A stretch of 64,000 nucleotides of DNA from Callorhinchus milii (taxonomy: Eukaryota): assembly GCF_018977255.1 (NCBI RefSeq), contig NW_024704891.1, forward strand, positions 1 through 64,000, written 5' to 3'. Made by a program: the position numbers and the translations under genes. Every line of letters begins with the position of its first letter. The first letter of the stretch is position 1. Under the pieces are notes generated by a model. That model made no database searches, had not been told where the DNA came from, and worked only from the letters and a program-made list of their open reading frames with translations. This document shows, one piece after another, positions 1 through 64,000 of the stretch.

Positions 1-100
1 TGAGCTACTTGGGTCACGCGCTCAGGTTTGCGCTGTGTGAGGGATCGCCACCTAATGTCTGCATTTGGTATTACTTTGTGAGGCAGATCTTGAATGTATG

Positions 101-110
101 TGTTTGTGTT

Positions 111-144
<34 letters not shown>

Positions 145-146
145 AG
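101..146. repeat. (TG)n microsatellite
   Basis: TG dinucleotide run seen directly. Confidence 0.85.
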
Positions 147-777
147 TCTGAGACTGTGATCTTATGTCCACTGCCACTGTAACCTGACAATGGATTTAAA
201 AGCTTTATCTGTTCAGCTCTGTGGAGAGAATACAAATTGTATAATTTTGGTTTACTACTGATACTGTGTGTGTCAGATTACTAGTATCTGCGCTTATTCC
301 TTTTACTGTAGCTCATGGGGATTGACAACTGGTTGCGAATCTTCCTTTTTAACTTCATTCACAAAGTAACACATTTCTGCATATCTGTATCGGTGTAGTT
401 AATGATCAACAACCTTTTAGCACAACAAAAGAAATCATTTCCCCTATAAAATGACACATTAAGGAGCTTCTGCCTGAGTCTGTTACTCACAGAGCAGCCA
501 AAATGTGACAAACTCCGGGAAACACCAGCACGCGCTTCGCACAGAGTGAAATACTCTTCGGAAAATTTCCTGCCTGGTGTATACTTTCCTGGATACAGTT
601 GTGTAAAATGCTATTGTTCACTCACAGAACAAACGAGTTTTTGAGAAACGGTCAGTCTAACAAGCGAGAGAAACACAGAGATGAGGAACCAGGAAGCTGA
701 GAAGAGAGTACGGCTGCAAGTTTCTGTAGCTCCGCCTGGCTTCACTATCCTGAGCAGCTCCAAACACTGAGCCTCTC

Positions 778-1310
778 ACCGCTGAAACTGTTCCACCCAA
801 AGTCACGCAAACTCCGGCAGCAGCCGCCTCCGCCGCTTCACCCGAAACCGCCAAGAAACAAGTTGACCCGTTGCTGGAATCCAGGTTCAAACTGATGGAA
901 GAGGTCCATGAGTTTGTGGCGAGCGCTGAGCAGCGCAATGGTATGTCCGTGGTCGCCATCAAGAAGGCTCTGGACGCCAAAGGCTACAAGACGGTAACTC
1001 ACAAATTCCAGGTGAGGAGTTCTTTGAAGGGACTGACGGAGGAAAGTTTCCTGACCCAGACCAAGGGCATCAGCGCCACCGTCTCCTACAAACACAAAAG
1101 GGCAACCAGGCAAATAAGCCGACCCCGCTGGGGAAGACAGGGGTCACCAATAAATCTACTCACGGAGAAACGTGCAGTGTGAAAGCCAAAGGAATCCCGT
1201 AACTACCAGTGTCTTACAGAATCAGCAAAGCCAAGTCTCCCGGTACCAAATGACAGATAAACCGATACCGTATAACAAGCCAAAACCTACCAAAACAAGA
1301 AAGCTGTAAC
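778..1310 (+). pseudogene. Linker histone H1-like pseudogene
   Basis: Frame of ORF 871..1182 gives AETVPP..AAAASAA N-tail, then EQRNGMSVVAIKKALDAKGY..VRSSLKGL....LTQTKGISATVSYK, which aligns by eye to the H1 globular domain (ERSGVSLAALKKALAAAGY..IKLGLKSL....LVQTKGTGASGSFK). No in-frame ATG before the N-tail. Lys/Pro-rich tail remnants (KPTP, VKAK, KAKSPGTK) lie in a shifted frame with stops. Confidence 0.7.
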
Positions 1311-1344
1311 GAAGACGGAATCTGCAGCAGATTCGAAGACAGCA

Positions 1345-1760
1345 TTACATAACATAACATAACACCTAGGAGCAGGAGAAGGCCATTCGGACCTTCGAGC
1401 CTGTCCCGCCATTAAATAATGGCTAATCTTCTAATCTAACTCCAGCTAATAACCTAACCCTGCCTTATCCCCACATCCCTTAATCCGTTTTCCAATAAGA
1501 AATCTATGCGTTTCAATCTTGAATATGTTCAAGGATTGAGCGTCAACAGCCCTTTGGGACAGTGAGCTCCATACGTTCACCACCCTTTGAGTGAAGACAT
1601 TCTTCCTCAACTCAGTGCGAAAGGGCTGCCTCTGATTTTAAGGTTGTAACCACTGGTTTTAGTTTCTCCAACCAGGGCAACATTCTCCCACTATCCATTC
1701 GATCATGCCCTTTGATGATCGTATAGGTTTCTATAAGATCCCCTCTAATTCGTCTATTAT
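1345..1760 (-). mobile_element. CR1-type LINE 3' fragment
   Basis: aacataacataac..ggagcaggagaaggccattcggaccttcgagcctg is the reverse complement of the CR1-like 3' end seen on + at 17070-17280. Confidence 0.6.
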
Positions 1761-2605
1761 GATACTGAAATAAACAACAGCTACCCGGAGAGATGACGAG
1801 GAAGGAAATTGATTTCCCTGTCCGACCACACTCCAGAATTACATGGTGATACCCAGAACGGGTGAATGAGTAATAAAATCAATGACATCGGATTAAGTGG
1901 GGAATTATTTATTTACGTAAACAGATACAAGGGAATGAGAATGTATTCTTTTATTATGAAACAATCTCGAGGTATGGCTCCGAGTCTTGATGCGAAATCA
2001 AAGAGGCAAAACAAATGCAGATTCTTTCTTCTTTTGTTGAAAACGTAAGAATATTTTAACTGAATACTCTTGGAGCTGTAATACCGCGGTCAGCCAATGT
2101 ACGTGGGTGTTGTAATGTAAACACAGGAAGTAATTACAGTGCGGCACCACCAACTGCTGGACATGCGCTTGTACTGCAAGTCTCAAAGCCTCTTCAATCT
2201 GCCTCGTGTTGGGGGCATTTTAAATTCCTCCCCATTTCAGTGTGTGATTATTGACAGCTTTGAGCAAACAGAACACTGGGGATAAGTAGACCTGCAGGGG
2301 TTCAACTGGGACGCCTTTCCGACGTGAAGGGCGCTACATAAGTGTAATTTGTTGGTGTACGCTATCCCAGTTGAACCCCAGCAGTCCTGTACACTGTTGT
2401 TGCCACGCCCCTTCCAGCCCCTCCCCATCCAAAAACAAATCCACACGCAGCTTCTCCCATCCTCATCCACACAAAGGCCTACCATCCTCACCAACTCACA
2501 GCTCCCACCCCCCCTTATCACCCACACTCATTCCCCCCACTTATCACTCCCTCCTCAATCACACCAAGAGCCTCCCCTTCATCACCCAAACCCACTCCTT
2601 TCCCC

Positions 2606-3410
2606 TGCACTAACACCATGGTGAGCAGCTCAGCACTAAAACAATGCTGACCAGCTGAGCACAAGCACCATGGTGACCAGCTCAGCACTAACACCATGTT
2701 GACCATCTCAGCATTAACAGCATGGTGACCAGCTCAGCAATAAGAGCATGGTGATCAGTTCAGCATTAGTCCCATGGTGACCAGCTCAGCATCAACACCA
2801 TGGTTACCAGCTCAGCACTAACACCATGGTGACCAGCTCAGCATTAAAACTATGCTGACCAGCTCAGCACTAACACCATGTTGACCAGCTCAGCACTAAC
2901 ACCCTGGAGGCCTACTCAGCACTAACACCATGGTGACCAGCTCAGCACTAACGCCATGGTGGCATGCTCAGCACTAACAGCATGGTGACCAGCTCAGCAC
3001 GAGCAACATGGTGACCAGCTCAGCACTAACAACATGGTGACCAGCTCAGCACTAACACCATGGTGGCCTGCTCAGCACTAACACCATGGTTACCAGCTCA
3101 GCACCAACACCATAGTCAACAGCTAAGCACTAGCAACATTTTGACCAGCTCAGCAGTAAAAACAAGTTGACCAGCTCAGCACTAACACCACGGTGACCAA
3201 CTCAGCACGATCACCATGGTGACCAGCTCAGCACTAACAACATGGTTACCAGCTCAGCACTAGCACAACGGTGACCAACACAGCAAGAACACCATGTTGA
3301 GCAGCTGAGCACTTACGCCATGGTAACCAGCTCAACAGTAACCCCATGGTGACCAGCTCAGCGTTCACACCATTGTGAACAGGTTAGTACAAACACCATG
3401 GTTACCATCA
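2606..3410. repeat. 26-bp minisatellite, about 30 diverged copies
   Basis: Unit GCACTAACACCATGGTGACCAGCTCA; 26-bp period checked at 2821/2847/2873. Confidence 0.9.
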
Positions 3411-3483
3411 GTGCCTGCGAGCAGTGTAGATGTAGTGCAGATCTATACAGAGCTTCAGTTATTATTGTGGCTTTGTTTAGCAT

Positions 3484-4895
3484 CAGGTTGGCATGTCTGC
3501 CCATAGCACAGGAACTGCCCTGGTCAAGGTCACCAATGACATCCTGACCATCTGTGACCAGGGCTCACTCTGCCTCCTCGTCCACCTCGACCTATCGGCA
3601 GCATTCGATATGGTCGACCATAGTATCTTCCTCCACCGCTTGTCCTCCAACCTAAACCATCAAGGCCCTGTCCTTGAGTGGTTTAGGTCGTACCACTCCC
3701 ACAGTCTCATTTTGTTTCTACTAACGACGTTTCCTCCAGCCCCCGCACTGTTTCGTGCGGTGTCCCTCAGGGCTCTGTCCTCGGTCCCCTCCTCTTCACC
3801 CTCTACATGCTCCCCCATGGTGACATCATCCGCAGACATGGGGTTAATTTCCACGTGTATGCGGATGACACCCAACTCTACCTTTCCTCCTCTACCCTCA
3901 ACTCCAGGACCACCGATATCCTGACAGCTGCCTGTCCGACATCGTGTCCTGGACGAGAGATAACTTTCTCCAGCGCAATGTGCGTAAAACTGAGGCCCTC
4001 CTGATTGGCTCACGTCAGCGCCTCCGCACCTCCGGCGCCGGCACCACCAGCATCCAAGGCCGCACTCTCCACCTCTCAAAGCCAGTCAGGAACCTCGGTG
4101 TTCTCTTGGACCCTGAACTGTCCTTTCCCCTCATATCCGCCACAACTGGCACGGCATTACATCACCTCCGGAGTGACGCCAGACTACGGCACTACCTCAC
4201 CCCTCACGCTGCTGAAACTCTGGTCCACGCCTTTATCACCTCAAGGCTGGACTATGGAAACTTTCTCCTCGCCGGCCTTCACGGCACCTCCCTCCACACT
4301 GCAGATCATTCAGAACTCTGCAGCTCGTGTACTGTCCCGCACCAGGCTTCGGGAACACATCACTCCCACCCTCGCTCGCCTCCACTGGCTCCCCATCCCC
4401 CAGAGGATCGAATTCAAGATCCTCATCCTCACCTACAAGGCCATATTCACGGCCTTGCTCCCTCCTACCTCTCCGACCTACAATCCCCCTACATACCTGC
4501 CCGTACCCTCCGTTCCTCTGGCTCCGGTCTGCATCCCCCGCCCCAACCGCCCTACCATCGGTGTCTGGGGATTCAGGCTCTCAGCCCCTACGCTCTGAAG
4601 CTCTATGCCCCAGTGCCTTCGCCTTGACTCTTCCCTTTCCTCCTTCAAGGCCGGTCTCAAGACCTTTCTCTTTGACCGTGCCTTCAGCACCCCTCTCGAC
4701 ACTCTACCCCCTCCTCGCTCCCTCCCTTCCCTCCCCTCACCCTGATCATTTCCCCCTTCCTCGCTCCCTCCCTTGCCTCCCCACACCGTCACCATTTCCC
4801 CCTTGCTCGGGTCCTGACCCAACTGTACAGCGCCTGGGAATTCCCCCCTGCGTGAAAGGCGCTCAATAAATGGAATCTTGTTGTTGTTGTCGTTG
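3484..4895 (+). mobile_element. 5'-truncated L2 LINE (RT C-terminal half, frameshifted)
   Basis: ORF pieces [31 protein letters not shown]; close copy of 36.85-38.29 kb; ends in a (TTG)n tail. Confidence 0.92.
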
Positions 4896-5365
4896 TACAT
4901 AATCAGAATGTAGCCCACTGCAGATATACCACCCTAATCTTGTCCCTTTCCAGTCTGCGCCAAACTGCGAATTTAATCAAACAGGATGTGTTCCTCCAGG
5001 GAGAAAGGGCAAGATCCCTTCCAAAGGCACGTTGACACGCGAAGAGGCAAACATTTGTGGGACTCATGTATGTGCTTCGGATCAACTGAAATATGGGTGC
5101 AACTTGCTGAATGTGTCTGACACCGAGATCCACAAATGCAGGTCAGTGATGAAAGAGAACCAATGGAGGAGCGAGATGGCAGAGCAGAAATGATGACGCG
5201 CAATCAGAGACACACGGTTTGTACACAACCCTCAGAACTGCCCCCTCACAGTATGTGGCAACTTCTGTAAGTTATTTCCTCCTCACGGTATCTTACAGCC
5301 TCCGAGGAAACATTCTCCAACTACTCCACCAACGCTCTCTCAACGCCCCGCGCCGCAAAATACAT

Positions 5366-6207
5366 ATGATAATGTATACTTATTTGTTAGCAGCCATTAT
5401 TACCCTTTCAGGTAAGCAACAAATTCGCTCTACCTGTCAGTTTCATGTGCATATTATCCAATGATTATATTTTGTTGCATAAACTAACCAATACGGTACA
5501 TGACTCATGCATTCCTGTAGTTCAGCAAACGTCTGGACTTGGTTTTGGGACCGGGTGGGACACAGCGGAACCTTAGGCAGATTTCCTTTCCCCACACACC
5601 CATCTCTGTTTTTCTACACATATGTAGGTACCCGTTTGCTGGTCGATTGTCAGAAGTGCTGTCCGGGGTTATAGTCCCTTAAAAAACCGCTCGTCACAAA
5701 AATAGTAATCGGTCGATCCATGACTTTTGTTGGAGAATGTTGTGCGCAGTTTATTGCCACGTGCCGCCCACAAAATACAGTTATTGCATATTTTCGGAAG
5801 CACTTGGAGACGTGTCAAAGATGTGATATGGCGCTCCGTCAAAAGCTATGCTTATTATTATTTATATGCTATTGAACGCTGATGTGTGTCTGGTTTCCAG
5901 GACATTGTGGAGGAGATTCTGTGAAACAGCTCGAATCTACTGTGACAGTGAATGAAGGGGAAGCTGCCCATATGCATTGCAATTATACTACGGCAGACAA
6001 CAATCCCAATCTGTTCTGGTACCGTCACTATCCCAACAAAGCTCCAGAATATATCCTTTGGGCATCCACCTACAGCAAACCGAAATATGCAGACTTTGCC
6101 AAAGAACGTTTCTCAACGAATGTGTCTAAAGCGGAGAGAACCGTCCCATTAAATATAATCCAAGTAAGAGTTACAGACTCCGCCGGGTATTACTGTGCAC
6201 TGAGCCC
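5366..6207 (+). CDS. TRAV: TCR alpha/delta V segment V1 (GHCGG family)
   Basis: Leader 5366-5411 (MIMYTYLLAAIITLSG, GT donor); V exon 5901-6207 with C..LFWY..DSAGYYC; RSS CACAGAG 6208-6214, 23 bp, ACAAAAACC 6238-6246. Confidence 0.92.
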
Positions 6208-6649
6208 CACAGAGGCACAGATCAGCGTCTCCGCCCTACAAAAACCGCAATGTGGAGTCCTGTAGCTCAGTGGGGATAGCATTCGCCTCACAAGTGAGAG
6301 CAAGTGGGTTCGATTCCGGCAGTAAAAGCAGGAACCCTGTTGCTAACCTGCTGGCGGATAATTTTTTCAGGTGTAATAATACCTTCAAGATAATAACATT
6401 ACTAATAAATATGTAAGTTAACCAATGGGTCACTGATGTGAGCAATTCGCTGCTGCGTTCAGAGGCATAGATCGGGGATTCCGCCCAACAAAAACTGCCA
6501 TGTGAAGTCCTGCAGCTTATCAATTATACTTACAGTTAATCCAATGTTTCACGGATATTTCGCCCACAAAATATGCAGTTAATTCGTTTGCAAAGCATTA
6601 TGTGAAGCGCTTTGAGGCTCCTCGTAACTCTCCTCAAAAGAGTTTCCGC

Positions 6650-6948
6650 TGTCTCCACCTCACTCGAGTCCTCGCTCCGCCCTCGGCGGCCGTGCCTTCA
6701 GCCACTATGCCCCGAGCCTTGGAATCTCTTTCCTCACTCGCCACGTCTCGCCCTCTCTCTTACTATTTACAGGTCTCTTCTGAAGACGTTTCTTTTCGAC
6801 CGCAACTGTGGTCAACTTCCTCGCCTCCCCCCTGGCTCAGTCACGGGGATCCGAAACTGTACAGCGCTCTGAGACGCCGTCCGGCTTGGCGGTGGTGTGG
6901 TGGGGGTTTGGGGGTGGCTCTATATAAATCCATCTTGTTCTTGTTGTG
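6650..6948 (+). mobile_element. Degenerate L2 3' end
   Basis: Resembles the L2 ORF2 C-terminus and 3' UTR (..ctgaagacgtttcttttcgacc..ctgtacagcgct..tataaatccatcttgttcttgttg). Confidence 0.55.
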
Positions 6949-7159
6949 AATATGATCAGGTTATTGTCACAGAAATTGCTTCACATACATTGCTATCTAG
7001 GTAGATCTGGCCAAGCAATTGTCTTCCTCTACTTTTTTTAATACGTAGACGACGTAAGTTGCATTAATTAGGGTCATTCAAAAAGGGATAGTTAAGGCGG
7101 GACGAGGATAATTTGCTTTCAAATATGTCCAATTGCCCACTTGCTGAAGCCAAAATTCT

Positions 7160-7267
7160 CCTGCAGATGGCGCACTAAAGATACATATAACATGAGCTGC
7201 AACTCACAGAACATGTCACGTCTCTTTCTGTAACTAACTTGTTTTACAGCGATAACAGGTGCTTCCT
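7160..7267 (+). promoter_or_regulatory. CTCF-like core + E-box/ETS module copy 1
   Basis: CCTGCAGATGGCGC 7160-7173; CAGGTG 7256-7261 followed by CTTCCT. Confidence 0.6.
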
Positions 7268-7937
7268 TTCCCTGTTGTCATTGGTTCCCTCACACAGACT
7301 ATTGCTGCTTCAGCTGAAATGTACAAAGGTTTTACAAAACTGTGATAAGCGCAAGGCTTAGTTTGATGTAGAAGCGTTTCTTTGGTCGCTTTTTCCATCT
7401 TATTGCCTTTCTCTCAATTAAGCAGCCGCCCTTTAGTGGATATCACTGCGCATTAAATGTGACAGATTTTGTTGTGGGCACTCTGGTCATCTGTTTCGGT
7501 TTTATTTCAGAAGGAGACTTAAACGGACCTCATTTAAATAAAAGTTGGAATAGATGATACATCTTTATTGGTCGATTCATGTCTTGGACGCCATTTCAAA
7601 TACTAATGCACAAGAATAAAAAAACCAGTTGCCATTGCTGGAGAGAAGTTTGTTTCGGAGGTGGTAGCGAAGAGTTTAACTGAGAATATACTGCAAGGTG
7701 AATTGCTGGTGGGTGAAATCAAGGCTGTGTTCCCATCCTTTCCGAGACCCATTGGTTCCCAATCGCCGGCAGATCAAGTTCAATATCCTCTGGTGAGTGC
7801 GAAACGCCTACAATTGGAGACAGTGAACCACTGAACCCGTCAGATCAGCCGCTTCCTCACAACTTGTCGCTAAAGCAGCGACACAGCGATATACAAAGGA
7901 AGAGATCCCATTATCTGTCCACACCTCAGCAGCCAAC

Positions 7938-8756
7938 ATGACAGCTCTCTGCCAGTTACTGATAGCAATCCTCACCATAGCCGGTAAGTATGTGTGGAGA
8001 TGCCCAGGGCATAAAATTTACATTATACTTGATCAGAAGTTTAGTGACGAGAGCACTCACCTCACAAGCGAGAGGACCTGTGTTCGATTCCCGGGCAACG
8101 TGAAACATCCAGCAAATTTGCTTACACCTCAAGCCTGTGATTATCGGCAGTAAGTAGGAACGCGGATGATAATTGTTTCAGGGATAGCTTTCCGAGAGTA
8201 ATAATATATTAAAGAATAAATCAATCAATAGTAATTTCGTCAATCAATCCGTGACGGTTTGTGGGACACTGCAGTGCTTAATTAGCTGCAACGTTTCTCC
8301 CTCAAAATATGGAGTCAATTCTCATAATAATGTATTCTGTGTGCGCTTTGAGACGTCCAAACCGTGCGATAACGTGATATAGAAACGAAATTATAATTAT
8401 AATTATTATGATTGCAAATCTCCACTGAACGTTGCTCAGCAACATGTGTATTTTTTTGTTCTTGCAGATGTCTACGGGCAAGATGTAGTATCCCAATATC
8501 CTCCCGAGATAACAGATTTTGAAGGACAAAACTTTACACTGAACTGCAGTTATTCCACATTGCAGACTGCCTTCTGGTACAGGCAATATCCCGATGGAGC
8601 TCCTCAGTACCTGTTCAGGATATATTCCTCTGGAAAGGTAGACAACCCTCCTGACCGTTTCACTACCGAGCTGATCAAGGATAATAAAGTAATTGAGCTG
8701 CACATACTCGGGGCTGTTGTGGGTGACAGCGCTGTGTATTACTGTGCCCTGGACCC
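7938..8756 (+). CDS. TRAV: TCR V segment V2 (MTAL family)
   Basis: Leader 7938-7983 (MTALCQLLIAILTIA); V exon 8468-8756; RSS CACACTG 8757-8763, 23 bp, ACAAAAACT 8787-8795. Confidence 0.92.
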
Positions 8757-9352
8757 CACACTGTTACAGGAAGGCAGGTTCCCCGTACAAAAACTCAGCA
8801 AACAATCAAGAACTTAGGCAAGTTTCCTTGGTCGACATACTCACCAATATTTACCTAGCAGTGAGTAGGAACCCAGCTGTTAACCGGTTCGTGTATCGCA
8901 AATTTTCTTAATAATAATAATAATATTCCCTTCATAAGGAAATAATTAAAATTTATTCAATATACAACTCTTTTGGGGTAACTGCTGTGCATTAATGGCT
9001 GCAGCGTTTCGCAAATAAAGCATAGTGTATATTGCCTATCAGGTATGTTCAGCAACAGACTTTGAGACTTCTCGAACACGTGATAAGGCGTTGGAAATTA
9101 ACCAATTTTAGCGATTTAATTTCCAAGAGTCACCACAAGGCACACTCTGACGTTCCTAAACTTTTGCCTATTCCAAAAATTCAATTGACATATTCTGTTC
9201 ACTCTGTAATCTGAAAATCATTTTGAGATGTCTTCAAAACATATTGAGTCGCTATGTCAAGGGCGAGGATCATAATTTTTATTAATGCTCTCCGTATCTC
9301 AGTAAACAGAATTCGTAATGTTGGAGAGAAAGATCGAGAGTAAGAAAGAGAG

Positions 9353-9533
9353 NNNNNNNNNNNNNNNNNNNNNNNNNNNNNNNNNNNNNNNNNNNNNNNN
9401 NNNNNNNNNNNNNNNNNNNNNNNNNNNNNNNNNNNNNNNNNNNNNNNNNNNNNNNNNNNNNNNNNNNNNNNNNNNNNNNNNNNNNNNNNNNNNNNNNNNN
9501 NNNNNNNNNNNNNNNNNNNNNNNNNNNNNNNNN
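9353..9533. other. Assembly gap (N run)
   Basis: 181 N; the flanks match the paralog at 32460-32590, which holds a (GA)n tract. Confidence 0.98.
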
Positions 9534-10541
9534 TATATGGAAAAATTCCAGGTGTAGCGTGGATGCATGGAAATTAGTTATGAAAAAATATAAAAATTAG
9601 ATTTTTTTAGAAAATATTGTCACTCTAACCACCACAATTTGCGTGACGCTGATGTGTGCAATTCGTTACTGTGTTTCGCCCGATAATACGCTGTCACTAC
9701 GCTTGACAGAGTAACCTGTGTACCGATTTTAGACGTCTCGAAGACGTGATTAGGCGCTATACCAATAAATTGGATCATTATTCTATCTCTCTGTTTCATT
9801 GGGATATTCATAATGATGCTGATGGGTATCCCCATATTTCACATTCCAGCTGAACAAAAATAAATGCTAATATATGAAGTGTCATTCAGCGAAATAAACA
9901 GCAGAGAAAAATAACTTGAAGTAATGAATTATGCCAGAAATAATTGTGTCTTGTACGCAAACTTCTGAAACCCAGATGCATAGAGCAGAAATGGACCGGA
10001 AGGAAACTTTCCACCAATTGGGGCAGAGACATCTGAGAAACTGCTGATATTACGTGATTCCTCCTCTTTCGCTTCGAACCCTCGCAATGGCTCGTTTCAA
10101 CTTAATATCAACTTGACACCTGCCCCCGGGGACTTGATGCCAACACATAGTGTAGCCGTCTGCACACACTCAGGGTCTTCCACTGAGTACCTCGTCCTGC
10201 CTTCTTGTAACTATCGTAACAATACTTGATGCTTTATACAGCGCCTTAAGTCATCTCTGAGGCATATGAAAGCGCTTCACATGATAAACTGTAAAGTGTA
10301 GTGACTGCGTATTGTATGGTCGAAACTATAGAAACAATTGGACAAAACAGAGATAATCAAACAGTCGCGGGTCGAGTCCCAATTATCTTTTGAGGGATAA
10401 TTACCCCTTGAAAGCGATTCGCCAATTGACCATTGGATTCCTACTTCATGTTATGTAAACAGAGGCGTGTGGAGTGAGGAAAGTTGATTAAGCTTTCAAA
10501 GGAAACTTGGATTTGTTCATCAAAGCGCTGAAAGATTCGTT

Positions 10542-10962
10542 ATGAAGTGCGATTACACTTTAGTATTCCTGCTCCTGAAAGCTGCCGTGACCCTCTGGGG
10601 TGAGTGTGCTTTACAGAAATCGTAAGTAATTCTACTTAAATTAATGGGTGAGTTTCACAAACAAATTGTTTTGTATTTACCAGGAGTGAGTGGTCAGGAT
10701 ACAGTCTCCCAGTCGCCACTAACTGTGACAGTTGTGGAGAATGAACAAGTAATTATAAGCTGTTCCACAACAGAATCACAGGCGTTACAATGGTACAGAC
10801 AGTATCCGAACCAGGCCCTCAAACACTTGGTAACAGGAGAGACGGGAGTGCAGCAGAAGAAGAGTATCACAGCTACAATGAACTATAGAGAGAACGGCAG
10901 TAATCTGAGCATCACAGGCACAGAAGTAACAGACGCCGCCACCTACTTTTGTGCAGTGGAGA
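10542..10962 (+). CDS. TRAV: TCR V segment V3 (MKC family)
   Basis: Leader 10542-10599; 84-bp intron; V exon 10684-10962 (C..QWYRQ..DAATYFC); RSS CACAGTG 10963-10969, 23 bp, ACACAAACC 10993-11001. Confidence 0.9.
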
Positions 10963-12497
10963 CACAGTGAGACAACCACATGGAGAGGCCGTACACAAAC
11001 CTCCAGTGATCAGCCGGCAATTCCACTCTTGTTCATCACAGTAACTGCTCGGCACTCACTGCCTCTTATATTTCCCCCAATTTCCTTGTTATTGACGGTG
11101 TGTTCATGTAATGACTGCAGGAATGTGGTGTCCTGTATCATTGTCGTTGTACACTCGCCTTGCAAACGAGAGAACTGGGTCTCTTTACAGGTCATGAGAG
11201 CGCTGAACCCGACCCAAGTTTTCTTTATTGAAACTCCCGCAAATGTTTGTCCAAGGATAAGTATGAAACTTTGGCAAAGACTAAACAAAATGCTTTAATA
11301 AGAATAATTAAAACACGTTCCACAACTAGATATTTGAGGCATTGCTCTGCCCAATTGGCTGCGTAATTTATCCGCAAATCGTGCAATCAATTTGCTTTAC
11401 ATTATCAAAACACAAAATACTGCAGATGCTGGAATCTGAAACAAAAACAGAGAGAGAGGGAAAACTCAACAGATTAGATCCCATCTATTGAGAAAGCAAA
11501 GAGAATAATTTTTTTCCGGTCCACGACTCTTCGTCAGAACTGGGGTCCGTTGGGTGGGTGAGAGGTTTCTAAGGGCAAGTTAAGGACAAATCCTGTCCCC
11601 CACTCTCAACTTGTCCTTTTGTTAATTTACATTATATTCTTCGAGGCAATTTCGGCCGTCTAAAAGATGCGATAAGATGTTGTACCAAATGAAAGGATTA
11701 AACCGATATTTCTCCGCTTGATCTGGATTTGAATAACCATAATCATGATGATGGGTTTCCACATGTGACAGATTCCTAATTAACGAAAATAAATGGTAAA
11801 TTATGAAGTCTGATTCTGCGAACTACACAGTATAGTGCAATGACATGAAGCTGTGAATTAGGCCAGAAAACGTTTTGAACAAACAAACCAACCTGTTTTT
11901 TACCCAAATGGCTGTAACCCGGAAACAGAGACCGGAAAGGGGCGGGAAGGAAACTTTCAACTAACTGGGGCAGAGACATCTGCGAAACTGTTGACTTCAC
12001 GTGGATCCTCCCTTTTCGTTTTGAACCCTCTCAATGGCTCGTTACCAAATTGACAATGTGCCCCCGGGAATGTGACACCAACACACATGAGGCCATTCAC
12101 GAGCCGTCTGCACACACTCAGCGGCCTCCACTGAATACCACGTCCAACCTTCTTTTTGACTATCTATCTGATAATAATTCTTGCCATTTGATACAGCGCC
12201 TATCAAATCAACGAGACACCACAAATCGCTTGACAGACAATACTGCAAAGTTAGTGACTGCGTATTTCACGCGCGAAACTCGAGTACGAATTGGACACAG
12301 CAGAGATCCTCAAACAGTCGTGGATTGAGTGACAATTTTTTTTCAGGGACAATTTCAACTGGAACGGTATCGGCAAATCGACTAACAAGCAGGTTTCCTA
12401 CCTATTATTCGGTAGACAGAAGGGCTTGGAATAAGGAAACCTGCCTAAAGTTTAAAGGAAACTTGCATTTCTTCACCAAAGCGCTGAAAGATTGGCT

Positions 12498-12946
12498 ATG
12501 AAGCGCCAGTACACTTTGCTCTTCATCCTCCTGAAAGCTGCCGTGTTCCTCTGGGGTGAGCATGTTTCACCGATAAACCCCGCTTGAGCTTTGTGAGTCA
12601 TTGTATTTACTTCGACCACAATTAACGAGTGAGTTTCATTAACAGATTTTCTTGTATTTTCCAGGAGTGAGTGGTCAGGATACAGTCTCACAGTCGCCAC
12701 TCTCTGTGACTGTTTGGCAGAAGGAACACGTGTTTATCAGCTGTTCCACAACAGATACCAGTCAGGCCTTACAATGGTACAGACAGTATCCGAACCAGGC
12801 TCTCACACACTTGGTAACAGGAAAGACAGGAGAGCAGCAGAAGGAGAGGATCACAGCTACGATGAGCTATAGAGACGGGAAAAGTAATCTGAGTATCAGA
12901 CACACCGAAGTGACAGACGCCGCCACCTATTTGTGTGCAGTGGAGA
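12498..12946 (+). CDS. TRAV: TCR V segment V4 (MKC/MKR family)
   Basis: Leader 12498-12555; V exon 12665-12946; RSS CACAGTG 12947-12953, 23 bp, ACACAAACC 12977-12985. Confidence 0.9.
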
Positions 12947-13605
12947 CACAGTGAGACAGTTACATAGAGAGGCCGTACACAAACCTCCAGTGATCTGCCA
13001 GCAATTCCGCTCTTGTTCATCACAATAACTGCTCAGCACTCATTGCCTCTCAGTTTCCCTCAATTTGCTTGTTAACGAAGGGATGTCTATGTCATGTCTG
13101 CAGGACATGTGGTGTCCTGTAGCTCAATAGTGAGAGCGAAAGGACCTGGTTCGATTCCGGGCTGATTGCTTTTACGGGGTTAATGATTCCTTCAAAATGA
13201 CAAAACATATTAAAAAATTAGTCACACAACCCAATGGGACACTGAAGTTAAGACTCGGCTGCTTTGTTTCGCTCACACAGTATGAAGCCAATTCGTTTAC
13301 CGTGTATTATGTGAAGCACTTTGCGGCGTCTGGAAGATGCAGCAATGTGCAATAGCGAATGAAAAGTTTACAACTATAATTAAATTTAATCATGTTATTG
13401 TCGCAGTAATAACCTCAAAGTCCTGCTCTCTGTGGCTAAGCCGCCATATATACGAGCCTTTCTGTGGTGTTTTAATCAGCAGGATAACATCAAATACAAA
13501 AACTCATATTCAAATACAGCCATACGTAACGGGAAATAAAAAATGGGCAGAAAGATATTTGCCATCAAATGTCTCCAATTATACAGGTGTTGCAGCTGCA
13601 ATTCA

Positions 13606-13710
13606 CCAGCAGAAGGCGAACCCAGCACACATATAACATGAGCTGCAACTTATACAACTTTATCACTTTCCTTTCTCAGCTCGCCTTGCCGGCACTAACA
13701 GGTGCTTCCT
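13606..13710 (+). promoter_or_regulatory. CTCF-like core + E-box/ETS module copy 2
   Basis: CCAGCAGAAGGCGA 13606-13619; CAGGTG 13699-13704 + CTTCCT. Confidence 0.55.
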
Positions 13711-15128
13711 TTTACAGTTGGCATTGGTTCCTTCATACACTATTTCTGCTTCAGCTGAAACATACAAAGGTCTCTCTAAAGCATAAGTAACAAAAGGTTT
13801 AGTTCACTGAAGAAGCAGCTTCTGTGTCACTTTTTCTATATCTGTCTCCCAAATAACCAGTCGCCCTTAATCCGATCTCTCTGCTGTATAGTGCTTCTCT
13901 CCTGAAATGTTGTCGATATGGCTACCACCACACTTTCAGGCAATATATTCATGCAGTATACTGTGGGAAGCGCTTTCAGACGCATCACCGGCATCATATG
14001 TCAAAGGAACAAATGCAAACATATATATTATTATTCCTGGTTCAGGGTCACATTTATGTTGCAGTGTCTTACCACTGGGTGTCTCTCGGGCGCTGAAATT
14101 CTGACAAGACACCACTGGCTTGAAAGCCTGTGAAAAATGGATCAATAAAGCATATTCCTGCACACCGCTTCTAACCGTTTTCAGAAGGTTGCCAACCGCA
14201 TCCCATTGCTTGGTTGACACTTTCCATTCTGAGCAACAGATATACTCGAAACGTAGATTATTGGAATCAAAGTTTATTACAAATTGTATGGGATCAGTCG
14301 ACATAATGTACGGGTGTTTCAGGATTCTCTGACTGTTCTGCTCCCACAATTAATGAAAAATCTATTCCACATATCCGAATCAATCCTAAACCTGGTTTCT
14401 ACAGAATATAGAGATTTTTGGTATCTCTCTTCCTGAAACACAAATTTCTTCATACAGTATTCCTGCAAGTCGACCCATTATTAAGATCTGTGCTCTTTGC
14501 CAAAGCACATCTGGGTCCTATAGGTTGGTGGTTAGAACATTAGCCTCGCATGCAGTGGAGATTCACAGCATTGAGCAATTCTGCGCAAATTTGCTTACTG
14601 CACACGCTTCTGTTTAACCGACCAGTGAATAGGAACCCGGTTATCAGCCGAATGGCGAACAGTTTGCCAGGGGAATAACACCGTAAGAAAGTGGTAAATT
14701 GGTCACGCATTCAAGGATTGTATGCCTGGCACAGCTGTGTGCATCAGGTTGCCGAGGTTCACTCTAAAAGCACAGTCAAATTATTTTACCGTATATTCCA
14801 CAGACAATGCGAGACGTGTCCAAGACCTAATAAGGCACTTAGTATTATTATTATTTGTATAATTTCTTGAGTCTTTGTACTCAGGTCTCTCTGCACTGTC
14901 TCTTTGTTGCGTTACTATTGTTTGCCACAGCGAGGAGAAGTGAATCTGAATGTAAACGTTAGGGGGAGTCGCAATGCACCTCCACCAAAGATCACAGACA
15001 AGATAATGACGCGGGGATAAGAGACAACTCCTTAAATGGAGAAAAGTTTATCAACCAGACGCTACGTTTAGATAAATTCTCGTTACATTTCAACGGAAGA
15101 CATTGACGTGAATCGACGGCAGTTGAGA

Positions 15129-15317
15129 ATGAAGCAGAATCACAAATCAAAATATATTATTTTGAATGTAATACTATTCCTACGGTGTGAGTAGATAATG
15201 GTTGTGTGCAAGCAAACGCTTTTATTTCCTGATAAATAATTACGAACTGTCGTGGCAGATGTTTTCCGAATTCCTTTCCAAAAATATTCATTTCTACTTT
15301 CTTTCCAGGTGTCTTGG
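15129..15317 (+). pseudogene. MKQN-family V pseudogene (leader intact, V exon and RSS deleted)
   Basis: Leader 15129-15186 and acceptor at 15307-15308 match V9/V17. After gtgtcttgg the sequence jumps to the SINE that in V9 lies 3' of the RSS. Confidence 0.85.
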
Positions 15318-16939
15318 GTTCGGTTTCCGTTCGGGCAAAATGTTGTGCTACTTTTCTTACTCCACATGCGTCTGTTTACCGCGCAGTGTGCAGCAACATG
15401 TCTGTTAGTTGACTGGCAGATCGCTTTTCCGGTGCTAATAATTGCTTTAAAAAGAAAAGAGAAATTCACTTCATTCTACAATAGATTGTGGGACACTGCT
15501 GTGTGCATTCGGCTGCCGTATTTATCCCATAATAGACACAGTCAATTCCCTTCACAGTACAACCAACGAAATGCTGCATAATGTCACGAAGACGTGATCA
15601 AGGACTGTATCAAATGCAAGGTTTATTATGTCTGTATTGCTTTACTGAGCCGGAAATAGGAACCAGGTTGACAGGAGGTTGGATAATCGCTTTTAGTCGA
15701 TTATAAAAGTTGATCACTCGATCGAAGACTGTTTGCGAGACACGGCTGTGCGCACGTAGCTACAAGTTGTTGTCTACAAAATACACTGTCGATACACTTT
15801 TTCCTGCGAAGTTCGTATAGACTACTCGAAAAAGTGATCAGGTTTGATATGCAAGGCATTGGCGATTATTATATCACACAGGTTGGTTTGGATATTAAAA
15901 AGAATGGCTATGGGTGTCCCCACATTGGTCAGACACCGGTTAAGAAAAATAAATGTGAATCTGTGAAGTATCATTCATCGAAATAAATCGTACAACGCAG
16001 TTACTTGTAGAATTTGATTATGCTAAGAAACTTGTGCTTTGTCCCCAAACCGCTGTAACCCAGTAGCCTTGAGCGGAGAGTGGCAAGAGGAAAACTCTCA
16101 ACTAAGTGGGGGTGAGACAGCTGAGAAACTGCTGACGAAACGTGGCTCCTACCCTTTCGTTTTGAACCCTCTCAATGGCTCGTTTCACTTCGTTACCAAA
16201 TTGACAGCTGCCCCCGGGGATGTGAAGCCAACACACATTAGGTCATTGTCTTGCCATCTGCAAACACTCAGTGGCTTCCACTGAATACCTTTTCCTGCCT
16301 TCTTTTGCTTATATGTATTACAACAAACCTTGACATTGAATAGAGCGAATAATTTCGCCTCTGAGATGTCTCAATGTGCTTCACCGAATATACTCTAAAT
16401 TATATTGGCTGTGCATTTTGAGAGCGAAACAGGATATTTATACCGAGAAAGTAAACCAGCAATCTACCTAACTACCAGATTCCTACTTACTGCGCTGTAA
16501 ACAGTGTTGAGTGTGGAGTAAGGAAATTTGACCAACAGTTGACCATGTCGGGAATCGAACAGATATCTCTCGCTTGGGGCGATGGCTTTATTCCGTGAGC
16601 TACATAACTCTACTGATTGTACATATATGTGAACTCGTTTATGAGCGTTTGATTAACTTACATATGAGTGTATCTTGCTACAGGTTTCAGACACACGATT
16701 GAACAAAAACATATTAGTGATGGAAGAGAACCAATGGAGGAGCGATACGGCAGAGCAGAGAAAATGACGCAGAGAAACAAGGTTTGTACGTAACCCTCAG
16801 ACCCTCTCCCTCACAGTGTAGAGTAACTTCTCCAGGTTATTCCTGTTCAGTACTCCTCACCGTATCTTCCTCTCTCCCAGCCAACATTCTCCAGCTGCAC
16901 CATCAACGTTCCCTCAACGCCCTTTGACATTAAATGTAT

Positions 16940-18080
16940 ATGATAATGTATATCTATGTGGTAGCAACCATCATTGCCTTATCAGGTAAGCGATAAACTA
17001 ACTCTATCAGCCTGTTTCCTGTACATATTATCAAATGCTTATGCTTTATTTAAGGAACTTACAAAATTTTCTACTGCAGAAGGCTGAAGGTGCTCAGTCC
17101 ATGTACAGGTTCAAGACTGAGATTGATAGATTTCTAAAGGATAGAAGGTTTAAGGGATATGGGGATCAGGAGTGCAGATAGAGTTAGGTTAGAAGATCAG
17201 CCATGATATTATTGAATGGCTAGGCTGGCAGGAGGCTCCGAAAGGCCTACTCCTGTTCCTGATTTCTATGTTCGTATGTTCCTATTTTTATTGTATAAAA
17301 CAACCAATACGCTACCTGCCTCATGGAGAAGTCTAGCTCAGCGGACAAGGAACTGGTCTCGTCAGCGAGATGACCTGGTTTCGATTCCCGGGCGAGACAG
17401 TGCGAAACCCTCTGCAAGGTACCTTACACCACAAACACACACGCTGTTTGCCCAGAAGTCAGTAGATACACGTTTGTTAATCGATTGTTGGAATACATTT
17501 CGTTTGTAAATAATCCTTTAAAAAAATGTATACTGATATTAACATTAAGAATGGTGTCAATCATTCCATTACTGTTTGTGGGTGAATGTTGTGCACAATT
17601 AACTGCCACTTATCGCCCACAAATTGCAAAGCAAAAGTGTATTATGTGCACCATTTGCAGACACCGCAACCATGTGATTAGGGGCTATATCAAAACCAAT
17701 AATTATTCATGTTATTATTATTATTTTTATTATTGCTCATCAACGCTGATGTGTTTTTCTTTCCCAGGACATTGTGGAGGAGATTCTGTGACACAGCTGC
17801 AATCCACTCTGACAGTGAATGAAGGGGAGAATGTTTATATGCAGTGCAATTATACAGCTACAAGCACCAGCGATCCCTATCTGTTCTGGTACCGTCACTA
17901 TCCCAATAAAGCTCCAGAATATATCCTAAGAACAGACACCAGCAACAAGTTCCCGGACCACGCGGACTTCGCAGAAGGACGTTTCTCAACGAATGTGTCT
18001 AAAGGGGAGAGAACCGTCCCATTAAATATATCGCAAATGAGAGTTACAGACTCCGCGGGGTATTCCTGTGCACTGAGCTC
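16940..18080 (+). CDS. TRAV: TCR V segment V5 (GHCGG family)
   Basis: Leader 16940-16985; V exon 17768-18080 (YSC instead of YYC); RSS CACAGAG 18081-18087, 23 bp, ACAAGAACT 18111-18119. Confidence 0.88.
17070..17282 (+). mobile_element. CR1-type LINE 3' end inside the V5 leader intron
   Basis: ..ttcaagactgagattgatagatttcta..aagggatatgggg..gatcagccatgat..gaatggc..ggcctactcctgttcct..tatgttcgtatgtt, a typical CR1 3' terminus with a short-repeat tail. Confidence 0.7.
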
Positions 18081-18483
18081 CACAGAGGCACAGATCAGCG
18101 ATTCCGCCCTACAAGAACTGCCTGTAGCTAAATGTTTATAGCACTCGCCTCGAAAGCAACCAAGCAAGCAAGATACGGGGGTTCAATTCACGGCAAAGTA
18201 TTTTGTGGCGTTTCGAAGATCTGATTTTGCACTGTATTAAATGCAACGATACTTATTATTATTAAGTACGATCATGTTATTTTCACAGAAATACTTCATA
18301 TATTTTGCTTTCTGCGGAGATCTGCACATGGTAGTCTTCCTCTGCTAATTGAACAAGTCGGAAAAAATAAGAAATATTAATTTTCATTAACGTAGCGACA
18401 TTCGTAACGGGAAAGTTATGACGGGCCGAAAGCAATTTGCTATCAACTGTCTCCAAATATACATGTGCTGTAGCTCCAATCCA

Positions 18484-18591
18484 ACAGCAGTAGTCGCACT
18501 AAAGACACACATAACATGAGCAGCGACTGACATAACTTCTCACGTTCCTTTCTGTAACTAACATCCTTGGCAGCAATAACAGGTGCTTCCT
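18484..18591 (+). promoter_or_regulatory. Module copy 3 (CTCF core decayed, E-box/ETS intact)
   Basis: ACAGCAGTAGTCGC at 18484; CAGGTG 18580-18585 + CTTCCT. Confidence 0.45.
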
Positions 18592-19161
18592 CTTACATTT
18601 GACATAGTTTCCTGATATGCACTGTTGCTACTTCAGCTGAAGTGTAAAAACTTTGAAGCATTATGATCACAAAACTTCGGTTGCTCAGGAAACATTATTT
18701 GCTTCACTTTTTATAGGTGTTGTCTTTGTCCAACACAAGCAGCCATCCTTAAGTGGATCTCACTTCGGTAATAAATATGTTAATTTTCGTTAAGATCTAT
18801 GCAGTCCTTTATATTTGTTTAGCTTGAAAAAGAGATTACAACCGACCTATTTTAATTTAGCTTTAGAATTCAAGAACTATCTCGTATCGCCTGTGAGATG
18901 AAACTGCCGAACTGGGTCCAAAACCAACAACATTCAGACGCATAAAAGCAAGTACCAGTAACAGAGGCAGACCCATTGGCTCCCAATCACCATCAGATCA
19001 AGTTCAAGTTCCTCTGGTTAGTGGGAAACGCCTACAGTTGTAAAAAATAAACCATTCAACACGTCAGATCAGCCGCTGCCTCACAACTTGTCACTGAAGC
19101 AGCAACACAGCGATGTACAAAGGAAGAGATCCCATTATCTGTCCACACCACAGCAGCCAAC

Positions 19162-19747
19162 ATGACAGCTCACTGCCAGTTACTGATAGCAATCCTCACC
19201 ATAGCCAGTAAGTATGTGTGGACATGCACAGTGCACGATGTTTACATCATAAAATTTCCCAATAATATCGGTGTAATTCTGCTGAATTCAACTGTCTGCT
19301 CAATTTCGCTCAAAAATATAACTAATTCGCTTTACACTATATTCCGTGGTTTGTTTTAGACGTCTGAACCGTGTGATAACGTGCAACATAAAATGGATAA
19401 AAGCGAATTTTAAGTAGCTCGGAAAAATGTGTTGTTGGTGCTTTTGCAGAAGTGAGCGGGCAAGATGTTGCATCACAATATCCTCGCGAGAAAACAGAAA
19501 TTGAAGGGCAAGACGTGATACTAAACTGCAATATTTCAAGATTGGACATTGTCTTCTGGTACAGGCAAAACCCCGGCGGAGCTCTTCGATACGAGCTCAG
19601 GATATTTGCCTCTGGAAAGGTAGACAAATCTCCTGATCTACCCGAACGATTCACTGCTGAACTGATCAAGGAAAATAAAGTAATTAAGCTGCAGATACTC
19701 GGGGCTGTTGTGGGTGACAGCGATGTTTATTACTGTGCCCTGGAGCC
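19162..19747 (+). CDS. TRAV: TCR V segment V6 (MTAL family), open frame with defective RSS heptamer
   Basis: Leader 19162-19207; V exon 19450-19747; heptamer TACACTG 19748-19754, 23 bp, ACAAAAACT 19778-19786. Confidence 0.85.
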
Positions 19748-20488
19748 TACACTGTTACAGGAAGGCACATAACGCGTACAAAAACTCAGCAGAAAGTCAT
19801 GACTTCCGCTCACGTATTTAATTTGGTGCTTTCAACAAACTGATGCGGTTATACAATGACAACAAGGAGAGTGGTGTCAACAGGCTGTGCTGTCTTGTTG
19901 TGTATGGGATTAAGCAGTCGTTTTGCAAGCTAAGGGGACCGGTTTCTTTAGAAAAAAACGCTTTTTCCTGCCAGCAGACAGCGGTTGAACATAACAACAA
20001 AAGAGAACTAATGCACCAGAATGTAGCCCAAAATAGATATACCTCACCAAGACTGGTCTCTTGCCTATGACCACCTCGTAATCTGTTAAATTAAGCAAAC
20101 ACTATGCGTTCCTCCAGGGAGAAGGAGAAAATTCGTTTCCATAGGCACATTTACACGCGAAAATGGCATATGTATGTGGAACTGATGAATGGGTTTTCGT
20201 GAACTGGAATATGGGTGTAACTTGGTGCAGTCACACTGCTCAAAGAAGACATGTCACTGATGGAAGAGAAGCATTGGATGAGCGAGACGGCAGAGCAGAG
20301 AAGGTGACGCATTTTGCCAGAGGCACAAAGTTTTTACATAACCCTCAGACCTGCTCCCTCACACTATATGACAACTTCTATATGTTATTTCCTGTTTAGC
20401 TCTCCTCACGGTATCTTACAGCCTCCCAGCCAACTTTCTCGAACTCCACCATCAACGCACTCGCAACGTCCCGTGACATTAAATACAC

Positions 20489-21336
20489 ATGGCAATGTAT
20501 GTCTATGTGGTAGCAGTGATCATTAACTTGTCAGGTAAGCGACAAACTCGCTCTATTAGTCTGCGTCATTTGCATATTATCCAATGAATATATATTTTGC
20601 ATTACATAACCAATACTGTACACGACTCATGCATTCCTGCAGCAAACGTGTTGACTTGGGTTTAGTTCCCGGCTTGGACATAGCGAAACCTCAGGCAAGT
20701 TTCCTTCCTCCACACACGCACCACTTTTTACATCGAGATATGTACGTACCCGTTCGTTGGTCGATCGTCGGATCAGTTTTCGGTGTTAATAATCGCTTAT
20801 CGGGTACCAGTAATAATAATGCTGTCAGTCAATCCATGACTTTTTATTAGGAGAATGTGGTGCGCAATTTGCTGCCACGTGTCGCCCACACAATATACAT
20901 TCTCAGAATATTCTATGAAGCATTTGGAGACGCAATGATGTAGTATGGCGCTGTATGAAAAGCAATAATTTGTATTATGATTATTGTTATGGTATTGAAC
21001 GCTGATATGGGTCTGGATCCCAGGACATTGTGGAGGAGAGGCTGAGACACAGCTCCAATCTACTGTGACAGGGACTGAAGTGGAGGATGTTTACCTGCAG
21101 TGCAATTATACAGCTACAAGCGAATACAATACCTATCTGTTCTGGTACCGTCACTTTCCCAACAGACCTCCAGAATATATCTTTAGCACAGACACCAACA
21201 ACAGGATCAAGAACGGTGCGGACTTTGCAGAAGAACGTTTCTCAACGAATGTGTCTAAAGCGGAGAGAACCGTCCCATTAAATATATTGCAAGTGAGAGT
21301 TACAGACTCCGCGGGGTATTACTGTGCACTGAGCCC
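20489..21336 (+). CDS. TRAV: TCR V segment V7 (GHCGG family)
   Basis: Leader 20489-20534; V exon 21024-21336; RSS CACAGAG 21337-21343, 23 bp, ACAAAAACT 21367-21375. Confidence 0.9.
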
Positions 21337-22736
21337 CACAGAGGCACAGATCAGCGGTTCCGCCCTACAAAAACTGCCATGTGGGGTCCTGTAGCTCAGT
21401 GGTTACAGCACTTGCCTTACAAGTGATAGACGTTGGTTCAATGACCTGCAGAACGAATCATTGTGCAACTTTCCTTATTCCACACACTAGTCTCTGGTTA
21501 CCAGCAGTAAATAGGAAGCAGGTTGTTAATCGGTTGGAGTATCGATTTTTCAGAGGCAATAATTCCATCTGAATAATAGTGTTAATAATAATTTGGTCAC
21601 TTCATCCAATGAGTCAACGACAATTACAATTTGCTGCCGTGCTTCGCCCTCACACTATGCAGTCAATTCGTTTACTGCATATTGAATGAAGCACTGAGTG
21701 GCGTCTCGAAGATGTGATATGGCGCTGTATCAAACGCAACTATTATTATTGTTGTTATTAACTGTAGTCATGTTATCATTCCAGTAATAATTAAAAATGT
21801 CTTGCATTCTGGGGAGCGCTGCCATGTGCAAAATTCTTACTATGCTGCATTAGTCAGTAAGTAAACATCAAAACAAACTATTTCCGTTTATATTGCTTAA
21901 ACAAAAACTATTTCCGCTATCTGTAGAGAAACTGTTTCTGCTGGTGGTTGGGGGAATGCAGAATACGGCTGCAATAGAGCCAGTCCAGTTAGCAGAGAAG
22001 TTGGTAGGAAAAAAATACGAAAAATTTAAGGAAATCTGGAAAACTTCCACAAAGATTCTGGAGATGTTCGTTCCATTCATATTTTCCAGACTGAGTTGGA
22101 CACATTTATTTTAGCTCAGAATATCAAGGGTTACGAAGAAAAGGTTAGAATATGTGTTGAGAGATAAATCAAACATGATGTGATATAACGTTGGAACAAA
22201 CTCAAGGACCTGATGGTCTGCTCCTATTCCTAGTTAGCGCTTTCCACGTATGGGAGCGTTCTTGGCGAGTCACTAAAGAAACGAAACCATTTAGTGTATT
22301 GAAGTTAAAGAAGAATGAACATTTCATTTCATTTAAAGTCTAGTGAGCACATTTAACTTGCGACGACGTCCTGACGTGAACTGACTTGAATAAATGTCAA
22401 TATGTTGTCACTCTGGTGCAAAATGCTCCAAGTCAGCTAATTGTTCAGTCAAATGATATAATCGATGAAATAATAAGACAAGGAATTCAATAGAAATGGA
22501 GGAGCAAGTGGCGCAGCAAGTGTTAGCACAGAGACACGTCAATGTAAAATAATGTGAATGACACCGAATATCCGAATATTCCACAGAGGAAGATAAAATA
22601 TGGGGAACGAGCAGGGAAATTAGATTAATGCATAAACTTCCTGTGGAGAAGATAGCACCAAGGAAAAGTAAGACGGGCCCAAAATAATTATGCTATGAAA
22701 CCTCTCCAATTGTGTACGTATTGTAGTTGCAATCCA

Positions 22737-22847
22737 CCAGCAGATGGCGCACTAAACAAACACATATAACATGAGCTGCAACTCACATAATACGTCACGC
22801 TCCTTTCTGTAACTACCTTTCCTTTACAGCAGTAACAGGTGCTTCCT
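22737..22847 (+). promoter_or_regulatory. CTCF-like core + E-box/ETS module copy 4
   Basis: CCAGCAGATGGCGC 22737-22750; CAGGTG 22836-22841 + CTTCCTG. Confidence 0.65.
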
Positions 22848-23827
22848 GTTGCAGTTGACATATTTCACTCATACACACTATTGCTGCTTCAACAGAAATT
22901 TACAAATATTTGCCTGAAGTATTAACATAAGGCCTCGGTTGCTCATGAAACAATTTCTATCTCACCTATTTTATATTATTGCCTTTATTCTCGATTAGCA
23001 GCCGTTCTTAAATTGTTTTCTCCGCGGTATAGCAATTATCTGTTGACATTTGTTACAGTATCGGCTTCTGCCACACTTTCAGGCAATGCATTCAAGATCA
23101 GAACCACAGGCAGTGTGAAAAAAAAATCTGCTCCTTACAGTTTGTTCAGACCACTGCATTAAAAGTGAACATTAAGCTATTTAATACGTTTATTACTATG
23201 CAATTTAAAAAGATCATTGATATGTCATCCCGCAACTGAAACATTCGAAAGCGACGAAACTGCTCACTGTGAAATACAGTTTGGATTACGTTCTGCTGTT
23301 CTGGTCTGACACTCTAGAGCAGGCCTGGCTGTCAGTATTGTTGGTGAAGCTTGTCCTACCGAGGAGATATTAAACCCAGGCCCAGGCGGCTTGCATGAAG
23401 GGACTATAGTGATGCCATTGCAATGCTCCAGAAAGTTTTCAACCGGTGTCTGGGCAGACATTCCATCGGTTAAATTCATCTTTCATTCATAGCTGTTCGA
23501 AGGAAAGTGTTGCATACAAATTGTTTGAGGAGGTTTGAGACGTGTCGACTAAATGACAAGGCTGTATTTGATAAAAGCATTTCTGAAACCCGTGTGTTTG
23601 TGTGGGGGGAGTGGAGGGTGCGGAGCGCTCTAATGCAACGGAAGTGATTGGGCGATGCGCCTCAGTGCGGGCGGGGCAGTGACTGTGTGACGCAGCTCTG
23701 TGGGCGTGGCAGTGGCTGTGTGGGCGGGGCTCTGTGTGGGCGGGGCTATGACTGTGTGGCTGCTGAGCCAAAAAGCCCCATCAATCCACATTGGGGATTT
23801 AATGTCAGACACGGGATCAGGATGCTC

Positions 23828-24600
23828 ATGTGGGAGATATACGCTGTGCTCTCAATCACTCTCAGCTTACTATGCCGTTAGTATCTTTTGTAGATCTTTT
23901 TTTAATATCTTGTTGTACCTTTTACAACATTATAGTATGAATAATCGTTTGATTATATATTGTGCCTTTCCATATATTCGAGACGATTGTCAGCAGCACT
24001 TTTGATCAAACAGTCATTCAATGAGTGTCCAAATTATTATCTATTTTATTATTGATTTATTATTTAAGTGTTAATTACCCCTGGAAAAGAGAGATGCCAT
24101 TCAACAAACAACCTTGTTCCTGTTTACTGCTTATTAAACAGAGGTGTATGGAGCAAGAAAATTGTCTGGAGTTTCGCTGTGCCCTGATTCAAAAGCCAGA
24201 TAACTCTTGCTTGTGAGGCGAATGCTCTGACCAATACGTTACAGTCTCCACATTAGACAAACTTGCTGCTCAACCATATGTTCTTTTAAATCACAGAAAA
24301 CAGCCTGCAAGATATTGGGAATCAACCGATTGCTGAAATATCAGTTGAAGAGGGAAAAGATGTGAAATTATCCTGCACCTTACAGAAAATCAGTGATACC
24401 TCCTATCTCTATTGGTACAGACAGGTTTCCAGGAACGCTCCTGTCTTCATACTTCAGCCTGTTGCAGGGAAAGATAATAAGAGCCCTGATGTCCCCGATC
24501 GATTTTCCTCCAAAGTCGACAAAAGTAATAAAGATTTCAAACTGAGTATTGTCACCGTCCTGATCATGGACAGTGCCATGTATTACTGCGCCAAGGAGAC
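23828..24600 (+). CDS. TRAV: TCR V segment V8 (MWE family)
   Basis: Leader 23828-23876 (MWEIYAVLSITLSLLC, donor GTTAGT); V exon 24297-24600 in matching phase; RSS CACACTG 24601-24607, 23 bp, ACAAAAACT 24631-24639. Confidence 0.87.
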
Positions 24601-26179
24601 CACACTGCCGCGGTGCTATGGCCGCTCCGTACAAAAACTTGAACAGGTTAATATGCTGTTATCCGCGAAGGGGCGACGTTGCAGTAACGCATAAATAAAA
24701 CAACATTTATATCTGCTTAAATATAGGGAAAACCTGTCAAGCCGTTTCGAAACACATGGGGAAATATTGCTTGAATTTAAATTCATTATTTTTATAAAGC
24801 CACCAACGCTTAAAACGTGATTATTGAAGTAAATTAGTGGAATATGTCGAGATCCATTAGTGTGTTAGTTAGATATTCACTTCGCAAGCGAGAAGACCGT
24901 GGTCCGATTCTTGGTCGGAAGTAAACGTTGCGTACGTTTCTTTGCTCCACACACATGCCTATTTATACCTAGCAGAAGGTGGAACACGGTTGTTAGTCGA
25001 TTGGCTGATCGCCTTTCCTCGAGTAATAATCCATTGAAACATAATACAAACAACAATGTTTGTGTGCAACAGACTACCACGTTATGCTCCCCAAAACTAC
25101 AGTCACTACACTGTGCAACATGGCCTGCGAAGCGCTTAGTGTCGTCCCATTGGCATGATAAGACTTTGTATCAAATGAAAATATTAAGATTGGGATAAAG
25201 ATTATTACTTTGGGACCAGCTTAAACTATGTATTGCTGTTTCTGACTACTGGATGCGTTGGTGCGCTATTATTTTGACCAGACATCACTGGCTGAATAGC
25301 AGGTGGAAATGGTTCAATAAGCCATATTCCAGGACTCTATTCGAATGGTTTTCAGGAAGTTGCCATCCTCGGCCCGTTCCTTGGTTCATACTTCCCATTC
25401 TGAACAAAAGATGTTCTCGAAAGCTACAGTATTTGAATCAAAGTTCATTACAAATTGTAGGTGATCAGTCCACACCATGTAATGGTGCATCAGGATTCTC
25501 TGACTCTTCTGGTTTCACAGTTCCTGGGGAAGCTCTTTCTTATAACATAACAATTCTACATTTGTTCACTGCAAAATCTTGAGGACATATCTATCTCAGG
25601 ACACCTGGATCCAATATCTCCGTTTATAGAGCCCACACCTCGCAAGCAGGAGATGTCGTTTCCATTCTCGTCAGCGGGAAATTTTGGGCAGGTTTCCTTG
25701 CTCCACACATCCCTGTTTAGCACTCAGATTAGGACGAACATGTTCAGTAGTCGGTTGGCGGATCGCTTTTACAATTCTTTGAAAAAAATAATAATAAATT
25801 GGTTATTCAATCCACGATTCTTTGTGTGATACAATCGTTCCCAATTGGCTTCGCTCTAGAAATACACAGTCAATCCATTTTACAGTATATTCTGTGAAAC
25901 AATTCGAGAAGTATCATTTCCGTCATTGTAAATCGGTCTCAAAACTGTATCTTTCATACACGACTCTGCTTTGCCACAGCGAGACGACGGAAATCTGTAC
26001 ATAAACGGTAGGAGGAGTCGCAATACACCTCCAGCGATGAACGGAGACAAGATAATAACGCGGAACTAAGGGACAACTCCTCCAAACGACAAACGTTTAT
26101 CAACCAGACGCTACGTTTAGATAATTTATCTTTGCATTTCAACAGAAAATATGGATGTGAATGGACACGGCTGTTGAGA

Positions 26180-26639
26180 ATGAAGCAGAATTACAATGCA
26201 AAGTATATTACTTTGAATCTAATAGTATTTCTACCGTGTAAGTAGATTATGGTTGTTTTCAAGCTAGTGCTTTTTTTTCCTGCTAAATGTTAACAAATTG
26301 TCGTGGCAGATATTTTCCGAATTCCTTTTCAATAATGTCCATTTCTTCTTACTTTCCAGGCGTCTTGGCCGCAACCGATGTCGCACAGACACCAAAGGCC
26401 GTGACAGTGAATGAAAATGGAAATGTTTCTATGGAGTGCAGTAGCACTGTAACCAGCCCCGCCTTTCAGTGGTACAAACAATATGGCAGCGGCTCCATTG
26501 GGTTCTTGCTTTTGGGAAAAACCGACGTAAATATGACGGACAGGATAAGAGCTTTGGCTGAGCGAAAACAGAAAAACTGTACCGTAACAATCGAAAACCT
26601 GCGAGTGTCAGACACCGCCACTTACTTCTGTGCGGAGGA
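26180..26639 (+). CDS. TRAV: TCR V segment V9 (MKQN family)
   Basis: Leader 26180-26237; V exon 26360-26639; RSS CACAGTG 26640-26646, 23 bp, ACAAAAACA 26670-26678. Confidence 0.9.
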
Positions 26640-28336
26640 CACAGTGCTGCGTGTCTGAGAGGCACCTGTACAAAAACATGTTGGGATTACTGCAGCTCAA
26701 TGGATAGCGCACTCGCCTCGCAAGCGAGAGAGCCTGGGTTCGGTTTCCGTCAGGGTAAAAGGTTGTACTAGTTTTCTTACTCTTCATCCGTCTGCCCACA
26801 TAGCAATCTGTAGGAACCTGGATGTTAGTTGATTGGCAAATCGAGTTTCAGGGGGTAAGAATTATTCAAAAATAAAATAAAATTTCTCTTTATTCCACAA
26901 CAGTTTGTGGGACACTGCTCTGTGCATTCGGCTGCCGCATTTATCCCATAACAGACACAGTCAATTCCCTTCACAGTACAACCTACGAAATGCTGCATAA
27001 TATCTCGAGGACGTGATCAAGCACTCTATCAAATGCACGGTTTATTATATCTGTATTGTCTTTACTGAGCCGGAAATAGGAACCAGGTTGACAGAAGTTT
27101 GGATGTCTATTTTAATCGATCAAAAATGTGAAACACTCGATCAAAGACCGTTTGCGAGACGCTGCTGTGTGCACTTAGCTGCTAGTTGCTGTCCACAAAT
27201 TACACGGGCGATAAACTTCTGAAGACCTTATGGACTCCTCGGTAATTGATAAGGCTTGATATGAAACGCAAAGGCAATTATTATAATACACAGGTTGGTT
27301 TGGTTATTCAAAAGAATGGTGATGGGTGTCCCCACATGTGGCACACACCGGTTAAGAAAAATAAGTGTGAATATATGAAGAATTATACAGCGAAATAAAT
27401 CGTACAACGCAGTAACTTGTAGAACTGAATTATGCTAAGAATCTTGTGATTTGTTCCCAAACTACTGTAACCCAAAAGCCTTGAGCGGAGAGTGGCAAGA
27501 AGGAAACTCTCAACTAATTGGGCCAGAGAAAGCTGAGAAACTGCTGACGTAACATGGCTCCTAGCCTTTCACTTTGAACCTTCTCAATGCCTCGTTTCAC
27601 TTGGTTACCAAATTGACACATGGCCCCAGGGATGTGAAGCCAACACACATTAGGCCATTGTCCAGCCGTCTGCACATACTCAGGAACTTCCACTGAATAC
27701 CTCGTCCTGCCTTCTTTTGACTGTCTATATCAAAATAATGCTTGACATTAGACAGAGTGAATTGTCTCGCCTCTGAGATGTCTCAGTGCGCTTCGCAGAA
27801 TATACTGAAAAGTACCGTATAGGCGAAACGGGATTCTTATACCCAGAAAGTAAATCAGCAATCGACTATCTAATAGATTCCTACTTTCTGCAAGGTAAAC
27901 GGAGGTCTGTGTGGAGTAAGGAAGCTTGGCCTGCAGTTGACCATGTCGGGAATCGAACCGACATCTCTCGCTTGTGTGGCGAAAGCTTTAAGCAGTGAAC
28001 TGCAGGACGCCACAGATGGCACACATATCTGGAGCTGATGTATGAGCTTTTGATTAACATAAATATGGGTGTAACTTGCTGCAGCTTTCAGTCACCGATT
28101 GAACAAAGACATGTCGGTGATGGAAGAGAACCAATGGAGGAGCGAGACGGTAGAGCAGAAAACATGACGCATAGTGATAGAGACACAAAGTTTGTACATA
28201 ACCCTCAGACATCCTCCCTCACAGTATATGGCAACTTATGTAGGTCATTTGTACTTCAGCTGTCCTCAGGGTATTCAGTCAAATTCTCCAACTTCACCAC
28301 CAATGCGCACTCAACGCCCCGCGCCATTATAAAAGC

Positions 28337-29510
28337 ATGACAATGTATATCTATGTGGTGACAGCCATCATTACCTTGTCAGGTAAGCAATAAACTCACT
28401 GTATATATTTCTGCACCTTTTATTCATTGAGTTGATCCAGGACTTACCGATTCGTCGTGTCCGGCAGCTCAATGGCGATGGAACTCGTCTCGCAAGAGAT
28501 AGGAACTTGTTTTGAATCCAGGGCAGCGTGCAATTTTGGATCAGTTTCCTTGCTTAAGTTTTGTGGAGTCCTGTAGCTCAGTGGTTAGAGCACTCGTTTG
28601 CAAGCGAGTGACCTGTGTTCAATTCCAGGCAGAGGGCGAAACCTTGGGCAAGTTTCCTTACTGCACACAGAGCCTAATAATAATCCCTCCAGAAACCAAA
28701 AACAATAATAAAGTTTGGTCATTTTCAATCTACGACTGCTTTAGGGACGTTACTGTGCGCAATAGGCTGCCGCGTTCTCCCGCAAATATACAGTTAATTC
28801 ACTTTACAGTGTGTTCTGTGAAGCGCTTTAGGACGTCCTCACGACGTGAAAAGCGCTATATCAAATGCAAGGATTATTATTATTATTACTATTGCACCAC
28901 ACAATATATTTACGTAGCAATAAGTAGGAATCCGGTTGTTAGTCGATGGCGAGTTGTTTCACCGGAATAACAATCCCATCAAATGTCATCACAATCAAAT
29001 CGCACAATTCAGTACAATTCAACACAATTTGAATAGGAGTCATTAATACGTGCAATTGGCTGCCGCGTATCACCCCGAAAATACAGTTATCATGCACTCT
29101 ACGAAGCGCTTGGAGACGTCTCAACGTCGTGATGAAACGTTTTTATCAAACATAAGCTTAATATTATTATTGTATTGAACACTGCTTTTTGCCTGTTTCC
29201 CAGGACATTGTGGAGACGACGCTGTGACACAGCTCCAATCTACAGCGACAGTGAATGAAGGGAAAGCTGTTTATCTGCAGTGTAATTATACGACCACAAG
29301 CACCAATTCCGATCTGTTCTGGTACCGCCACTATCCCAGCAAAGCTGCAGAATATATCCTTTGGGCATCCACCAACAGCAAACCGCAATATGCAGACATT
29401 GCAAATGAACGTTTCTCAACGAATGTGTCTAAAGCGGAGAGAACAGTCCCATTAAAAATAATCCAAGTGAGAGTTTCAGACTCCGCGGGGTATTACTGTG
29501 CACTGAGCCC
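28337..29510 (+). CDS. TRAV: TCR V segment V10 (GHCGG family)
   Basis: Leader 28337-28382; V exon 29204-29510; RSS CACTGAG 29511-29517, 23 bp, ACAAAAACT 29541-29549. Confidence 0.9.
28563..28892 (+). mobile_element. tRNA-derived SINE, young full-length copy nested in an older SINE
   Basis: A box TAGCTCAGTGG, B box GTTCAATTCC, L2-like tail, (ATT)n end. Confidence 0.85.
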
Positions 29511-29891
29511 CACTGAGGCACAGATCAGCGATTCCGCTCTACAAAAACTGCCACGTGGACTTCTGTAGCTCAGCGATTGAAGCACTCGCCTCGCAATTGG
29601 AAGTAACTGGGTTCGTTTCCGGCAGTAAAACTAGGAAACATATTGTTAGTCGATTGGCGGATCGCTTTTCCAGCGGTACTAATTCAAGATAATAATATTA
29701 ATAATAAATTGGTCTCTCAATCCAATGGGACGCGGATATTTCGCTCACAAAGCATGCGGTGAATTCCTTTACAGTACATTATTTGAAGCTCTTTGAGGCG
29801 TCACGAAGTTGCGATTTGGCACTGTATCAAATTCATGGATTATTATTATTCAACTTCTTAATTAAGATCATCATGTTATTATCACGGAATT

Positions 29892-30229
29892 GTGGAGTCC
29901 TGCAGCTCAGTGGTTAGAGCACCGCTTTGCAAGTGAGAGAACTGAGTTCAATTCCAGGCAGAGGGCGAAACCTTGGGCAAGTTTCCTTACTCCACACAGA
30001 GCCTAATAATATTCCCTCCAGAAAACCAAAATCAATAATTTAATTGGTCATTTTCAATCTACGACTGTTTGTGGGACACTGCTGTGCGCAATTGGCTGCC
30101 GCGTTCGCCCACAAATATACAGTCAATCACTTTACAGTGTGTTCTGTGAAGCGCTTTGGGACGTCCTCCCAACGTGAAAAGCGCTATATCAAATGCAAGG
30201 ATTATTATTATTATTATTATTATTATTAT
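29892..30229 (+). mobile_element. tRNA-derived SINE, young full-length copy
   Basis: Same head, body, stem-loop tail and (ATT)n end. Confidence 0.88.
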
Positions 30230-30421
30230 CTTCGAATGCCTTGCTTTATAGGCAGGACTGCCCGTGCAATTCTTCATCTGTGTTTTTTAATAAGTAGAAA
30301 AACTTTTTAAAAAATCTAATTGCATTACTTAGCGCCAATTCAAAACGCGATAATTAAGGCGGGACAGGAACAACTTCCTATCAAGTCTCTCCAATTGCAC
30401 ACTTGCTGTGGCCAAAATGCA

Positions 30422-30523
30422 CCAGCAGATGGCACACTAAACACACATATAACATGAGCTACAATTTGTATAACTTGTCATTTTCATTTCTGTCACTAAC
30501 ATTCTTGGCAGCGATAACAGATG
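30422..30523 (+). promoter_or_regulatory. CTCF-like core + E-box module copy 5
   Basis: CCAGCAGATGGCAC 30422-30435; CAGATG 30518-30523. Confidence 0.55.
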
Positions 30524-31090
30524 CTTCATCTCGGGATTGTCGACAATACAGCCCTCACACACTTCTGAGTTTGAATTTAAATACAGACTGTCAGCTTCAA
30601 GTGCAAACTTCTATCCTGAACAAACAACATTTTGGCACATAAGTGAAAATATTAAGAACGGAGGCAGGATATCAACTCAGATTTGATGTTAGAAAGTAAT
30701 TCCTTAATCTTTCCGGTTTGGCTGCACGATTCAACGATTCATCGACCAAATGACTGCATTCACAAAAATTATAATAATCATTTCATTTGATATAGCGCCT
30801 GATAACTTCTCCGAGACGTCTCAAGGAGATTCACAGATTATAATACAAAGTAAATTGCTGAGCGGTGTAACGCGAGTCTATGTTTCCATCGTCGCCCAGA
30901 CCGATTGACTCCCAATCCGCGGCAGATCAACTTCAAGATCCTCTGGTCCGTGGTAAACGCCTACAATTGGAGGTAATAAACCACTGAACACGTCAGATCA
31001 GCCGCTGCCTCACAACTTATCAATGAAGCAGCAACACAGCGATATACAAAGGAAGACATTCCATTATCTGTCCACACCTCAGCAGCCAAC

Positions 31091-31903
31091 ATGACAGCTC
31101 TCTGCCAGTTACTGATAGCCATCCTCACCATAGCCAGTAAGTCTGTGTGGACATGCCCAGCGCATAACCTTCACATTGTATAATATCAGATGCTTCGTGT
31201 TTAGAGCACTCACCTTTCAATAGAGAGAACCTGTGTTCGATTACGGGCAACTCAAAACTTTCAGCAAATTTGCTCTGCCCTCAAGTCTCTGTTTACCGGC
31301 ATAAGTTGGAACTCGGTTTTTAGGCGATTGGCGGATCGCTTTCCGAGGGCGATAATCCATTAAAGAACAAATCAATAAAAAATAATTTGGTCAATCAATC
31401 AACTATGGTGCTTGTTGACATTGATATATTTAATTGGCTGCTTCTATTCGTCCACCAAATATAGTCAATTCACTTTACAATGTATTCCGCGAGCCTTTGA
31501 GACGCTTAATCTTTGTGACAAAATGCTAAATGAGGTGGGAAGAAATATTATTCTAAATGGAAATGATCGTTTACCGTGGTTCAAAAAAATGCATTGTTGT
31601 TGTTGCTGTTGCAGGAATTGGCGGGCAAGTTGTAGTAACCCAATATCCTCCCGAGATAACGGAATTTGAAGGTCAAAATGTGACTCTGAACTGCAGTTAT
31701 TCCACAAAGGTGACGGCCTTCTGGTACATGCAAAATCCGGATGGAGCTCTTCAGTACTTGTTCAGGATATATGCCTCTGGAAAGGCAGAAAATCCTCCTG
31801 ACCGTTTCGTTGCCGAGCTGATCGAGGAGAATAAAGTAATTAAGCTGCAGATACACTGGGCTGTTGTGGGTGACAGCGCTGTATATTACTGTGCCCTGGA
31901 GCC
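31091..31903 (+). CDS. TRAV: TCR V segment V11 (MTAL family)
   Basis: Leader 31091-31136; V exon 31615-31903; RSS CACACTG 31904-31910, 23 bp, ACAAAAACT 31934-31942. Confidence 0.92.
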
Positions 31904-32460
31904 CACACTGTTACAGGAGGGCAGCTTCCCCGTACAAAAACTCAGCAAACACTCATGAACTTAGGCAAGTTTCAATGATCTACATACTCACCAATGTTTA
32001 CCGAGGGGTAAATAGGAGATGATAGTCGATTGCTGGTTCCCATTATTTCTGGGTAGTATTCCCTTCACAAAGAAAAAAATTGAATTCGGTCAATTTGCGA
32101 ATATTTTTGCGTCACTGCTGTGCAGAAATGGCTGCCGCGTTTCGCAAGTAAAACATAATGTATTTTGCGTGTCACGTATGTTCAGCAAAATGCTTTGAGA
32201 CTTCTCCAACATGTGATAAGGCGTTGGAAATTAATCCACGTTTTAGCGATTTAATTTCCAAGAGATATCAGAAGGCACAGTCTGACGTTTCTAAACTTGC
32301 CTATTCCAAAAATTCAATTAACATATTCTCTTCACTCTGTAATCTGAAAATCATTTTGAGATGTCTTCAAACCGTAATACGGCACTATGTTAAAGGTGAG
32401 GATCATGATTTTTATTAATGCTCTCCGAATCTCAGTGAACAGAATTGGTAATGTTAGAGA

Positions 32461-32506
32461 GAAAGATCGAGAGTGAGAAAGAGAGGGACACAGAAAGACA
32501 CACAGA

Positions 32507-32537
<31 letters not shown>

Positions 32538-32560
32538 TGGGAGAGAGAGAGAGAAAGAGA
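32461..32560. repeat. (GA)n-rich microsatellite
   Basis: GA run seen directly. Confidence 0.85.
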
Positions 32561-33587
32561 ACGCATTCCTCTCCAATATATGGAAAAATTCCAGGTGTAG
32601 CGTGGACGCATGGAAATTAATTATGAAAAATGATAAAAATCAGATTGTTTCACAAGATATTGTCACTCTAACCACCTCAATTTGTGTGACACTGATGTGC
32701 GCAATTCGTTACTGTGTTTCGCTCGTATAAGACGCTGTCACTACGCTTGACAGAATAACCTGTGTAGCGAATTTAGAAGTCTCGAAGGCGTGATAAGGCG
32801 CTATACCAAAAACATGGATCATTATTCTATCTCTGTTTCATTGGGATATCCACAATGAGGCTGATGGGTATCCACATATTTCATACACCAGCTTAACAAC
32901 AATAAATGTTAATATATTAAACGTCATTCAGCTAAATAAACAGCAAAGAAAAATAACTTGTAGTAATGAGTTTTGCCCGAAATAATTGTGTCTTGTACCC
33001 AAACTTCGGAAACCCAGATGCATAGAGCGGAAACGGGCAGGAGGGAAACTTTCAACTAATTGGGGCAGAGACATCTGAGAAATTGCTGACATCATGTGAT
33101 GTCGCTTTGAACCCCATTCGCTTTGGACACTCGCAATGACTCGTTTCAACTTATTATCAAATTCACAACTGTCCCCGTGGACTTGATGCCAACACATAGT
33201 CTGGCCTTCTGCACACACTCAGGGTCTTCCACAGAGTCCTCGTCCTGCCTTTTTGTGACTATCATAACAATATTTGACGTTTTATACAGCGTCTTAAATC
33301 ATCTCTGAGGCATGTAAAAGCGCTTCACATGATAAACAGTAACGTGTAGTTACTGCGTATTGTATGGTCGAAACTATAGAATCAATTGGACAAAACAGAG
33401 ATAATCAAACAGTCTCGGGCCGAGTCCCAATTTCTTGGAGGGAAAACTACACCTTGAAAGCGATTCGTCAATTAACTATCGGATTTCTCCTTCGTGTTCT
33501 GTAAACAGACGCGTGTGGAGTGAGGAAAGTTGATTAAGGTTTCAAAGGACACTTGCATTTGTTCATCAAAGCGCTGAAAGATTCGTT

Positions 33588-34008
33588 ATGAAGTGCGATT
33601 ACACTTTAGTATTCCTGCTCCTGAAAGCTGCTGTGACCCTCTGGGGTGAGTGTGCTTTACAGAAATTTTTTGTAATTCTACTAAAATTAATGGGTGAGTT
33701 TCGCAAACAAATTGTTTTGTATTTACCAGGAGTCGGTGGTCAGGATACAGTCTCCCAGTCGCCACTAACTGTGACAGTTGCGGAGAAGGAACAAGTAATT
33801 ATCAGCTGTTCCACAACAGAATCACAGGCGTCACAATGGTATAGACAGAATCCGAACCAGGCCCTCAAACACTTGGTAACAGGACAGACAGGAGAGCAGC
33901 AGAAGAAGAGGATCAGAGCTACAATGAACTATAGAGAGAAGGGCAGTAATCTGAGCATCACACGCACAGAAGTGACAGACGCCGCCACCTACTTGTGTGC
34001 AGTGGAGA
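33588..34008 (+). CDS. TRAV: TCR V segment V12 (MKC family)
   Basis: Leader 33588-33645; V exon 33730-34008; RSS CACAGTT 34009-34015, 23 bp, ACACAAACC 34039-34047. Confidence 0.9.
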
Positions 34009-34480
34009 CACAGTTAGACAATCACATGGAGAGACCGTACACAAACCTCCAGTGATCAGCCGGCAATTCCCCTCTTGTTCATCACAGTAACTGCTCAGCA
34101 CTCACTGCCTCTTAGTTTCTGCCTCTTAATTCGGGGTAATTTTGCCGCCACACTGCGCCCAACAAACATCGAAACAATTCATATTACGTGATATCGTGTG
34201 AGGCGATTTGAGATGTCTCGATGACGTGATCAGGTTATATATTAAACGCAATGATTATCATAATGATTATTATATCCTTTGAAGCTCATCGACACATCTC
34301 GAATGCATCATTATGTGCTATATCGAAGGCAAGGATGATTATTATAAAACAGCAATGTTTACATATTGCAGCTTCTGGAGATACCAGTATGTTATTCCCG
34401 CAACGAGACAGATGGCATACCAATCCTGGATATTAATAATAAAAGAAAATATTAAGTACTTAAATCAGATTCAGAGTCTT

Positions 34481-37400
34481 GTTTCTCTCCTCTCCTGTCG
34501 GGGAGCGGCGGCAGGAGAGCGCGGGGAGGAGCCTGGGCCTACTGACCCAGGTACTTAAACTCGACGCCGGAGCGAGTGCAGCCAGTCGGGGAGCGGCAGC
34601 AGGACAGCGCGGGGAGGAGCCTGGGCCTACTGACCCAGGTACTTAAACTCGACGCCGGAGCGAGTGCAGCCAGTCGGGGAGCGGCAGCAGGACAGCGCGG
34701 GGAGGAGCCTGGGCCTACAGCGAGGGGAGGGGTGGGGGCGGAGCGGGGAACTGCGACGTCATAGATTAGTTTTCAGGTGAGTGCGCGCGCACAAAAAAAA
34801 AAAAAAAAAAAAAAAACCTCCGCGCCCCCCCCCCAGGGCTCACATCAGAGCCCACTATGGTCCTGTTGGGTTCGATGCCCCAATCTACGGGATAATGCCA
34901 TCCACCTGACCGCCCTCTCCCGGTCCCCGCGTGCGCACTATGGCTGCCGCTTTGACCCGAGCCCCCTCACCCCCTCCCTCCCTCCCGCCTCCTCTCTCCC
35001 CCCAAACCCTCCCCCCTCTCCATCTCTCCCGCTCTCTCCTCCTCTCTCTCCGTCCCTCTCGTCTTCTATCCCCACTTGACCCTCCCACAACCTCCCTCTG
35101 TTCCAGTCTGGGAATCCTCCGCCGCGCTCACCGCGGCACTCGGCGTTGGCTGTCCAGCAGCAGCCACACCGACTGCCCCATTCCCCACCACTCTCGCCAC
35201 CCACCCCGGTCACAGACCCGGGGAGTCAACCTCTCCTCCCTCATCCCATTCCCCCCACCCCTGCCTCACAACCTGGACCCCCTTCCCTCCCACACACCCT
35301 ACTGTCAACCGCTCCCTCCACATCGGACTGCAAAATGTCCGCTCCCTCTGCAACAAGGCCCTGGTCATCAACGATCTCATCCTTGAGAGGCCACGCCACC
35401 CGGCTACACCTCCCACCACATCCCCCGCCCCAACCAACGTGGCGGTGGTGTTGCCCTTATCTCAAGGACACCACTTGCCCTATCCCCCTACTCCTCTGGC
35501 TCTTTCCCCTCCTTCGAGCACCTCACCCTCTCCCACCCCTCATTCCTCTCCCTTAAAATCCTCCTCCTCTACCGGCCCCCTAAAACCTCTCCCACCTTCA
35601 TCTCTGACATTTCAACACTCCTCACATCTCTTTGCCTCTGCTACGATCGCCTCATCATCCTGGGCGACTTTAACCTACACTTCACCCCCTCCTGCTCCAT
35701 CTCCACAGACTTCTCTTCCCTGCTCTCCTCACTCAACCTTTCCCTACACATAAACTCCCCCACTCACAGTCACGGCCACCCACTCGATTTGGTGATCACC
35801 CGGGGCCTCAGTGTCTCGGATGTCACTATTACCGACAAGGCCATCTCCGACCACTACTTCATCTCCTTCACCACCTCCACCCCCCTCCCCACCTCCACCA
35901 GACCCACCACCATCTTCTACCGCCCTTGGAAGAAGTTACCCCCACAATCCCTAACCGATGCCTTGGAGTCCTCTGAACTCCTCTCCCTCTGGCCTTCAAC
36001 CCTCACCGACCCCTCTTCTCCTCTCTCCCTCCTCCACAATATCCTCTCCTCCACACTCGATACTCTTGCCCCCATCACTTCCCGCACTGTCTCCTACTCC
36101 CGCTCCTCCCCCTGGTACACCACCCACCTCCGCTCACTGAAATGCCAGGTGCGGGCTGCTGAGCGCACCTTTGTCAAATCTGGCCTAACGGTCCACCGAC
36201 AAATCTGGCTGGACCTCCTCAAAATTTACCGCTCCACTCTAGCCTCGGCCAAGTCGTCCTTCTACTCCAGGATAATCCTGGAGGCGAAGAACAACCCCAG
36301 GCTACTGTTTTCCACCACATCCCGACTCCTCCGTCCCCCCCGCCACCCCGCGCAGGTCATCTCCTCCAACCTTCACTGCGAGGAGATGCTGGATTTCCTT
36401 GAATCCAAGATCAAGGGAATCCGCTCCGCGGTCACTTCCCCTCCAACTTCCACCCACCACCCACCCCTTCCCTCCCACACTCCGACTCCTACCCATCCTC
36501 CCCTACACACCTTCGTACCCGTTTCCCCACCCTCTGTCACTGAACTCATCCTATCCCTAAAACCAACCACCTGCTCCCTTGACCCCATCCCCACTCCACT
36601 CCTTATCTCCCAGCTCCATTTTCTTGCCCCACACATCACTGACATCATAAACCTGTCCCTCTCCTCTGGCTCTGTCCCCATTCCATTAAAAACTGCCATC
36701 ATCACGCCCACCCTGAAAAAACCCTCCCTTGATGCGTCGCAGCTATCAAGCTACCGGCCCATCTCCAACCTCCCCTTTCTCTCCAAGGTCTTGGAAAGAG
36801 TTGTCGCCTCCCAACTGCGCTCTTTCCTCTCCACCCATTCTCTTTTCGAACCCCTTCAGTCAGGTTTCCGTGCTGCTCATAGCACAGAAACTGCCCTGGT
36901 CAAGGTCACCAATGATATCCTGACCATCTGTGACCAGGGCTCCCTCTGTCTCCTCGTCCTCCTCGACCTATCGGCAGCATTCGATACGGTCGACCACGCT
37001 ATCCTACTCCACCGCTTGTCCTCCCACCTCAACCTTCAAGGCACTGTCCTTGAATGGTTTAGCTCTTACCTTTCCCACCGTCTTCACTTCGTCTCAACGA
37101 ATGGCTTCTCCTCCACCCCCCGTACTGTCTCATGTGGTGTCCCTCAGGGCTCTGTCCTCGGTCCCCTCCTCTTCACCCTCTATATGCTCCCCCTTGGTGA
37201 CATCATCCGCAAACATGGGGTTAACTTCCACATGTATGCGGATGACACCCAACTCTACCTTTCCTCCTCTACTCTCAACTCCACGACCACCGATGTCCTG
37301 ACAGCCTGCCTGTCCGACATCGAGTCCTGGACGAGAGACAACTTTCTTCAGCTCAACGTGCGAAAAACCGAGGCCCTCCTGATTGGCTCACGTCAGCGCC

Positions 37401-38290
37401 TCCGCACCTCAGGCGCTGACACCATCAGCATCCAAGGCTGCACTCTCCACCTCTCAAAGCCAGTCAGGAACCTCGGCGTTTTGTTCGACCCTGAGCTGTC
37501 CTTTCTCCCTCACATCCGCACTACAACTGGCACCGCCTTCCATCACCTCCGGAATATCGCCAGATTACGGCACTACCTCACCCCTCACGCCGCTGAAACC
37601 CTGGTTCACGCCTTTGTCACCTCAAGGCTGGACTATGGGAACTCTCTCCTCGCCGGCCTTCCCTCCACCTCCCTCCACAATCTGCAGGTCATTCAGAACT
37701 CTGCAGCTCGTGTACTGTCCCGCACCAGGCTTCGGGATCACATCACTCCCACCCTCACTCGCCTCCACTGGCTCCCCATCCCCCAGAGGATTGATTTCAA
37801 GATCCTCATCCTCACCTACAAGGCCATTCACGGCCTTGCTCCCTCCTACCTCTCCAACCTACTATCCCCCTACCTACCTGCCCGTACCCTCCGTTCCTCT
37901 GGCTCCGGTCTGCTCCACGTCCCCCGCCCCAACCGCCCTACTATCGGTGGTCGGGTCTTCAGCCTCTCAGCCCCCAGACTCTGGAACTCCATCCCCCAGT
38001 GCCTTCGCCTTGCTTCCTCCCTTTCCTCCTTCAAGGCCGGTCTCAAAACCTTTCTCTTTGACCGAGCCTTCAGCTCCCCTCTCGACTCTCTTCCTCCTCC
38101 TCGCTCCCTCCCTTCCCTCCCCTCACCCTGACCATTTCCCCCCTCCTCTCTCCCTCCCTTCCCTCCCCTCACCCTGACCATTTCCCCCTGCTCGGGTCAT
38201 GACCCAACTGTGCAGCGCCTTGGGACGTCCTCCTGACGTGAAAGGCGCTCTATAAATGGAATCTTGTTGTTGTTGTTGTTGTTGTTGTTT
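34481..38290 (+). mobile_element. Near full-length L2-clade LINE (APE endonuclease + RT), disrupted in the endonuclease N-terminus
   Basis: Motifs GILRR.HRG.RR, GVNLSSL, QNVRSL, RGGGVAL, LYRPP, GDFN, LDL, SDH, then RT QGSVLGP and YADD in one frame 35387-38131; 46-bp duplicated 3' UTR unit; (TTG)n tail. The 5' boundary is approximate. Confidence 0.93.
34497..34718. repeat. 88-bp GC-rich tandem repeat, about 2.5 copies, at the L2 5' end
   Basis: Units start at 34497, 34585 and 34673 and are nearly identical. Confidence 0.9.
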
Positions 38291-38560
38291 CTTCCAATAA
38301 TAATAAATAATCATTGCATTCGATATATCGCTTTTCCCGTCTTCTAAACTTCTCATCGCGCTTCACAGATTATACTGTAATGTGAATTGGCCGTATATTT
38401 GTGGGCGAAACGTAGCAGCCAATTGCGCACAGCAGTGTCCCACAAACAGTCGTTGATGGAAAATGATCTATTTATTATTGTTTTGGAGGGAATATAATAA
38501 GGCGTATGGAGTAAGGAAACATGCCCGAGACCCTTGACGGTCTTTGCCTAGGGAACTGCG
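38291..38560 (-). mobile_element. tRNA-derived SINE (reverse orientation, older copy)
   Basis: Reverse complement of the SINE tail and body directly after the L2 tail. Confidence 0.75.
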
Positions 38561-38967
38561 AAGATATTGAATCAGGATACGTCGTTCCAAGAGGAAAGCA
38601 AGTTCATTTCCACAGGCACATTGACACGCACAGATGGCAAAGAGATGTGGATCTCATTCAATTGTATTGGATAAACTGAAATACGTGTGTAACTTGCTGC
38701 AGGTGTCAGACACCCGCCTGAACGAAGACATCTCAGTGATGGAAGAGAACCAATGGAGGAACGAGATGGCAGAGCAGAGAAGATGACGTGTAATGACACA
38801 GACACAACGTTTGTACATAACCCTCAGACCTGCTCCCTCACAGTATATGTTAACTTCTGTATGTTGTTTCCTGTTTAGCCCTCCTCACCGTATCTTATAG
38901 CCTCCCAGGAACCATTCTCCAACCACACCATCAACGCTCACTCAACGCCACCTGCCATGAAATGCAT

Positions 38968-39714
38968 ATGGCATTGTTTATCTATGTGAGTGCAGTGATC
39001 ATTACCTTGTCAGGTAAGTGATGAACTCGCTCTTTCAGTCTGATGCTTGACCGTATTATCCGATTCTTATGTTTTGTAGACTAAAATAAGCAAAATCAAG
39101 CATGACTCGTAGAGTCTTGTAGCTCACCGAACAACGAATTGGCCTCGCAAATGAAAGGAACTGGGTTCGATTCCCAGTTTAGACAAAGTGAAACCTTAAA
39201 CAAGTTTCTGTACTTTACACACCTATTACTGTTTAACCACAGTAAGTAGGTGCCATTTCGTTAGTCGATTGATGGAAGGCATTTCGGGGCTAATAACCCC
39301 TTAAAAAAAACTACTACTAATAATAATGTGGTCACAAAACGTATAATCACATTTTATTCTGTGAAGTGTTTGGTGAAGTATTAACGGCGTTATAAGGCGC
39401 TGTATCAAATACAACGATAATTATTCACATTGCTGTTATTGTTTTGCTGGTTCCCAAGATTTTGTGGAGGAGACAGTGTAACACAGCTCCAATCTATTGT
39501 GACAGTGACTGAAGCGGAGGAAGTTTCTCTGCAGTGTAATTATACAAGTTCAAGCTACGGCAATGACTATCTGTTCTGGTACCGACACTATCCCAACAAA
39601 GCTCCAGAATATATTCTTAGCACAGACACCAACAACAGGATCAAGGACCAGGCCGACTTTGCAAATGAACGTTTCTCAACGAATGTTGATCAGCGGTTCC
39701 GCCCTACAAAAACT
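38968..39714 (+). pseudogene. GHCGG-family V pseudogene V13
   Basis: Leader 38968-39013; acceptor CAG mutated to CAA at 39457; about 95-bp deletion at 39686/39688 removes the FR3 end, YYC and the heptamer; nonamer ACAAAAACT 39706-39714 remains. Confidence 0.9.
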
Positions 39715-40741
39715 GCCATGTGGAGTCCTGCAGCTCAATGGTTATAGCACTCGCCTCACAAGCGACAGACGTTGGTTCAATTTCCAGCAGAACGAAACAT
39801 TGTGCAACTCTTCTTATTCCACGCACACGTCCAATGTATGTCAAATGCACCTATTATTGTTATTATTGTTATTAACTGCACTCATGTTATCATCCTAGTA
39901 ATACTTAAAAATGTCTTGCTTTCTGGGCAGCGCTGTGTACCAGCTTTAAGTAGGAAGCAGGTTGCTGATCGTTTGGCGGATTGATGTTCCATAGCTAATA
40001 TTTCCTTCGTAATAATAGTGTTAATAATAAATTTGTCACTTTATCCAATGGGACCCCGAGGTGTACAATTTGCTGCAGTGTTTCGCACTCACCTTACACA
40101 GTCAATTCGTTTACGGTATATTCTATGAAGCATTGTGTGGCGCCTCGAAGATGTGATATGATGTTTCATCAAATGCAAGTTTTATTATCATTATTATTGC
40201 TAACTGTAGTCATGTTATTAACCCAGTAACAATTAAAAATGTGTCGCTTTCTGTGGAGCGCTGCCACATGTACGTTTCTTTCTCTGCTGCTTCAGTAAGT
40301 AAGAAAACATTAAAACAATCAAGTTCCATTGATGCTGTTTACACATAAACTGTTTCCTCTATTTTCCTGTGTTTCTTCTTGTGGTTGGGGGAATGAAGAA
40401 AAAAGGTACATTACAGGCAGTCCAATTAGCAGACAAATTGGGGAGGGAAATAATTACGAAATGTTTAAGGAAATCTGGAAAACTTCCACAAAGGAGCTGA
40501 GGATGCAGATTGAGTTGGGTACATTTATTTAGTTCAGAATTGCAAGGGATGCGTTGATAGATAGATACGCCATGGTGTAATACAACGTTGGAACAGGCTC
40601 AAGCACCTGATGGTCTCATTGTATTCCTATTTAGCGCTTTCCACATAGGGGAAAGTCTTGGCGAGTCACTCAAGAAAGAAAACAATTTAGTGTATTTACG
40701 TTAAGAAGAATGAACCTAAATTTTCATTTGAAGTCTAATGT

Positions 40742-41077
40742 GGAGTCCTGTAGCTCAGTGGTTGAGCACTCGCTTTGCAAGCTAGAGACCTGAGTTCAAT
40801 TCCAGGCAGGACGAAACCTTGGGCAAGTTTCCTTACTCCACACAGAGCCTAATAATAATCCCTCCAAAAACCAAAAAAAAACAATAATAAAAATTGGTCA
40901 TTTTCAATCCATGACTGTTTGTGGGACATTGCTGTGCGCAATTGGCTGCCGCGTTCGCCCACAAATATACAGTCAATTCACTTTACAGTGTGTTCTGTGA
41001 AGCGCTTTGGGACGTCCTCCAGACGTGAAAAGCGCTAAGTCAAATGCAAGGATTATTGATTATTATTATTATTATTA
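40742..41077 (+). mobile_element. tRNA-derived SINE, young full-length copy
   Basis: A/B boxes, CCTTGGGCAAGT core, stem-loop tail, (ATT)n. Confidence 0.88.
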
Positions 41078-41090
41078 ATGAGCAAATGTT

Positions 41091-41421
41091 GAGTCCTGTA
41101 GCTCCGTGGTGAGAGCACTCGCTTATCAAGGGAGAGACACGAGTTCAATTCCAGGCAGAGGGCGAAACATTGGGAAAGTTTCCTTACTCCACACAGAGCC
41201 TAATGATAATTACTTCAAATTCAAAAACAATAATAAATTGGTCATTTTCAATCTACGACTGTTTGGGGGACATTGCTCTGCGCAATTGTTTGCCGCTTTG
41301 GGCCACAAATATACAGTCAATTCACTTTACAGTGTGTTTTGTGAAGCGCTTTGGGACGTCCTCCCGACGTGCCAAGCGCTATATCAAATGAAAGGATTAT
41401 TATTATTATTATTATTATTAT
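41091..41421 (+). mobile_element. tRNA-derived SINE, second copy in tandem
   Basis: Same structure, starting about 13 bp after the previous copy. Confidence 0.85.
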
Positions 41422-41572
41422 CTCCGTCGGTGCTGTTTTGATAAATAGGGAAATATCAAAAACAACAGGTTCCATTTTTAAAGCGCCATTTACAATAAGG
41501 AACGATAAGTTTGACCGTGAACTCCTGGCTGTCAAATGTCCCCAATTGTGCACGTGTTGCCGCTACAATCCA

Positions 41573-41683
41573 CCACCAGATGGCGAAACAAGAACAATTA
41601 TTAACATGAAATGCAACTTACATAACTTGTCAGGTTCGTTTCTGTAACTGACTTTTCAGTGGCATCTGTAACAGGTGCTTCCT
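41573..41683 (+). promoter_or_regulatory. CTCF-like core + E-box/ETS module copy 6
   Basis: CCACCAGATGGCGA 41573-41586; CAGGTG 41672-41677 + CTTCCTG. Confidence 0.6.
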
Positions 41684-42649
41684 GCTACAGTTGTTAAAGT
41701 TCCCTCGCATACACCTTTGCATATTCAACTGTAGATTACAAAGATTTGGCTAAAGCGTGGCTCTATGCTGCTCAACAAAGTCATTTAAATTTCATAATTT
41801 ACATTTTATTGTCTTTCTCCTAAATAGGCAGCCGCCCTTAAGTGGATCTCACTGCGATAGTCAAGGTGCTTGATTTTGTAACTGTAATCTGGTCATACGT
41901 TTTGGTTTAAATTGGGAAGGATTAAATCTGAACTTGATTATTTTAATTCAGGCTTTTCGGTTTGCAGCTTCCTTACTTGGATGCAATGCTAAGAAAAAAT
42001 GGACAATGATAATGATGATAATAATAATAATGATGATAATAACAATAGTTGCAGTGGTAATAATAGTATTAATAGTAATAATAATTCTTGCCTTTTTATA
42101 CAGAGCCTTGCAAGTTGCAGGAGGCAGCAAAGCTTAATATGCGCTTATGTAAAAAGAAGTGACGCACTAATTCCCCCGATAAATAAATAAAGTGATTTGA
42201 GGCTTTTATCCATGTGTTGTTGAAAAGACAGCCTTTACAGTATCCTCAATTTGAATTTCATTCCAGACTGAGAGCTCAAAATACCGACTTGGATCCTGAA
42301 GCAACAACATTTTGATACATAACAGAAAGTGCCGCCAACAGAGACAAGTTGTCATTTCAGCCTTCATGGTATTAAGTAAATACTTATTCGTTTAGGCCAG
42401 GCCGCATGTTTCCTTGATCCGTCAACGAAATCCTTGCATTCATCATGTCCAGGCTAGATTACGCCAAATGTCCGCTCATTGTATAATCTGCAACACAGTT
42501 CACAAGTTACAAACAATGCAGAAATCTGTATAGAGTGTTTTTCCCTCACATGTTTCCAACTGTCGGTGTTCCCAAGCAATATCTGCTGGCGCCGAAACGA
42601 CGGAAGCTGGAGTTCAAAAACCACAGCAATATTAAATTTGCACTGGATT

Positions 42650-43000
42650 TCAAATCTGTAAGACGTTCCAGGACGAATGGACAGTCAAAGTTTTCGGACC
42701 CGTCTGGGGGTTCGGAATCGGTGAGGGAGCAGGGCAGGAGTGCTGCCGGGTCATTGAAACTAATGTCGAAGAGAAGAGTCTTGACATTGGTCCTGAAGGA
42801 TACGAAAGAGTGTGCGAGGAGGAGGATCTGCGGATTGGTGAATGGAGTAGCGTTGCAGTTCAAGATAGTCACCCAAGCTTTACATCTATCCAAGGTCTTG
42901 TCCGTTCCTACCTCTGTTAGACCCCGGAAACCTGCAAATCTGATCCGCATACATTGCCAAGCTTGTCAACAAACAGAATTGGCTCGAAGGACGTTCAATC
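42650..43000 (-). mobile_element. Old L2 3' fragment
   Basis: Minus-strand translation ..HSFVSFRTNVKTLLFD resembles the L2 ORF2 end ([15 protein letters not shown] in the full copy). Confidence 0.45.
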
Positions 43001-43757
43001 TCACCTCAATCTCGCAGAGGTTAACCTGTGACACGTAGACTTCCCTACCACATAGTGTCGGGTACGTATACGTTAATTGTTTAGGAAATGAGGTCATAAC
43101 GATCGAGTGGCACCGACCTGAAACCTCTACCTCCCATATTACGGGCAAAAGAGCTCAACCTTTGCAGTGAATGATGGAGATTTAGAGAGTCAGTGTGTGT
43201 CTGGCTCCGACTGCCATTGTAATAGGTAATCACAATAATAAACGTTTTAATGAATTTTCTAAATCAGATTATTTGAATCAGTTTCTCTTTTTCCGATTTA
43301 TATTAACCATAATAATCTAATCATTTGTGAATTTGATATAGCGCTGCAACACGTCTGTGGGAAGCCTTAAAACGCTTCAAAAATACACCATTAAGTTTCG
43401 TGACTGTATTTTTTTTGGGTGAATCGCGACAGCCAGTTGCAACAAGCAGTGTCGCCCAAAGTCATGGATTGAATAAACACATTGTAAAAATGGCACGTAT
43501 TCCAATCGAAGGGAATATTATCCCTGGAAAGCGATATACTAATCGACTAACAAACAGGTTTCTGCTAACCGTTGGATAACCAGCGGAGTGTGCATTGAGG
43601 AAACATGCTTAATAAAAGCAATTGGCTGGTATTATTGAAACGCGGCTGAGTTGCGAATGAGGTGACGTGAGACTGTGGCTCCGCCAATGCCGACAGGCAC
43701 TGCGAGTTATCAGCAAACTGATGCTGCAGACACAACCACACAGACCAAAGAGCAGCA

Positions 43758-44752
43758 ATGAGGCTGTTTACTGTCTGTCTTGTGCTGGGAACCGTTATGC
43801 CAGGTGAGGCCGTGTTGAACTGATTCAGCGTTGCTGCCAATTGTAAGCTCCATTTCAACAGCAATTAGTAGAGGTAGACGTGCAGCGCAATAGTTAGAGC
43901 AACCGCCTCGCAAGCGAGACGTTTTTGCTTTGATTCCTCGGCAGGTAGAATCATTGGGCAAATGTCCTTACACCACGCACATGCCTCTGTTTTCCATGCT
44001 TTAAGTATGAACCCCGTTGTTTTATAATCCATGGCTAATAACCATCCAAATAACAATAACTTCTCTGTTGAAAGGTTTTTAATGGATTCGTGGATAGTAT
44101 TTCCATTGAAAGCAGTTGATCATGCTTATTAAAACACCAATTTGTTAACCCATTCCACGAATGTTTCTGAGACACTGCTGTTTGGAATTGGCTGTCGTGT
44201 TTTACGAATAAAAACTACACAGCATTTCACTTTAGAGTATATCCTGTTTAGCACATTTAAACGGCCCACCGACGCAACAATGTGTTATATAATATTGGTT
44301 GATAATTATTATTTAGTTATCAGAAATTACATGTTTGTAAAGCCTTTCCCGGCGGGAGGAATTCCCAACGCGTTGAAAAAATATCTCAGCCAAAGAGTAA
44401 ATACTATATTGTTGTACTCTTTCATGTTTATTACAGATCTCTGTGGTGGGGACTCTGTTAGTCAGAAAACTGCCAGAATGGTTAAGAAAGAAGGAGAAAC
44501 TGTGAATTTTGAGTGTATTTATTCCACGACTGACAACTCTTACTACCTTTTCTGGTATCGACATTACCCACACAAGCAGCCAGACTTCATAGTTCGGAGA
44601 TACTCTTCTGGGAATGATGATCCAGTGAAAGGTGCAGGATTTGGAAATCGCTTCTCTGCTCAAGTGCAGAAATCCAATTCTACCACCAGTTTATCCGTCT
44701 CAGAGCTGGTGGTGTCTGACAGCGCTGTGTATTACTGCGCCTTTAGTCTTAC
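43758..44752 (+). CDS. TCR V segment V14 (singleton family, delta-like or dual-use-like)
   Basis: Leader 43758-43803 (MRLFTVCLVLGTVMP); V exon 44437-44752 (CIYSTTDNSYYLFWY..DSAVYYC); RSS CACAGTG 44753-44759, 23 bp, ACAAAAACT 44783-44791; TGACGTGA at 43663-43670. Confidence 0.92.
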
Positions 44753-45448
44753 CACAGTGATAGACTGCACTGCAAGTCTCGTACAAAAACTGCCTTCGCC
44801 TTGTATAACGTTGTATGATCCGCCTCTGTTTACACAGCAGTAAGTAGGATCACGACTTTGTATCGATTGGCAGATTGCGTCTCCTTGGAATAATCCCGTC
44901 AAAAGAAAATTATGTTGTCACGCAACCGACAAGACTGCTGGGCGCAAAAGTCTACCACGTTTCGCCCAAGACCGATACACTAGATTCACTTTCCATTGTC
45001 TTTTGTGAAGCGCTTTGAGAGGCGTCGAAAATTTTGTCAGGCGGTATATCAAATATAATTATCATGATTATTTTGATTATTGATAATTTTGTGTAGAATG
45101 GCTTCGTTCTGTGACTCGTTTTCTATTTTGCTACGTTTCCCCCTAATTTGGAGTCCTGTAACATATTAGTTTGAGCGCTCGCCACACGATCGAAATGATC
45201 CTGGTTCGATTCCCGGACGGGACTGGACAGATCGAAACCTAAGGCAAGTTTTCTTGCTGCACACGCACATCTCTGGTTATTTAGCCGAAAGTAGCAACTT
45301 TGATGGCAGTGAACAGGGGGATCAATTTTGCACGGTTAATAATCCCTCGAAAAAAGTGTTGCCAAATAATGTGGTCTCCAAATTGAAGACTGTTGTTGGG
45401 TCACTTCTGTGCGCAATTCGCTTTATAAATATTATGTGAAGCGCTTTC

Positions 45449-45781
45449 GGAGTCCTGTAGCTCAGTGGTTAGAGCACTCGCTTTGCAAGCCAGATACCTG
45501 AGTTCAATTCCAGGCAGAGGGCGAAACCTTGTGCAAGTTTCCTTACTCCACACAGAGCCTAATAATAATAATCACTCAAAAACCAAAAACAATAATAAGT
45601 TGGTCACTTTCAATCTACGACTGTTTGTGGGACATTGCTGTGCGCAATTGGCTGCCGCGTTCGCCCGCAAATATACATCAATTCACTTTACAGTGTGATC
45701 TATGAAGCGCTTTGGGACGTCCTCTTGACATCAAAAGCGCTATATCAAATGCAAGGATTATAATTATTATTATTATTATTA
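45449..45781 (+). mobile_element. tRNA-derived SINE, young full-length copy inserted into an older SINE tail
   Basis: Head begins right after gtgaagcgctttc of an older copy; A/B boxes and (ATT)n present. Confidence 0.85.
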
Positions 45782-46074
45782 TACTCGCAAACAGGGCAGC
45801 AAAACAGTGCCACAGACACGGGAGTGATATCCTCATTGTCCAAATTTCTCTGACAGTGTGACCATGTGTGACGCTAAACAATTGCAAGCTTCACTGAAGG
45901 AAATCTTCCGAAAGTAAACACTGGCCCTTATTTTATCGATAATGTCGTTACCAGGAGAGATAGCAAGAGATATCAGTGGTGCAATAAAAAACTCACACCA
46001 AGTCTTTTGTCACGTGCAGTCACAGCAGGAGCGTTGTCCAACAGCGGCCATTTCCGCTTGTATGGGCGGGGTTC

Positions 46075-46150
46075 TGGGACGCCTTGGGACGTCCTCCTGA
46101 CGTGAAAGGCGCTCTCTAAATGGAAACTTGTTGTTGTTGTTGTTGTTTTG
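46075..46150 (+). mobile_element. L2 extreme 3' end
   Basis: gccttgggacgtcctcctgacgtgaaaggcgctc..aaatggaa + (TTG)n, nearly identical to 38216-38289. Confidence 0.85.
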
Positions 46151-46884
46151 TTTGAGCGGGTCTCTGAGTGTGCGGGACAGTGACTGGGTGACCTGGCTGT
46201 ATGGCAGGGTCAGCAATTGTGCGAGCTAATCTCTGTGTGGGGGGGCAGTGGATGGATGTTAGGGACAAAGTGTCGGTGGGGCAGTGACTGTGTGGGAGGG
46301 GCAGTGACTGTGTGGGCGATGCTCTGCGTGGGCGGGGCAATGGCTGGTGGGCGGAGTTATCTGTGGGCGCGGCAGTTACCGTGTGGGCGGGGCAGTGAGA
46401 GAGAGCAACTCGGTTCGATTCCGACAGTAAATTTATGAAACCTGTTGTTAGTCGATTGGCGGATCGCATTTCCAGCGGTAATAATTCAAGATAATAATAT
46501 TAATAATAAATTGGTCTTTTAATCCAATGGTCACGGTTATTTCGCCCACAAAGCATCTGGTGAATTCGTTTACCGTACATTATTTGAAGCGCTTTGAGGC
46601 GTCTCGTAGTTGCGATTTGGCACTGTATCAAATTCATGGATTATTAATATTCATATTATTAATAAAGATGAACATGTTATTGTCAAACAATTAGTTTTGA
46701 ATGCTTTGCTTTCTATATTAGCTGACCATACACTTCTTCCTCTGATTTTTTTAATAAGTAGAAAAACATTTTAAAAAATCTAATTGCATTACTTAGCGCC
46801 ATTCAAAACGCGATAATTAAGGCGGGACGGGAATAACTTGCTCTCAGTTGTCTCCAATTGCACACTTGCAGTAGTCACAATCCA

Positions 46885-46990
46885 CCAACAGATGGCGAAC
46901 CAAACACACATAACGTGAGCAACAATTAAACACGATTGTCACTTTCATTTCAGTAAATAACATCAATGGTAGCGATAACAGGTGCTTCCT
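46885..46990 (+). promoter_or_regulatory. CTCF-like core + E-box/ETS module copy 7
   Basis: CCAACAGATGGCGA 46885-46898; CAGGTG 46979-46984 + CTTCCTG. Confidence 0.55.
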
Positions 46991-48022
46991 GTTACAAATT
47001 GACATTGTTCCCCTCATACACACTATTGTACAAGGGTTTGTCTAAACTGTGATTAACACAAGGCTTAGTTCGATCAATAAGCAATTTCTATGTCACTTTG
47101 TTGCCTTTCTCTCAAATGAGTGGATCTCACTGCAGCAACTTGTTAGATTTGGTTAAGGGCCACATGGTCATTTGTTATGGTTTACTTTGGAAAGGAGATT
47201 AAAATGGACCGCATCTAAATTAAATTGGGGACCGATGGATCATGTTATATAGTCGATTCCTGCCTTGAGCACCATTTGAAACATGACTGTACAAAAATAA
47301 TAAAAATAATAATATTTGCAATTGATATAGCTCCGTTTATTTTGGAGGTGGTAGCGAAGAGTTTAGTGCGCTCATGTGACAAGTTATTGTAGGCAATAAC
47401 AATAGACAATAGGCGCACATTGATATCCCCACATATATTAGGTGACTGATAGCTTTCATCTCGGGGTTATTGACAAAACAGCCCTCACAAACTTCTAAAT
47501 TTGAATTTAGGCATAGACTATCAGCTCAAAGTGCAAACGTGTGTCCTGAACCAACAACATTTTGACATATTAGAGAAAATATCACAAACAGAGGCAGGAT
47601 GTCACATCAGCATTGATGTTGGAAAGTAAATCTTTATTCTTTGAGATTAGGCTGCCTGATTCCACGATTCATCAACCAAATAAATGCATTCACAAAAATA
47701 AAAATAATGCTTTCATTTGTTGTAGCGCCTGATCACTTCTTTCAGACGTCTCAAAGAGCTTCACAGAATATACTGTAAATTAGTAAATTGCTGAGGGGGG
47801 AGAGCGAGACTGTGTTCTCCTCCTAGCCCTGTCCCACTGGCTCCTAATCCACGGCAGAACAACTTGAAGATCCTCTGGTTAGTGGGAAAAGCCTACAATT
47901 GGAGGTAATAAACCACTGAACACGTCAGAACAGCCGCTGCCTCACAACTTGTCACTGAATCAGCAACACAGCGATATACAAAGGAAGAGATCACATTATC
48001 TGTCCACACCTCAGCAGCCAAC

Positions 48023-48838
48023 ATGACAGCTCTCTGCGAGATACTGATAGCAATCCTCACCATAGCTAGTAAGTAAGTGTGGACGTGCCCAGCGCATGAA
48101 CTTTACATTATATAATATCAGATGCTTAATGTTTAGAGCACTCATCTCTTAAGCGAGAGAACCTGTGTTCGATTCTCGGGCAGTAGAAACTTTAAGCAAG
48201 TGTCACGCCTCTGTTTTCAATGGGAACCCGATTGTTAGTCGATTCGCGGATCGCTATCCGAGGGTAATAAGCCATTTTAAAAAATCATTGAACAATAATT
48301 TGATCATTCAATTTATGATTTGCTGTTGATGTTACTGGACAATACTGCGTTTACTTAGCTGTTCAGTTTCATCTAAAATATTTAGTCAACTAAGTTATAA
48401 AAAGGAATAATTATTATTTATTTATAAAAAGGAATAATTATTATTTAGTTATAAAAAGGAATAACTATTATCACTATAATTCATTGAAATGATCACTGGG
48501 CGTTGCTCAGCATAATGTGTTGGTTTTGCTGTATTTGCAGAAGTCGGCGGACAAAATATTGTATCCCAATATCCTCCGGAGATAACAGATTTTGAAGGAA
48601 AAGACGTGACACTTAAATGTAATATTTCAAGATTGGACACTGCCTTCTGGTACAGGCAATGTCCCGATGGAAACCTTCATTACTTGTTCAAGATATATAC
48701 CTCTGGAAAAGTAGACAAATCTCCTGATCTACCTGAACGTTTCACTGCCGAGCTGATCAAGGAGAATAAAGTAATTAAGCTGCAGATACTCAGAGCTGTT
48801 GTGGGTGACAGCGCTGTGTACTACTGTGCCCAGGAGCC
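48023..48838 (+). CDS. TRAV: TCR V segment V15 (MTAL family, mosaic-looking)
   Basis: Leader 48023-48068; V exon 48541-48838; RSS CACACTG 48839-48845, 23 bp, ACAAAAACT 48869-48877. Confidence 0.92.
48395..48468. repeat. 27-bp tandem repeat (about 2.7 copies) in the V15 intron
   Basis: TTATAAAAAGGAATAA units at 48395, 48422 and 48449. Confidence 0.85.
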
Positions 48839-50310
48839 CACACTGTTACAGGAAGGCAGATTCCCCGTACAAAAACTCAGCAGGCAGTCATATCTTGCTC
48901 TCACACATTTCACTTGGTGCCTTCAACAGACTGACAAACTTATGCAATGATAACAGGGAGGTTGGTGTAGCTCAGTGGTTATAGCTCACGCCTCACAAGC
49001 GACTGATGCTGTTTCAATTGCCAGCAGAACAAAACGTTGTGCAAATTTCCTTATTCCACACACCCGTCTCTGTTTGCAAGCAGTAAGTAGCAAGCAGGTT
49101 GTTAATCGATTGGCGGTTCGATTTTCCAGAGGTAATAATGCATTCGGAATAAAAGTGTTGAGAATAAATTGGACACAATGGGACAGCGATGCGTTCAATT
49201 TGTTACCGTGCTTTACACTCACAACGTACAGTCATTCCGTTTACTGTATATTGAAAGAAGCACTGTGCGGTGTCTCGAATATATGATATCGCACTATATA
49301 AAACGCAACTATTATTATTATCATTGTAATTAACTGTAGTCATGTTACCATCCAAGCAGTAAATCAATAAAAATCTATTGCTTTCTGGGGAGCGCTGCCA
49401 CATGCAAGTTCGTTTCCATGCTGCTTTAGTAAGTAAGAAAATATCAAAACATACAAGTTCCATTTATGTTGTTTACACAAAAAATATTAAATCTATTTAT
49501 AGAGAAACTGTTTCCTCTGGTGGATGGTGGAATGCATAACAATGGTGCATTAGAGCCAGTCCTGTTAGCAGTGAAATGGGAAGATCCAAATTACGAAACA
49601 TTTGAATAAATCAGGAAAACTTCCACAAAGAATCTGAGGATGTTTTTTCCATTTGTATTTTCCAGACTGAGTTGGATGCATTTATTTTATCTCAGAATTT
49701 GAAAGGGTACGGAGAAAAGGCAGGAATGTAAGTTGAGGGATAGATCAGCCATGATGTAATCTAACGTTGGAACAGGCTCAAGGAGCTGATATCCTCCTCG
49801 TATTCCTATTCAACACTTTCCACGTAGGGGAGCGACTTGGCGAGTCACTAAAGAAGGAAAACATTTTTGTGTATTTACGATATAGAAGAATGAACATTAA
49901 TTTAAGTTTTAGGTCTGGAGAACACATTTACCTTGGGACGTCCTCCAGACATGAAACAGCATTACCTAATTGCCAGTCTTCTGTTATTCTGTTGTAAAAT
50001 GCTCAAAGTCAGCTAAGTGTTTAGTCAAATAATATAATCGATGAAGTAAAACGGCACGGAATTGAATTAAAATTGGAGAGCAAGTGGGGCAGCGAGTATT
50101 TGCACTGAGACACGTCAAGTTAAGAGAATGTGAATGACATTTTACTCGAGTGTTCCAGGCAAGAACAGAAAATATAAGGAAAGATCGTGGAAATGAGACT
50201 AATGTATAAAATTTCAGTGTTCAAGACGCCACCAAGGAAAGGCAAGACGGGCCCAAAATAATTATGCTATGAAACCTCTCCAATCGAATACGTGCTCTAG
50301 CGACAATCCA

Positions 50311-50422
50311 CTAGCAGATGTCATACTAAACGAACACATATAACAAATGAACTGCAACTCACATAAGTTGTCAAGTTCCTTTCTGTAAGTAACTTCCTTT
50401 GCAAAGGTAACAGCTGCTTCCT
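50311..50422 (+). promoter_or_regulatory. Module copy 8 (CTCF core decayed, E-box/ETS intact)
   Basis: CTAGCAGATGTCAT at 50311; CAGCTG 50411-50416 + CTTCCTG. Confidence 0.45.
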
Positions 50423-51583
50423 GTTGCATTTCACATAGTTAACTCATACACACTATTGCTGCTTCAACTGACATTTACAAATATTTACCTAAAGTATTAA
50501 TACAAGATTTAGGTTGCTCAAGTAACAATTTCTATCGCACATATTCTATATTGTTCCATTTTTCCCCAAATAGCAGCCGCTGCTAAATTGTATTCCCTAC
50601 TATATAGCAATTCTCTCTTGAAAGTTGTTAGATTATCGGCTTCTGCCACCCTTTCAGGCAATGCGTGCAAGATCAATATAACTCGCCGTGCGAAAAAAAA
50701 GTACTTATCCCCTCCTCACCTTATGTTCAGGCAACTACACTGAACGTGAATATTAAGCTATTTAATAAGTTTATTACCATATAATTAAAAAAGATCATTG
50801 ACATTTCATCCCGCAACTGAAACATTCAAAAGCAACCGAAGTGCTCACTGTGTAAAATATATTGGATTAATTTCTGATGTTCTGTGTTGACACACCAGAG
50901 CTGGCCTGGCTGTCGGGTTAGCTTTTCCTACCAAGGAGATATTAAACCCAGGTCCAGGCGGCTTGCATGAAGGGAGTGTAATGATACCATTGCACTACTT
51001 GAGAAAGAACAAGGTTTCTATCTATAGACTTTCCATTGGTAAAATGCATCTTTCATTCGTAGCTATTTGTGGGACAGTGTTGTATACAAATTGGAGGCTA
51101 AACTGACAAATTCGGTACTTGATATTATAACTTGCGAGGAACTTTGAGGCGAACCGACGAAATGACAAGACTGCATTTGATCTAACAATTTCTCAAGCAC
51201 AATTAATGAACACAATTGTAAGGGCATGTCTTATTCAACATTGTAATAATAACGCTAATAAATGTAAATGTTGCATTTGATATACTGCCATATTACGTCA
51301 TTGAGACGTCTCAAACGTGTGGGCGGGGCGCTGTAAAACAACGGCAGAGATTGGGCGATGCGGCTCAGTGCGGGCGGGGCAGGACTGAGAGACGTTGCTC
51401 TGTGGGCTTGACATTGGCTGTGTGGGCGGGGCAGTGACTGAGTGACGTAGCTTTGTGGGCGTGGCAGTGGCTGTGTGGGCGGGGCTCTGTGTGTGGGCGG
51501 GGCTGTGACTGTATGGCTACTGAGCCCCAAAGCCCCATCAGTCCACATTGGGGAGATAATGTCAGACACGGGATCAGGTGCTC

Positions 51584-52358
51584 ATGTGGGAGACATGTGC
51601 TGTGCTCTCAATCACTCTCAGCTTACTTTGCCGTTAGTAACTTTGTATACATTCTTTTTCTAATATCTTGTTATACCTTTTGCCGCATTATAATATTAAT
51701 AATCATTGCATTTGATATAGTGTCTTATCCTTTATTCGAGCCGATTGTGCACAGCAGTTTTCTTCAAATAATCATGGATTGAATGACCAAATTATTAACT
51801 GTTTCATTATTGATTCATTATTGAAGGGCTAATTACCCCTGGAAAAGAGAGGCGCCAATCGACTGGTAAACGTGTTCCTATTTACTGCTTCTTAAACAAA
51901 GGCGTATGGAATAGGGGAAATTTCCTCAGCTTTCCCCTGTCCTGATATCAAAGCCACATAACTCTTGCTTCTGAGGCGAATGCTCTCACCAATACACTAC
52001 AGTCTCCATATTAAACAAACTTGCTGCTCAACAATGTTTTCTTTTAAATCTCAGGAAACAGCCTGCAAGACATTGGGAATCAACCGATTGCTGAAATATC
52101 AGTTGAAAAGGCTAAAGATGTGAAATTATCCTGCACCTTAAAGAAAATAAGTGATGCGTACGGTCTCTTTTGGTATCGACAAGCCTCCAGGAACGCTCCT
52201 GTCTACGTACTTTACTCTGTTGGAAGGAATGATTACAGGAGCCCTGAATTCCCAGATCGATTCTCCGCCAAAGTAAATGAAACGATTGAAGATTTCGAAC
52301 TGAGTATTGGCAACGTCCTGATCGGGGACAGTGCCGTGTATTACTGCGCCAAAGAGCC
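51584..52358 (+). CDS. TRAV: TCR V segment V16 (MWE family)
   Basis: Leader 51584-51632; V exon 52055-52358; RSS CACACTG 52359-52365, 23 bp, ACAAAAACT 52389-52397. Confidence 0.88.
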
Positions 52359-53061
52359 CACACTGCTGCCGAGCTATGGCGGCTCCGTACAAAAACTGCA
52401 ACCGGTTCATTTGCTGCTCAACCGCGAGGGGGAGCCATTGCATCAAGTCAAATTTAAACAACATTTATATCTGTTGACTTATGTAGTCCTGTGCTATATT
52501 GGTTTGACCTTAGCTATTTCAGCTCTTAAGCGTGAAGACTTGGGTTTGATTCCCGGGTGGGACGAAATATTGGGCAGATTTCTTTGCTCCACACACATAC
52601 CACTGCCTTCCTATCAGTTGTAGGAACACGTTTGTCATTCGAATAGCGTATCGCTTTACCAGGAGTAGCAATTCCTTAAAATTTATAACAACAATTTGGT
52701 AACTCAATCGTTTACTCTTTGTGTGCAATAGACTGTCACGTTTCAACTGTCACAATCACAATGTCGTTGCGATACATAATATAATATAACATAATTTTTA
52801 TTTTGCCTCTCTCTATCTCGCAGAAGCAGGAACACGGTTGATTGTCTCTTCGCTGTTCGCTTTACCAGAATTAATAATCACTTAAAAAAAACACAAGTTG
52901 GTCCCTGGAAATATGAACACTCGTGTGCACTAGACGACGCGCTTCGCCTTCAGTAATCTCTGTACATCATAACGCAGCACATAATATTCTGCGAAACGCT
53001 TTCTGTCGTCCCAATGGCAGTATACGGCGCTTTATCACATGCAATCATAAATATAATCATC

Positions 53062-53290
53062 ATTATAATAATAATAATAATAATCCTTGCATTTGATAGA
53101 GCGATTTTCACGTCGGGAGGACGTCCCAAAGCGCTTCACAGAACACACTGTAAAGTGAATTGACTGTATATTTGTGGGCGAATGCGGCAGCCAATTGCGC
53201 ACAGCAATGTCCCACAAACAGTCGTAGATTGAAAATGACCAATTTATTATTGTTTTTGGATATCGAGGGATTATTATTAGGCTCTGTCTA
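53062..53290 (-). mobile_element. tRNA-derived SINE, reverse, head missing
   Basis: Reverse complement of the young SINE tail and body, ending at ..aggctctgt. Confidence 0.8.
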
Positions 53291-53960
53291 ATAATTATTA
53301 TTATCAAGATCTGGGCTCATTCCTCAGGACATCTGGACGTACAGCTCAGTGGTTAGAGCACTCGCCTCGCAAGAAGGAGACATCGGTTCGATTCTTATTC
53401 GGGCAAAATTTTTCGGCACTTATCCTTACTCAACACGGTTTGGTTTAACATTGCAGTGAATAGTAACCCGGTTGCTACTCAGATGGCTGATAGATTTCAC
53501 TGGTAATATTTCCTTAAAAAAGGGCTAAGTAAGTCATTCAAGCCACAATATTTGTGGGCGACGTATGTCGTAATTATCTGCCGCACTGTCCCACAACTTA
53601 TGCAGTCAATTAACTTTACAGTATACTCCATGAAGCGCTTTAAGACGTCTCAATGACGAGATAAGGCGGTATATGGGTTATTGTTATTTTTACCTTTGTC
53701 TGCTTCAGTCTTTGTAACTCGCTCCCTCTACACTGTCTCTTTCACACATTACTGTGGTTTGCCACTGCGAGGCGGAGGGAATCTGAACATAAAAGAGGAG
53801 TCGCAATACATCTCCAGCAATGAACAGAGACAGAGTAATGACGCGGGGATAAGAGTCAACGTCTCAAGTGAACCAACGTTTATCCACAAGTCGCTGACTT
53901 TAGATGATTTCTGGTTGCAATTCATCAGGTTATATTGACGTGAATCGAAGAGAGTCGAGA

Positions 53961-54420
53961 ATGAAGCAGAATTTCAGCGCAACGTATATTATTTTGAATT
54001 TAACAATAAAGCTTTGGTGTAAGTAGTGTATGAATTTGTATAAAAAAATTCTTTTTTACCTGCAAAATAATTACAGTTTATCGCGGCCAGACACTATCTT
54101 AATTCCTTTGCGAGTATGTTCATTTCTGCTTTCTTTCCAGGTGCCTTGGCTGAAAGTGATGTTTCACAGTCACCTCAGGCCGTGACAGGGAATGAAAATG
54201 GAAACGTATCTATGGAGTGCAACACCACTGTGTCCGGCCCAACCTTTCATTGGTACACACAGTATGGAAACGGCTCCATCCGGTTCTTGGTTTTGGGAAC
54301 AAGAGACATCAGTGAGAATGACAGGATAAGCGCTTTGGCTAATACAAGACAGAGAAACTGCACTCTAATAATCCAACACCTGCGAGTGTCAGACACCGCG
54401 ACTTACTTCTGTGCGGCGAG
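53961..54420 (+). CDS. TRAV: TCR V segment V17 (MKQN family)
   Basis: Leader 53961-54018; V exon 54141-54420; RSS CACAGTG 54421-54427, 23 bp, ACAAAAACA 54451-54459. Confidence 0.9.
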
Positions 54421-55909
54421 CACAGTGCTCCGTGTCTAAGAGGGACCTGTACAAAAACATTCTATGTTTACTGTCGCTCAATGTTCAGAGCATTCGCCTC
54501 GCAAGCGAAGTAAATGGGTTCGATTCCCGGCAGGACAAAACGTTGGGAAAGTTTCCTTACTCCTCACGACTCTGTATATCCCTCAGTAAGTAGGATCTTG
54601 GCTGTTAGTCGATTAGCGGATCGCTTTTCCTGGAGCAACAATACCTTAACAAAATAAAAAAAAAACGGTTACCGATCATATCACTGTCAGTGTGACACCG
54701 TTGTGCGACATTGACGTAAGAGTTAAATCCACAAAACAAACAATTTCGGCCGTAATAAAAACAGTCACTGCAGTTTAAGTTATTACCGTGAAACGCTTTG
54801 AGTCGTCTAGAAGAAGTGATATGACGAAATATCAATAGGAAAGCTTATGATTATAAGGCACAGTTTTTACGCGGATACTCAAAATCAGGGAGATGGTTTT
54901 CCTCGTGTGCCAGACACACATTGTAGGAAAATAAATGTTAAAATAAAGAGCCGCTTTCAGCGAAATAAACAGTACAAAACCATAGCTGTGAATTGGACGA
55001 GTAAATGTATGTTTTGTACCCAAACTGCTGTAACCCATAAGCCAAGAGCGGAAAGGGGCATGAAGGACACTTGCAATTAAATGGGGCAGAGGCACATGGC
55101 TCCATCGCTTTCGCTTTGAACCCTCGTAATGGCTCGTTTCACCTCGTTATTAAATCGACACCCGGGGATGTGAAGCCAACACACATTAGTTCTATATCGA
55201 GGCATCTGCACACACTCAGGTCCACTGAATCCGTCGTCCTAACTTAGTTTGACTGTCTGTATCATAGCAAACCTTAACGTTTGGAACAGCGCCTTGTGTC
55301 GTCTCTGCGGTGTCGCATTGCGCTTCCTATCGTTTACTGTAATTTGTAGTGTTAAGTATGACTGTGCATTTTGAATAAGAAACGAGAATATTATCCGCAG
55401 AAAGGAAGCCGATAATCGACTAAGAACCTGGTTATTATTTACAGCAAGGTAAACAGGTGTGTTTAGGGAGTAACGAAAGATGGCCAACATTTCGCCTTGC
55501 CGTGAATTGAAGCAACATCTCCCGCTTATGTTGCAAGAGCAATAAGCATTGAGCTACAGGAGTCCACAGATGGCAAACATTTGTGGACTCATGTATGTGT
55601 TTTCGATTAACTTAAACATGGTTATAACTTGCTACAGGTGTCAGACACTCAGCTGAACTAAGACACATCAGTGATGGATGAGAACCAATGGAGCAAAGAG
55701 ACGGGAGAGCAGAGAGGATGACGCAAAGTGACAGAGACACAAGGTTTGTACATAACCCTCAGACCTGCTCCATCACTGTATATGCCAACTTCTGTATGTT
55801 GTTTCCTGTCCGGCTCTCCTCACGGTATCTTACAGCCTCCCAGGAAACATTCTCCAATTTGCACCATCAACGCTCTCTCAACGCCACTTGCCATTAAACA
55901 CATCCGACA

Positions 55910-56709
55910 ATGTGTATCTATGTGGCAGCAGTGATCATTACCTTATCAGGTAAGCGATAAACTCTCTCGTTCAGTCTGTTCCCTGCAAATAAAATCCAAT
56001 GCTTATGTTTTATTGCATACAATAACCAGTATGCGACAGGGCTTTAGCGGTCGACTGGCGGCACAGGTTAAAACCTTCGGCAAGTATCCTTACTCCACAC
56101 ACAAGCCGGTGTTGTCCTGTCAGTACGTGGGCTTCCGATTATAAGTCGATCCGCAGATGCTTTTTGTGGTGTGATAATCCCTTAAAAAGTATTACCTTTG
56201 ATAATATGTGCTCGCCATCCAGAACTCGTTAGCGGTTACTTCTGTGCGCATACGATGCGGCGCTTTGCCCAGAAAATACACTTAATGTGAATCACATGAA
56301 GCGCTTGGACATCTCCAAGCTGCGGTAAGTGGCTATATGAATTGAAAGCTTTATCAACGTGATTATAATTATGAATGTTGTTGCATTGTGTCTGTTTCCC
56401 AGGATATTGTGGAGGTGATTCGGTGACACAGCTCGAATCTGCTTTAACAGTGAATGAAGGGCAGGATGTTGCTCTGCAGTGTAATTACACAACTACAAGC
56501 AACACTCCCAATCTGTTCTGGTACCGTCACTATCCTAACAAAGCTCCAGAATATATCCTTTGGACATACGGCAGGGGCCAACCGCAACATGCAGACTTTG
56601 CAAAAGAACGTTTCTCAACGAAACTGGATGAAAGTCGTAGAACCGTCCCATTAAATATATCCCAAGTGAGAGTTACAGACTCCGCGGCGTATTACTGTGC
56701 ACTGAGCCC
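55910..56709 (+). CDS. TRAV: TCR V segment V18 (GHCGG family)
   Basis: Leader 55910-55949 (first family ATG lost, second ATG in frame); V exon 56403-56709; RSS CACAGAG 56710-56716, 23 bp, ACAAAAACT 56740-56748. Confidence 0.9.
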
Positions 56710-57121
56710 CACAGAGGCACAGATCAGCGATTCCGCCCTACAAAAACTGCCACGTGGAGTCCTGTAGCTCAGTAGTTATAGCACTCGTCTCACAAGCATC
56801 AAGCAAGCGGGATACGTGTGTTCGATTCACGGGAAAGCGCTTTGAGGCGTTTCGACGATGTGGTTTGGCACTATAATAAATGCAACGATTATTATTATTA
56901 AATATGATCATGTTATTTTCACAGAAATAGCTTCATACATTTTGCACTCTGGGGAGACCTGCACTGGAAGTGTCCTTCTCTGCTATTTCAACAAGAAGGA
57001 AACAATAAGAAACATTAACTTGCATCTACGTAGCGACATTCATAGGGGGAATGTTAAGACGGGCCGAAAATAATTTGCAATCAACTGTCTCCAAATGTAC
57101 ACATGCTGTAGCTGCATTCCA

Positions 57122-57210
57122 CCAGCAGATGTAACACGAAAAATAATATAACATGAGCTGCGACTGACATACCTTGTCACGTTCCTTTATGTAACTGACA
57201 GGTGCTTCCT
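57122..57210 (+). promoter_or_regulatory. Module copy 9 (CTCF core partly decayed, E-box/ETS intact)
   Basis: CCAGCAGATGTAAC at 57122; CAGGTG 57199-57204 + CTTCCTG. Confidence 0.45.
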
Positions 57211-58229
57211 GTTGCAGTTGACATAGTTTCCTGACATACATGTTGCTGCTTCAGCTGACGTGTAAAAACCTTGTGTAAAACATGATTGGCACAAAATTTA
57301 GATTACTCAAAGAACAGTGTTTGTGTCACATTTTAGATGTGTTGTCTTTCTCTACCAGAAGCATTCTCCCTCATGTGGATCTCACTGAGATAAAAAATGT
57401 GATAAATCTTGTTATGAGTAATATGGTCATTTATGTTTGTTTAATTTGAAAACGAGATTACAACTGACCTCGTTTAACTTAAATTAAGAATTGAAACGCA
57501 ATCTCTGATACACTGGGAGCTCAAACTGTCGATCTGGGTCCAGAACCAATAACATTCAGACACATAGGAGAAAGTACCAATAACAGATGCCGGTTTTCAA
57601 CTCAGCCTTGATAGAAAGTAAACCTTTTTTAAAGCTAGGCTGCATTGTTCAAGATCAACCAAATGAATGCATTCAGAACAGTATTGAAAATAAAAATGCT
57701 CATTTGATATACATCCATACTGCCTCTCGAAGGCGTCCTGAAGCGCTTCACAAATGCACAGTAAAGCAAATTGTTATTGGGTGAAACGCACTCCTCGCAA
57801 CCTCGCCCAGACCCACTGGCCTCCAATCCGCGGCAGATCAAGTTCAAGATCCTCATTAGAGAAAGTAACATGAAAAGCGGAAAAGTTGTTACCTCAGCCT
57901 TGATGACAGAAACTGAACCTTATTCCTTTCGGCTCTGCTGCATGGCTCAACGATTCACTTCAAATCGGTTCACTCATTAAACAATAAAATGAATTGTTGT
58001 TGTGTGATACGTGCGGCAATATTCCCATACCAACCCAGACCCATTCGCTTCAAATCGAGAGAAGATCGAGTTCAAGATCCTCTGGTTAGTGGGAAACGCC
58101 TACAATTGGAGACAGTAAACCACTGAACCCGTCAGATCAGCCGCTTCCTCACAACTTGTCACTGAAGCAGCAACACAGCGATATACAAAGGAAGAGATCC
58201 CATTATCTGTCCACACCTCAGCAGCCAAC

Positions 58230-59007
58230 ATGACAGCTCTCTGCCAGTTACTGATAGCAATCCTCACCATAGCCAGTAAGTATGTGTGGACATGCACAGC
58301 GCATGATTTTTACATCATAAACTTTCCAAAGCATAATGTTCAGAGAGGTCGCCTCACCAGCGAGAGAACCCGAGTTTGATTGCAGGGCAATGAAACCTTT
58401 CAATGCGTTTGCTTACACCTCACCAATCTGTTTCCACAGCGTTAAGTAGGAAACATGTTGACAGTCGATTCCCCGATCGTTATCTGAGGTCAATAACCCA
58501 TTATCGTATAAATCAATTGACAATAATATCGGCGAAATACTGCGGTGTTCAATTGTCTGCTCAGTTTCGCCAAAAATATAATCAATTCGCTTTGCAATAT
58601 ATTCTGTGGTTTCTTTGAGACTGATGTACTGTGCGGTAACGTGCTCTATAAAGTGGATAAAAGCAAATTATAAGTTGCTCAGAAAAATGTGTTGCTCTTG
58701 TTCTTGCAGAAGTTAGCGGGCAAGATGTTATAACCCAATATCCTCGCGAGAAAACAGAAATTGAAGGGCAAGACGTGGCACTAAACTGCAATATTTCAAG
58801 ATTGGATACTGTCTTCTGGTACAGGCAAAACCCCGGCGGAGCTCTTCAATACGCGCTCAGGATATTTACCTCTGGAACGGTAAACAAATCTCCTGATCTA
58901 CCTGAACGTTTCACTGCTGAGCTGATCAAGAAGAATAAAGTAATTAAGCTGCAGATACTCGGGGCTGTTGTGGGTGACAGCGCTGTGTATTACTGTGCCC
59001 TGGACCC
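58230..59007 (+). CDS. TRAV: TCR V segment V19 (MTAL family)
   Basis: Leader 58230-58275; V exon 58710-59007; RSS CACACTG 59008-59014, 23 bp, ACAAAAACT 59038-59046. Confidence 0.92.
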
Positions 59008-59747
59008 CACACTGTTACAGGAAGGCACATACCCCGTACAAAAACTCAGCAGAAAGTCATGACTTCCGCTCACACATTTAATTTGGTGCTTTCAACAAAC
59101 TGATGTGGTTATACAGTATTAACAAGGAGAGTGGTGTAAACAGGCTGTGCTGTCTTGTTGTGTATGGGATTAAGCAGTCGTTTTGCAAGCTGGGGGAACC
59201 GGTTTCTTTGGAAAAAAACGCTTTTTCCTGCCAGCAGACAGCGGTTGAACATAACAACAAAAGAGAACTAATGCACCAGAATGTAGCCCAAAATAGATAT
59301 ACCTCACCAAGTCTTGTCTCTTGCCTGTCAGCACCTCGTAATCTGTTAAATTAAGCAAACACTATGCGTTCCTCCAGGGAGAAAGAGAAAATTCGTTTCC
59401 ATAGGCACATTTACACGCGAAGATGGCATATATATGTGGAACTGATGTATGTGTTTTCGTGAACTGGAATATGGGTGTAACTTGGTGCAGACACACTGCT
59501 CAACAAAGACATGTCACTGATGGAAGAGAACCATTGGATGAGTGAGATGGCAGAGCAGAGAAGGTGACGCACAATGACAGAGACACAAGGTTTGTACATA
59601 ACCTTCAGACCTGCTCCCTCACAGTATATGACAACTTCTGTATGTTTTTTCCTGTTTAGCTCTCCTCACGGTATCTTACAGCCTCCCAGCCAACTTTCTC
59701 CAACTACACCATCAACGCTCTCACAACGTCCCGTGACATTAATACAT

Positions 59748-60596
59748 ATGACAATGTATGTCTATGTGGTAGCAGTGATCATTACCTTGTCAGGTAAGCG
59801 ACAAACTCGCTCTATTAGTCTGCTTCATGTGCATATTATCCAATGAATATATATTTTTGCATTACATAACCAATACGGTACACGACTCATGCATTCCTGC
59901 AGCAAACGTGTTGACTTGGGTTTAGTTCCCGGCTTGGACATAGCGAAACCTCAGGCAAGTTTCCTTCCTCCACACACGCACCACTTTTTACATCGAGATA
60001 TGTAGGTACCCGTTCGATTGTCGATCGTCGGATCAGGTTTAGGTGTTAATAATCGCTTAACGGGAACCAGTGATAATAATTCTATCAGTCATTCCATGAC
60101 TTTTTATTAGGAAAATGCTGTGCGCAATTTGTTGCCACGTGTCGCCCACACAATACACATTCTCAGAATATTCTATTAAGCATTTGGAGACGCATTGATG
60201 TAGTATGGCGCTGTATGAAAAGCAATAATTTGTACTGGGATTATTGTTATGGTATTGAACGCTGATATGGGTCTGGTTCCCAGGACATTGTGGAGGAGAC
60301 GCTGTAACACAGCTCCAATCTACTGTGACAGTGACTGAAGGGGAGGATGTTTACCTGCAGTGCAATTATACAGCTACAAGCGAATACAATACCTATCTGT
60401 TCTGGTACCGTCACTTTCCCAACAAACCTCCAGAATATATCCTTAGCACAGACACCAACAACAGGATCAAGAACGGCGCGGACTTTGCAGAAGAACGTTT
60501 CTCAACGAATGTGTCTAAAGCGGAGAGAACCGTCCCATTAAATATATTGCAAGTGAGAGTTACAGACTCCGCGGGGTATTACTGTGCACTGAGCCC
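59748..60596 (+). CDS. TRAV: TCR V segment V20 (GHCGG family)
   Basis: Leader 59748-59793; V exon 60284-60596; RSS CACAGAG 60597-60603, 23 bp, ACAAAAACT 60627-60635. Confidence 0.92.
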
Positions 60597-60905
60597 CACA
60601 GAGGCACAGATCAGCGGTTCCGCCCTACAAAAACTGCCATGTGGGGTCCTGTGGCTCAGTGGTTACAGCACTTGCCTCACAAGCGATAGACGTTGGTTCA
60701 ATGACCTGCAGAACGAATCATTGCGCAACTTTCCTTATTCCACACACTAGTCTCTGGTTACCAGCAGTAAATAGGAAGCAGGTTGTTAATCGGTTGGAGT
60801 ATCGATTTTTCAGAGGCAATAATTCCTTCTGAATAATAGTGTTAATAATAAATTGGTCACTTCATCCAATGAGTCACCGATAATTACAATTTGCTGCCGT
60901 GCTTC

Positions 60906-60983
60906 GCCCACACAGCCACTGCCACGCTACGTCACTCAATCACTGCCCACACAGCCACTGCCACGCTACGTCACTCAATCACT
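60906..60983 (-). repeat. 2 x 39-bp insertion
   Basis: GCCCACACAGCCACTGCCACGCTACGTCACTCAATCACT twice; absent at the paralogous site 21641-21660. Confidence 0.9.
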
Positions 60984-62065
60984 GCCCTCACAATATGCAG
61001 TCAATTCGTTTACTGTATATTGAATGAAGCACTGAGTGGCGTCTCGAAGATGCGATATGGCGCTATATCAAATGCAACTATTATTATTAATGTTATTAAC
61101 TATAGTCATGTTATCATCAAAGTGGTAACTAAAAATGTCTTGCTTTCTGGGGAGCGCTGCCACATGTACGATTCTTTCTATGCTGCATTAGTAAGTAAGT
61201 AAACATCAAAACAAACAATTTCCGTTTAAATTGCTTAAACAAAAACTATCTGTAGAGAAACTGTTTCTTCTGGTGGTTGGGGGAATGCAGAATAAGGGTG
61301 CATTAGAGCCAGTCCAGTTAGCAGAGAAATTGGGGGAAAAAAATTAGGAAAAATTTAAGGAAATCTGGAAAACTTCCACAAATATTCTGGAAATCTTGGT
61401 TCCATTCACATTTTCCAGACTGAGTTGGATACATTTATTTTAGCTCAGAATATCAAGGGTTACGAAGAAAAGGTTAGAATATGTGTTGAGAGATAAATCA
61501 GCCATAATGTAATATAACGTTGGAACAAACTCAAGGACCTGATGGTCTGCTCCTATTCCTATTTAGCGCTTTCCACGTATGGGAGCGTTCTTGGCGAGTC
61601 ACTGAAGAAACGAAACAATTTAGTGTATTGAAGTTAAAGAAGAATGTACATTAAATTTCATTTAAAGACTAGTGAGCACATTTGCATTGCGACGTCCTCC
61701 TGACGTGAACCGACTTGAATAAATATCAATATGTTATCACTCTGGTGCAAAATGCTCCAAGTCAGCTAATTGTTCAGTCAAATGATATAATCGATGAAAT
61801 AATAAGACAAGGAAATGAATAGAAATGGAGGAGCAAGTGGCGCAGCAAGTGTTAGCAGAGAGACACGTCAATGTAAAAGAATGTGAATGACACCGAATAT
61901 CCGAATGTTCCAGAGAGGAAGATAAAATATGGGGAACGAGCAGGGAAATTAGACTAATGCATAAACTTCCTATGGAGAAGATAGCACCAAGGAAAGGCAA
62001 AACGGGCCCAAAATAATTATGCTTTGAAACCTCTCCAATTGTGTACGTGTTGTAGCTGCAATCCA

Positions 62066-62175
62066 CCAGCAGATGGCGCACTAAACAAACACAAATAACA
62101 TGAGCTGCAACTCACATAACACGTCACGCTCCTTTCTGTAACTACCTTCCTTTGCAGCAGTAACAGGTGCTTCCT
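62066..62175 (+). promoter_or_regulatory. CTCF-like core + E-box/ETS module copy 10
   Basis: CCAGCAGATGGCGC 62066-62079; CAGGTG 62164-62169 + CTTCCTG. Confidence 0.65.
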
Positions 62176-63505
62176 GTTGCAGTTGACATATTTCACTCAT
62201 ACACACTATTGCTGCTTCAACAGAAATTTACAAATATTTGCCTAAAGTATTAACATAAGGCCTAGGTTGCTCATGAAACAATTTCTATCTCACCTATTTT
62301 ATATTATTGCCTTTATTCTCGATTAGCAGCCGCTCTTAAATTGTTTTCTCTGCGGTACAGCAATTCTCTGTTGACATTTGTTACAGTATCGGCTTCTGCC
62401 ACACTTTCAGTCAATGCATTCAAGATCAGAACAACTGGCAGTGTGAAAAAAAAATCTGCTCCTCACAGTTTGTTCAGGCAACTACATTAAACGTGAACAT
62501 TAAGCTATTTATTACGTTTATTACTGTATAATTATAAAAGATCATTGATATGTCATCCCGCAACTGAAACATTCAAAAGCGACCGAAGTGCTCACTGTGA
62601 AATTCAGATTGGATTGTGTTCTGCTGTTCTGGTCTGACACTCTAGAGCAGGCCTGGCTGTCTGGACTGTGGGTGAAGCTTGTCCTACCGAGGAGATATTA
62701 AACCCAGGTCCAGGCGTCTTGCATGAAGGGACTTTTGTGTTTCCATTGTAATGCTCGAGAAAGAACAAGTTTTCCACAGGTGTCTGGACAAACTTTCCAT
62801 CGGTTAAATTCATCTTTCATTCATAGCTGTTTGTGGGAAAGTGTTGTATACAAATTGGAGGCCAACTTGTTTGAGGAGGTCTGAGGCGTATCGACTAAAT
62901 GACAAGGCTTCGTTGGCTAAAAGCATTTCTGAAACACGAATACTAAAAACATTTGTAAGGGCATGTCTCATTCAACATTGTAATAATAACGATAATAAAA
63001 GCAAACGATGCATTTGATACACTGCCATATTAGGTCATTGAGACGTCTTAAAGCTCTTCATAGAATATCCTGAAAAGTGGATTGACTCTTGTTTTATGCC
63101 AATTGCGTGTGTGGGAGATTGTGGGGGGTGGCGTGGAAGTGGGGGGTGGCTTTGTGCGTTAGAATGTATTGTGTGGGCCCAACGTGGTAGCCAACTGTTT
63201 AAAACAGTGGCCCACAAAATGTTGTGGATTGAGTGACCTGATTTTGTGGCACTGTGTGTGTTTGTGTGGGGGAGGGGAGGGGGCGGGGCGCTGTGTGGGC
63301 GGAGCTCTGTAAAGCAACGACAGTGATTGGGCGATGCGGCTCAGTGCGGGCGGAGCAGTGACTGAGTGACGCAGCTCTGTGGGCGTGGCAGTGGCCGTGT
63401 GGGCGAGGCTCTGTGTGGGCGAGGATGTAACTGTGTGGCTACTGAGCCCAAAAGCCCCATCAATCCACATTGGGGAGTTAATGTCGGACACGGGATCAGG
63501 TGCTC

Positions 63506-63785
63506 ATGTGGGAGACATGTGCTGTGCTCTTAATCACTCTCAGCTTACTTTGCCGTTAGTAACATTTTTATATATTTTTTTCTTAACATCTTGTTATACC
63601 TTTTACAACAATATAACATTAAAAATCCTTTGATTAGATATTGGGCCTTTCCATATATTCGAGACGATTGTCAGCGTCAGTTTTGATCAAATAATCTAAT
63701 CGATTGAGTGTCCAAATTATTATCTATTTTATTATTGATTTATTAGTGAAGGGCCAATTATCCCTGGAAAAAAGCGATGCCAATC
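63506..63785 (+). pseudogene. Orphan MWE-family leader (V exon apparently deleted)
   Basis: Leader 63506-63554 (MWETCAVLLITLSLLC, GTTAGT donor). The intron matches V8/V16 until ..gatgccaatc at about 63785, then switches to sequence resembling the region 3' of V8 (about 25590 onward). Confidence 0.7.
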
Positions 63786-64000
63786 AGGTTTCTGATTCAC
63801 CGTTCCTGCAAGTCGCCGACTTATTATAATCTTTGCCCAGGACTTCTGGGTCCAATATCTCAGGGTTTAGAGCACTCGCCTCGCATGCAGGAGATATGAT
63901 TTCGATTCTCGACTGTGCGAAATGTTGGGTAGTTTTCCTTACTCCACTCCTCTATTTACCTCGTAGATTTGTAGGAAAACGCTCAATAGTCGATTGGCGG

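What the first reader, a model, noticed from the sequence alone, without database searches (positions are those of the whole stretch)
7160..62079. Ten co-oriented CTCF-like sites spaced through the V array (candidate loop-extrusion architecture in a basal jawed-vertebrate TCR locus)
Seen: a roughly 350-bp intergenic module recurs 10 times, always on +, with cores at 7160, 13606, 18484, 22737, 30422, 41573, 46885, 50311, 57122 and 62066. Seven are close to the CTCF consensus CCASYAGRKGGCRS (e.g. CCAGCAGATGGCGC at 22737 and 62066; CCACCAGATGGCGA at 41573); three (18484, 50311, 57122) are decayed. Several have TGYAG/TGCCG 15 nt upstream of the core, about where the CTCF upstream motif sits. A copy lies 3' of all seven GHCGG-family Vs, about one per two V genes. 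Established: mammalian Tcra/d and Igh V regions carry arrays of same-orientation CTCF sites that shape cohesin looping and V usage. Inference: a similar array may exist here, spread by duplication of V cassettes. Caveat: co-duplication alone explains the uniform orientation.
Basis: partly seen in the sequence, partly recalled or inferred. Interest (0 to 1): 0.8.

Follow-up and report, generated by a model that had tools for sequence, protein, structure and literature searches.

The report
Repeated regulatory-looking block between TCR V genes
A roughly 400-base non-coding block with a strong match to the CTCF binding motif recurs ten times, always in one direction, between elephant-shark T-cell-receptor V genes. 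The only part that clearly evolves slowly is a neighbouring E-box/ETS site, so a CTCF looping role remains an untested candidate.

Summary
Eight cores score at least 12 bits on a CTCF matrix (five at least 16), against about 2-3 such hits expected in the whole window. The module is not a dispersed repeat: its depth in genome contigs (66-680) is like that of the V exons (160-840), while the neighbouring SINE reaches 36,000-255,000.

The 14-bp core took 18 substitutions on the copy tree against 22.4 expected. Once the embedded CAGATG E-box is set aside, the CTCF-specific positions are indistinguishable from neutral. Co-orientation follows from cassette duplication.

The only block that passes a window-wide test for slow evolution is an E-box/ETS composite about 95 bp downstream of the core. 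No transcripts cover the module in four RNA runs.

Best reading: a co-duplicated, PAIR/V8E-like candidate regulatory block whose CTCF site is plausible but unproven. The scan has already noted this same module on at least eight other pieces of this genome (Callorhinchus milii). Two of the three follow-ups found no selection on the CTCF site, as I did; the third called it a credible but untested regulatory element.

The parts
7065..7489 (+). Module copy 1, between V-A (RSS 6208-6246) and V-B 8446
   Evidence: nhmmer E 1.5e-117. CTCF-like core 7160-7173 scores 16.1 bits. E-box/ETS block at 7254-7268. A weak reverse CTCF-like match lies at 7424 (11.3 bits).
13509..13930 (+). Module copy 2, after V-C 12652; next V-A is 3.8 kb on
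   Evidence: nhmmer E 6.5e-103. Core 13606-13619 scores 14.6 bits, with its inner E-box broken (CAGAAG). E-box/ETS block at 13697-13711.
18387..18806 (+). Module copy 3, 269 bp after the V-A RSS and about 350 bp before the V-B leader
   Evidence: nhmmer E 6.7e-116. Core 18484-18497 has decayed to 4.2 bits. E-box/ETS block at 18578-18592 is kept. RNA depth is 0.
22638..23055 (+). Module copy 4, between V-A 21065 and V-D 24362
   Evidence: nhmmer E 5.5e-120. Core 22737-22750 scores 19.9 bits and matches the IUPAC consensus exactly. E-box/ETS block at 22834-22848. RNA depth is 0-1.2.
30326..30724 (+). Module copy 5, between V-A 29224 and V-B 31557; its 3' half has been replaced
   Evidence: nhmmer E 1.4e-84. 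Core 30422-30435 scores 17.1 bits. At 30516-30530 the E-box is kept as CAGATG and the ETS half is broken.
41475..41895 (+). Module copy 6, after the V-A pseudogene at 39430
   Evidence: nhmmer E 5e-104. Core 41573-41586 scores 18.4 bits. E-box/ETS block at 41670-41684.
46790..47170 (+). Module copy 7, 2.0 kb after the V-F RSS and before V-B 48606; no V-A present
   Evidence: nhmmer E 2.5e-93. Core 46885-46898 scores 13.6 bits. E-box/ETS block at 46977-46991.
47455..47654 (+). Weak partial match to the 3' half of the module
   Evidence: nhmmer E 8.6e-6, model positions 203-420. Not analysed further.
50213..50634 (+). Module copy 8, after V-B 48606 where the V-A has been deleted; before V-D 52120
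   Evidence: nhmmer E 2.3e-108. Core 50311-50324 has decayed to 2.6 bits, but its CAGATG is intact. At 50409-50423 the E-box changed to CAGCTG and the ETS half is kept. The deletion junction lies at about 48966.
57025..57429 (+). Module copy 9, 278 bp after the V-A RSS and before V-B 58775
   Evidence: nhmmer E 3.4e-104. Core 57122-57135 scores 12.1 bits, with the GGCGC half lost and CAGATG kept. E-box/ETS block at 57197-57211. DNA depth is 139-195 and RNA depth is 0.
61968..62383 (+). Module copy 10, after V-A 60325; a recent duplicate of copy 4
   Evidence: nhmmer E 4.9e-124. Core 62066-62079 scores 19.9 bits. E-box/ETS block at 62162-62176. K to copy 4 is 0.03-0.04. DNA depth is 640-680 and RNA depth is 0-3.

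Best explanation
The module is a piece of ancestral intergenic DNA that was copied along with V-gene cassettes during the tandem expansion of the elephant-shark TCR alpha/delta-type V array. That history fixes its position (after V-A, before V-B or V-D) and its single orientation.

Most of its ~400 bp drifts at 0.75-1.0 times the local neutral rate. One short block, an E-box abutting an inverted ETS site (AACAGGTGCTTCC) about 95 bp downstream of the CTCF-like core, is kept by selection.

The most likely function (inferred) is a lymphoid, E-protein/ETS-driven enhancer-like element. It would open chromatin around neighbouring V segments, as PAIR and V8E elements do in the mouse Igh locus.

The CTCF-consensus core was present in the ancestral module. 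It is still strong in five to eight copies and points toward the presumed J-C side, so CTCF may well bind those copies and stall cohesin there (about 45% in my estimate). Nothing in the sequence shows that this site, as opposed to the CAGATG E-box inside it, has been maintained by selection.

Shown: the copies, their orientation, motif strength, low copy number and block-wise constraint.

Inferred: factor binding, enhancer activity and looping.
For: - Copies and orientation: ten full copies, all on the + strand.
- Motif strength: cores score 12-19.9 bits in 8 of 10 copies, against 1.9-2.9 hits of that strength expected in the window.
- Copy number like the V cassette, not like a transposable element: module depth is 66-680, V exons 160-840, the SINE 36,000-255,000.
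- The module tree and the SINE that abuts the V-A RSS give the same cassette groupings.
- E-box/ETS 14-mer: 4 steps. The probability that any window of shuffled columns is that low is 0.001, or 0.006 for the central part only.
- The E-box is kept in 10 of 10 copies through three variants, CAGGTG, CAGCTG and CAGATG.
- The block occurs nowhere else in the window.
- Whole-module rate: p = 0.229 against 0.288 for the co-duplicated SINE head. K is 0.27-0.35 against 0.30-0.38 for the 600 nt upstream of V-B.
- Analogy: PAIR binds Pax5, E2A, CTCF and YY1, and V8E is a conserved ~200-bp block just after the VH8 RSS. Both enhance V recombination (PMC10390877).
Against: - The module diverges faster than V-A synonymous sites (K 0.28 against dS 0.20), so overall constraint is weak or absent.
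- Only one short block passes a family-wise test. The second block is borderline (P 0.04-0.2) and the CCAAT-like block is not significant.
- Ten related copies give little power.
- No RNA covers the module in four RNA runs, although V exons are covered and a spliced V-B leader intron is seen. The tissues and stages of those runs are unknown.
- Transcription-factor assignments rest on motif resemblance only.
Confidence: 0.5

Rival explanations
1. The ten sites are working CTCF-binding elements that stall cohesin, form loops with oppositely oriented sites near J-C, and so shape V usage. It would be a loop-extrusion architecture like that of mammalian Igh, Tcrb and Tcra/d V regions.
For: - The motif is strong: p is 1e-7 to 1.4e-5 in 8 of 10 copies.
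- A site of at least 16 bits arising by chance in one 420-bp module has p about 1e-3.
- Orientation is toward the presumed J-C side, as in mouse (PMC5859386).
- Eight copies keep at least 12 bits, against 3.3 expected when the whole 19-mer drifts at the module's own rate (P 0.012; 0.003 with CpG hypermutability).
- High-information positions took 0.75 steps per column against 1.55 for low-information positions.
- Loop-extrusion signatures with convergent CTCF motifs are reported in skate and lamprey (bioRxiv 10.64898/2026.10.19.759930).
Against: - The core is not slower than the module (18 against 22.4 steps, P 0.21), and GGCGC is at or above average.
- The retention signal falls to P 0.09-0.13 if the neutral rate is scaled to V-exon dS.
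- It falls to P 0.07-0.5 once the inner CAGATG E-box is set aside.
- The contrast between high-information and other positions is not significant (fraction 0.13).
- In copies 8 and 9 the CTCF-specific half is lost while CAGATG is kept.
- Uniform orientation carries no information beyond duplication.
- No convergent partner sites or binding data are available.
Confidence: 0.22
2. The module is a neutral relic. It is simply the part of the ancestral spacer that has escaped transposon insertion and deletion. The CTCF-like and E-box/ETS strings are chance features of that ancestor and do nothing.
For: - Whole-module divergence is about equal to other alignable non-coding DNA and exceeds V-exon dS.
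- The flanks are unalignable because of SINE and LINE turnover, not because of point substitutions.
- The CTCF core is at the average rate.
- There are no transcripts.
Against: - The E-box/ETS block has 4 steps in 14 columns, with family-wise P 0.001-0.006, and 10 of 10 copies retain a CANNTG E-box through changes of the inner bases.
- The module survives in all ten cassettes even though insertions and deletions have replaced nearly everything else between the V-A RSS and the next V promoter.
- The module is somewhat slower than the co-duplicated SINE head (0.229 against 0.288).
Confidence: 0.2
3. The module is a transposable-element fragment that carries a CTCF site, in the way rodent B2 SINEs spread CTCF sites, and it landed repeatedly in the array.
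For: - The array is full of SINEs. A tRNA-like SINE head abuts every V-A RSS, and its (ATT)n-tailed end lies about 100-150 bp upstream of the module in several copies.
Against: - Depth on the module is 66-680, the same as or below the V exons and about 100-1,000 times below the SINE.
- All ten copies have one orientation and a fixed place in the cassette.
- The module lies beyond the SINE's (ATT)n tail.
- No sharp termini were seen, and there is no Rfam match in the module.
Confidence: 0.05

Closest known systems
Mouse Igh PAIR elements and the VH8-associated V8E element (Ebert 2011; Hill et al. 2023, PMC10390877)
   Same: Both are repeated intergenic non-coding blocks scattered through a V array and tied to one V family. 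Eleven of the 14 PAIRs sit with a VH8 gene, and V8E is a conserved ~200-bp block just after the VH8 RSS. Both carry an E-protein-type site together with a CTCF site in one fixed orientation.
   Different: - Different locus (TCR alpha/delta-type, not Igh) and lineage (chimaera).
- No sequence homology was tested.
- No Pax5 site was assessed, and an ETS site is the conserved partner here.
- PAIR4 and PAIR6 give abundant lncRNA in pro-B cells, whereas no RNA was seen on the module here (tissues unknown).
- Enhancer activity and factor binding are shown for PAIR4/V8.7E and are only inferred here.
CTCF-binding element arrays of mammalian antigen-receptor V regions (Igh, Tcrb, Tcra/d; Loguercio et al. 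2018, PMC5859386)
   Same: There are many consensus CTCF motifs spread through the V region, with nearly all pointing toward the (D)J-C end. Some lie close to the RSS of particular V families. Spacing here is 3.4-11.2 kb.
   Different: The mammalian sites are defined by ChIP-seq occupancy with cohesin, and here there is only a motif. All ten sites descend from one ancestral site by duplication, and the CTCF-specific positions show no detectable constraint. The J-C side and its convergent sites lie outside the window.
SINE-borne CTCF sites (rodent B2 expansions)
   Same: A CTCF motif is multiplied by copying of the DNA that carries it.
   Different: Copying here is by segmental cassette duplication, not retrotransposition. 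Copy number is that of the V cassette, with a single orientation and a fixed position.

Membership tests
CTCF-binding element array of an antigen-receptor V region | Sequence match to the CTCF core motif at a genome-wide meaningful level | tested here: met
   Eight of ten cores score at least 12 bits (p <= 1.4e-5) and five at least 16 bits (p <= 1.5e-6). Three match the IUPAC consensus exactly.
CTCF-binding element array of an antigen-receptor V region | In vivo occupancy by CTCF and cohesin in rearranging lymphocytes | not testable with these tools
CTCF-binding element array of an antigen-receptor V region | Motifs oriented toward the (D)J-C end, with convergent partner sites there | tested here: inconclusive
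   All ten lie on the strand of the V genes and RSSs, so they point downstream. J-C and any partner sites are outside the window. The only reverse hits of at least 12 bits lie at 2145, 33980 (the 3' end of a V-C exon), 34908 and 49508. What underlies the other three was not checked.
CTCF-binding element array of an antigen-receptor V region | Motif maintained by selection (slower than its flanks) | tested here: not met
   The core took 18 steps against 22.4 expected (P 0.21), and GGCGC took 10 against 7.9. The non-E-box positions have P 0.07-0.5. The whole-19-mer retention test is suggestive only (P 0.003-0.13).
PAIR/V8E-type regulatory repeat of a V array | Repeated intergenic element interspersed among V genes and associated with particular V families | tested here: met
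   There are ten copies. One follows every one of the 7 V-A genes and one precedes every one of the 5 V-B and 2 V-D genes.
PAIR/V8E-type regulatory repeat of a V array | Sites for lymphoid transcription factors (E2A, Pax5, YY1) together with CTCF | tested here: inconclusive
   E-boxes (CAGGTG, CAGATG, CAGCTG), an ETS core and the CTCF-like motif are present, and the E-box/ETS block is constrained. Pax5 and YY1 were not assessed, and no binding data exist.
PAIR/V8E-type regulatory repeat of a V array | Non-coding transcription and active chromatin in precursor lymphocytes | tested here: inconclusive
   Depth on four module copies in RNA runs X9, X11, X15 and X25 is zero or near zero, while V exons are covered. 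The tissue and stage of those runs are unknown, and only 2 of 14 mouse PAIRs are strongly transcribed (PMC10390877).
PAIR/V8E-type regulatory repeat of a V array | Sequence homology to the mouse elements | not tested
   No mouse PAIR or V8E sequence was available through the tools. Independent origin is the default expectation.
Dispersed transposable element carrying a CTCF site | High genomic copy number, both orientations, positions unrelated to genes | tested here: not met
   Module depth is 66-680, against 36,000-255,000 for the adjacent SINE and 160-840 for V exons. All ten copies are on the + strand at a fixed cassette position.

The most novel reading that the evidence does not exclude
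A chimaera TCR alpha/delta V array carries its own PAIR-like regulatory repeat. A CTCF site facing J-C is coupled to an E-protein/ETS enhancer core and copied with every V cassette. V-array-embedded architectural and enhancer modules that steer V(D)J recombination by loop extrusion would then have existed, or arisen convergently, at the base of jawed vertebrates and in a T-cell-receptor locus.
Probability: 0.2. Interest if true: 0.7.

Novelty: new member of a known kind. Interest (0 to 1): 0.38.

Why it matters
If the module is active, it gives a compact and naturally replicated system for asking how old the CTCF/cohesin and local-enhancer control of V-gene choice is. The copies form a natural allelic series: CTCF site strong with E-box/ETS intact, CTCF site lost with E-box/ETS intact (18484, 50311), and ETS half lost (30422). 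That series could be read out against use of the neighbouring V genes in thymus repertoires.

No paper on CTCF sites in cartilaginous-fish antigen-receptor loci turned up in the library.

If the module is inactive, it shows how cassette duplication alone can produce an impressive-looking array of co-oriented consensus CTCF motifs.

Tried and rejected
1. More copies or other species. The V-A protein search returned only 23 Callorhinchus milii UniRef entries. The look-up of P0001 for its genomic place found nothing on record. So I could neither pool copies from the rest of the genome nor test other holocephalans or sharks. The DNA collections on offer are microbial, viral or metagenomic.
2. Transposable-element reading: rejected on depth, orientation and position.
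3. RNA gene reading. Rfam at gathering thresholds finds only four tRNA-like SINE heads and nothing in any module. RNA contigs do not cover the modules. No ORF is shared by the copies.
4. CTCF 'upstream motif' (TGYAG 15 nt before the core). It is present in most copies but evolves at the average rate (15 against 15.9 steps). From memory, the spacing is also shorter than the canonical one. It gives no support.
5. CpG retention in the core (7 of 10) is no better than at other ancestral CpGs of the module (4-8 of 10).
6. V-exon dS as the neutral yardstick gave 0.20, below every non-coding yardstick (0.30-0.38). I therefore report results under both scalings rather than choosing one.
7. PDB searches of V-A and V-B place them in the V-set, with TCR alpha, delta and beta and antibody V domains intermixed. 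The alpha/delta assignment rests on the 23-bp RSS, the array layout and the neighbouring NAR-TCR cassette noted by the scan, not on these hits.

Full report
**What is there.** The window is a one-directional array of 20 V segments of six families. All lie on the + strand, and 16 carry a recognisable heptamer / 23-bp spacer / nonamer signal at the 3' end.
- The closest relatives of the family-A V are 23 proteins, all from Callorhinchus milii.
- PDB matches are V-set domains of TCR alpha, delta and beta chains and of antibodies.
- The scan's notes place a NAR-TCR cassette 12 kb beyond the window.
- I therefore treat this as the elephant-shark TCR alpha/delta-type V array. That is an inference.

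**The observation.**
- A profile built from the aligned copies finds ten full copies of about 400 bp, all on the + strand and none on the - strand, plus one weak partial hit at 47455-47654.
- The IUPAC consensus with up to one mismatch gives 7 hits against 0.58 expected.
- The exact score distribution gives p = 1.2e-7 for 19.9 bits and 1.4e-5 for 12.1 bits.
- Hits of at least 12 bits number 13 in the window against 1.9-2.9 expected, and eight of them are the cores.
- A module follows each of the seven family-A V genes, 269-1,334 bp after the RSS for the six intact ones and about 1.76 kb for the pseudogene.
- The other three follow a V-C, a V-F, and a V-B in a cassette from which the V-A has been deleted.
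- Every V-B (5 of 5) and every V-D (2 of 2) has a module upstream of it, so 'downstream of V-A' and 'upstream of V-B or V-D' describe the same place.

**The assembly gap.** The N run at 9353-9533 lies in spacer DNA between a V-B and a V-C. Its left and right flanks align collinearly with one paralogous cassette at 31967-32485 and 32577-33686, which are 91 nt apart there. Order and orientation across the gap therefore look continuous, and no module or exon is expected inside it. I did not look up or fill any letters. Only the distance between copies 1 and 2 is uncertain.

**Is it a dispersed repeat?** I laid the contigs of three genome-scale runs on 12 kb holding four modules.
- The modules have summed word depth of 139-195, 640-680, 66-227 and 425-500.
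- V exons have 160-840.
- Unique-looking spacer has about 240-280.
- The tRNA-like SINE next to them has 36,000-255,000.
- Single contigs run at depth about 18-30. The module therefore exists in the order of 3-35 copies at 80-88% likeness, like the V cassettes themselves.

The module also lies beyond the (ATT)n tail of the SINE that starts right after each V-A nonamer, and Rfam sees only the tRNA-like heads.

**How fast does the module evolve?** Between old cassette pairs the module differs by K of about 0.27-0.35. Three yardsticks are available:
- Synonymous sites of the adjacent V-A exons give 0.20.
- The 600 nt upstream of the V-B exons give 0.30-0.38.
- The SINE head that abuts every V-A RSS, and so was duplicated with the cassettes, gives pooled p = 0.288 against 0.229 for the central 230 columns of the module.

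The module as a whole therefore runs at roughly 0.75-1.0 of the non-coding rate. It stands out as an island of alignable DNA mainly because SINE and LINE insertions and deletions have replaced the rest of the spacer, not because it changes slowly.

**Where is the constraint?** On a maximum-likelihood tree of the ten copies I counted parsimony steps per column: 632 steps over 397 columns.
- The 14-bp CTCF-like core took 18 steps against 22.4 expected (P 0.21), and 107 of 384 windows of that size are as low or lower.
- Its G-rich half GGCGC took 10 against 7.9.
- The block AACAGGTGCTTCC(T), about 95 bp downstream, took 4 steps in 14 columns.
- The probability that any window of shuffled columns is that low is 0.001, or 0.006 using only the central columns.
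- This block is a CAGGTG E-box abutting an ETS core (GGAAGC on the other strand).
- The E-box survives in 10 of 10 copies through three variants (CAGGTG eight times, CAGCTG once, CAGATG once), and the 15-mer occurs nowhere else in the window.
- A second block, ATAACATGAGCTGCAAC, is borderline (P 0.04-0.2).
- A CCAAT-like block and the TGYAG 'upstream motif' are not significant.

**A closer look at the CTCF core.** Raw counts ignore which positions changed, so I simulated neutral drift of the consensus 19-mer down the tree.
- At the module's own rate, 3.3 copies are expected to keep at least 12 bits and 8 do (P 0.012).
- With CpG hypermutability P is 0.003.
- With the rate scaled down to V-exon dS, P is 0.09-0.13.
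- High-information positions took 0.75 steps per column against 1.55 for the others, but 13% of other windows do as well.
- The slow positions are the hexamer CAGATG inside the core (3 steps in 6 columns). This is itself an E-box and is intact in 8 of 10 copies, including the two copies whose CTCF-specific half has decayed (50311, 57122).
- Holding those six columns as observed and letting only the other 13 drift, the CTCF-specific part is not distinguishable from neutral (P 0.51, 0.21 and 0.07 at rate scales 0.7, 1.0 and 1.3).
- The core CpG is retained no better than other ancestral CpGs.

What hint of constraint there is can be credited to an E-box as easily as to CTCF.

**Transcription.** In four RNA runs of this species the V exons are covered and one contig shows the V-B leader intron spliced out (19208-19449, GT..AG). 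The four modules have depth 0, with single stray contigs of depth up to 3. The tissues are coded and unknown, so this is weak evidence against a PAIR-like lncRNA and none against enhancer or CTCF function.

**Comparison with what is known.**
- Mouse V regions carry more than 100 bound CTCF sites. In Tcra/d, 129 of 144 point toward J-C, and in some VH families they lie within 100 bp of the RSS (PMC5859386).
- The 14 PAIR repeats of mouse Igh bind Pax5, E2A, CTCF and YY1. Eleven sit with a VH8 gene, which has its own conserved ~200-bp element (V8E) just after the RSS. PAIR4 and V8.7E together act as enhancers of V recombination, and the orientation of the PAIR4 CTCF site matters (PMC10390877).
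- Signatures of CTCF-anchored loop extrusion are reported for the little skate and the lamprey (bioRxiv 10.64898/2026.10.19.759930). A consensus motif is therefore likely to mean the same thing in a chimaera, which is an inference.
- The module resembles PAIR/V8E in layout and motif content. Membership in either family cannot be claimed, because binding, chromatin state, transcription and homology are untested or inconclusive.
- I found no paper on CTCF sites in cartilaginous-fish antigen-receptor loci.

**Earlier notes of this scan.** The same module has been reported on at least eight other pieces of this genome.
- Three follow-ups reached similar conclusions: the ETS/E-box core is under selection, the CTCF site is not demonstrably so, and the element resembles PAIR.
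- I took the PAIR comparison from those notes and checked it against the paper.
- The rate tests, depth test, RNA test and the E-box-within-CTCF dissection reported here were done independently on this window's ten copies.

**Verdict.**
- The best reading (confidence 0.5) is a co-duplicated, enhancer-like E-box/ETS module that also carries a CTCF-consensus site.
- Working CTCF loop anchors (0.22) and a neutral relic (0.20) remain open.
- A transposable-element origin is unlikely (0.05).
- It is a new member of a known kind if active, and of moderate interest because it is directly testable in thymus chromatin.

Noticed in passing
window 6247-6330, 18120-18200, 21376-21460, 29550-29630, 39715-39790, 56749-56830, 60636-60720: A tRNA-like SINE head begins within a few bases of the RSS nonamer of every family-A V gene. 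It was therefore inserted before the cassettes multiplied and has been copied with them. It is a high-copy family (depth 36,000-255,000), and I used it as an internal neutral yardstick.
   Followed up: partly
window 19748-19754: The V-B at 19452 has TACACTG where its four paralogues have the heptamer CACACTG. The first heptamer base is normally invariant, so this segment may not rearrange, although family members are transcribed and spliced.
   Followed up: no
window 48828-48968: This is a deletion scar. The cassette jumps from the end of V-B straight to the sequence that elsewhere follows V-A, so about 1.5 kb, including a whole V-A gene and its upstream region, is missing. The module downstream (50213-50634) was kept.
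   Followed up: partly
window 39430-39747: A family-A V pseudogene. The reading frame departs from the family after FSTNV and the last third of the V domain is lost. Its RSS, SINE and module are still in place.
   Followed up: no
window 34750-38190 and 3490-4870: A LINE with a 780-aa reverse-transcriptase ORF (35789-38131) is inserted between a V-C and the V-A pseudogene. An older broken copy lies near the window start. Both end in the same 46-bp C/T-rich repeat (4707-4809, 38096-38188).
   Followed up: no
window 10934, 12918, 33980 (- strand): The 3' ends of the three family-C V exons carry a CTCF-like match on the opposite strand (8.6, 9.4 and 12.8 bits). The coding sequence happens to read like a weak reverse site. 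It is the only recurrent reverse-oriented candidate in the window.
   Followed up: no
window 19208-19449: An RNA contig of run X25 joins 19207 to 19450 (GT..AG, 242 nt skipped). This fixes the leader intron of a V-B family member and puts module copy 3 only about 350-400 bp upstream of that leader exon.
   Followed up: partly
window 2607-3407: A 26-bp minisatellite of about 31 copies at 79% match, next to the old LINE fragment.
   Followed up: no
window 17750-18078 versus 56375-56707 and 21065-21334: The V-A exon tree disagrees with the SINE and module trees. The V-A at 17750 is closest to those at 21065 and 60325 (K 0.13-0.15), but its SINE and module are closest to those of the 56375 cassette. 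This suggests gene conversion or unequal crossing-over between the V exon and the spacer.
   Followed up: partly

Follow-up and report, generated by a model that had tools for sequence, protein, structure and literature searches.

A stretch of 11-15 bases that joins an E-box to an ETS core evolves at roughly one-seventh of the rate of the remainder of the non-coding module in which it lies, and it is therefore probably a working transcription-factor site. The module, an intergenic block of about 360 bp, occurs in ten copies in the spacers between V segments of the window, the whole 64-kb stretch of DNA that was analysed. On balance, we take the module to be a dispersed regulatory element of the V array, similar to the mouse PAIR elements, whose selected core would be the juxtaposed ETS/E-protein site. 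What is known of how V segments become accessible and are chosen comes largely from mouse Igh, Igk and Tcra, and local V-array enhancers (PAIR4-V8.7E and others) have been shown to matter only recently. If our reading is correct, the presence of such a dispersed repeat, with its selected ETS/E-protein composite, in the TCR V array of a chimaera would mean that this logic is ancient and reaches beyond B cells. A literature search for descriptions of CTCF or promoter elements at the TCR loci of the elephant shark returned none.

A module repeated through a TCR alpha/delta V array

The preliminary description had pointed to an antigen-receptor locus, and the gene content of the window identifies it as the TCR alpha/delta V array of a chimaera. 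The array comprises 20 V segments of six families, with 19 intact V exons and one truncated, all on the + strand and carrying a heptamer, a 23-bp spacer and a ACAAAAAC nonamer; every RSS has the 23-bp spacer. One V exon of each family was scanned, and all six matched Pfam V-set; the top protein matches of the V exons were from Callorhinchus milii, with 87-90% identity.

A profile search of the 64-kb window (nhmmer, 369-column module profile) put the number of module copies at exactly ten, each of them on the + strand (Table 1), and found no extra degenerate copy, so that the count of ten in ten for the composite is not an artefact of selection. Each copy has the orientation of the V genes. The window holds seven family-A genes, the truncated one included, and a module follows each of them, 0.3-1.8 kb 3' of the RSS. 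The next leader exon starts 0.4-1.9 kb beyond the module. The composite is also kept in the four modules that lack an intact family-A gene upstream. All copies share a core that spans about -170 to +190 relative to the E-box, and the extent of homology varies with the pair of copies compared (-170 to +190, -240 to +280, -340 to +300, and -548 to +155).

The assembly gap lies 1.9 kb past the first module and 4.0 kb ahead of the second. Its flanks are colinear, up to the edges, with the paralogous non-coding B3-C3 spacer, which is only 91 bp long there; the gap therefore interrupts a spacer and neither hits nor hides a module.

Table 1. Coordinates of the module copies, their motifs and neighbouring features in the window
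Feature	Coordinates	Strand	CTCF-like core (mismatches)	E-box/ETS composite	Remarks
Family-A V segment A1 (example)	5366-6246	+			Leader, ~0.5-kb intron, V exon, 23-RSS
Module copy 1	7085-7450	+	7160-7174 (2)	CAGGTGCTTCCT 7256-7267	Between A1 and B1; nhmmer E=2e-105
Assembly gap	9353-9533				B1-C1 spacer, outside all modules
Module copy 2	13531-13888	+	13606-13620 (3)	CAGGTGCTTCCT 13699-13710	After C2; family-A gene absent upstream
Leader-like relic	15366				Beyond copy 2; next V is A2
Module copy 3	18409-18770	+	Decayed (5)	CAGGTGCTTCCT 18580-18591	Between A2 and B2
Module copy 4	22661-23029	+	22737-22751 (1)	CAGGTGCTTCCT 22836-22847	Between A3 and D1
Module copy 5	30347-30689	+		CAGATGCTTCAT 30518-30529	Decayed copy, between A4 and B3; GGAA core of ETS broken
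Module copy 6	41498-41859	+	41573-41587 (2)	CAGGTGCTTCCT 41672-41683	Between truncated pseudogene A5p and F1
Module copy 7	46810-47135	+		CAGGTGCTTCCT 46979-46990	Between F1 and B4; family-A gene absent upstream
Module copy 8	50235-50603	+	Decayed (4)	CAGCTGCTTCCT 50411-50422	Between B4 and D2
Module copy 9	57047-57391	+	Decayed	CAGGTGCTTCCT 57199-57210	Between A6 and B5; 21-bp deletion immediately upstream of composite
Module copy 10	61990-62357	+	62066-62080 (1)	CAGGTGCTTCCT 62164-62175	After A7
Leader ATGs of the other six family-A genes	16940, 20489, 28337, 38968 (truncated), 55910, 59748	+			

Rates of change in the composite and in the CTCF-like core

The motif search recovered all ten composites at their expected positions, with an E-box in every copy (eight CAGGTG, one CAGATG and one CAGCTG) and CTTCCT in nine, as had been described. 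CANNTG stands right beside the GGAA core, as CANNTG-C-TTCC, in 9/10 copies. The pattern CANNTGCTTCC matches the window 10 times, where shuffled sequence would give 0.74; nine of the matches are module copies and one is unrelated (5796, minus strand); since the copies are paralogues, this count is not by itself independent evidence. The composite is module-specific: four loose matches to it lie elsewhere in the window, and shuffled versions of the full sequence yield 1.4 altogether.

Equal conservation of the flanking columns, which the preliminary description named as its refutation, was not seen. In the 11 E-box/ETS columns parsimony counts 3 changes where the remaining columns of the module predict 16.0, with P = 5e-5 as a prespecified window in a column-shuffle test that presumes independent columns. 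No other window of the module is as conserved, in either of two independent alignments. The maximum-likelihood rate of these columns is 0.14 of the module average (likelihood-ratio test, p = 9e-7). A 15-mer, TAACAGGTGCTTCCT, hardly varies (rate 0.135, p = 8e-9); it reads AGGAAG-CACCTG on the reverse strand, an ETS core joined to an E-box. All of these comparisons are among paralogues inside one 64-kb window.

GGAAG varies as little as the E-box does, with 1 change in 6 columns. The decayed copy at 30518 accounts for two of the three changes, and this copy has the longest branch (0.43-0.45), a 3' half past alignment and decay throughout; the sole change in a healthy copy, CAGGTG to CAGCTG at 50411, retains the E-box. 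The proposal that variation is limited to the NN positions is weaker than first put: it depends on two substitutions, both in one column of the E-box, and the third change breaks the ETS GGAA at 30518. By our own arithmetic the chance of both E-box substitutions falling in NN is about 0.11.

The CTCF-like motif lies about 80 bp upstream of the composite and points to the 3' side of the V genes; the distance from its start to the E-box is 77-100 bp in 10/10 copies, as previously described. Mismatches to CCASYAGRKGGCRSY number 1, 1, 1, 2, 2, 3, 3, 3, 4 and 5, all on the + strand, so only half of the copies (5/10) are within two mismatches of the consensus. The copies at 18580, 50411 and 57199 lack the core GGC, in agreement with the three decays noted earlier. 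Among the ten copies the core does not change significantly more slowly than background (17 changes against 21.9 expected, P = 0.16; fitted rate 0.65, p = 0.06; rate 0.65-0.78 overall). The suggestion that each cassette carries an insulator as well as an enhancer is not supported in its insulator half, given this rate and a well-matched core in only half of the copies. The ancestral module probably had a genuine CTCF site here, which is kept in some copies and lost in others.

Candidate roles of the conserved stretch

The module is part of the duplication unit of the TCR alpha/delta V array, with most of its sequence drifting near the neutral rate and the 15-mer probably held by selection. The composite would be co-bound in thymocytes by an E-protein of the E2A/HEB type and an ETS-family factor of the ETS1 type, and each bound module could act as a small local enhancer or as a promoter of sterile transcripts. 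Such activity would open the chromatin at neighbouring V segments and raise the odds of their use in V(D)J recombination, which is the mode of action of PAIR/V8E in the mouse Igh V array.

Sequence alone does not fix the identity of the factor that reads the site. It is rather unlikely, although worth weighing, that the 15-mer is selected for another reader or role: a ZEB1/Snail repressor at CAGGTG, an overlapping MYB-like site (TAACAG) or the core promoter of a non-coding RNA. ACAGGTGC presumably also suits ZEB/Snail-type repressors, and TAACAG looks, we assume, like a MYB site. The constraint indeed reaches the three bases (TAA) 5' of the E-box. Two further elements are conserved too, a CCAAT box some 130 bp upstream and a TATAA-like block some 65 bp upstream; the rates are 0.31 for the CCAAT block (p = 6e-4) and 0.43 for ATATAACATGAGCTGCAAC (p = 2e-4). 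The healthy copy at 50411, however, carries CAGCTG, which we take to be a site for E-proteins and not for ZEB/Snail, and the position of the E-box substitutions at NN argues against a strict CAGGTG reader. An E-box-only reader would also leave the invariance of GGAAG unexplained. As for the promoter, PAIR elements contain one for a lncRNA (PMC10390877), and such a role is compatible with ETS/E-protein binding.

It appears very unlikely that the module is just a neutral remnant of the duplication of cassettes, with a chance cold spot as its invariant block. There is no clear constraint on the module overall, which diverges about like the leader intron of family A and like the sequence on either side of it: mean identity between copies is 0.70 for the module against 0.63 for the intron, the two divergences being correlated (r = 0.85), and within subgroups it is 0.82-0.84 for the module and 0.75-0.79 for the flanks. 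Taken together, the module columns have a rate of 0.90 relative to a tree made from these very columns, and all copies are paralogous, with ancestry in common. Against a neutral origin of the block stand its P of 0.003-0.005 after correction for scanning all windows (two alignments) and the likelihood-ratio test above. The tree length is 2.0 substitutions per site, of which about 80% lies on terminal branches; the constraint therefore acted after the copies arose. The block contains no CpG, yet the non-CpG columns of the module still average 1.45 changes, and gene conversion would homogenise long tracts rather than 15 bases.

A transposable element or SINE-like repeat, with the block conserved through a master copy, for example as an internal promoter, is highly improbable. 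The module is a short dispersed repeat, pieces of tRNA-derived SINEs adjoin several copies, and D-type copies have a sharp 5' limit of homology at -170. This account nevertheless fits poorly with homology that differs in extent from pair to pair, without fixed termini, with the single orientation of all ten copies and with the lack of any Rfam or tRNA match in searches inside the ten modules. In addition, neutral decay of inserted copies would by our own arithmetic have put about 13 terminal-branch hits in the block, against the 3 changes seen.

We give the least credence to a signal at the RNA level, be it a GT splice donor belonging to a non-coding 5' exon or a segment of a structured RNA. 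The block does resemble a donor (AACAG|GTGCTT, cut as CAG|GTGCTT), and CTAAC, a pyrimidine run and CAG occur 10-35 bp upstream of it, but GT is not invariant: the would-be +1 G is replaced at 30518 (by A) and in the well-kept copy at 50411 (by C), and the changes at NN speak against a donor. In family B, the leaders also carry a TATA-like proximal region of their own some 50 bp ahead of the ATG, as read from the alignment. Folding of the ten copies gave a consensus of -3.5 kcal/mol over 404 columns, with an unfavourable covariation term of +0.75, and no module has an Rfam match.

Comparison with known V-array elements

The PAIR elements are 14 conserved repeats of 470 bp in the Igh V array that are bound by Pax5, E2A, CTCF and YY1; PAIR4 together with V8.7E promotes local V recombination, and PAIR elements in general are thought to raise the recombination of nearby V genes (PMC10390877). 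PAIR/V8E of the mouse distal VH region and the chimaera modules are alike in being non-coding, conserved and a few hundred bp long, in numbering some ten or more, in sitting in V-array spacers and in being tied to one V family (here family A, 7/7 genes). E-protein and CTCF sites occur in both, here at the level of motifs (E-box in 10/10 copies, CTCF-like core with at most two mismatches in 5/10). The chimaera module differs in its locus, TCR alpha/delta instead of Igh, in its lineage, the cartilaginous fish, and in its selected core, which is a juxtaposed ETS/E-box pair. Sequence homology between mouse Igh PAIR and a chimaera TCR locus is not expected.

The pairing of E-box and ETS sites, and CAGGTG as an E-protein site, had been put forward in the preliminary description, and both have a documented parallel in human T-lineage cells. 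Palii et al. 2011 (PMC3034015) report a juxtaposed Ets/E-box composite (TAL1/E-protein with ETS1) specific to T-lineage Jurkat cells, CAGGTG as the variant preferred by E-protein homodimers, and CAGGAA(A/G) as resembling the ETS1-specific variant of T-cell enhancers. The module shares with it the ETS core beside the E-box, the CAGGTG variant and, in the six copies that read CTTCCTG, an ETS flank of the CAGGAAG type. The composite of Palii et al. derives from ChIP-seq in human leukaemia cells.

In the V part of mouse Tcra/Tcrd there are 144 bound CTCF sites, many of them upstream of V promoters, and 129 point towards J-C (PMC5859386). The predicted motifs of the chimaera are likewise in spacers and in one direction, 10/10 on the V-gene strand and towards the 3' side; they differ in that a good motif is present in half of the module copies and the core is not significantly conserved.

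A more specific version of the model is possible, and we hold it only tentatively: the module could be a V-embedded accessibility enhancer with a cooperative E-protein/ETS1 site, the TCR counterpart of Igh PAIR/V8E, in which the CTCF site is an optional and decaying accessory. Were this the case, the regulation of V usage through dispersed local enhancers would go back to the first jawed vertebrates, the chimaera being a holocephalan. The array offers a natural experiment, with one copy that lacks the ETS core and half of the module (30518), three without the CTCF core and one with CAGCTG, so that V-usage data from thymus could test each motif without engineering. The reading frames of A4 and B3, which flank the decayed copy at 30518, are still intact; an intact V gene therefore needs no intact module.

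Constraint on the E-box/ETS composite

The ten non-coding modules of the V-V spacers each carry an E-box, joined directly in nine of them to an intact ETS core on the other strand. The sequences of these composites are as the preliminary description gave them: eight read CAGGTGCTTCCT, one CAGATGCTTCAT (copy 30518; copies are named by their E-box start) and one CAGCTGCTTCCT (copy 50411). The E-box starts 77-100 bp past the start of the CTCF-like core in all ten copies, and the GGC of that core is broken in the three copies described as decayed (18580, 50411, and 57199). Read on the opposite strand, the block is AGGAAG-CACCTG, extended to CAGGAAG-CACCTG in six copies. The window contains 10 occurrences of the string CANNTGCTTCC (0.74 expected), of which nine fall in modules; the tenth, at 5796 on the minus strand, is unrelated. 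Four loose ETS/E-box composites lie outside the modules, two of them within family-C V exons, and whole-window shuffles gave 1.4 in all. A profile built from the aligned copies and run over the whole window recovered exactly ten modules, all on the + strand, with no further match better than E = 0.008, so that the ten-of-ten count is not an artefact of picking motif-bearing copies. The assembly gap lies in the spacer between B1 and C1, with the nearest modules 1.9 kb before it and 4.0 kb after it. Both of its flanks align up to the gap edges with the paralogous B3-C3 spacer, which has 91 bp at the corresponding position. Since the flanks are colinear non-coding spacer, a module copy hidden in the gap is excluded.

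The copy tree totals 2.0 substitutions per site, some 80% of them on terminal branches. Parsimony on this tree gave the number of changes in each column, and maximum-likelihood scaling of it gave the rates, the evidence for constraint being drawn from paralogous copies within one window. The module mean is 1.46-1.5 changes per column.

Conservation of blocks within the module
Block	Changes observed	Changes expected	Parsimony P	ML rate	ML p
E-box/ETS, 11 columns	3	16.0	5e-5	0.14	9e-7
TAACAGGTGCTTCCT, 15 columns				0.135	8e-9
CCAAT block	6	14.6	0.009	0.31	
ATATAACATGAGCTGCAAC	15	27.7	0.006	0.43	
CTCF-like core, 15 columns	17	21.9	0.16	0.65	0.06

The E-box/ETS composite was the most conserved window of the module in two separately built alignments, and column shuffles produced an equally good window in just 0.3-0.5% of trials. 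The block contains no CpG; non-CpG columns nonetheless average 1.45 changes. The proposal that the composite is under selection thus withstands this comparison, its flanking columns being far less conserved, whereas the flanks of the CTCF-like core are nearly as conserved as the core itself. A second CTCF-like motif (CCACTWAAGGGCGGC), on the opposite strand at the module 3' end, has a good match in two copies only, and its rate is that of the background.

Two of the three changes in the composite fall in copy 30518, which has the longest branch, a 3' half without alignable homology and a broken GGAA core; from its sequence, this copy looks released from constraint. The only change in a healthy copy, CAGGTG to CAGCTG in 50411, keeps a class-A E-box. 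Variation had been said to occur only at the NN positions of the E-box. Both E-box changes are indeed found there, but with two events this is a weak statistic (chance around 0.11).

These changes also bear on other readings of the block. A factor that reads CAGGTG strictly, such as ZEB or Snail, is less likely, both changes being at the fourth base and giving a non-CAGGTG site. A CAG/GTG splice donor fits poorly, since that same fourth base would be its invariant +1 G. If the modules had instead been copied from a master copy, as with a transposon, about 13 hits on the block would be predicted along the terminal branches; 3 were observed.

Placement and history of the modules

A six-frame pattern search and tblastn of the window gave 20 V segments, all on the + strand, in families A (7 copies, one truncated), B (5), C (3), D (2), E (2), and F (1), with 60-75% divergence between families at the protein level. 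Every intact segment ends 3' with a heptamer, a 23-bp spacer and a ACAAAAAC nonamer, and the V exons scanned (one per family) matched Pfam V-set in 6 of 6 cases. The top database matches of the V exons were Callorhinchus milii Ig-like proteins (87-90% identity); protein searches with family-A and family-B V exons found UniRef entries solely of this species, plus one alligator protein. Leader exons were found for families A, B, C, D, and F and for one of the two E genes. With the truncated family-A pseudogene as Ap, the order is A-mod-B-C-C-mod-A-mod-B-A-mod-D-E-A-mod-B-C-(LINE)-Ap-mod-F-mod-B-mod-D-E-A-mod-B-A-mod. A module lies 0.3-1.8 kb past the RSS in all seven family-A genes and 0.4-1.9 kb ahead of the leader ATG of every B, D, and F gene; no A, C or E gene in the window is directly preceded by one.

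Co-evolution of the module with the V gene downstream, a reading under which the entire module would be strongly constrained, was rejected. Third codon positions in the V exons of B, D, and F have reached saturation (identity 0.33-0.41), yet the modules ahead of B and D genes are 0.68-0.74 identical, as similar across families as those ahead of two different B genes (0.71). Module distances follow instead the leader intron of the upstream family-A gene (r = 0.85 for identities over 15 pairs), which argues that the module spread within a unit made of an A gene and its 3' spacer. Over these 15 pairs the module averages 0.70 identity, the A leader intron 0.63 and the A V exon 0.84; the intron reaches 0.77 in A1-A3 and A1-A7, the only end-to-end pairs besides the near-identical A3-A7. 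Where subgroups still have alignable flanks, identity is 0.82-0.84 in the module and 0.75-0.79 in the flanks. As judged from these sequence comparisons, the module as a whole evolves at a roughly neutral rate.

Homology common to the ten copies spans roughly -170 to +190 relative to the E-box, and for some pairs it is longer (-340 to +300, -548 to +155, and up to +252). Such nested, variable limits point to differential decay of an old duplicated segment and would not be given by a mobile element with fixed ends. The 3' flank of B4 is homologous to that of family-A genes from near the RSS, which suggests that unequal exchange there placed a family-A spacer with its module behind B4.

Other identities for the module were considered. 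A promoter of the downstream V gene was rejected as the main reading, since leader ATGs lie 0.57-2.1 kb past the E-box and a conserved proximal region of their own precedes the family-B leaders. A structured RNA, a tRNA or SINE and an Rfam family all gave negative results: folding the ten copies together yielded no shared structure (consensus energy -3.5 kcal/mol across 404 columns, covariation term unfavourable), and neither Rfam families nor tRNA-like sequence was found inside them. A minus-strand V relic or coding exon was dismissed as well, the one ORF that is briefly V-like ('VDCSYNT') being without WYRQ and other V landmarks and tblastn detecting no V-gene relics inside any module.

Proposed working and comparison with known elements

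By analogy with the known elements compared below, we propose that each module would be a small thymocyte-active element, whose predicted ETS/E-protein site may open the chromatin of neighbouring V segments. The CTCF motif would be ancestral in the module and now retained in some copies only; being forward on the V-gene strand, it points 3'. Its core CpG was lost through CG-to-CA changes in three copies, and we speculate that this is the outcome expected at methylated, unbound sites.

In working, the module may be likened to three known types of element: the PAIR-type repeat, the V-region CTCF element and the T-cell Ets/E-box composite. In human T-lineage cells, a ChIP-seq study (PMC3034015) found a juxtaposed Ets/E-box composite specific to that lineage; E-protein homodimers favoured the E-box variant CAGGTG, and the Ets motif CAGGAA(A/G) was similar to the ETS1-specific form seen in T-cell enhancers. 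Interspersed with the VH genes of mouse Igh are the PAIR elements, 14 conserved repeats of 470 bp that are bound by Pax5, E2A, CTCF, and YY1 and carry a lncRNA promoter; PAIR4 together with V8.7E promotes V-gene recombination over about 100 kb (PMC10390877). The proposed likeness of the chimaera module to PAIR is one of working; common descent is not claimed and homology is not expected. Among the V genes of mouse Tcra/Tcrd, CTCF is bound at 144 sites, 129 of them pointing towards J-C and many upstream of V promoters (PMC5859386). In the literature library searched, no description of promoter or CTCF elements from the TCR loci of the elephant shark turned up, nor any paper for the HOMER string AGGAAACAGCTG, on which no conclusion here rests.

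Other features of the window

Coordinates of features in and around the V array
Feature	Position	Strand
H1-like ORF	871-1179	+
Tandem array	2503-3504	
ORFs resembling LINE C-terminal part	3493-4627	+
Assembly gap	9353-9533	
CTCF-consensus-like matches, family-C V exons	10935-10949, 12919-12933, 33981-33995	-
Leader-like ORF	15366-15410	+
3' flank of B4; homologous family-A flank	48925-50234; 21349-22660	
LINE ORF	35789-38131	+
A5p pseudogene	39430-39750	+
tRNA-like matches	39732-39788, 40744-40814, 45455-45517, 54467-54538	+
Second CTCF-like motif	7425-7439, 41831-41845	-
Briefly V-like ORF	61737-62081	-

The V exon of A5p matches the other A genes only through residue 76; the sequence beyond resembles RSS spacer and nonamer, Cys104 and the heptamer being deleted. 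Downstream of module 13699, a leader-like ORF (MRLFTAQCAATCLL...) shows similarity to the leader of family F (MRLFTVCLVLGTV...); as no V exon lies between it and A2, it is probably what remains of a lost F-type V gene. In each of the three family-C V exons, the end of FR3, coding for ...DAATYFC, contains a stretch that resembles the CTCF consensus, probably by coincidence.

The four tRNA-type matches (Rfam tRNA; two called tRNA-Ala by ARAGORN) are heads of tRNA-derived SINE copies outside the modules, in some cases with a GCGCTTTGAG...ATTATTATT tail after them, and similar SINE pieces lie directly upstream of seven of the ten modules. A LINE is inserted between C3 and A5p, recognised by its 780-aa ORF with a reverse-transcriptase domain (RVT_1, E = 1e-36); the ORFs resembling the C-terminal part of this ORF had no Pfam match. 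An H1-like gene or fragment, identified through the globular domain of linker histones H1/H5 (Pfam PF00538, E = 4e-9), borders the V array on its 5' side. The tandem array consists of about 38 copies of a 26-bp unit and translates into proline/serine-rich low-complexity ORFs.
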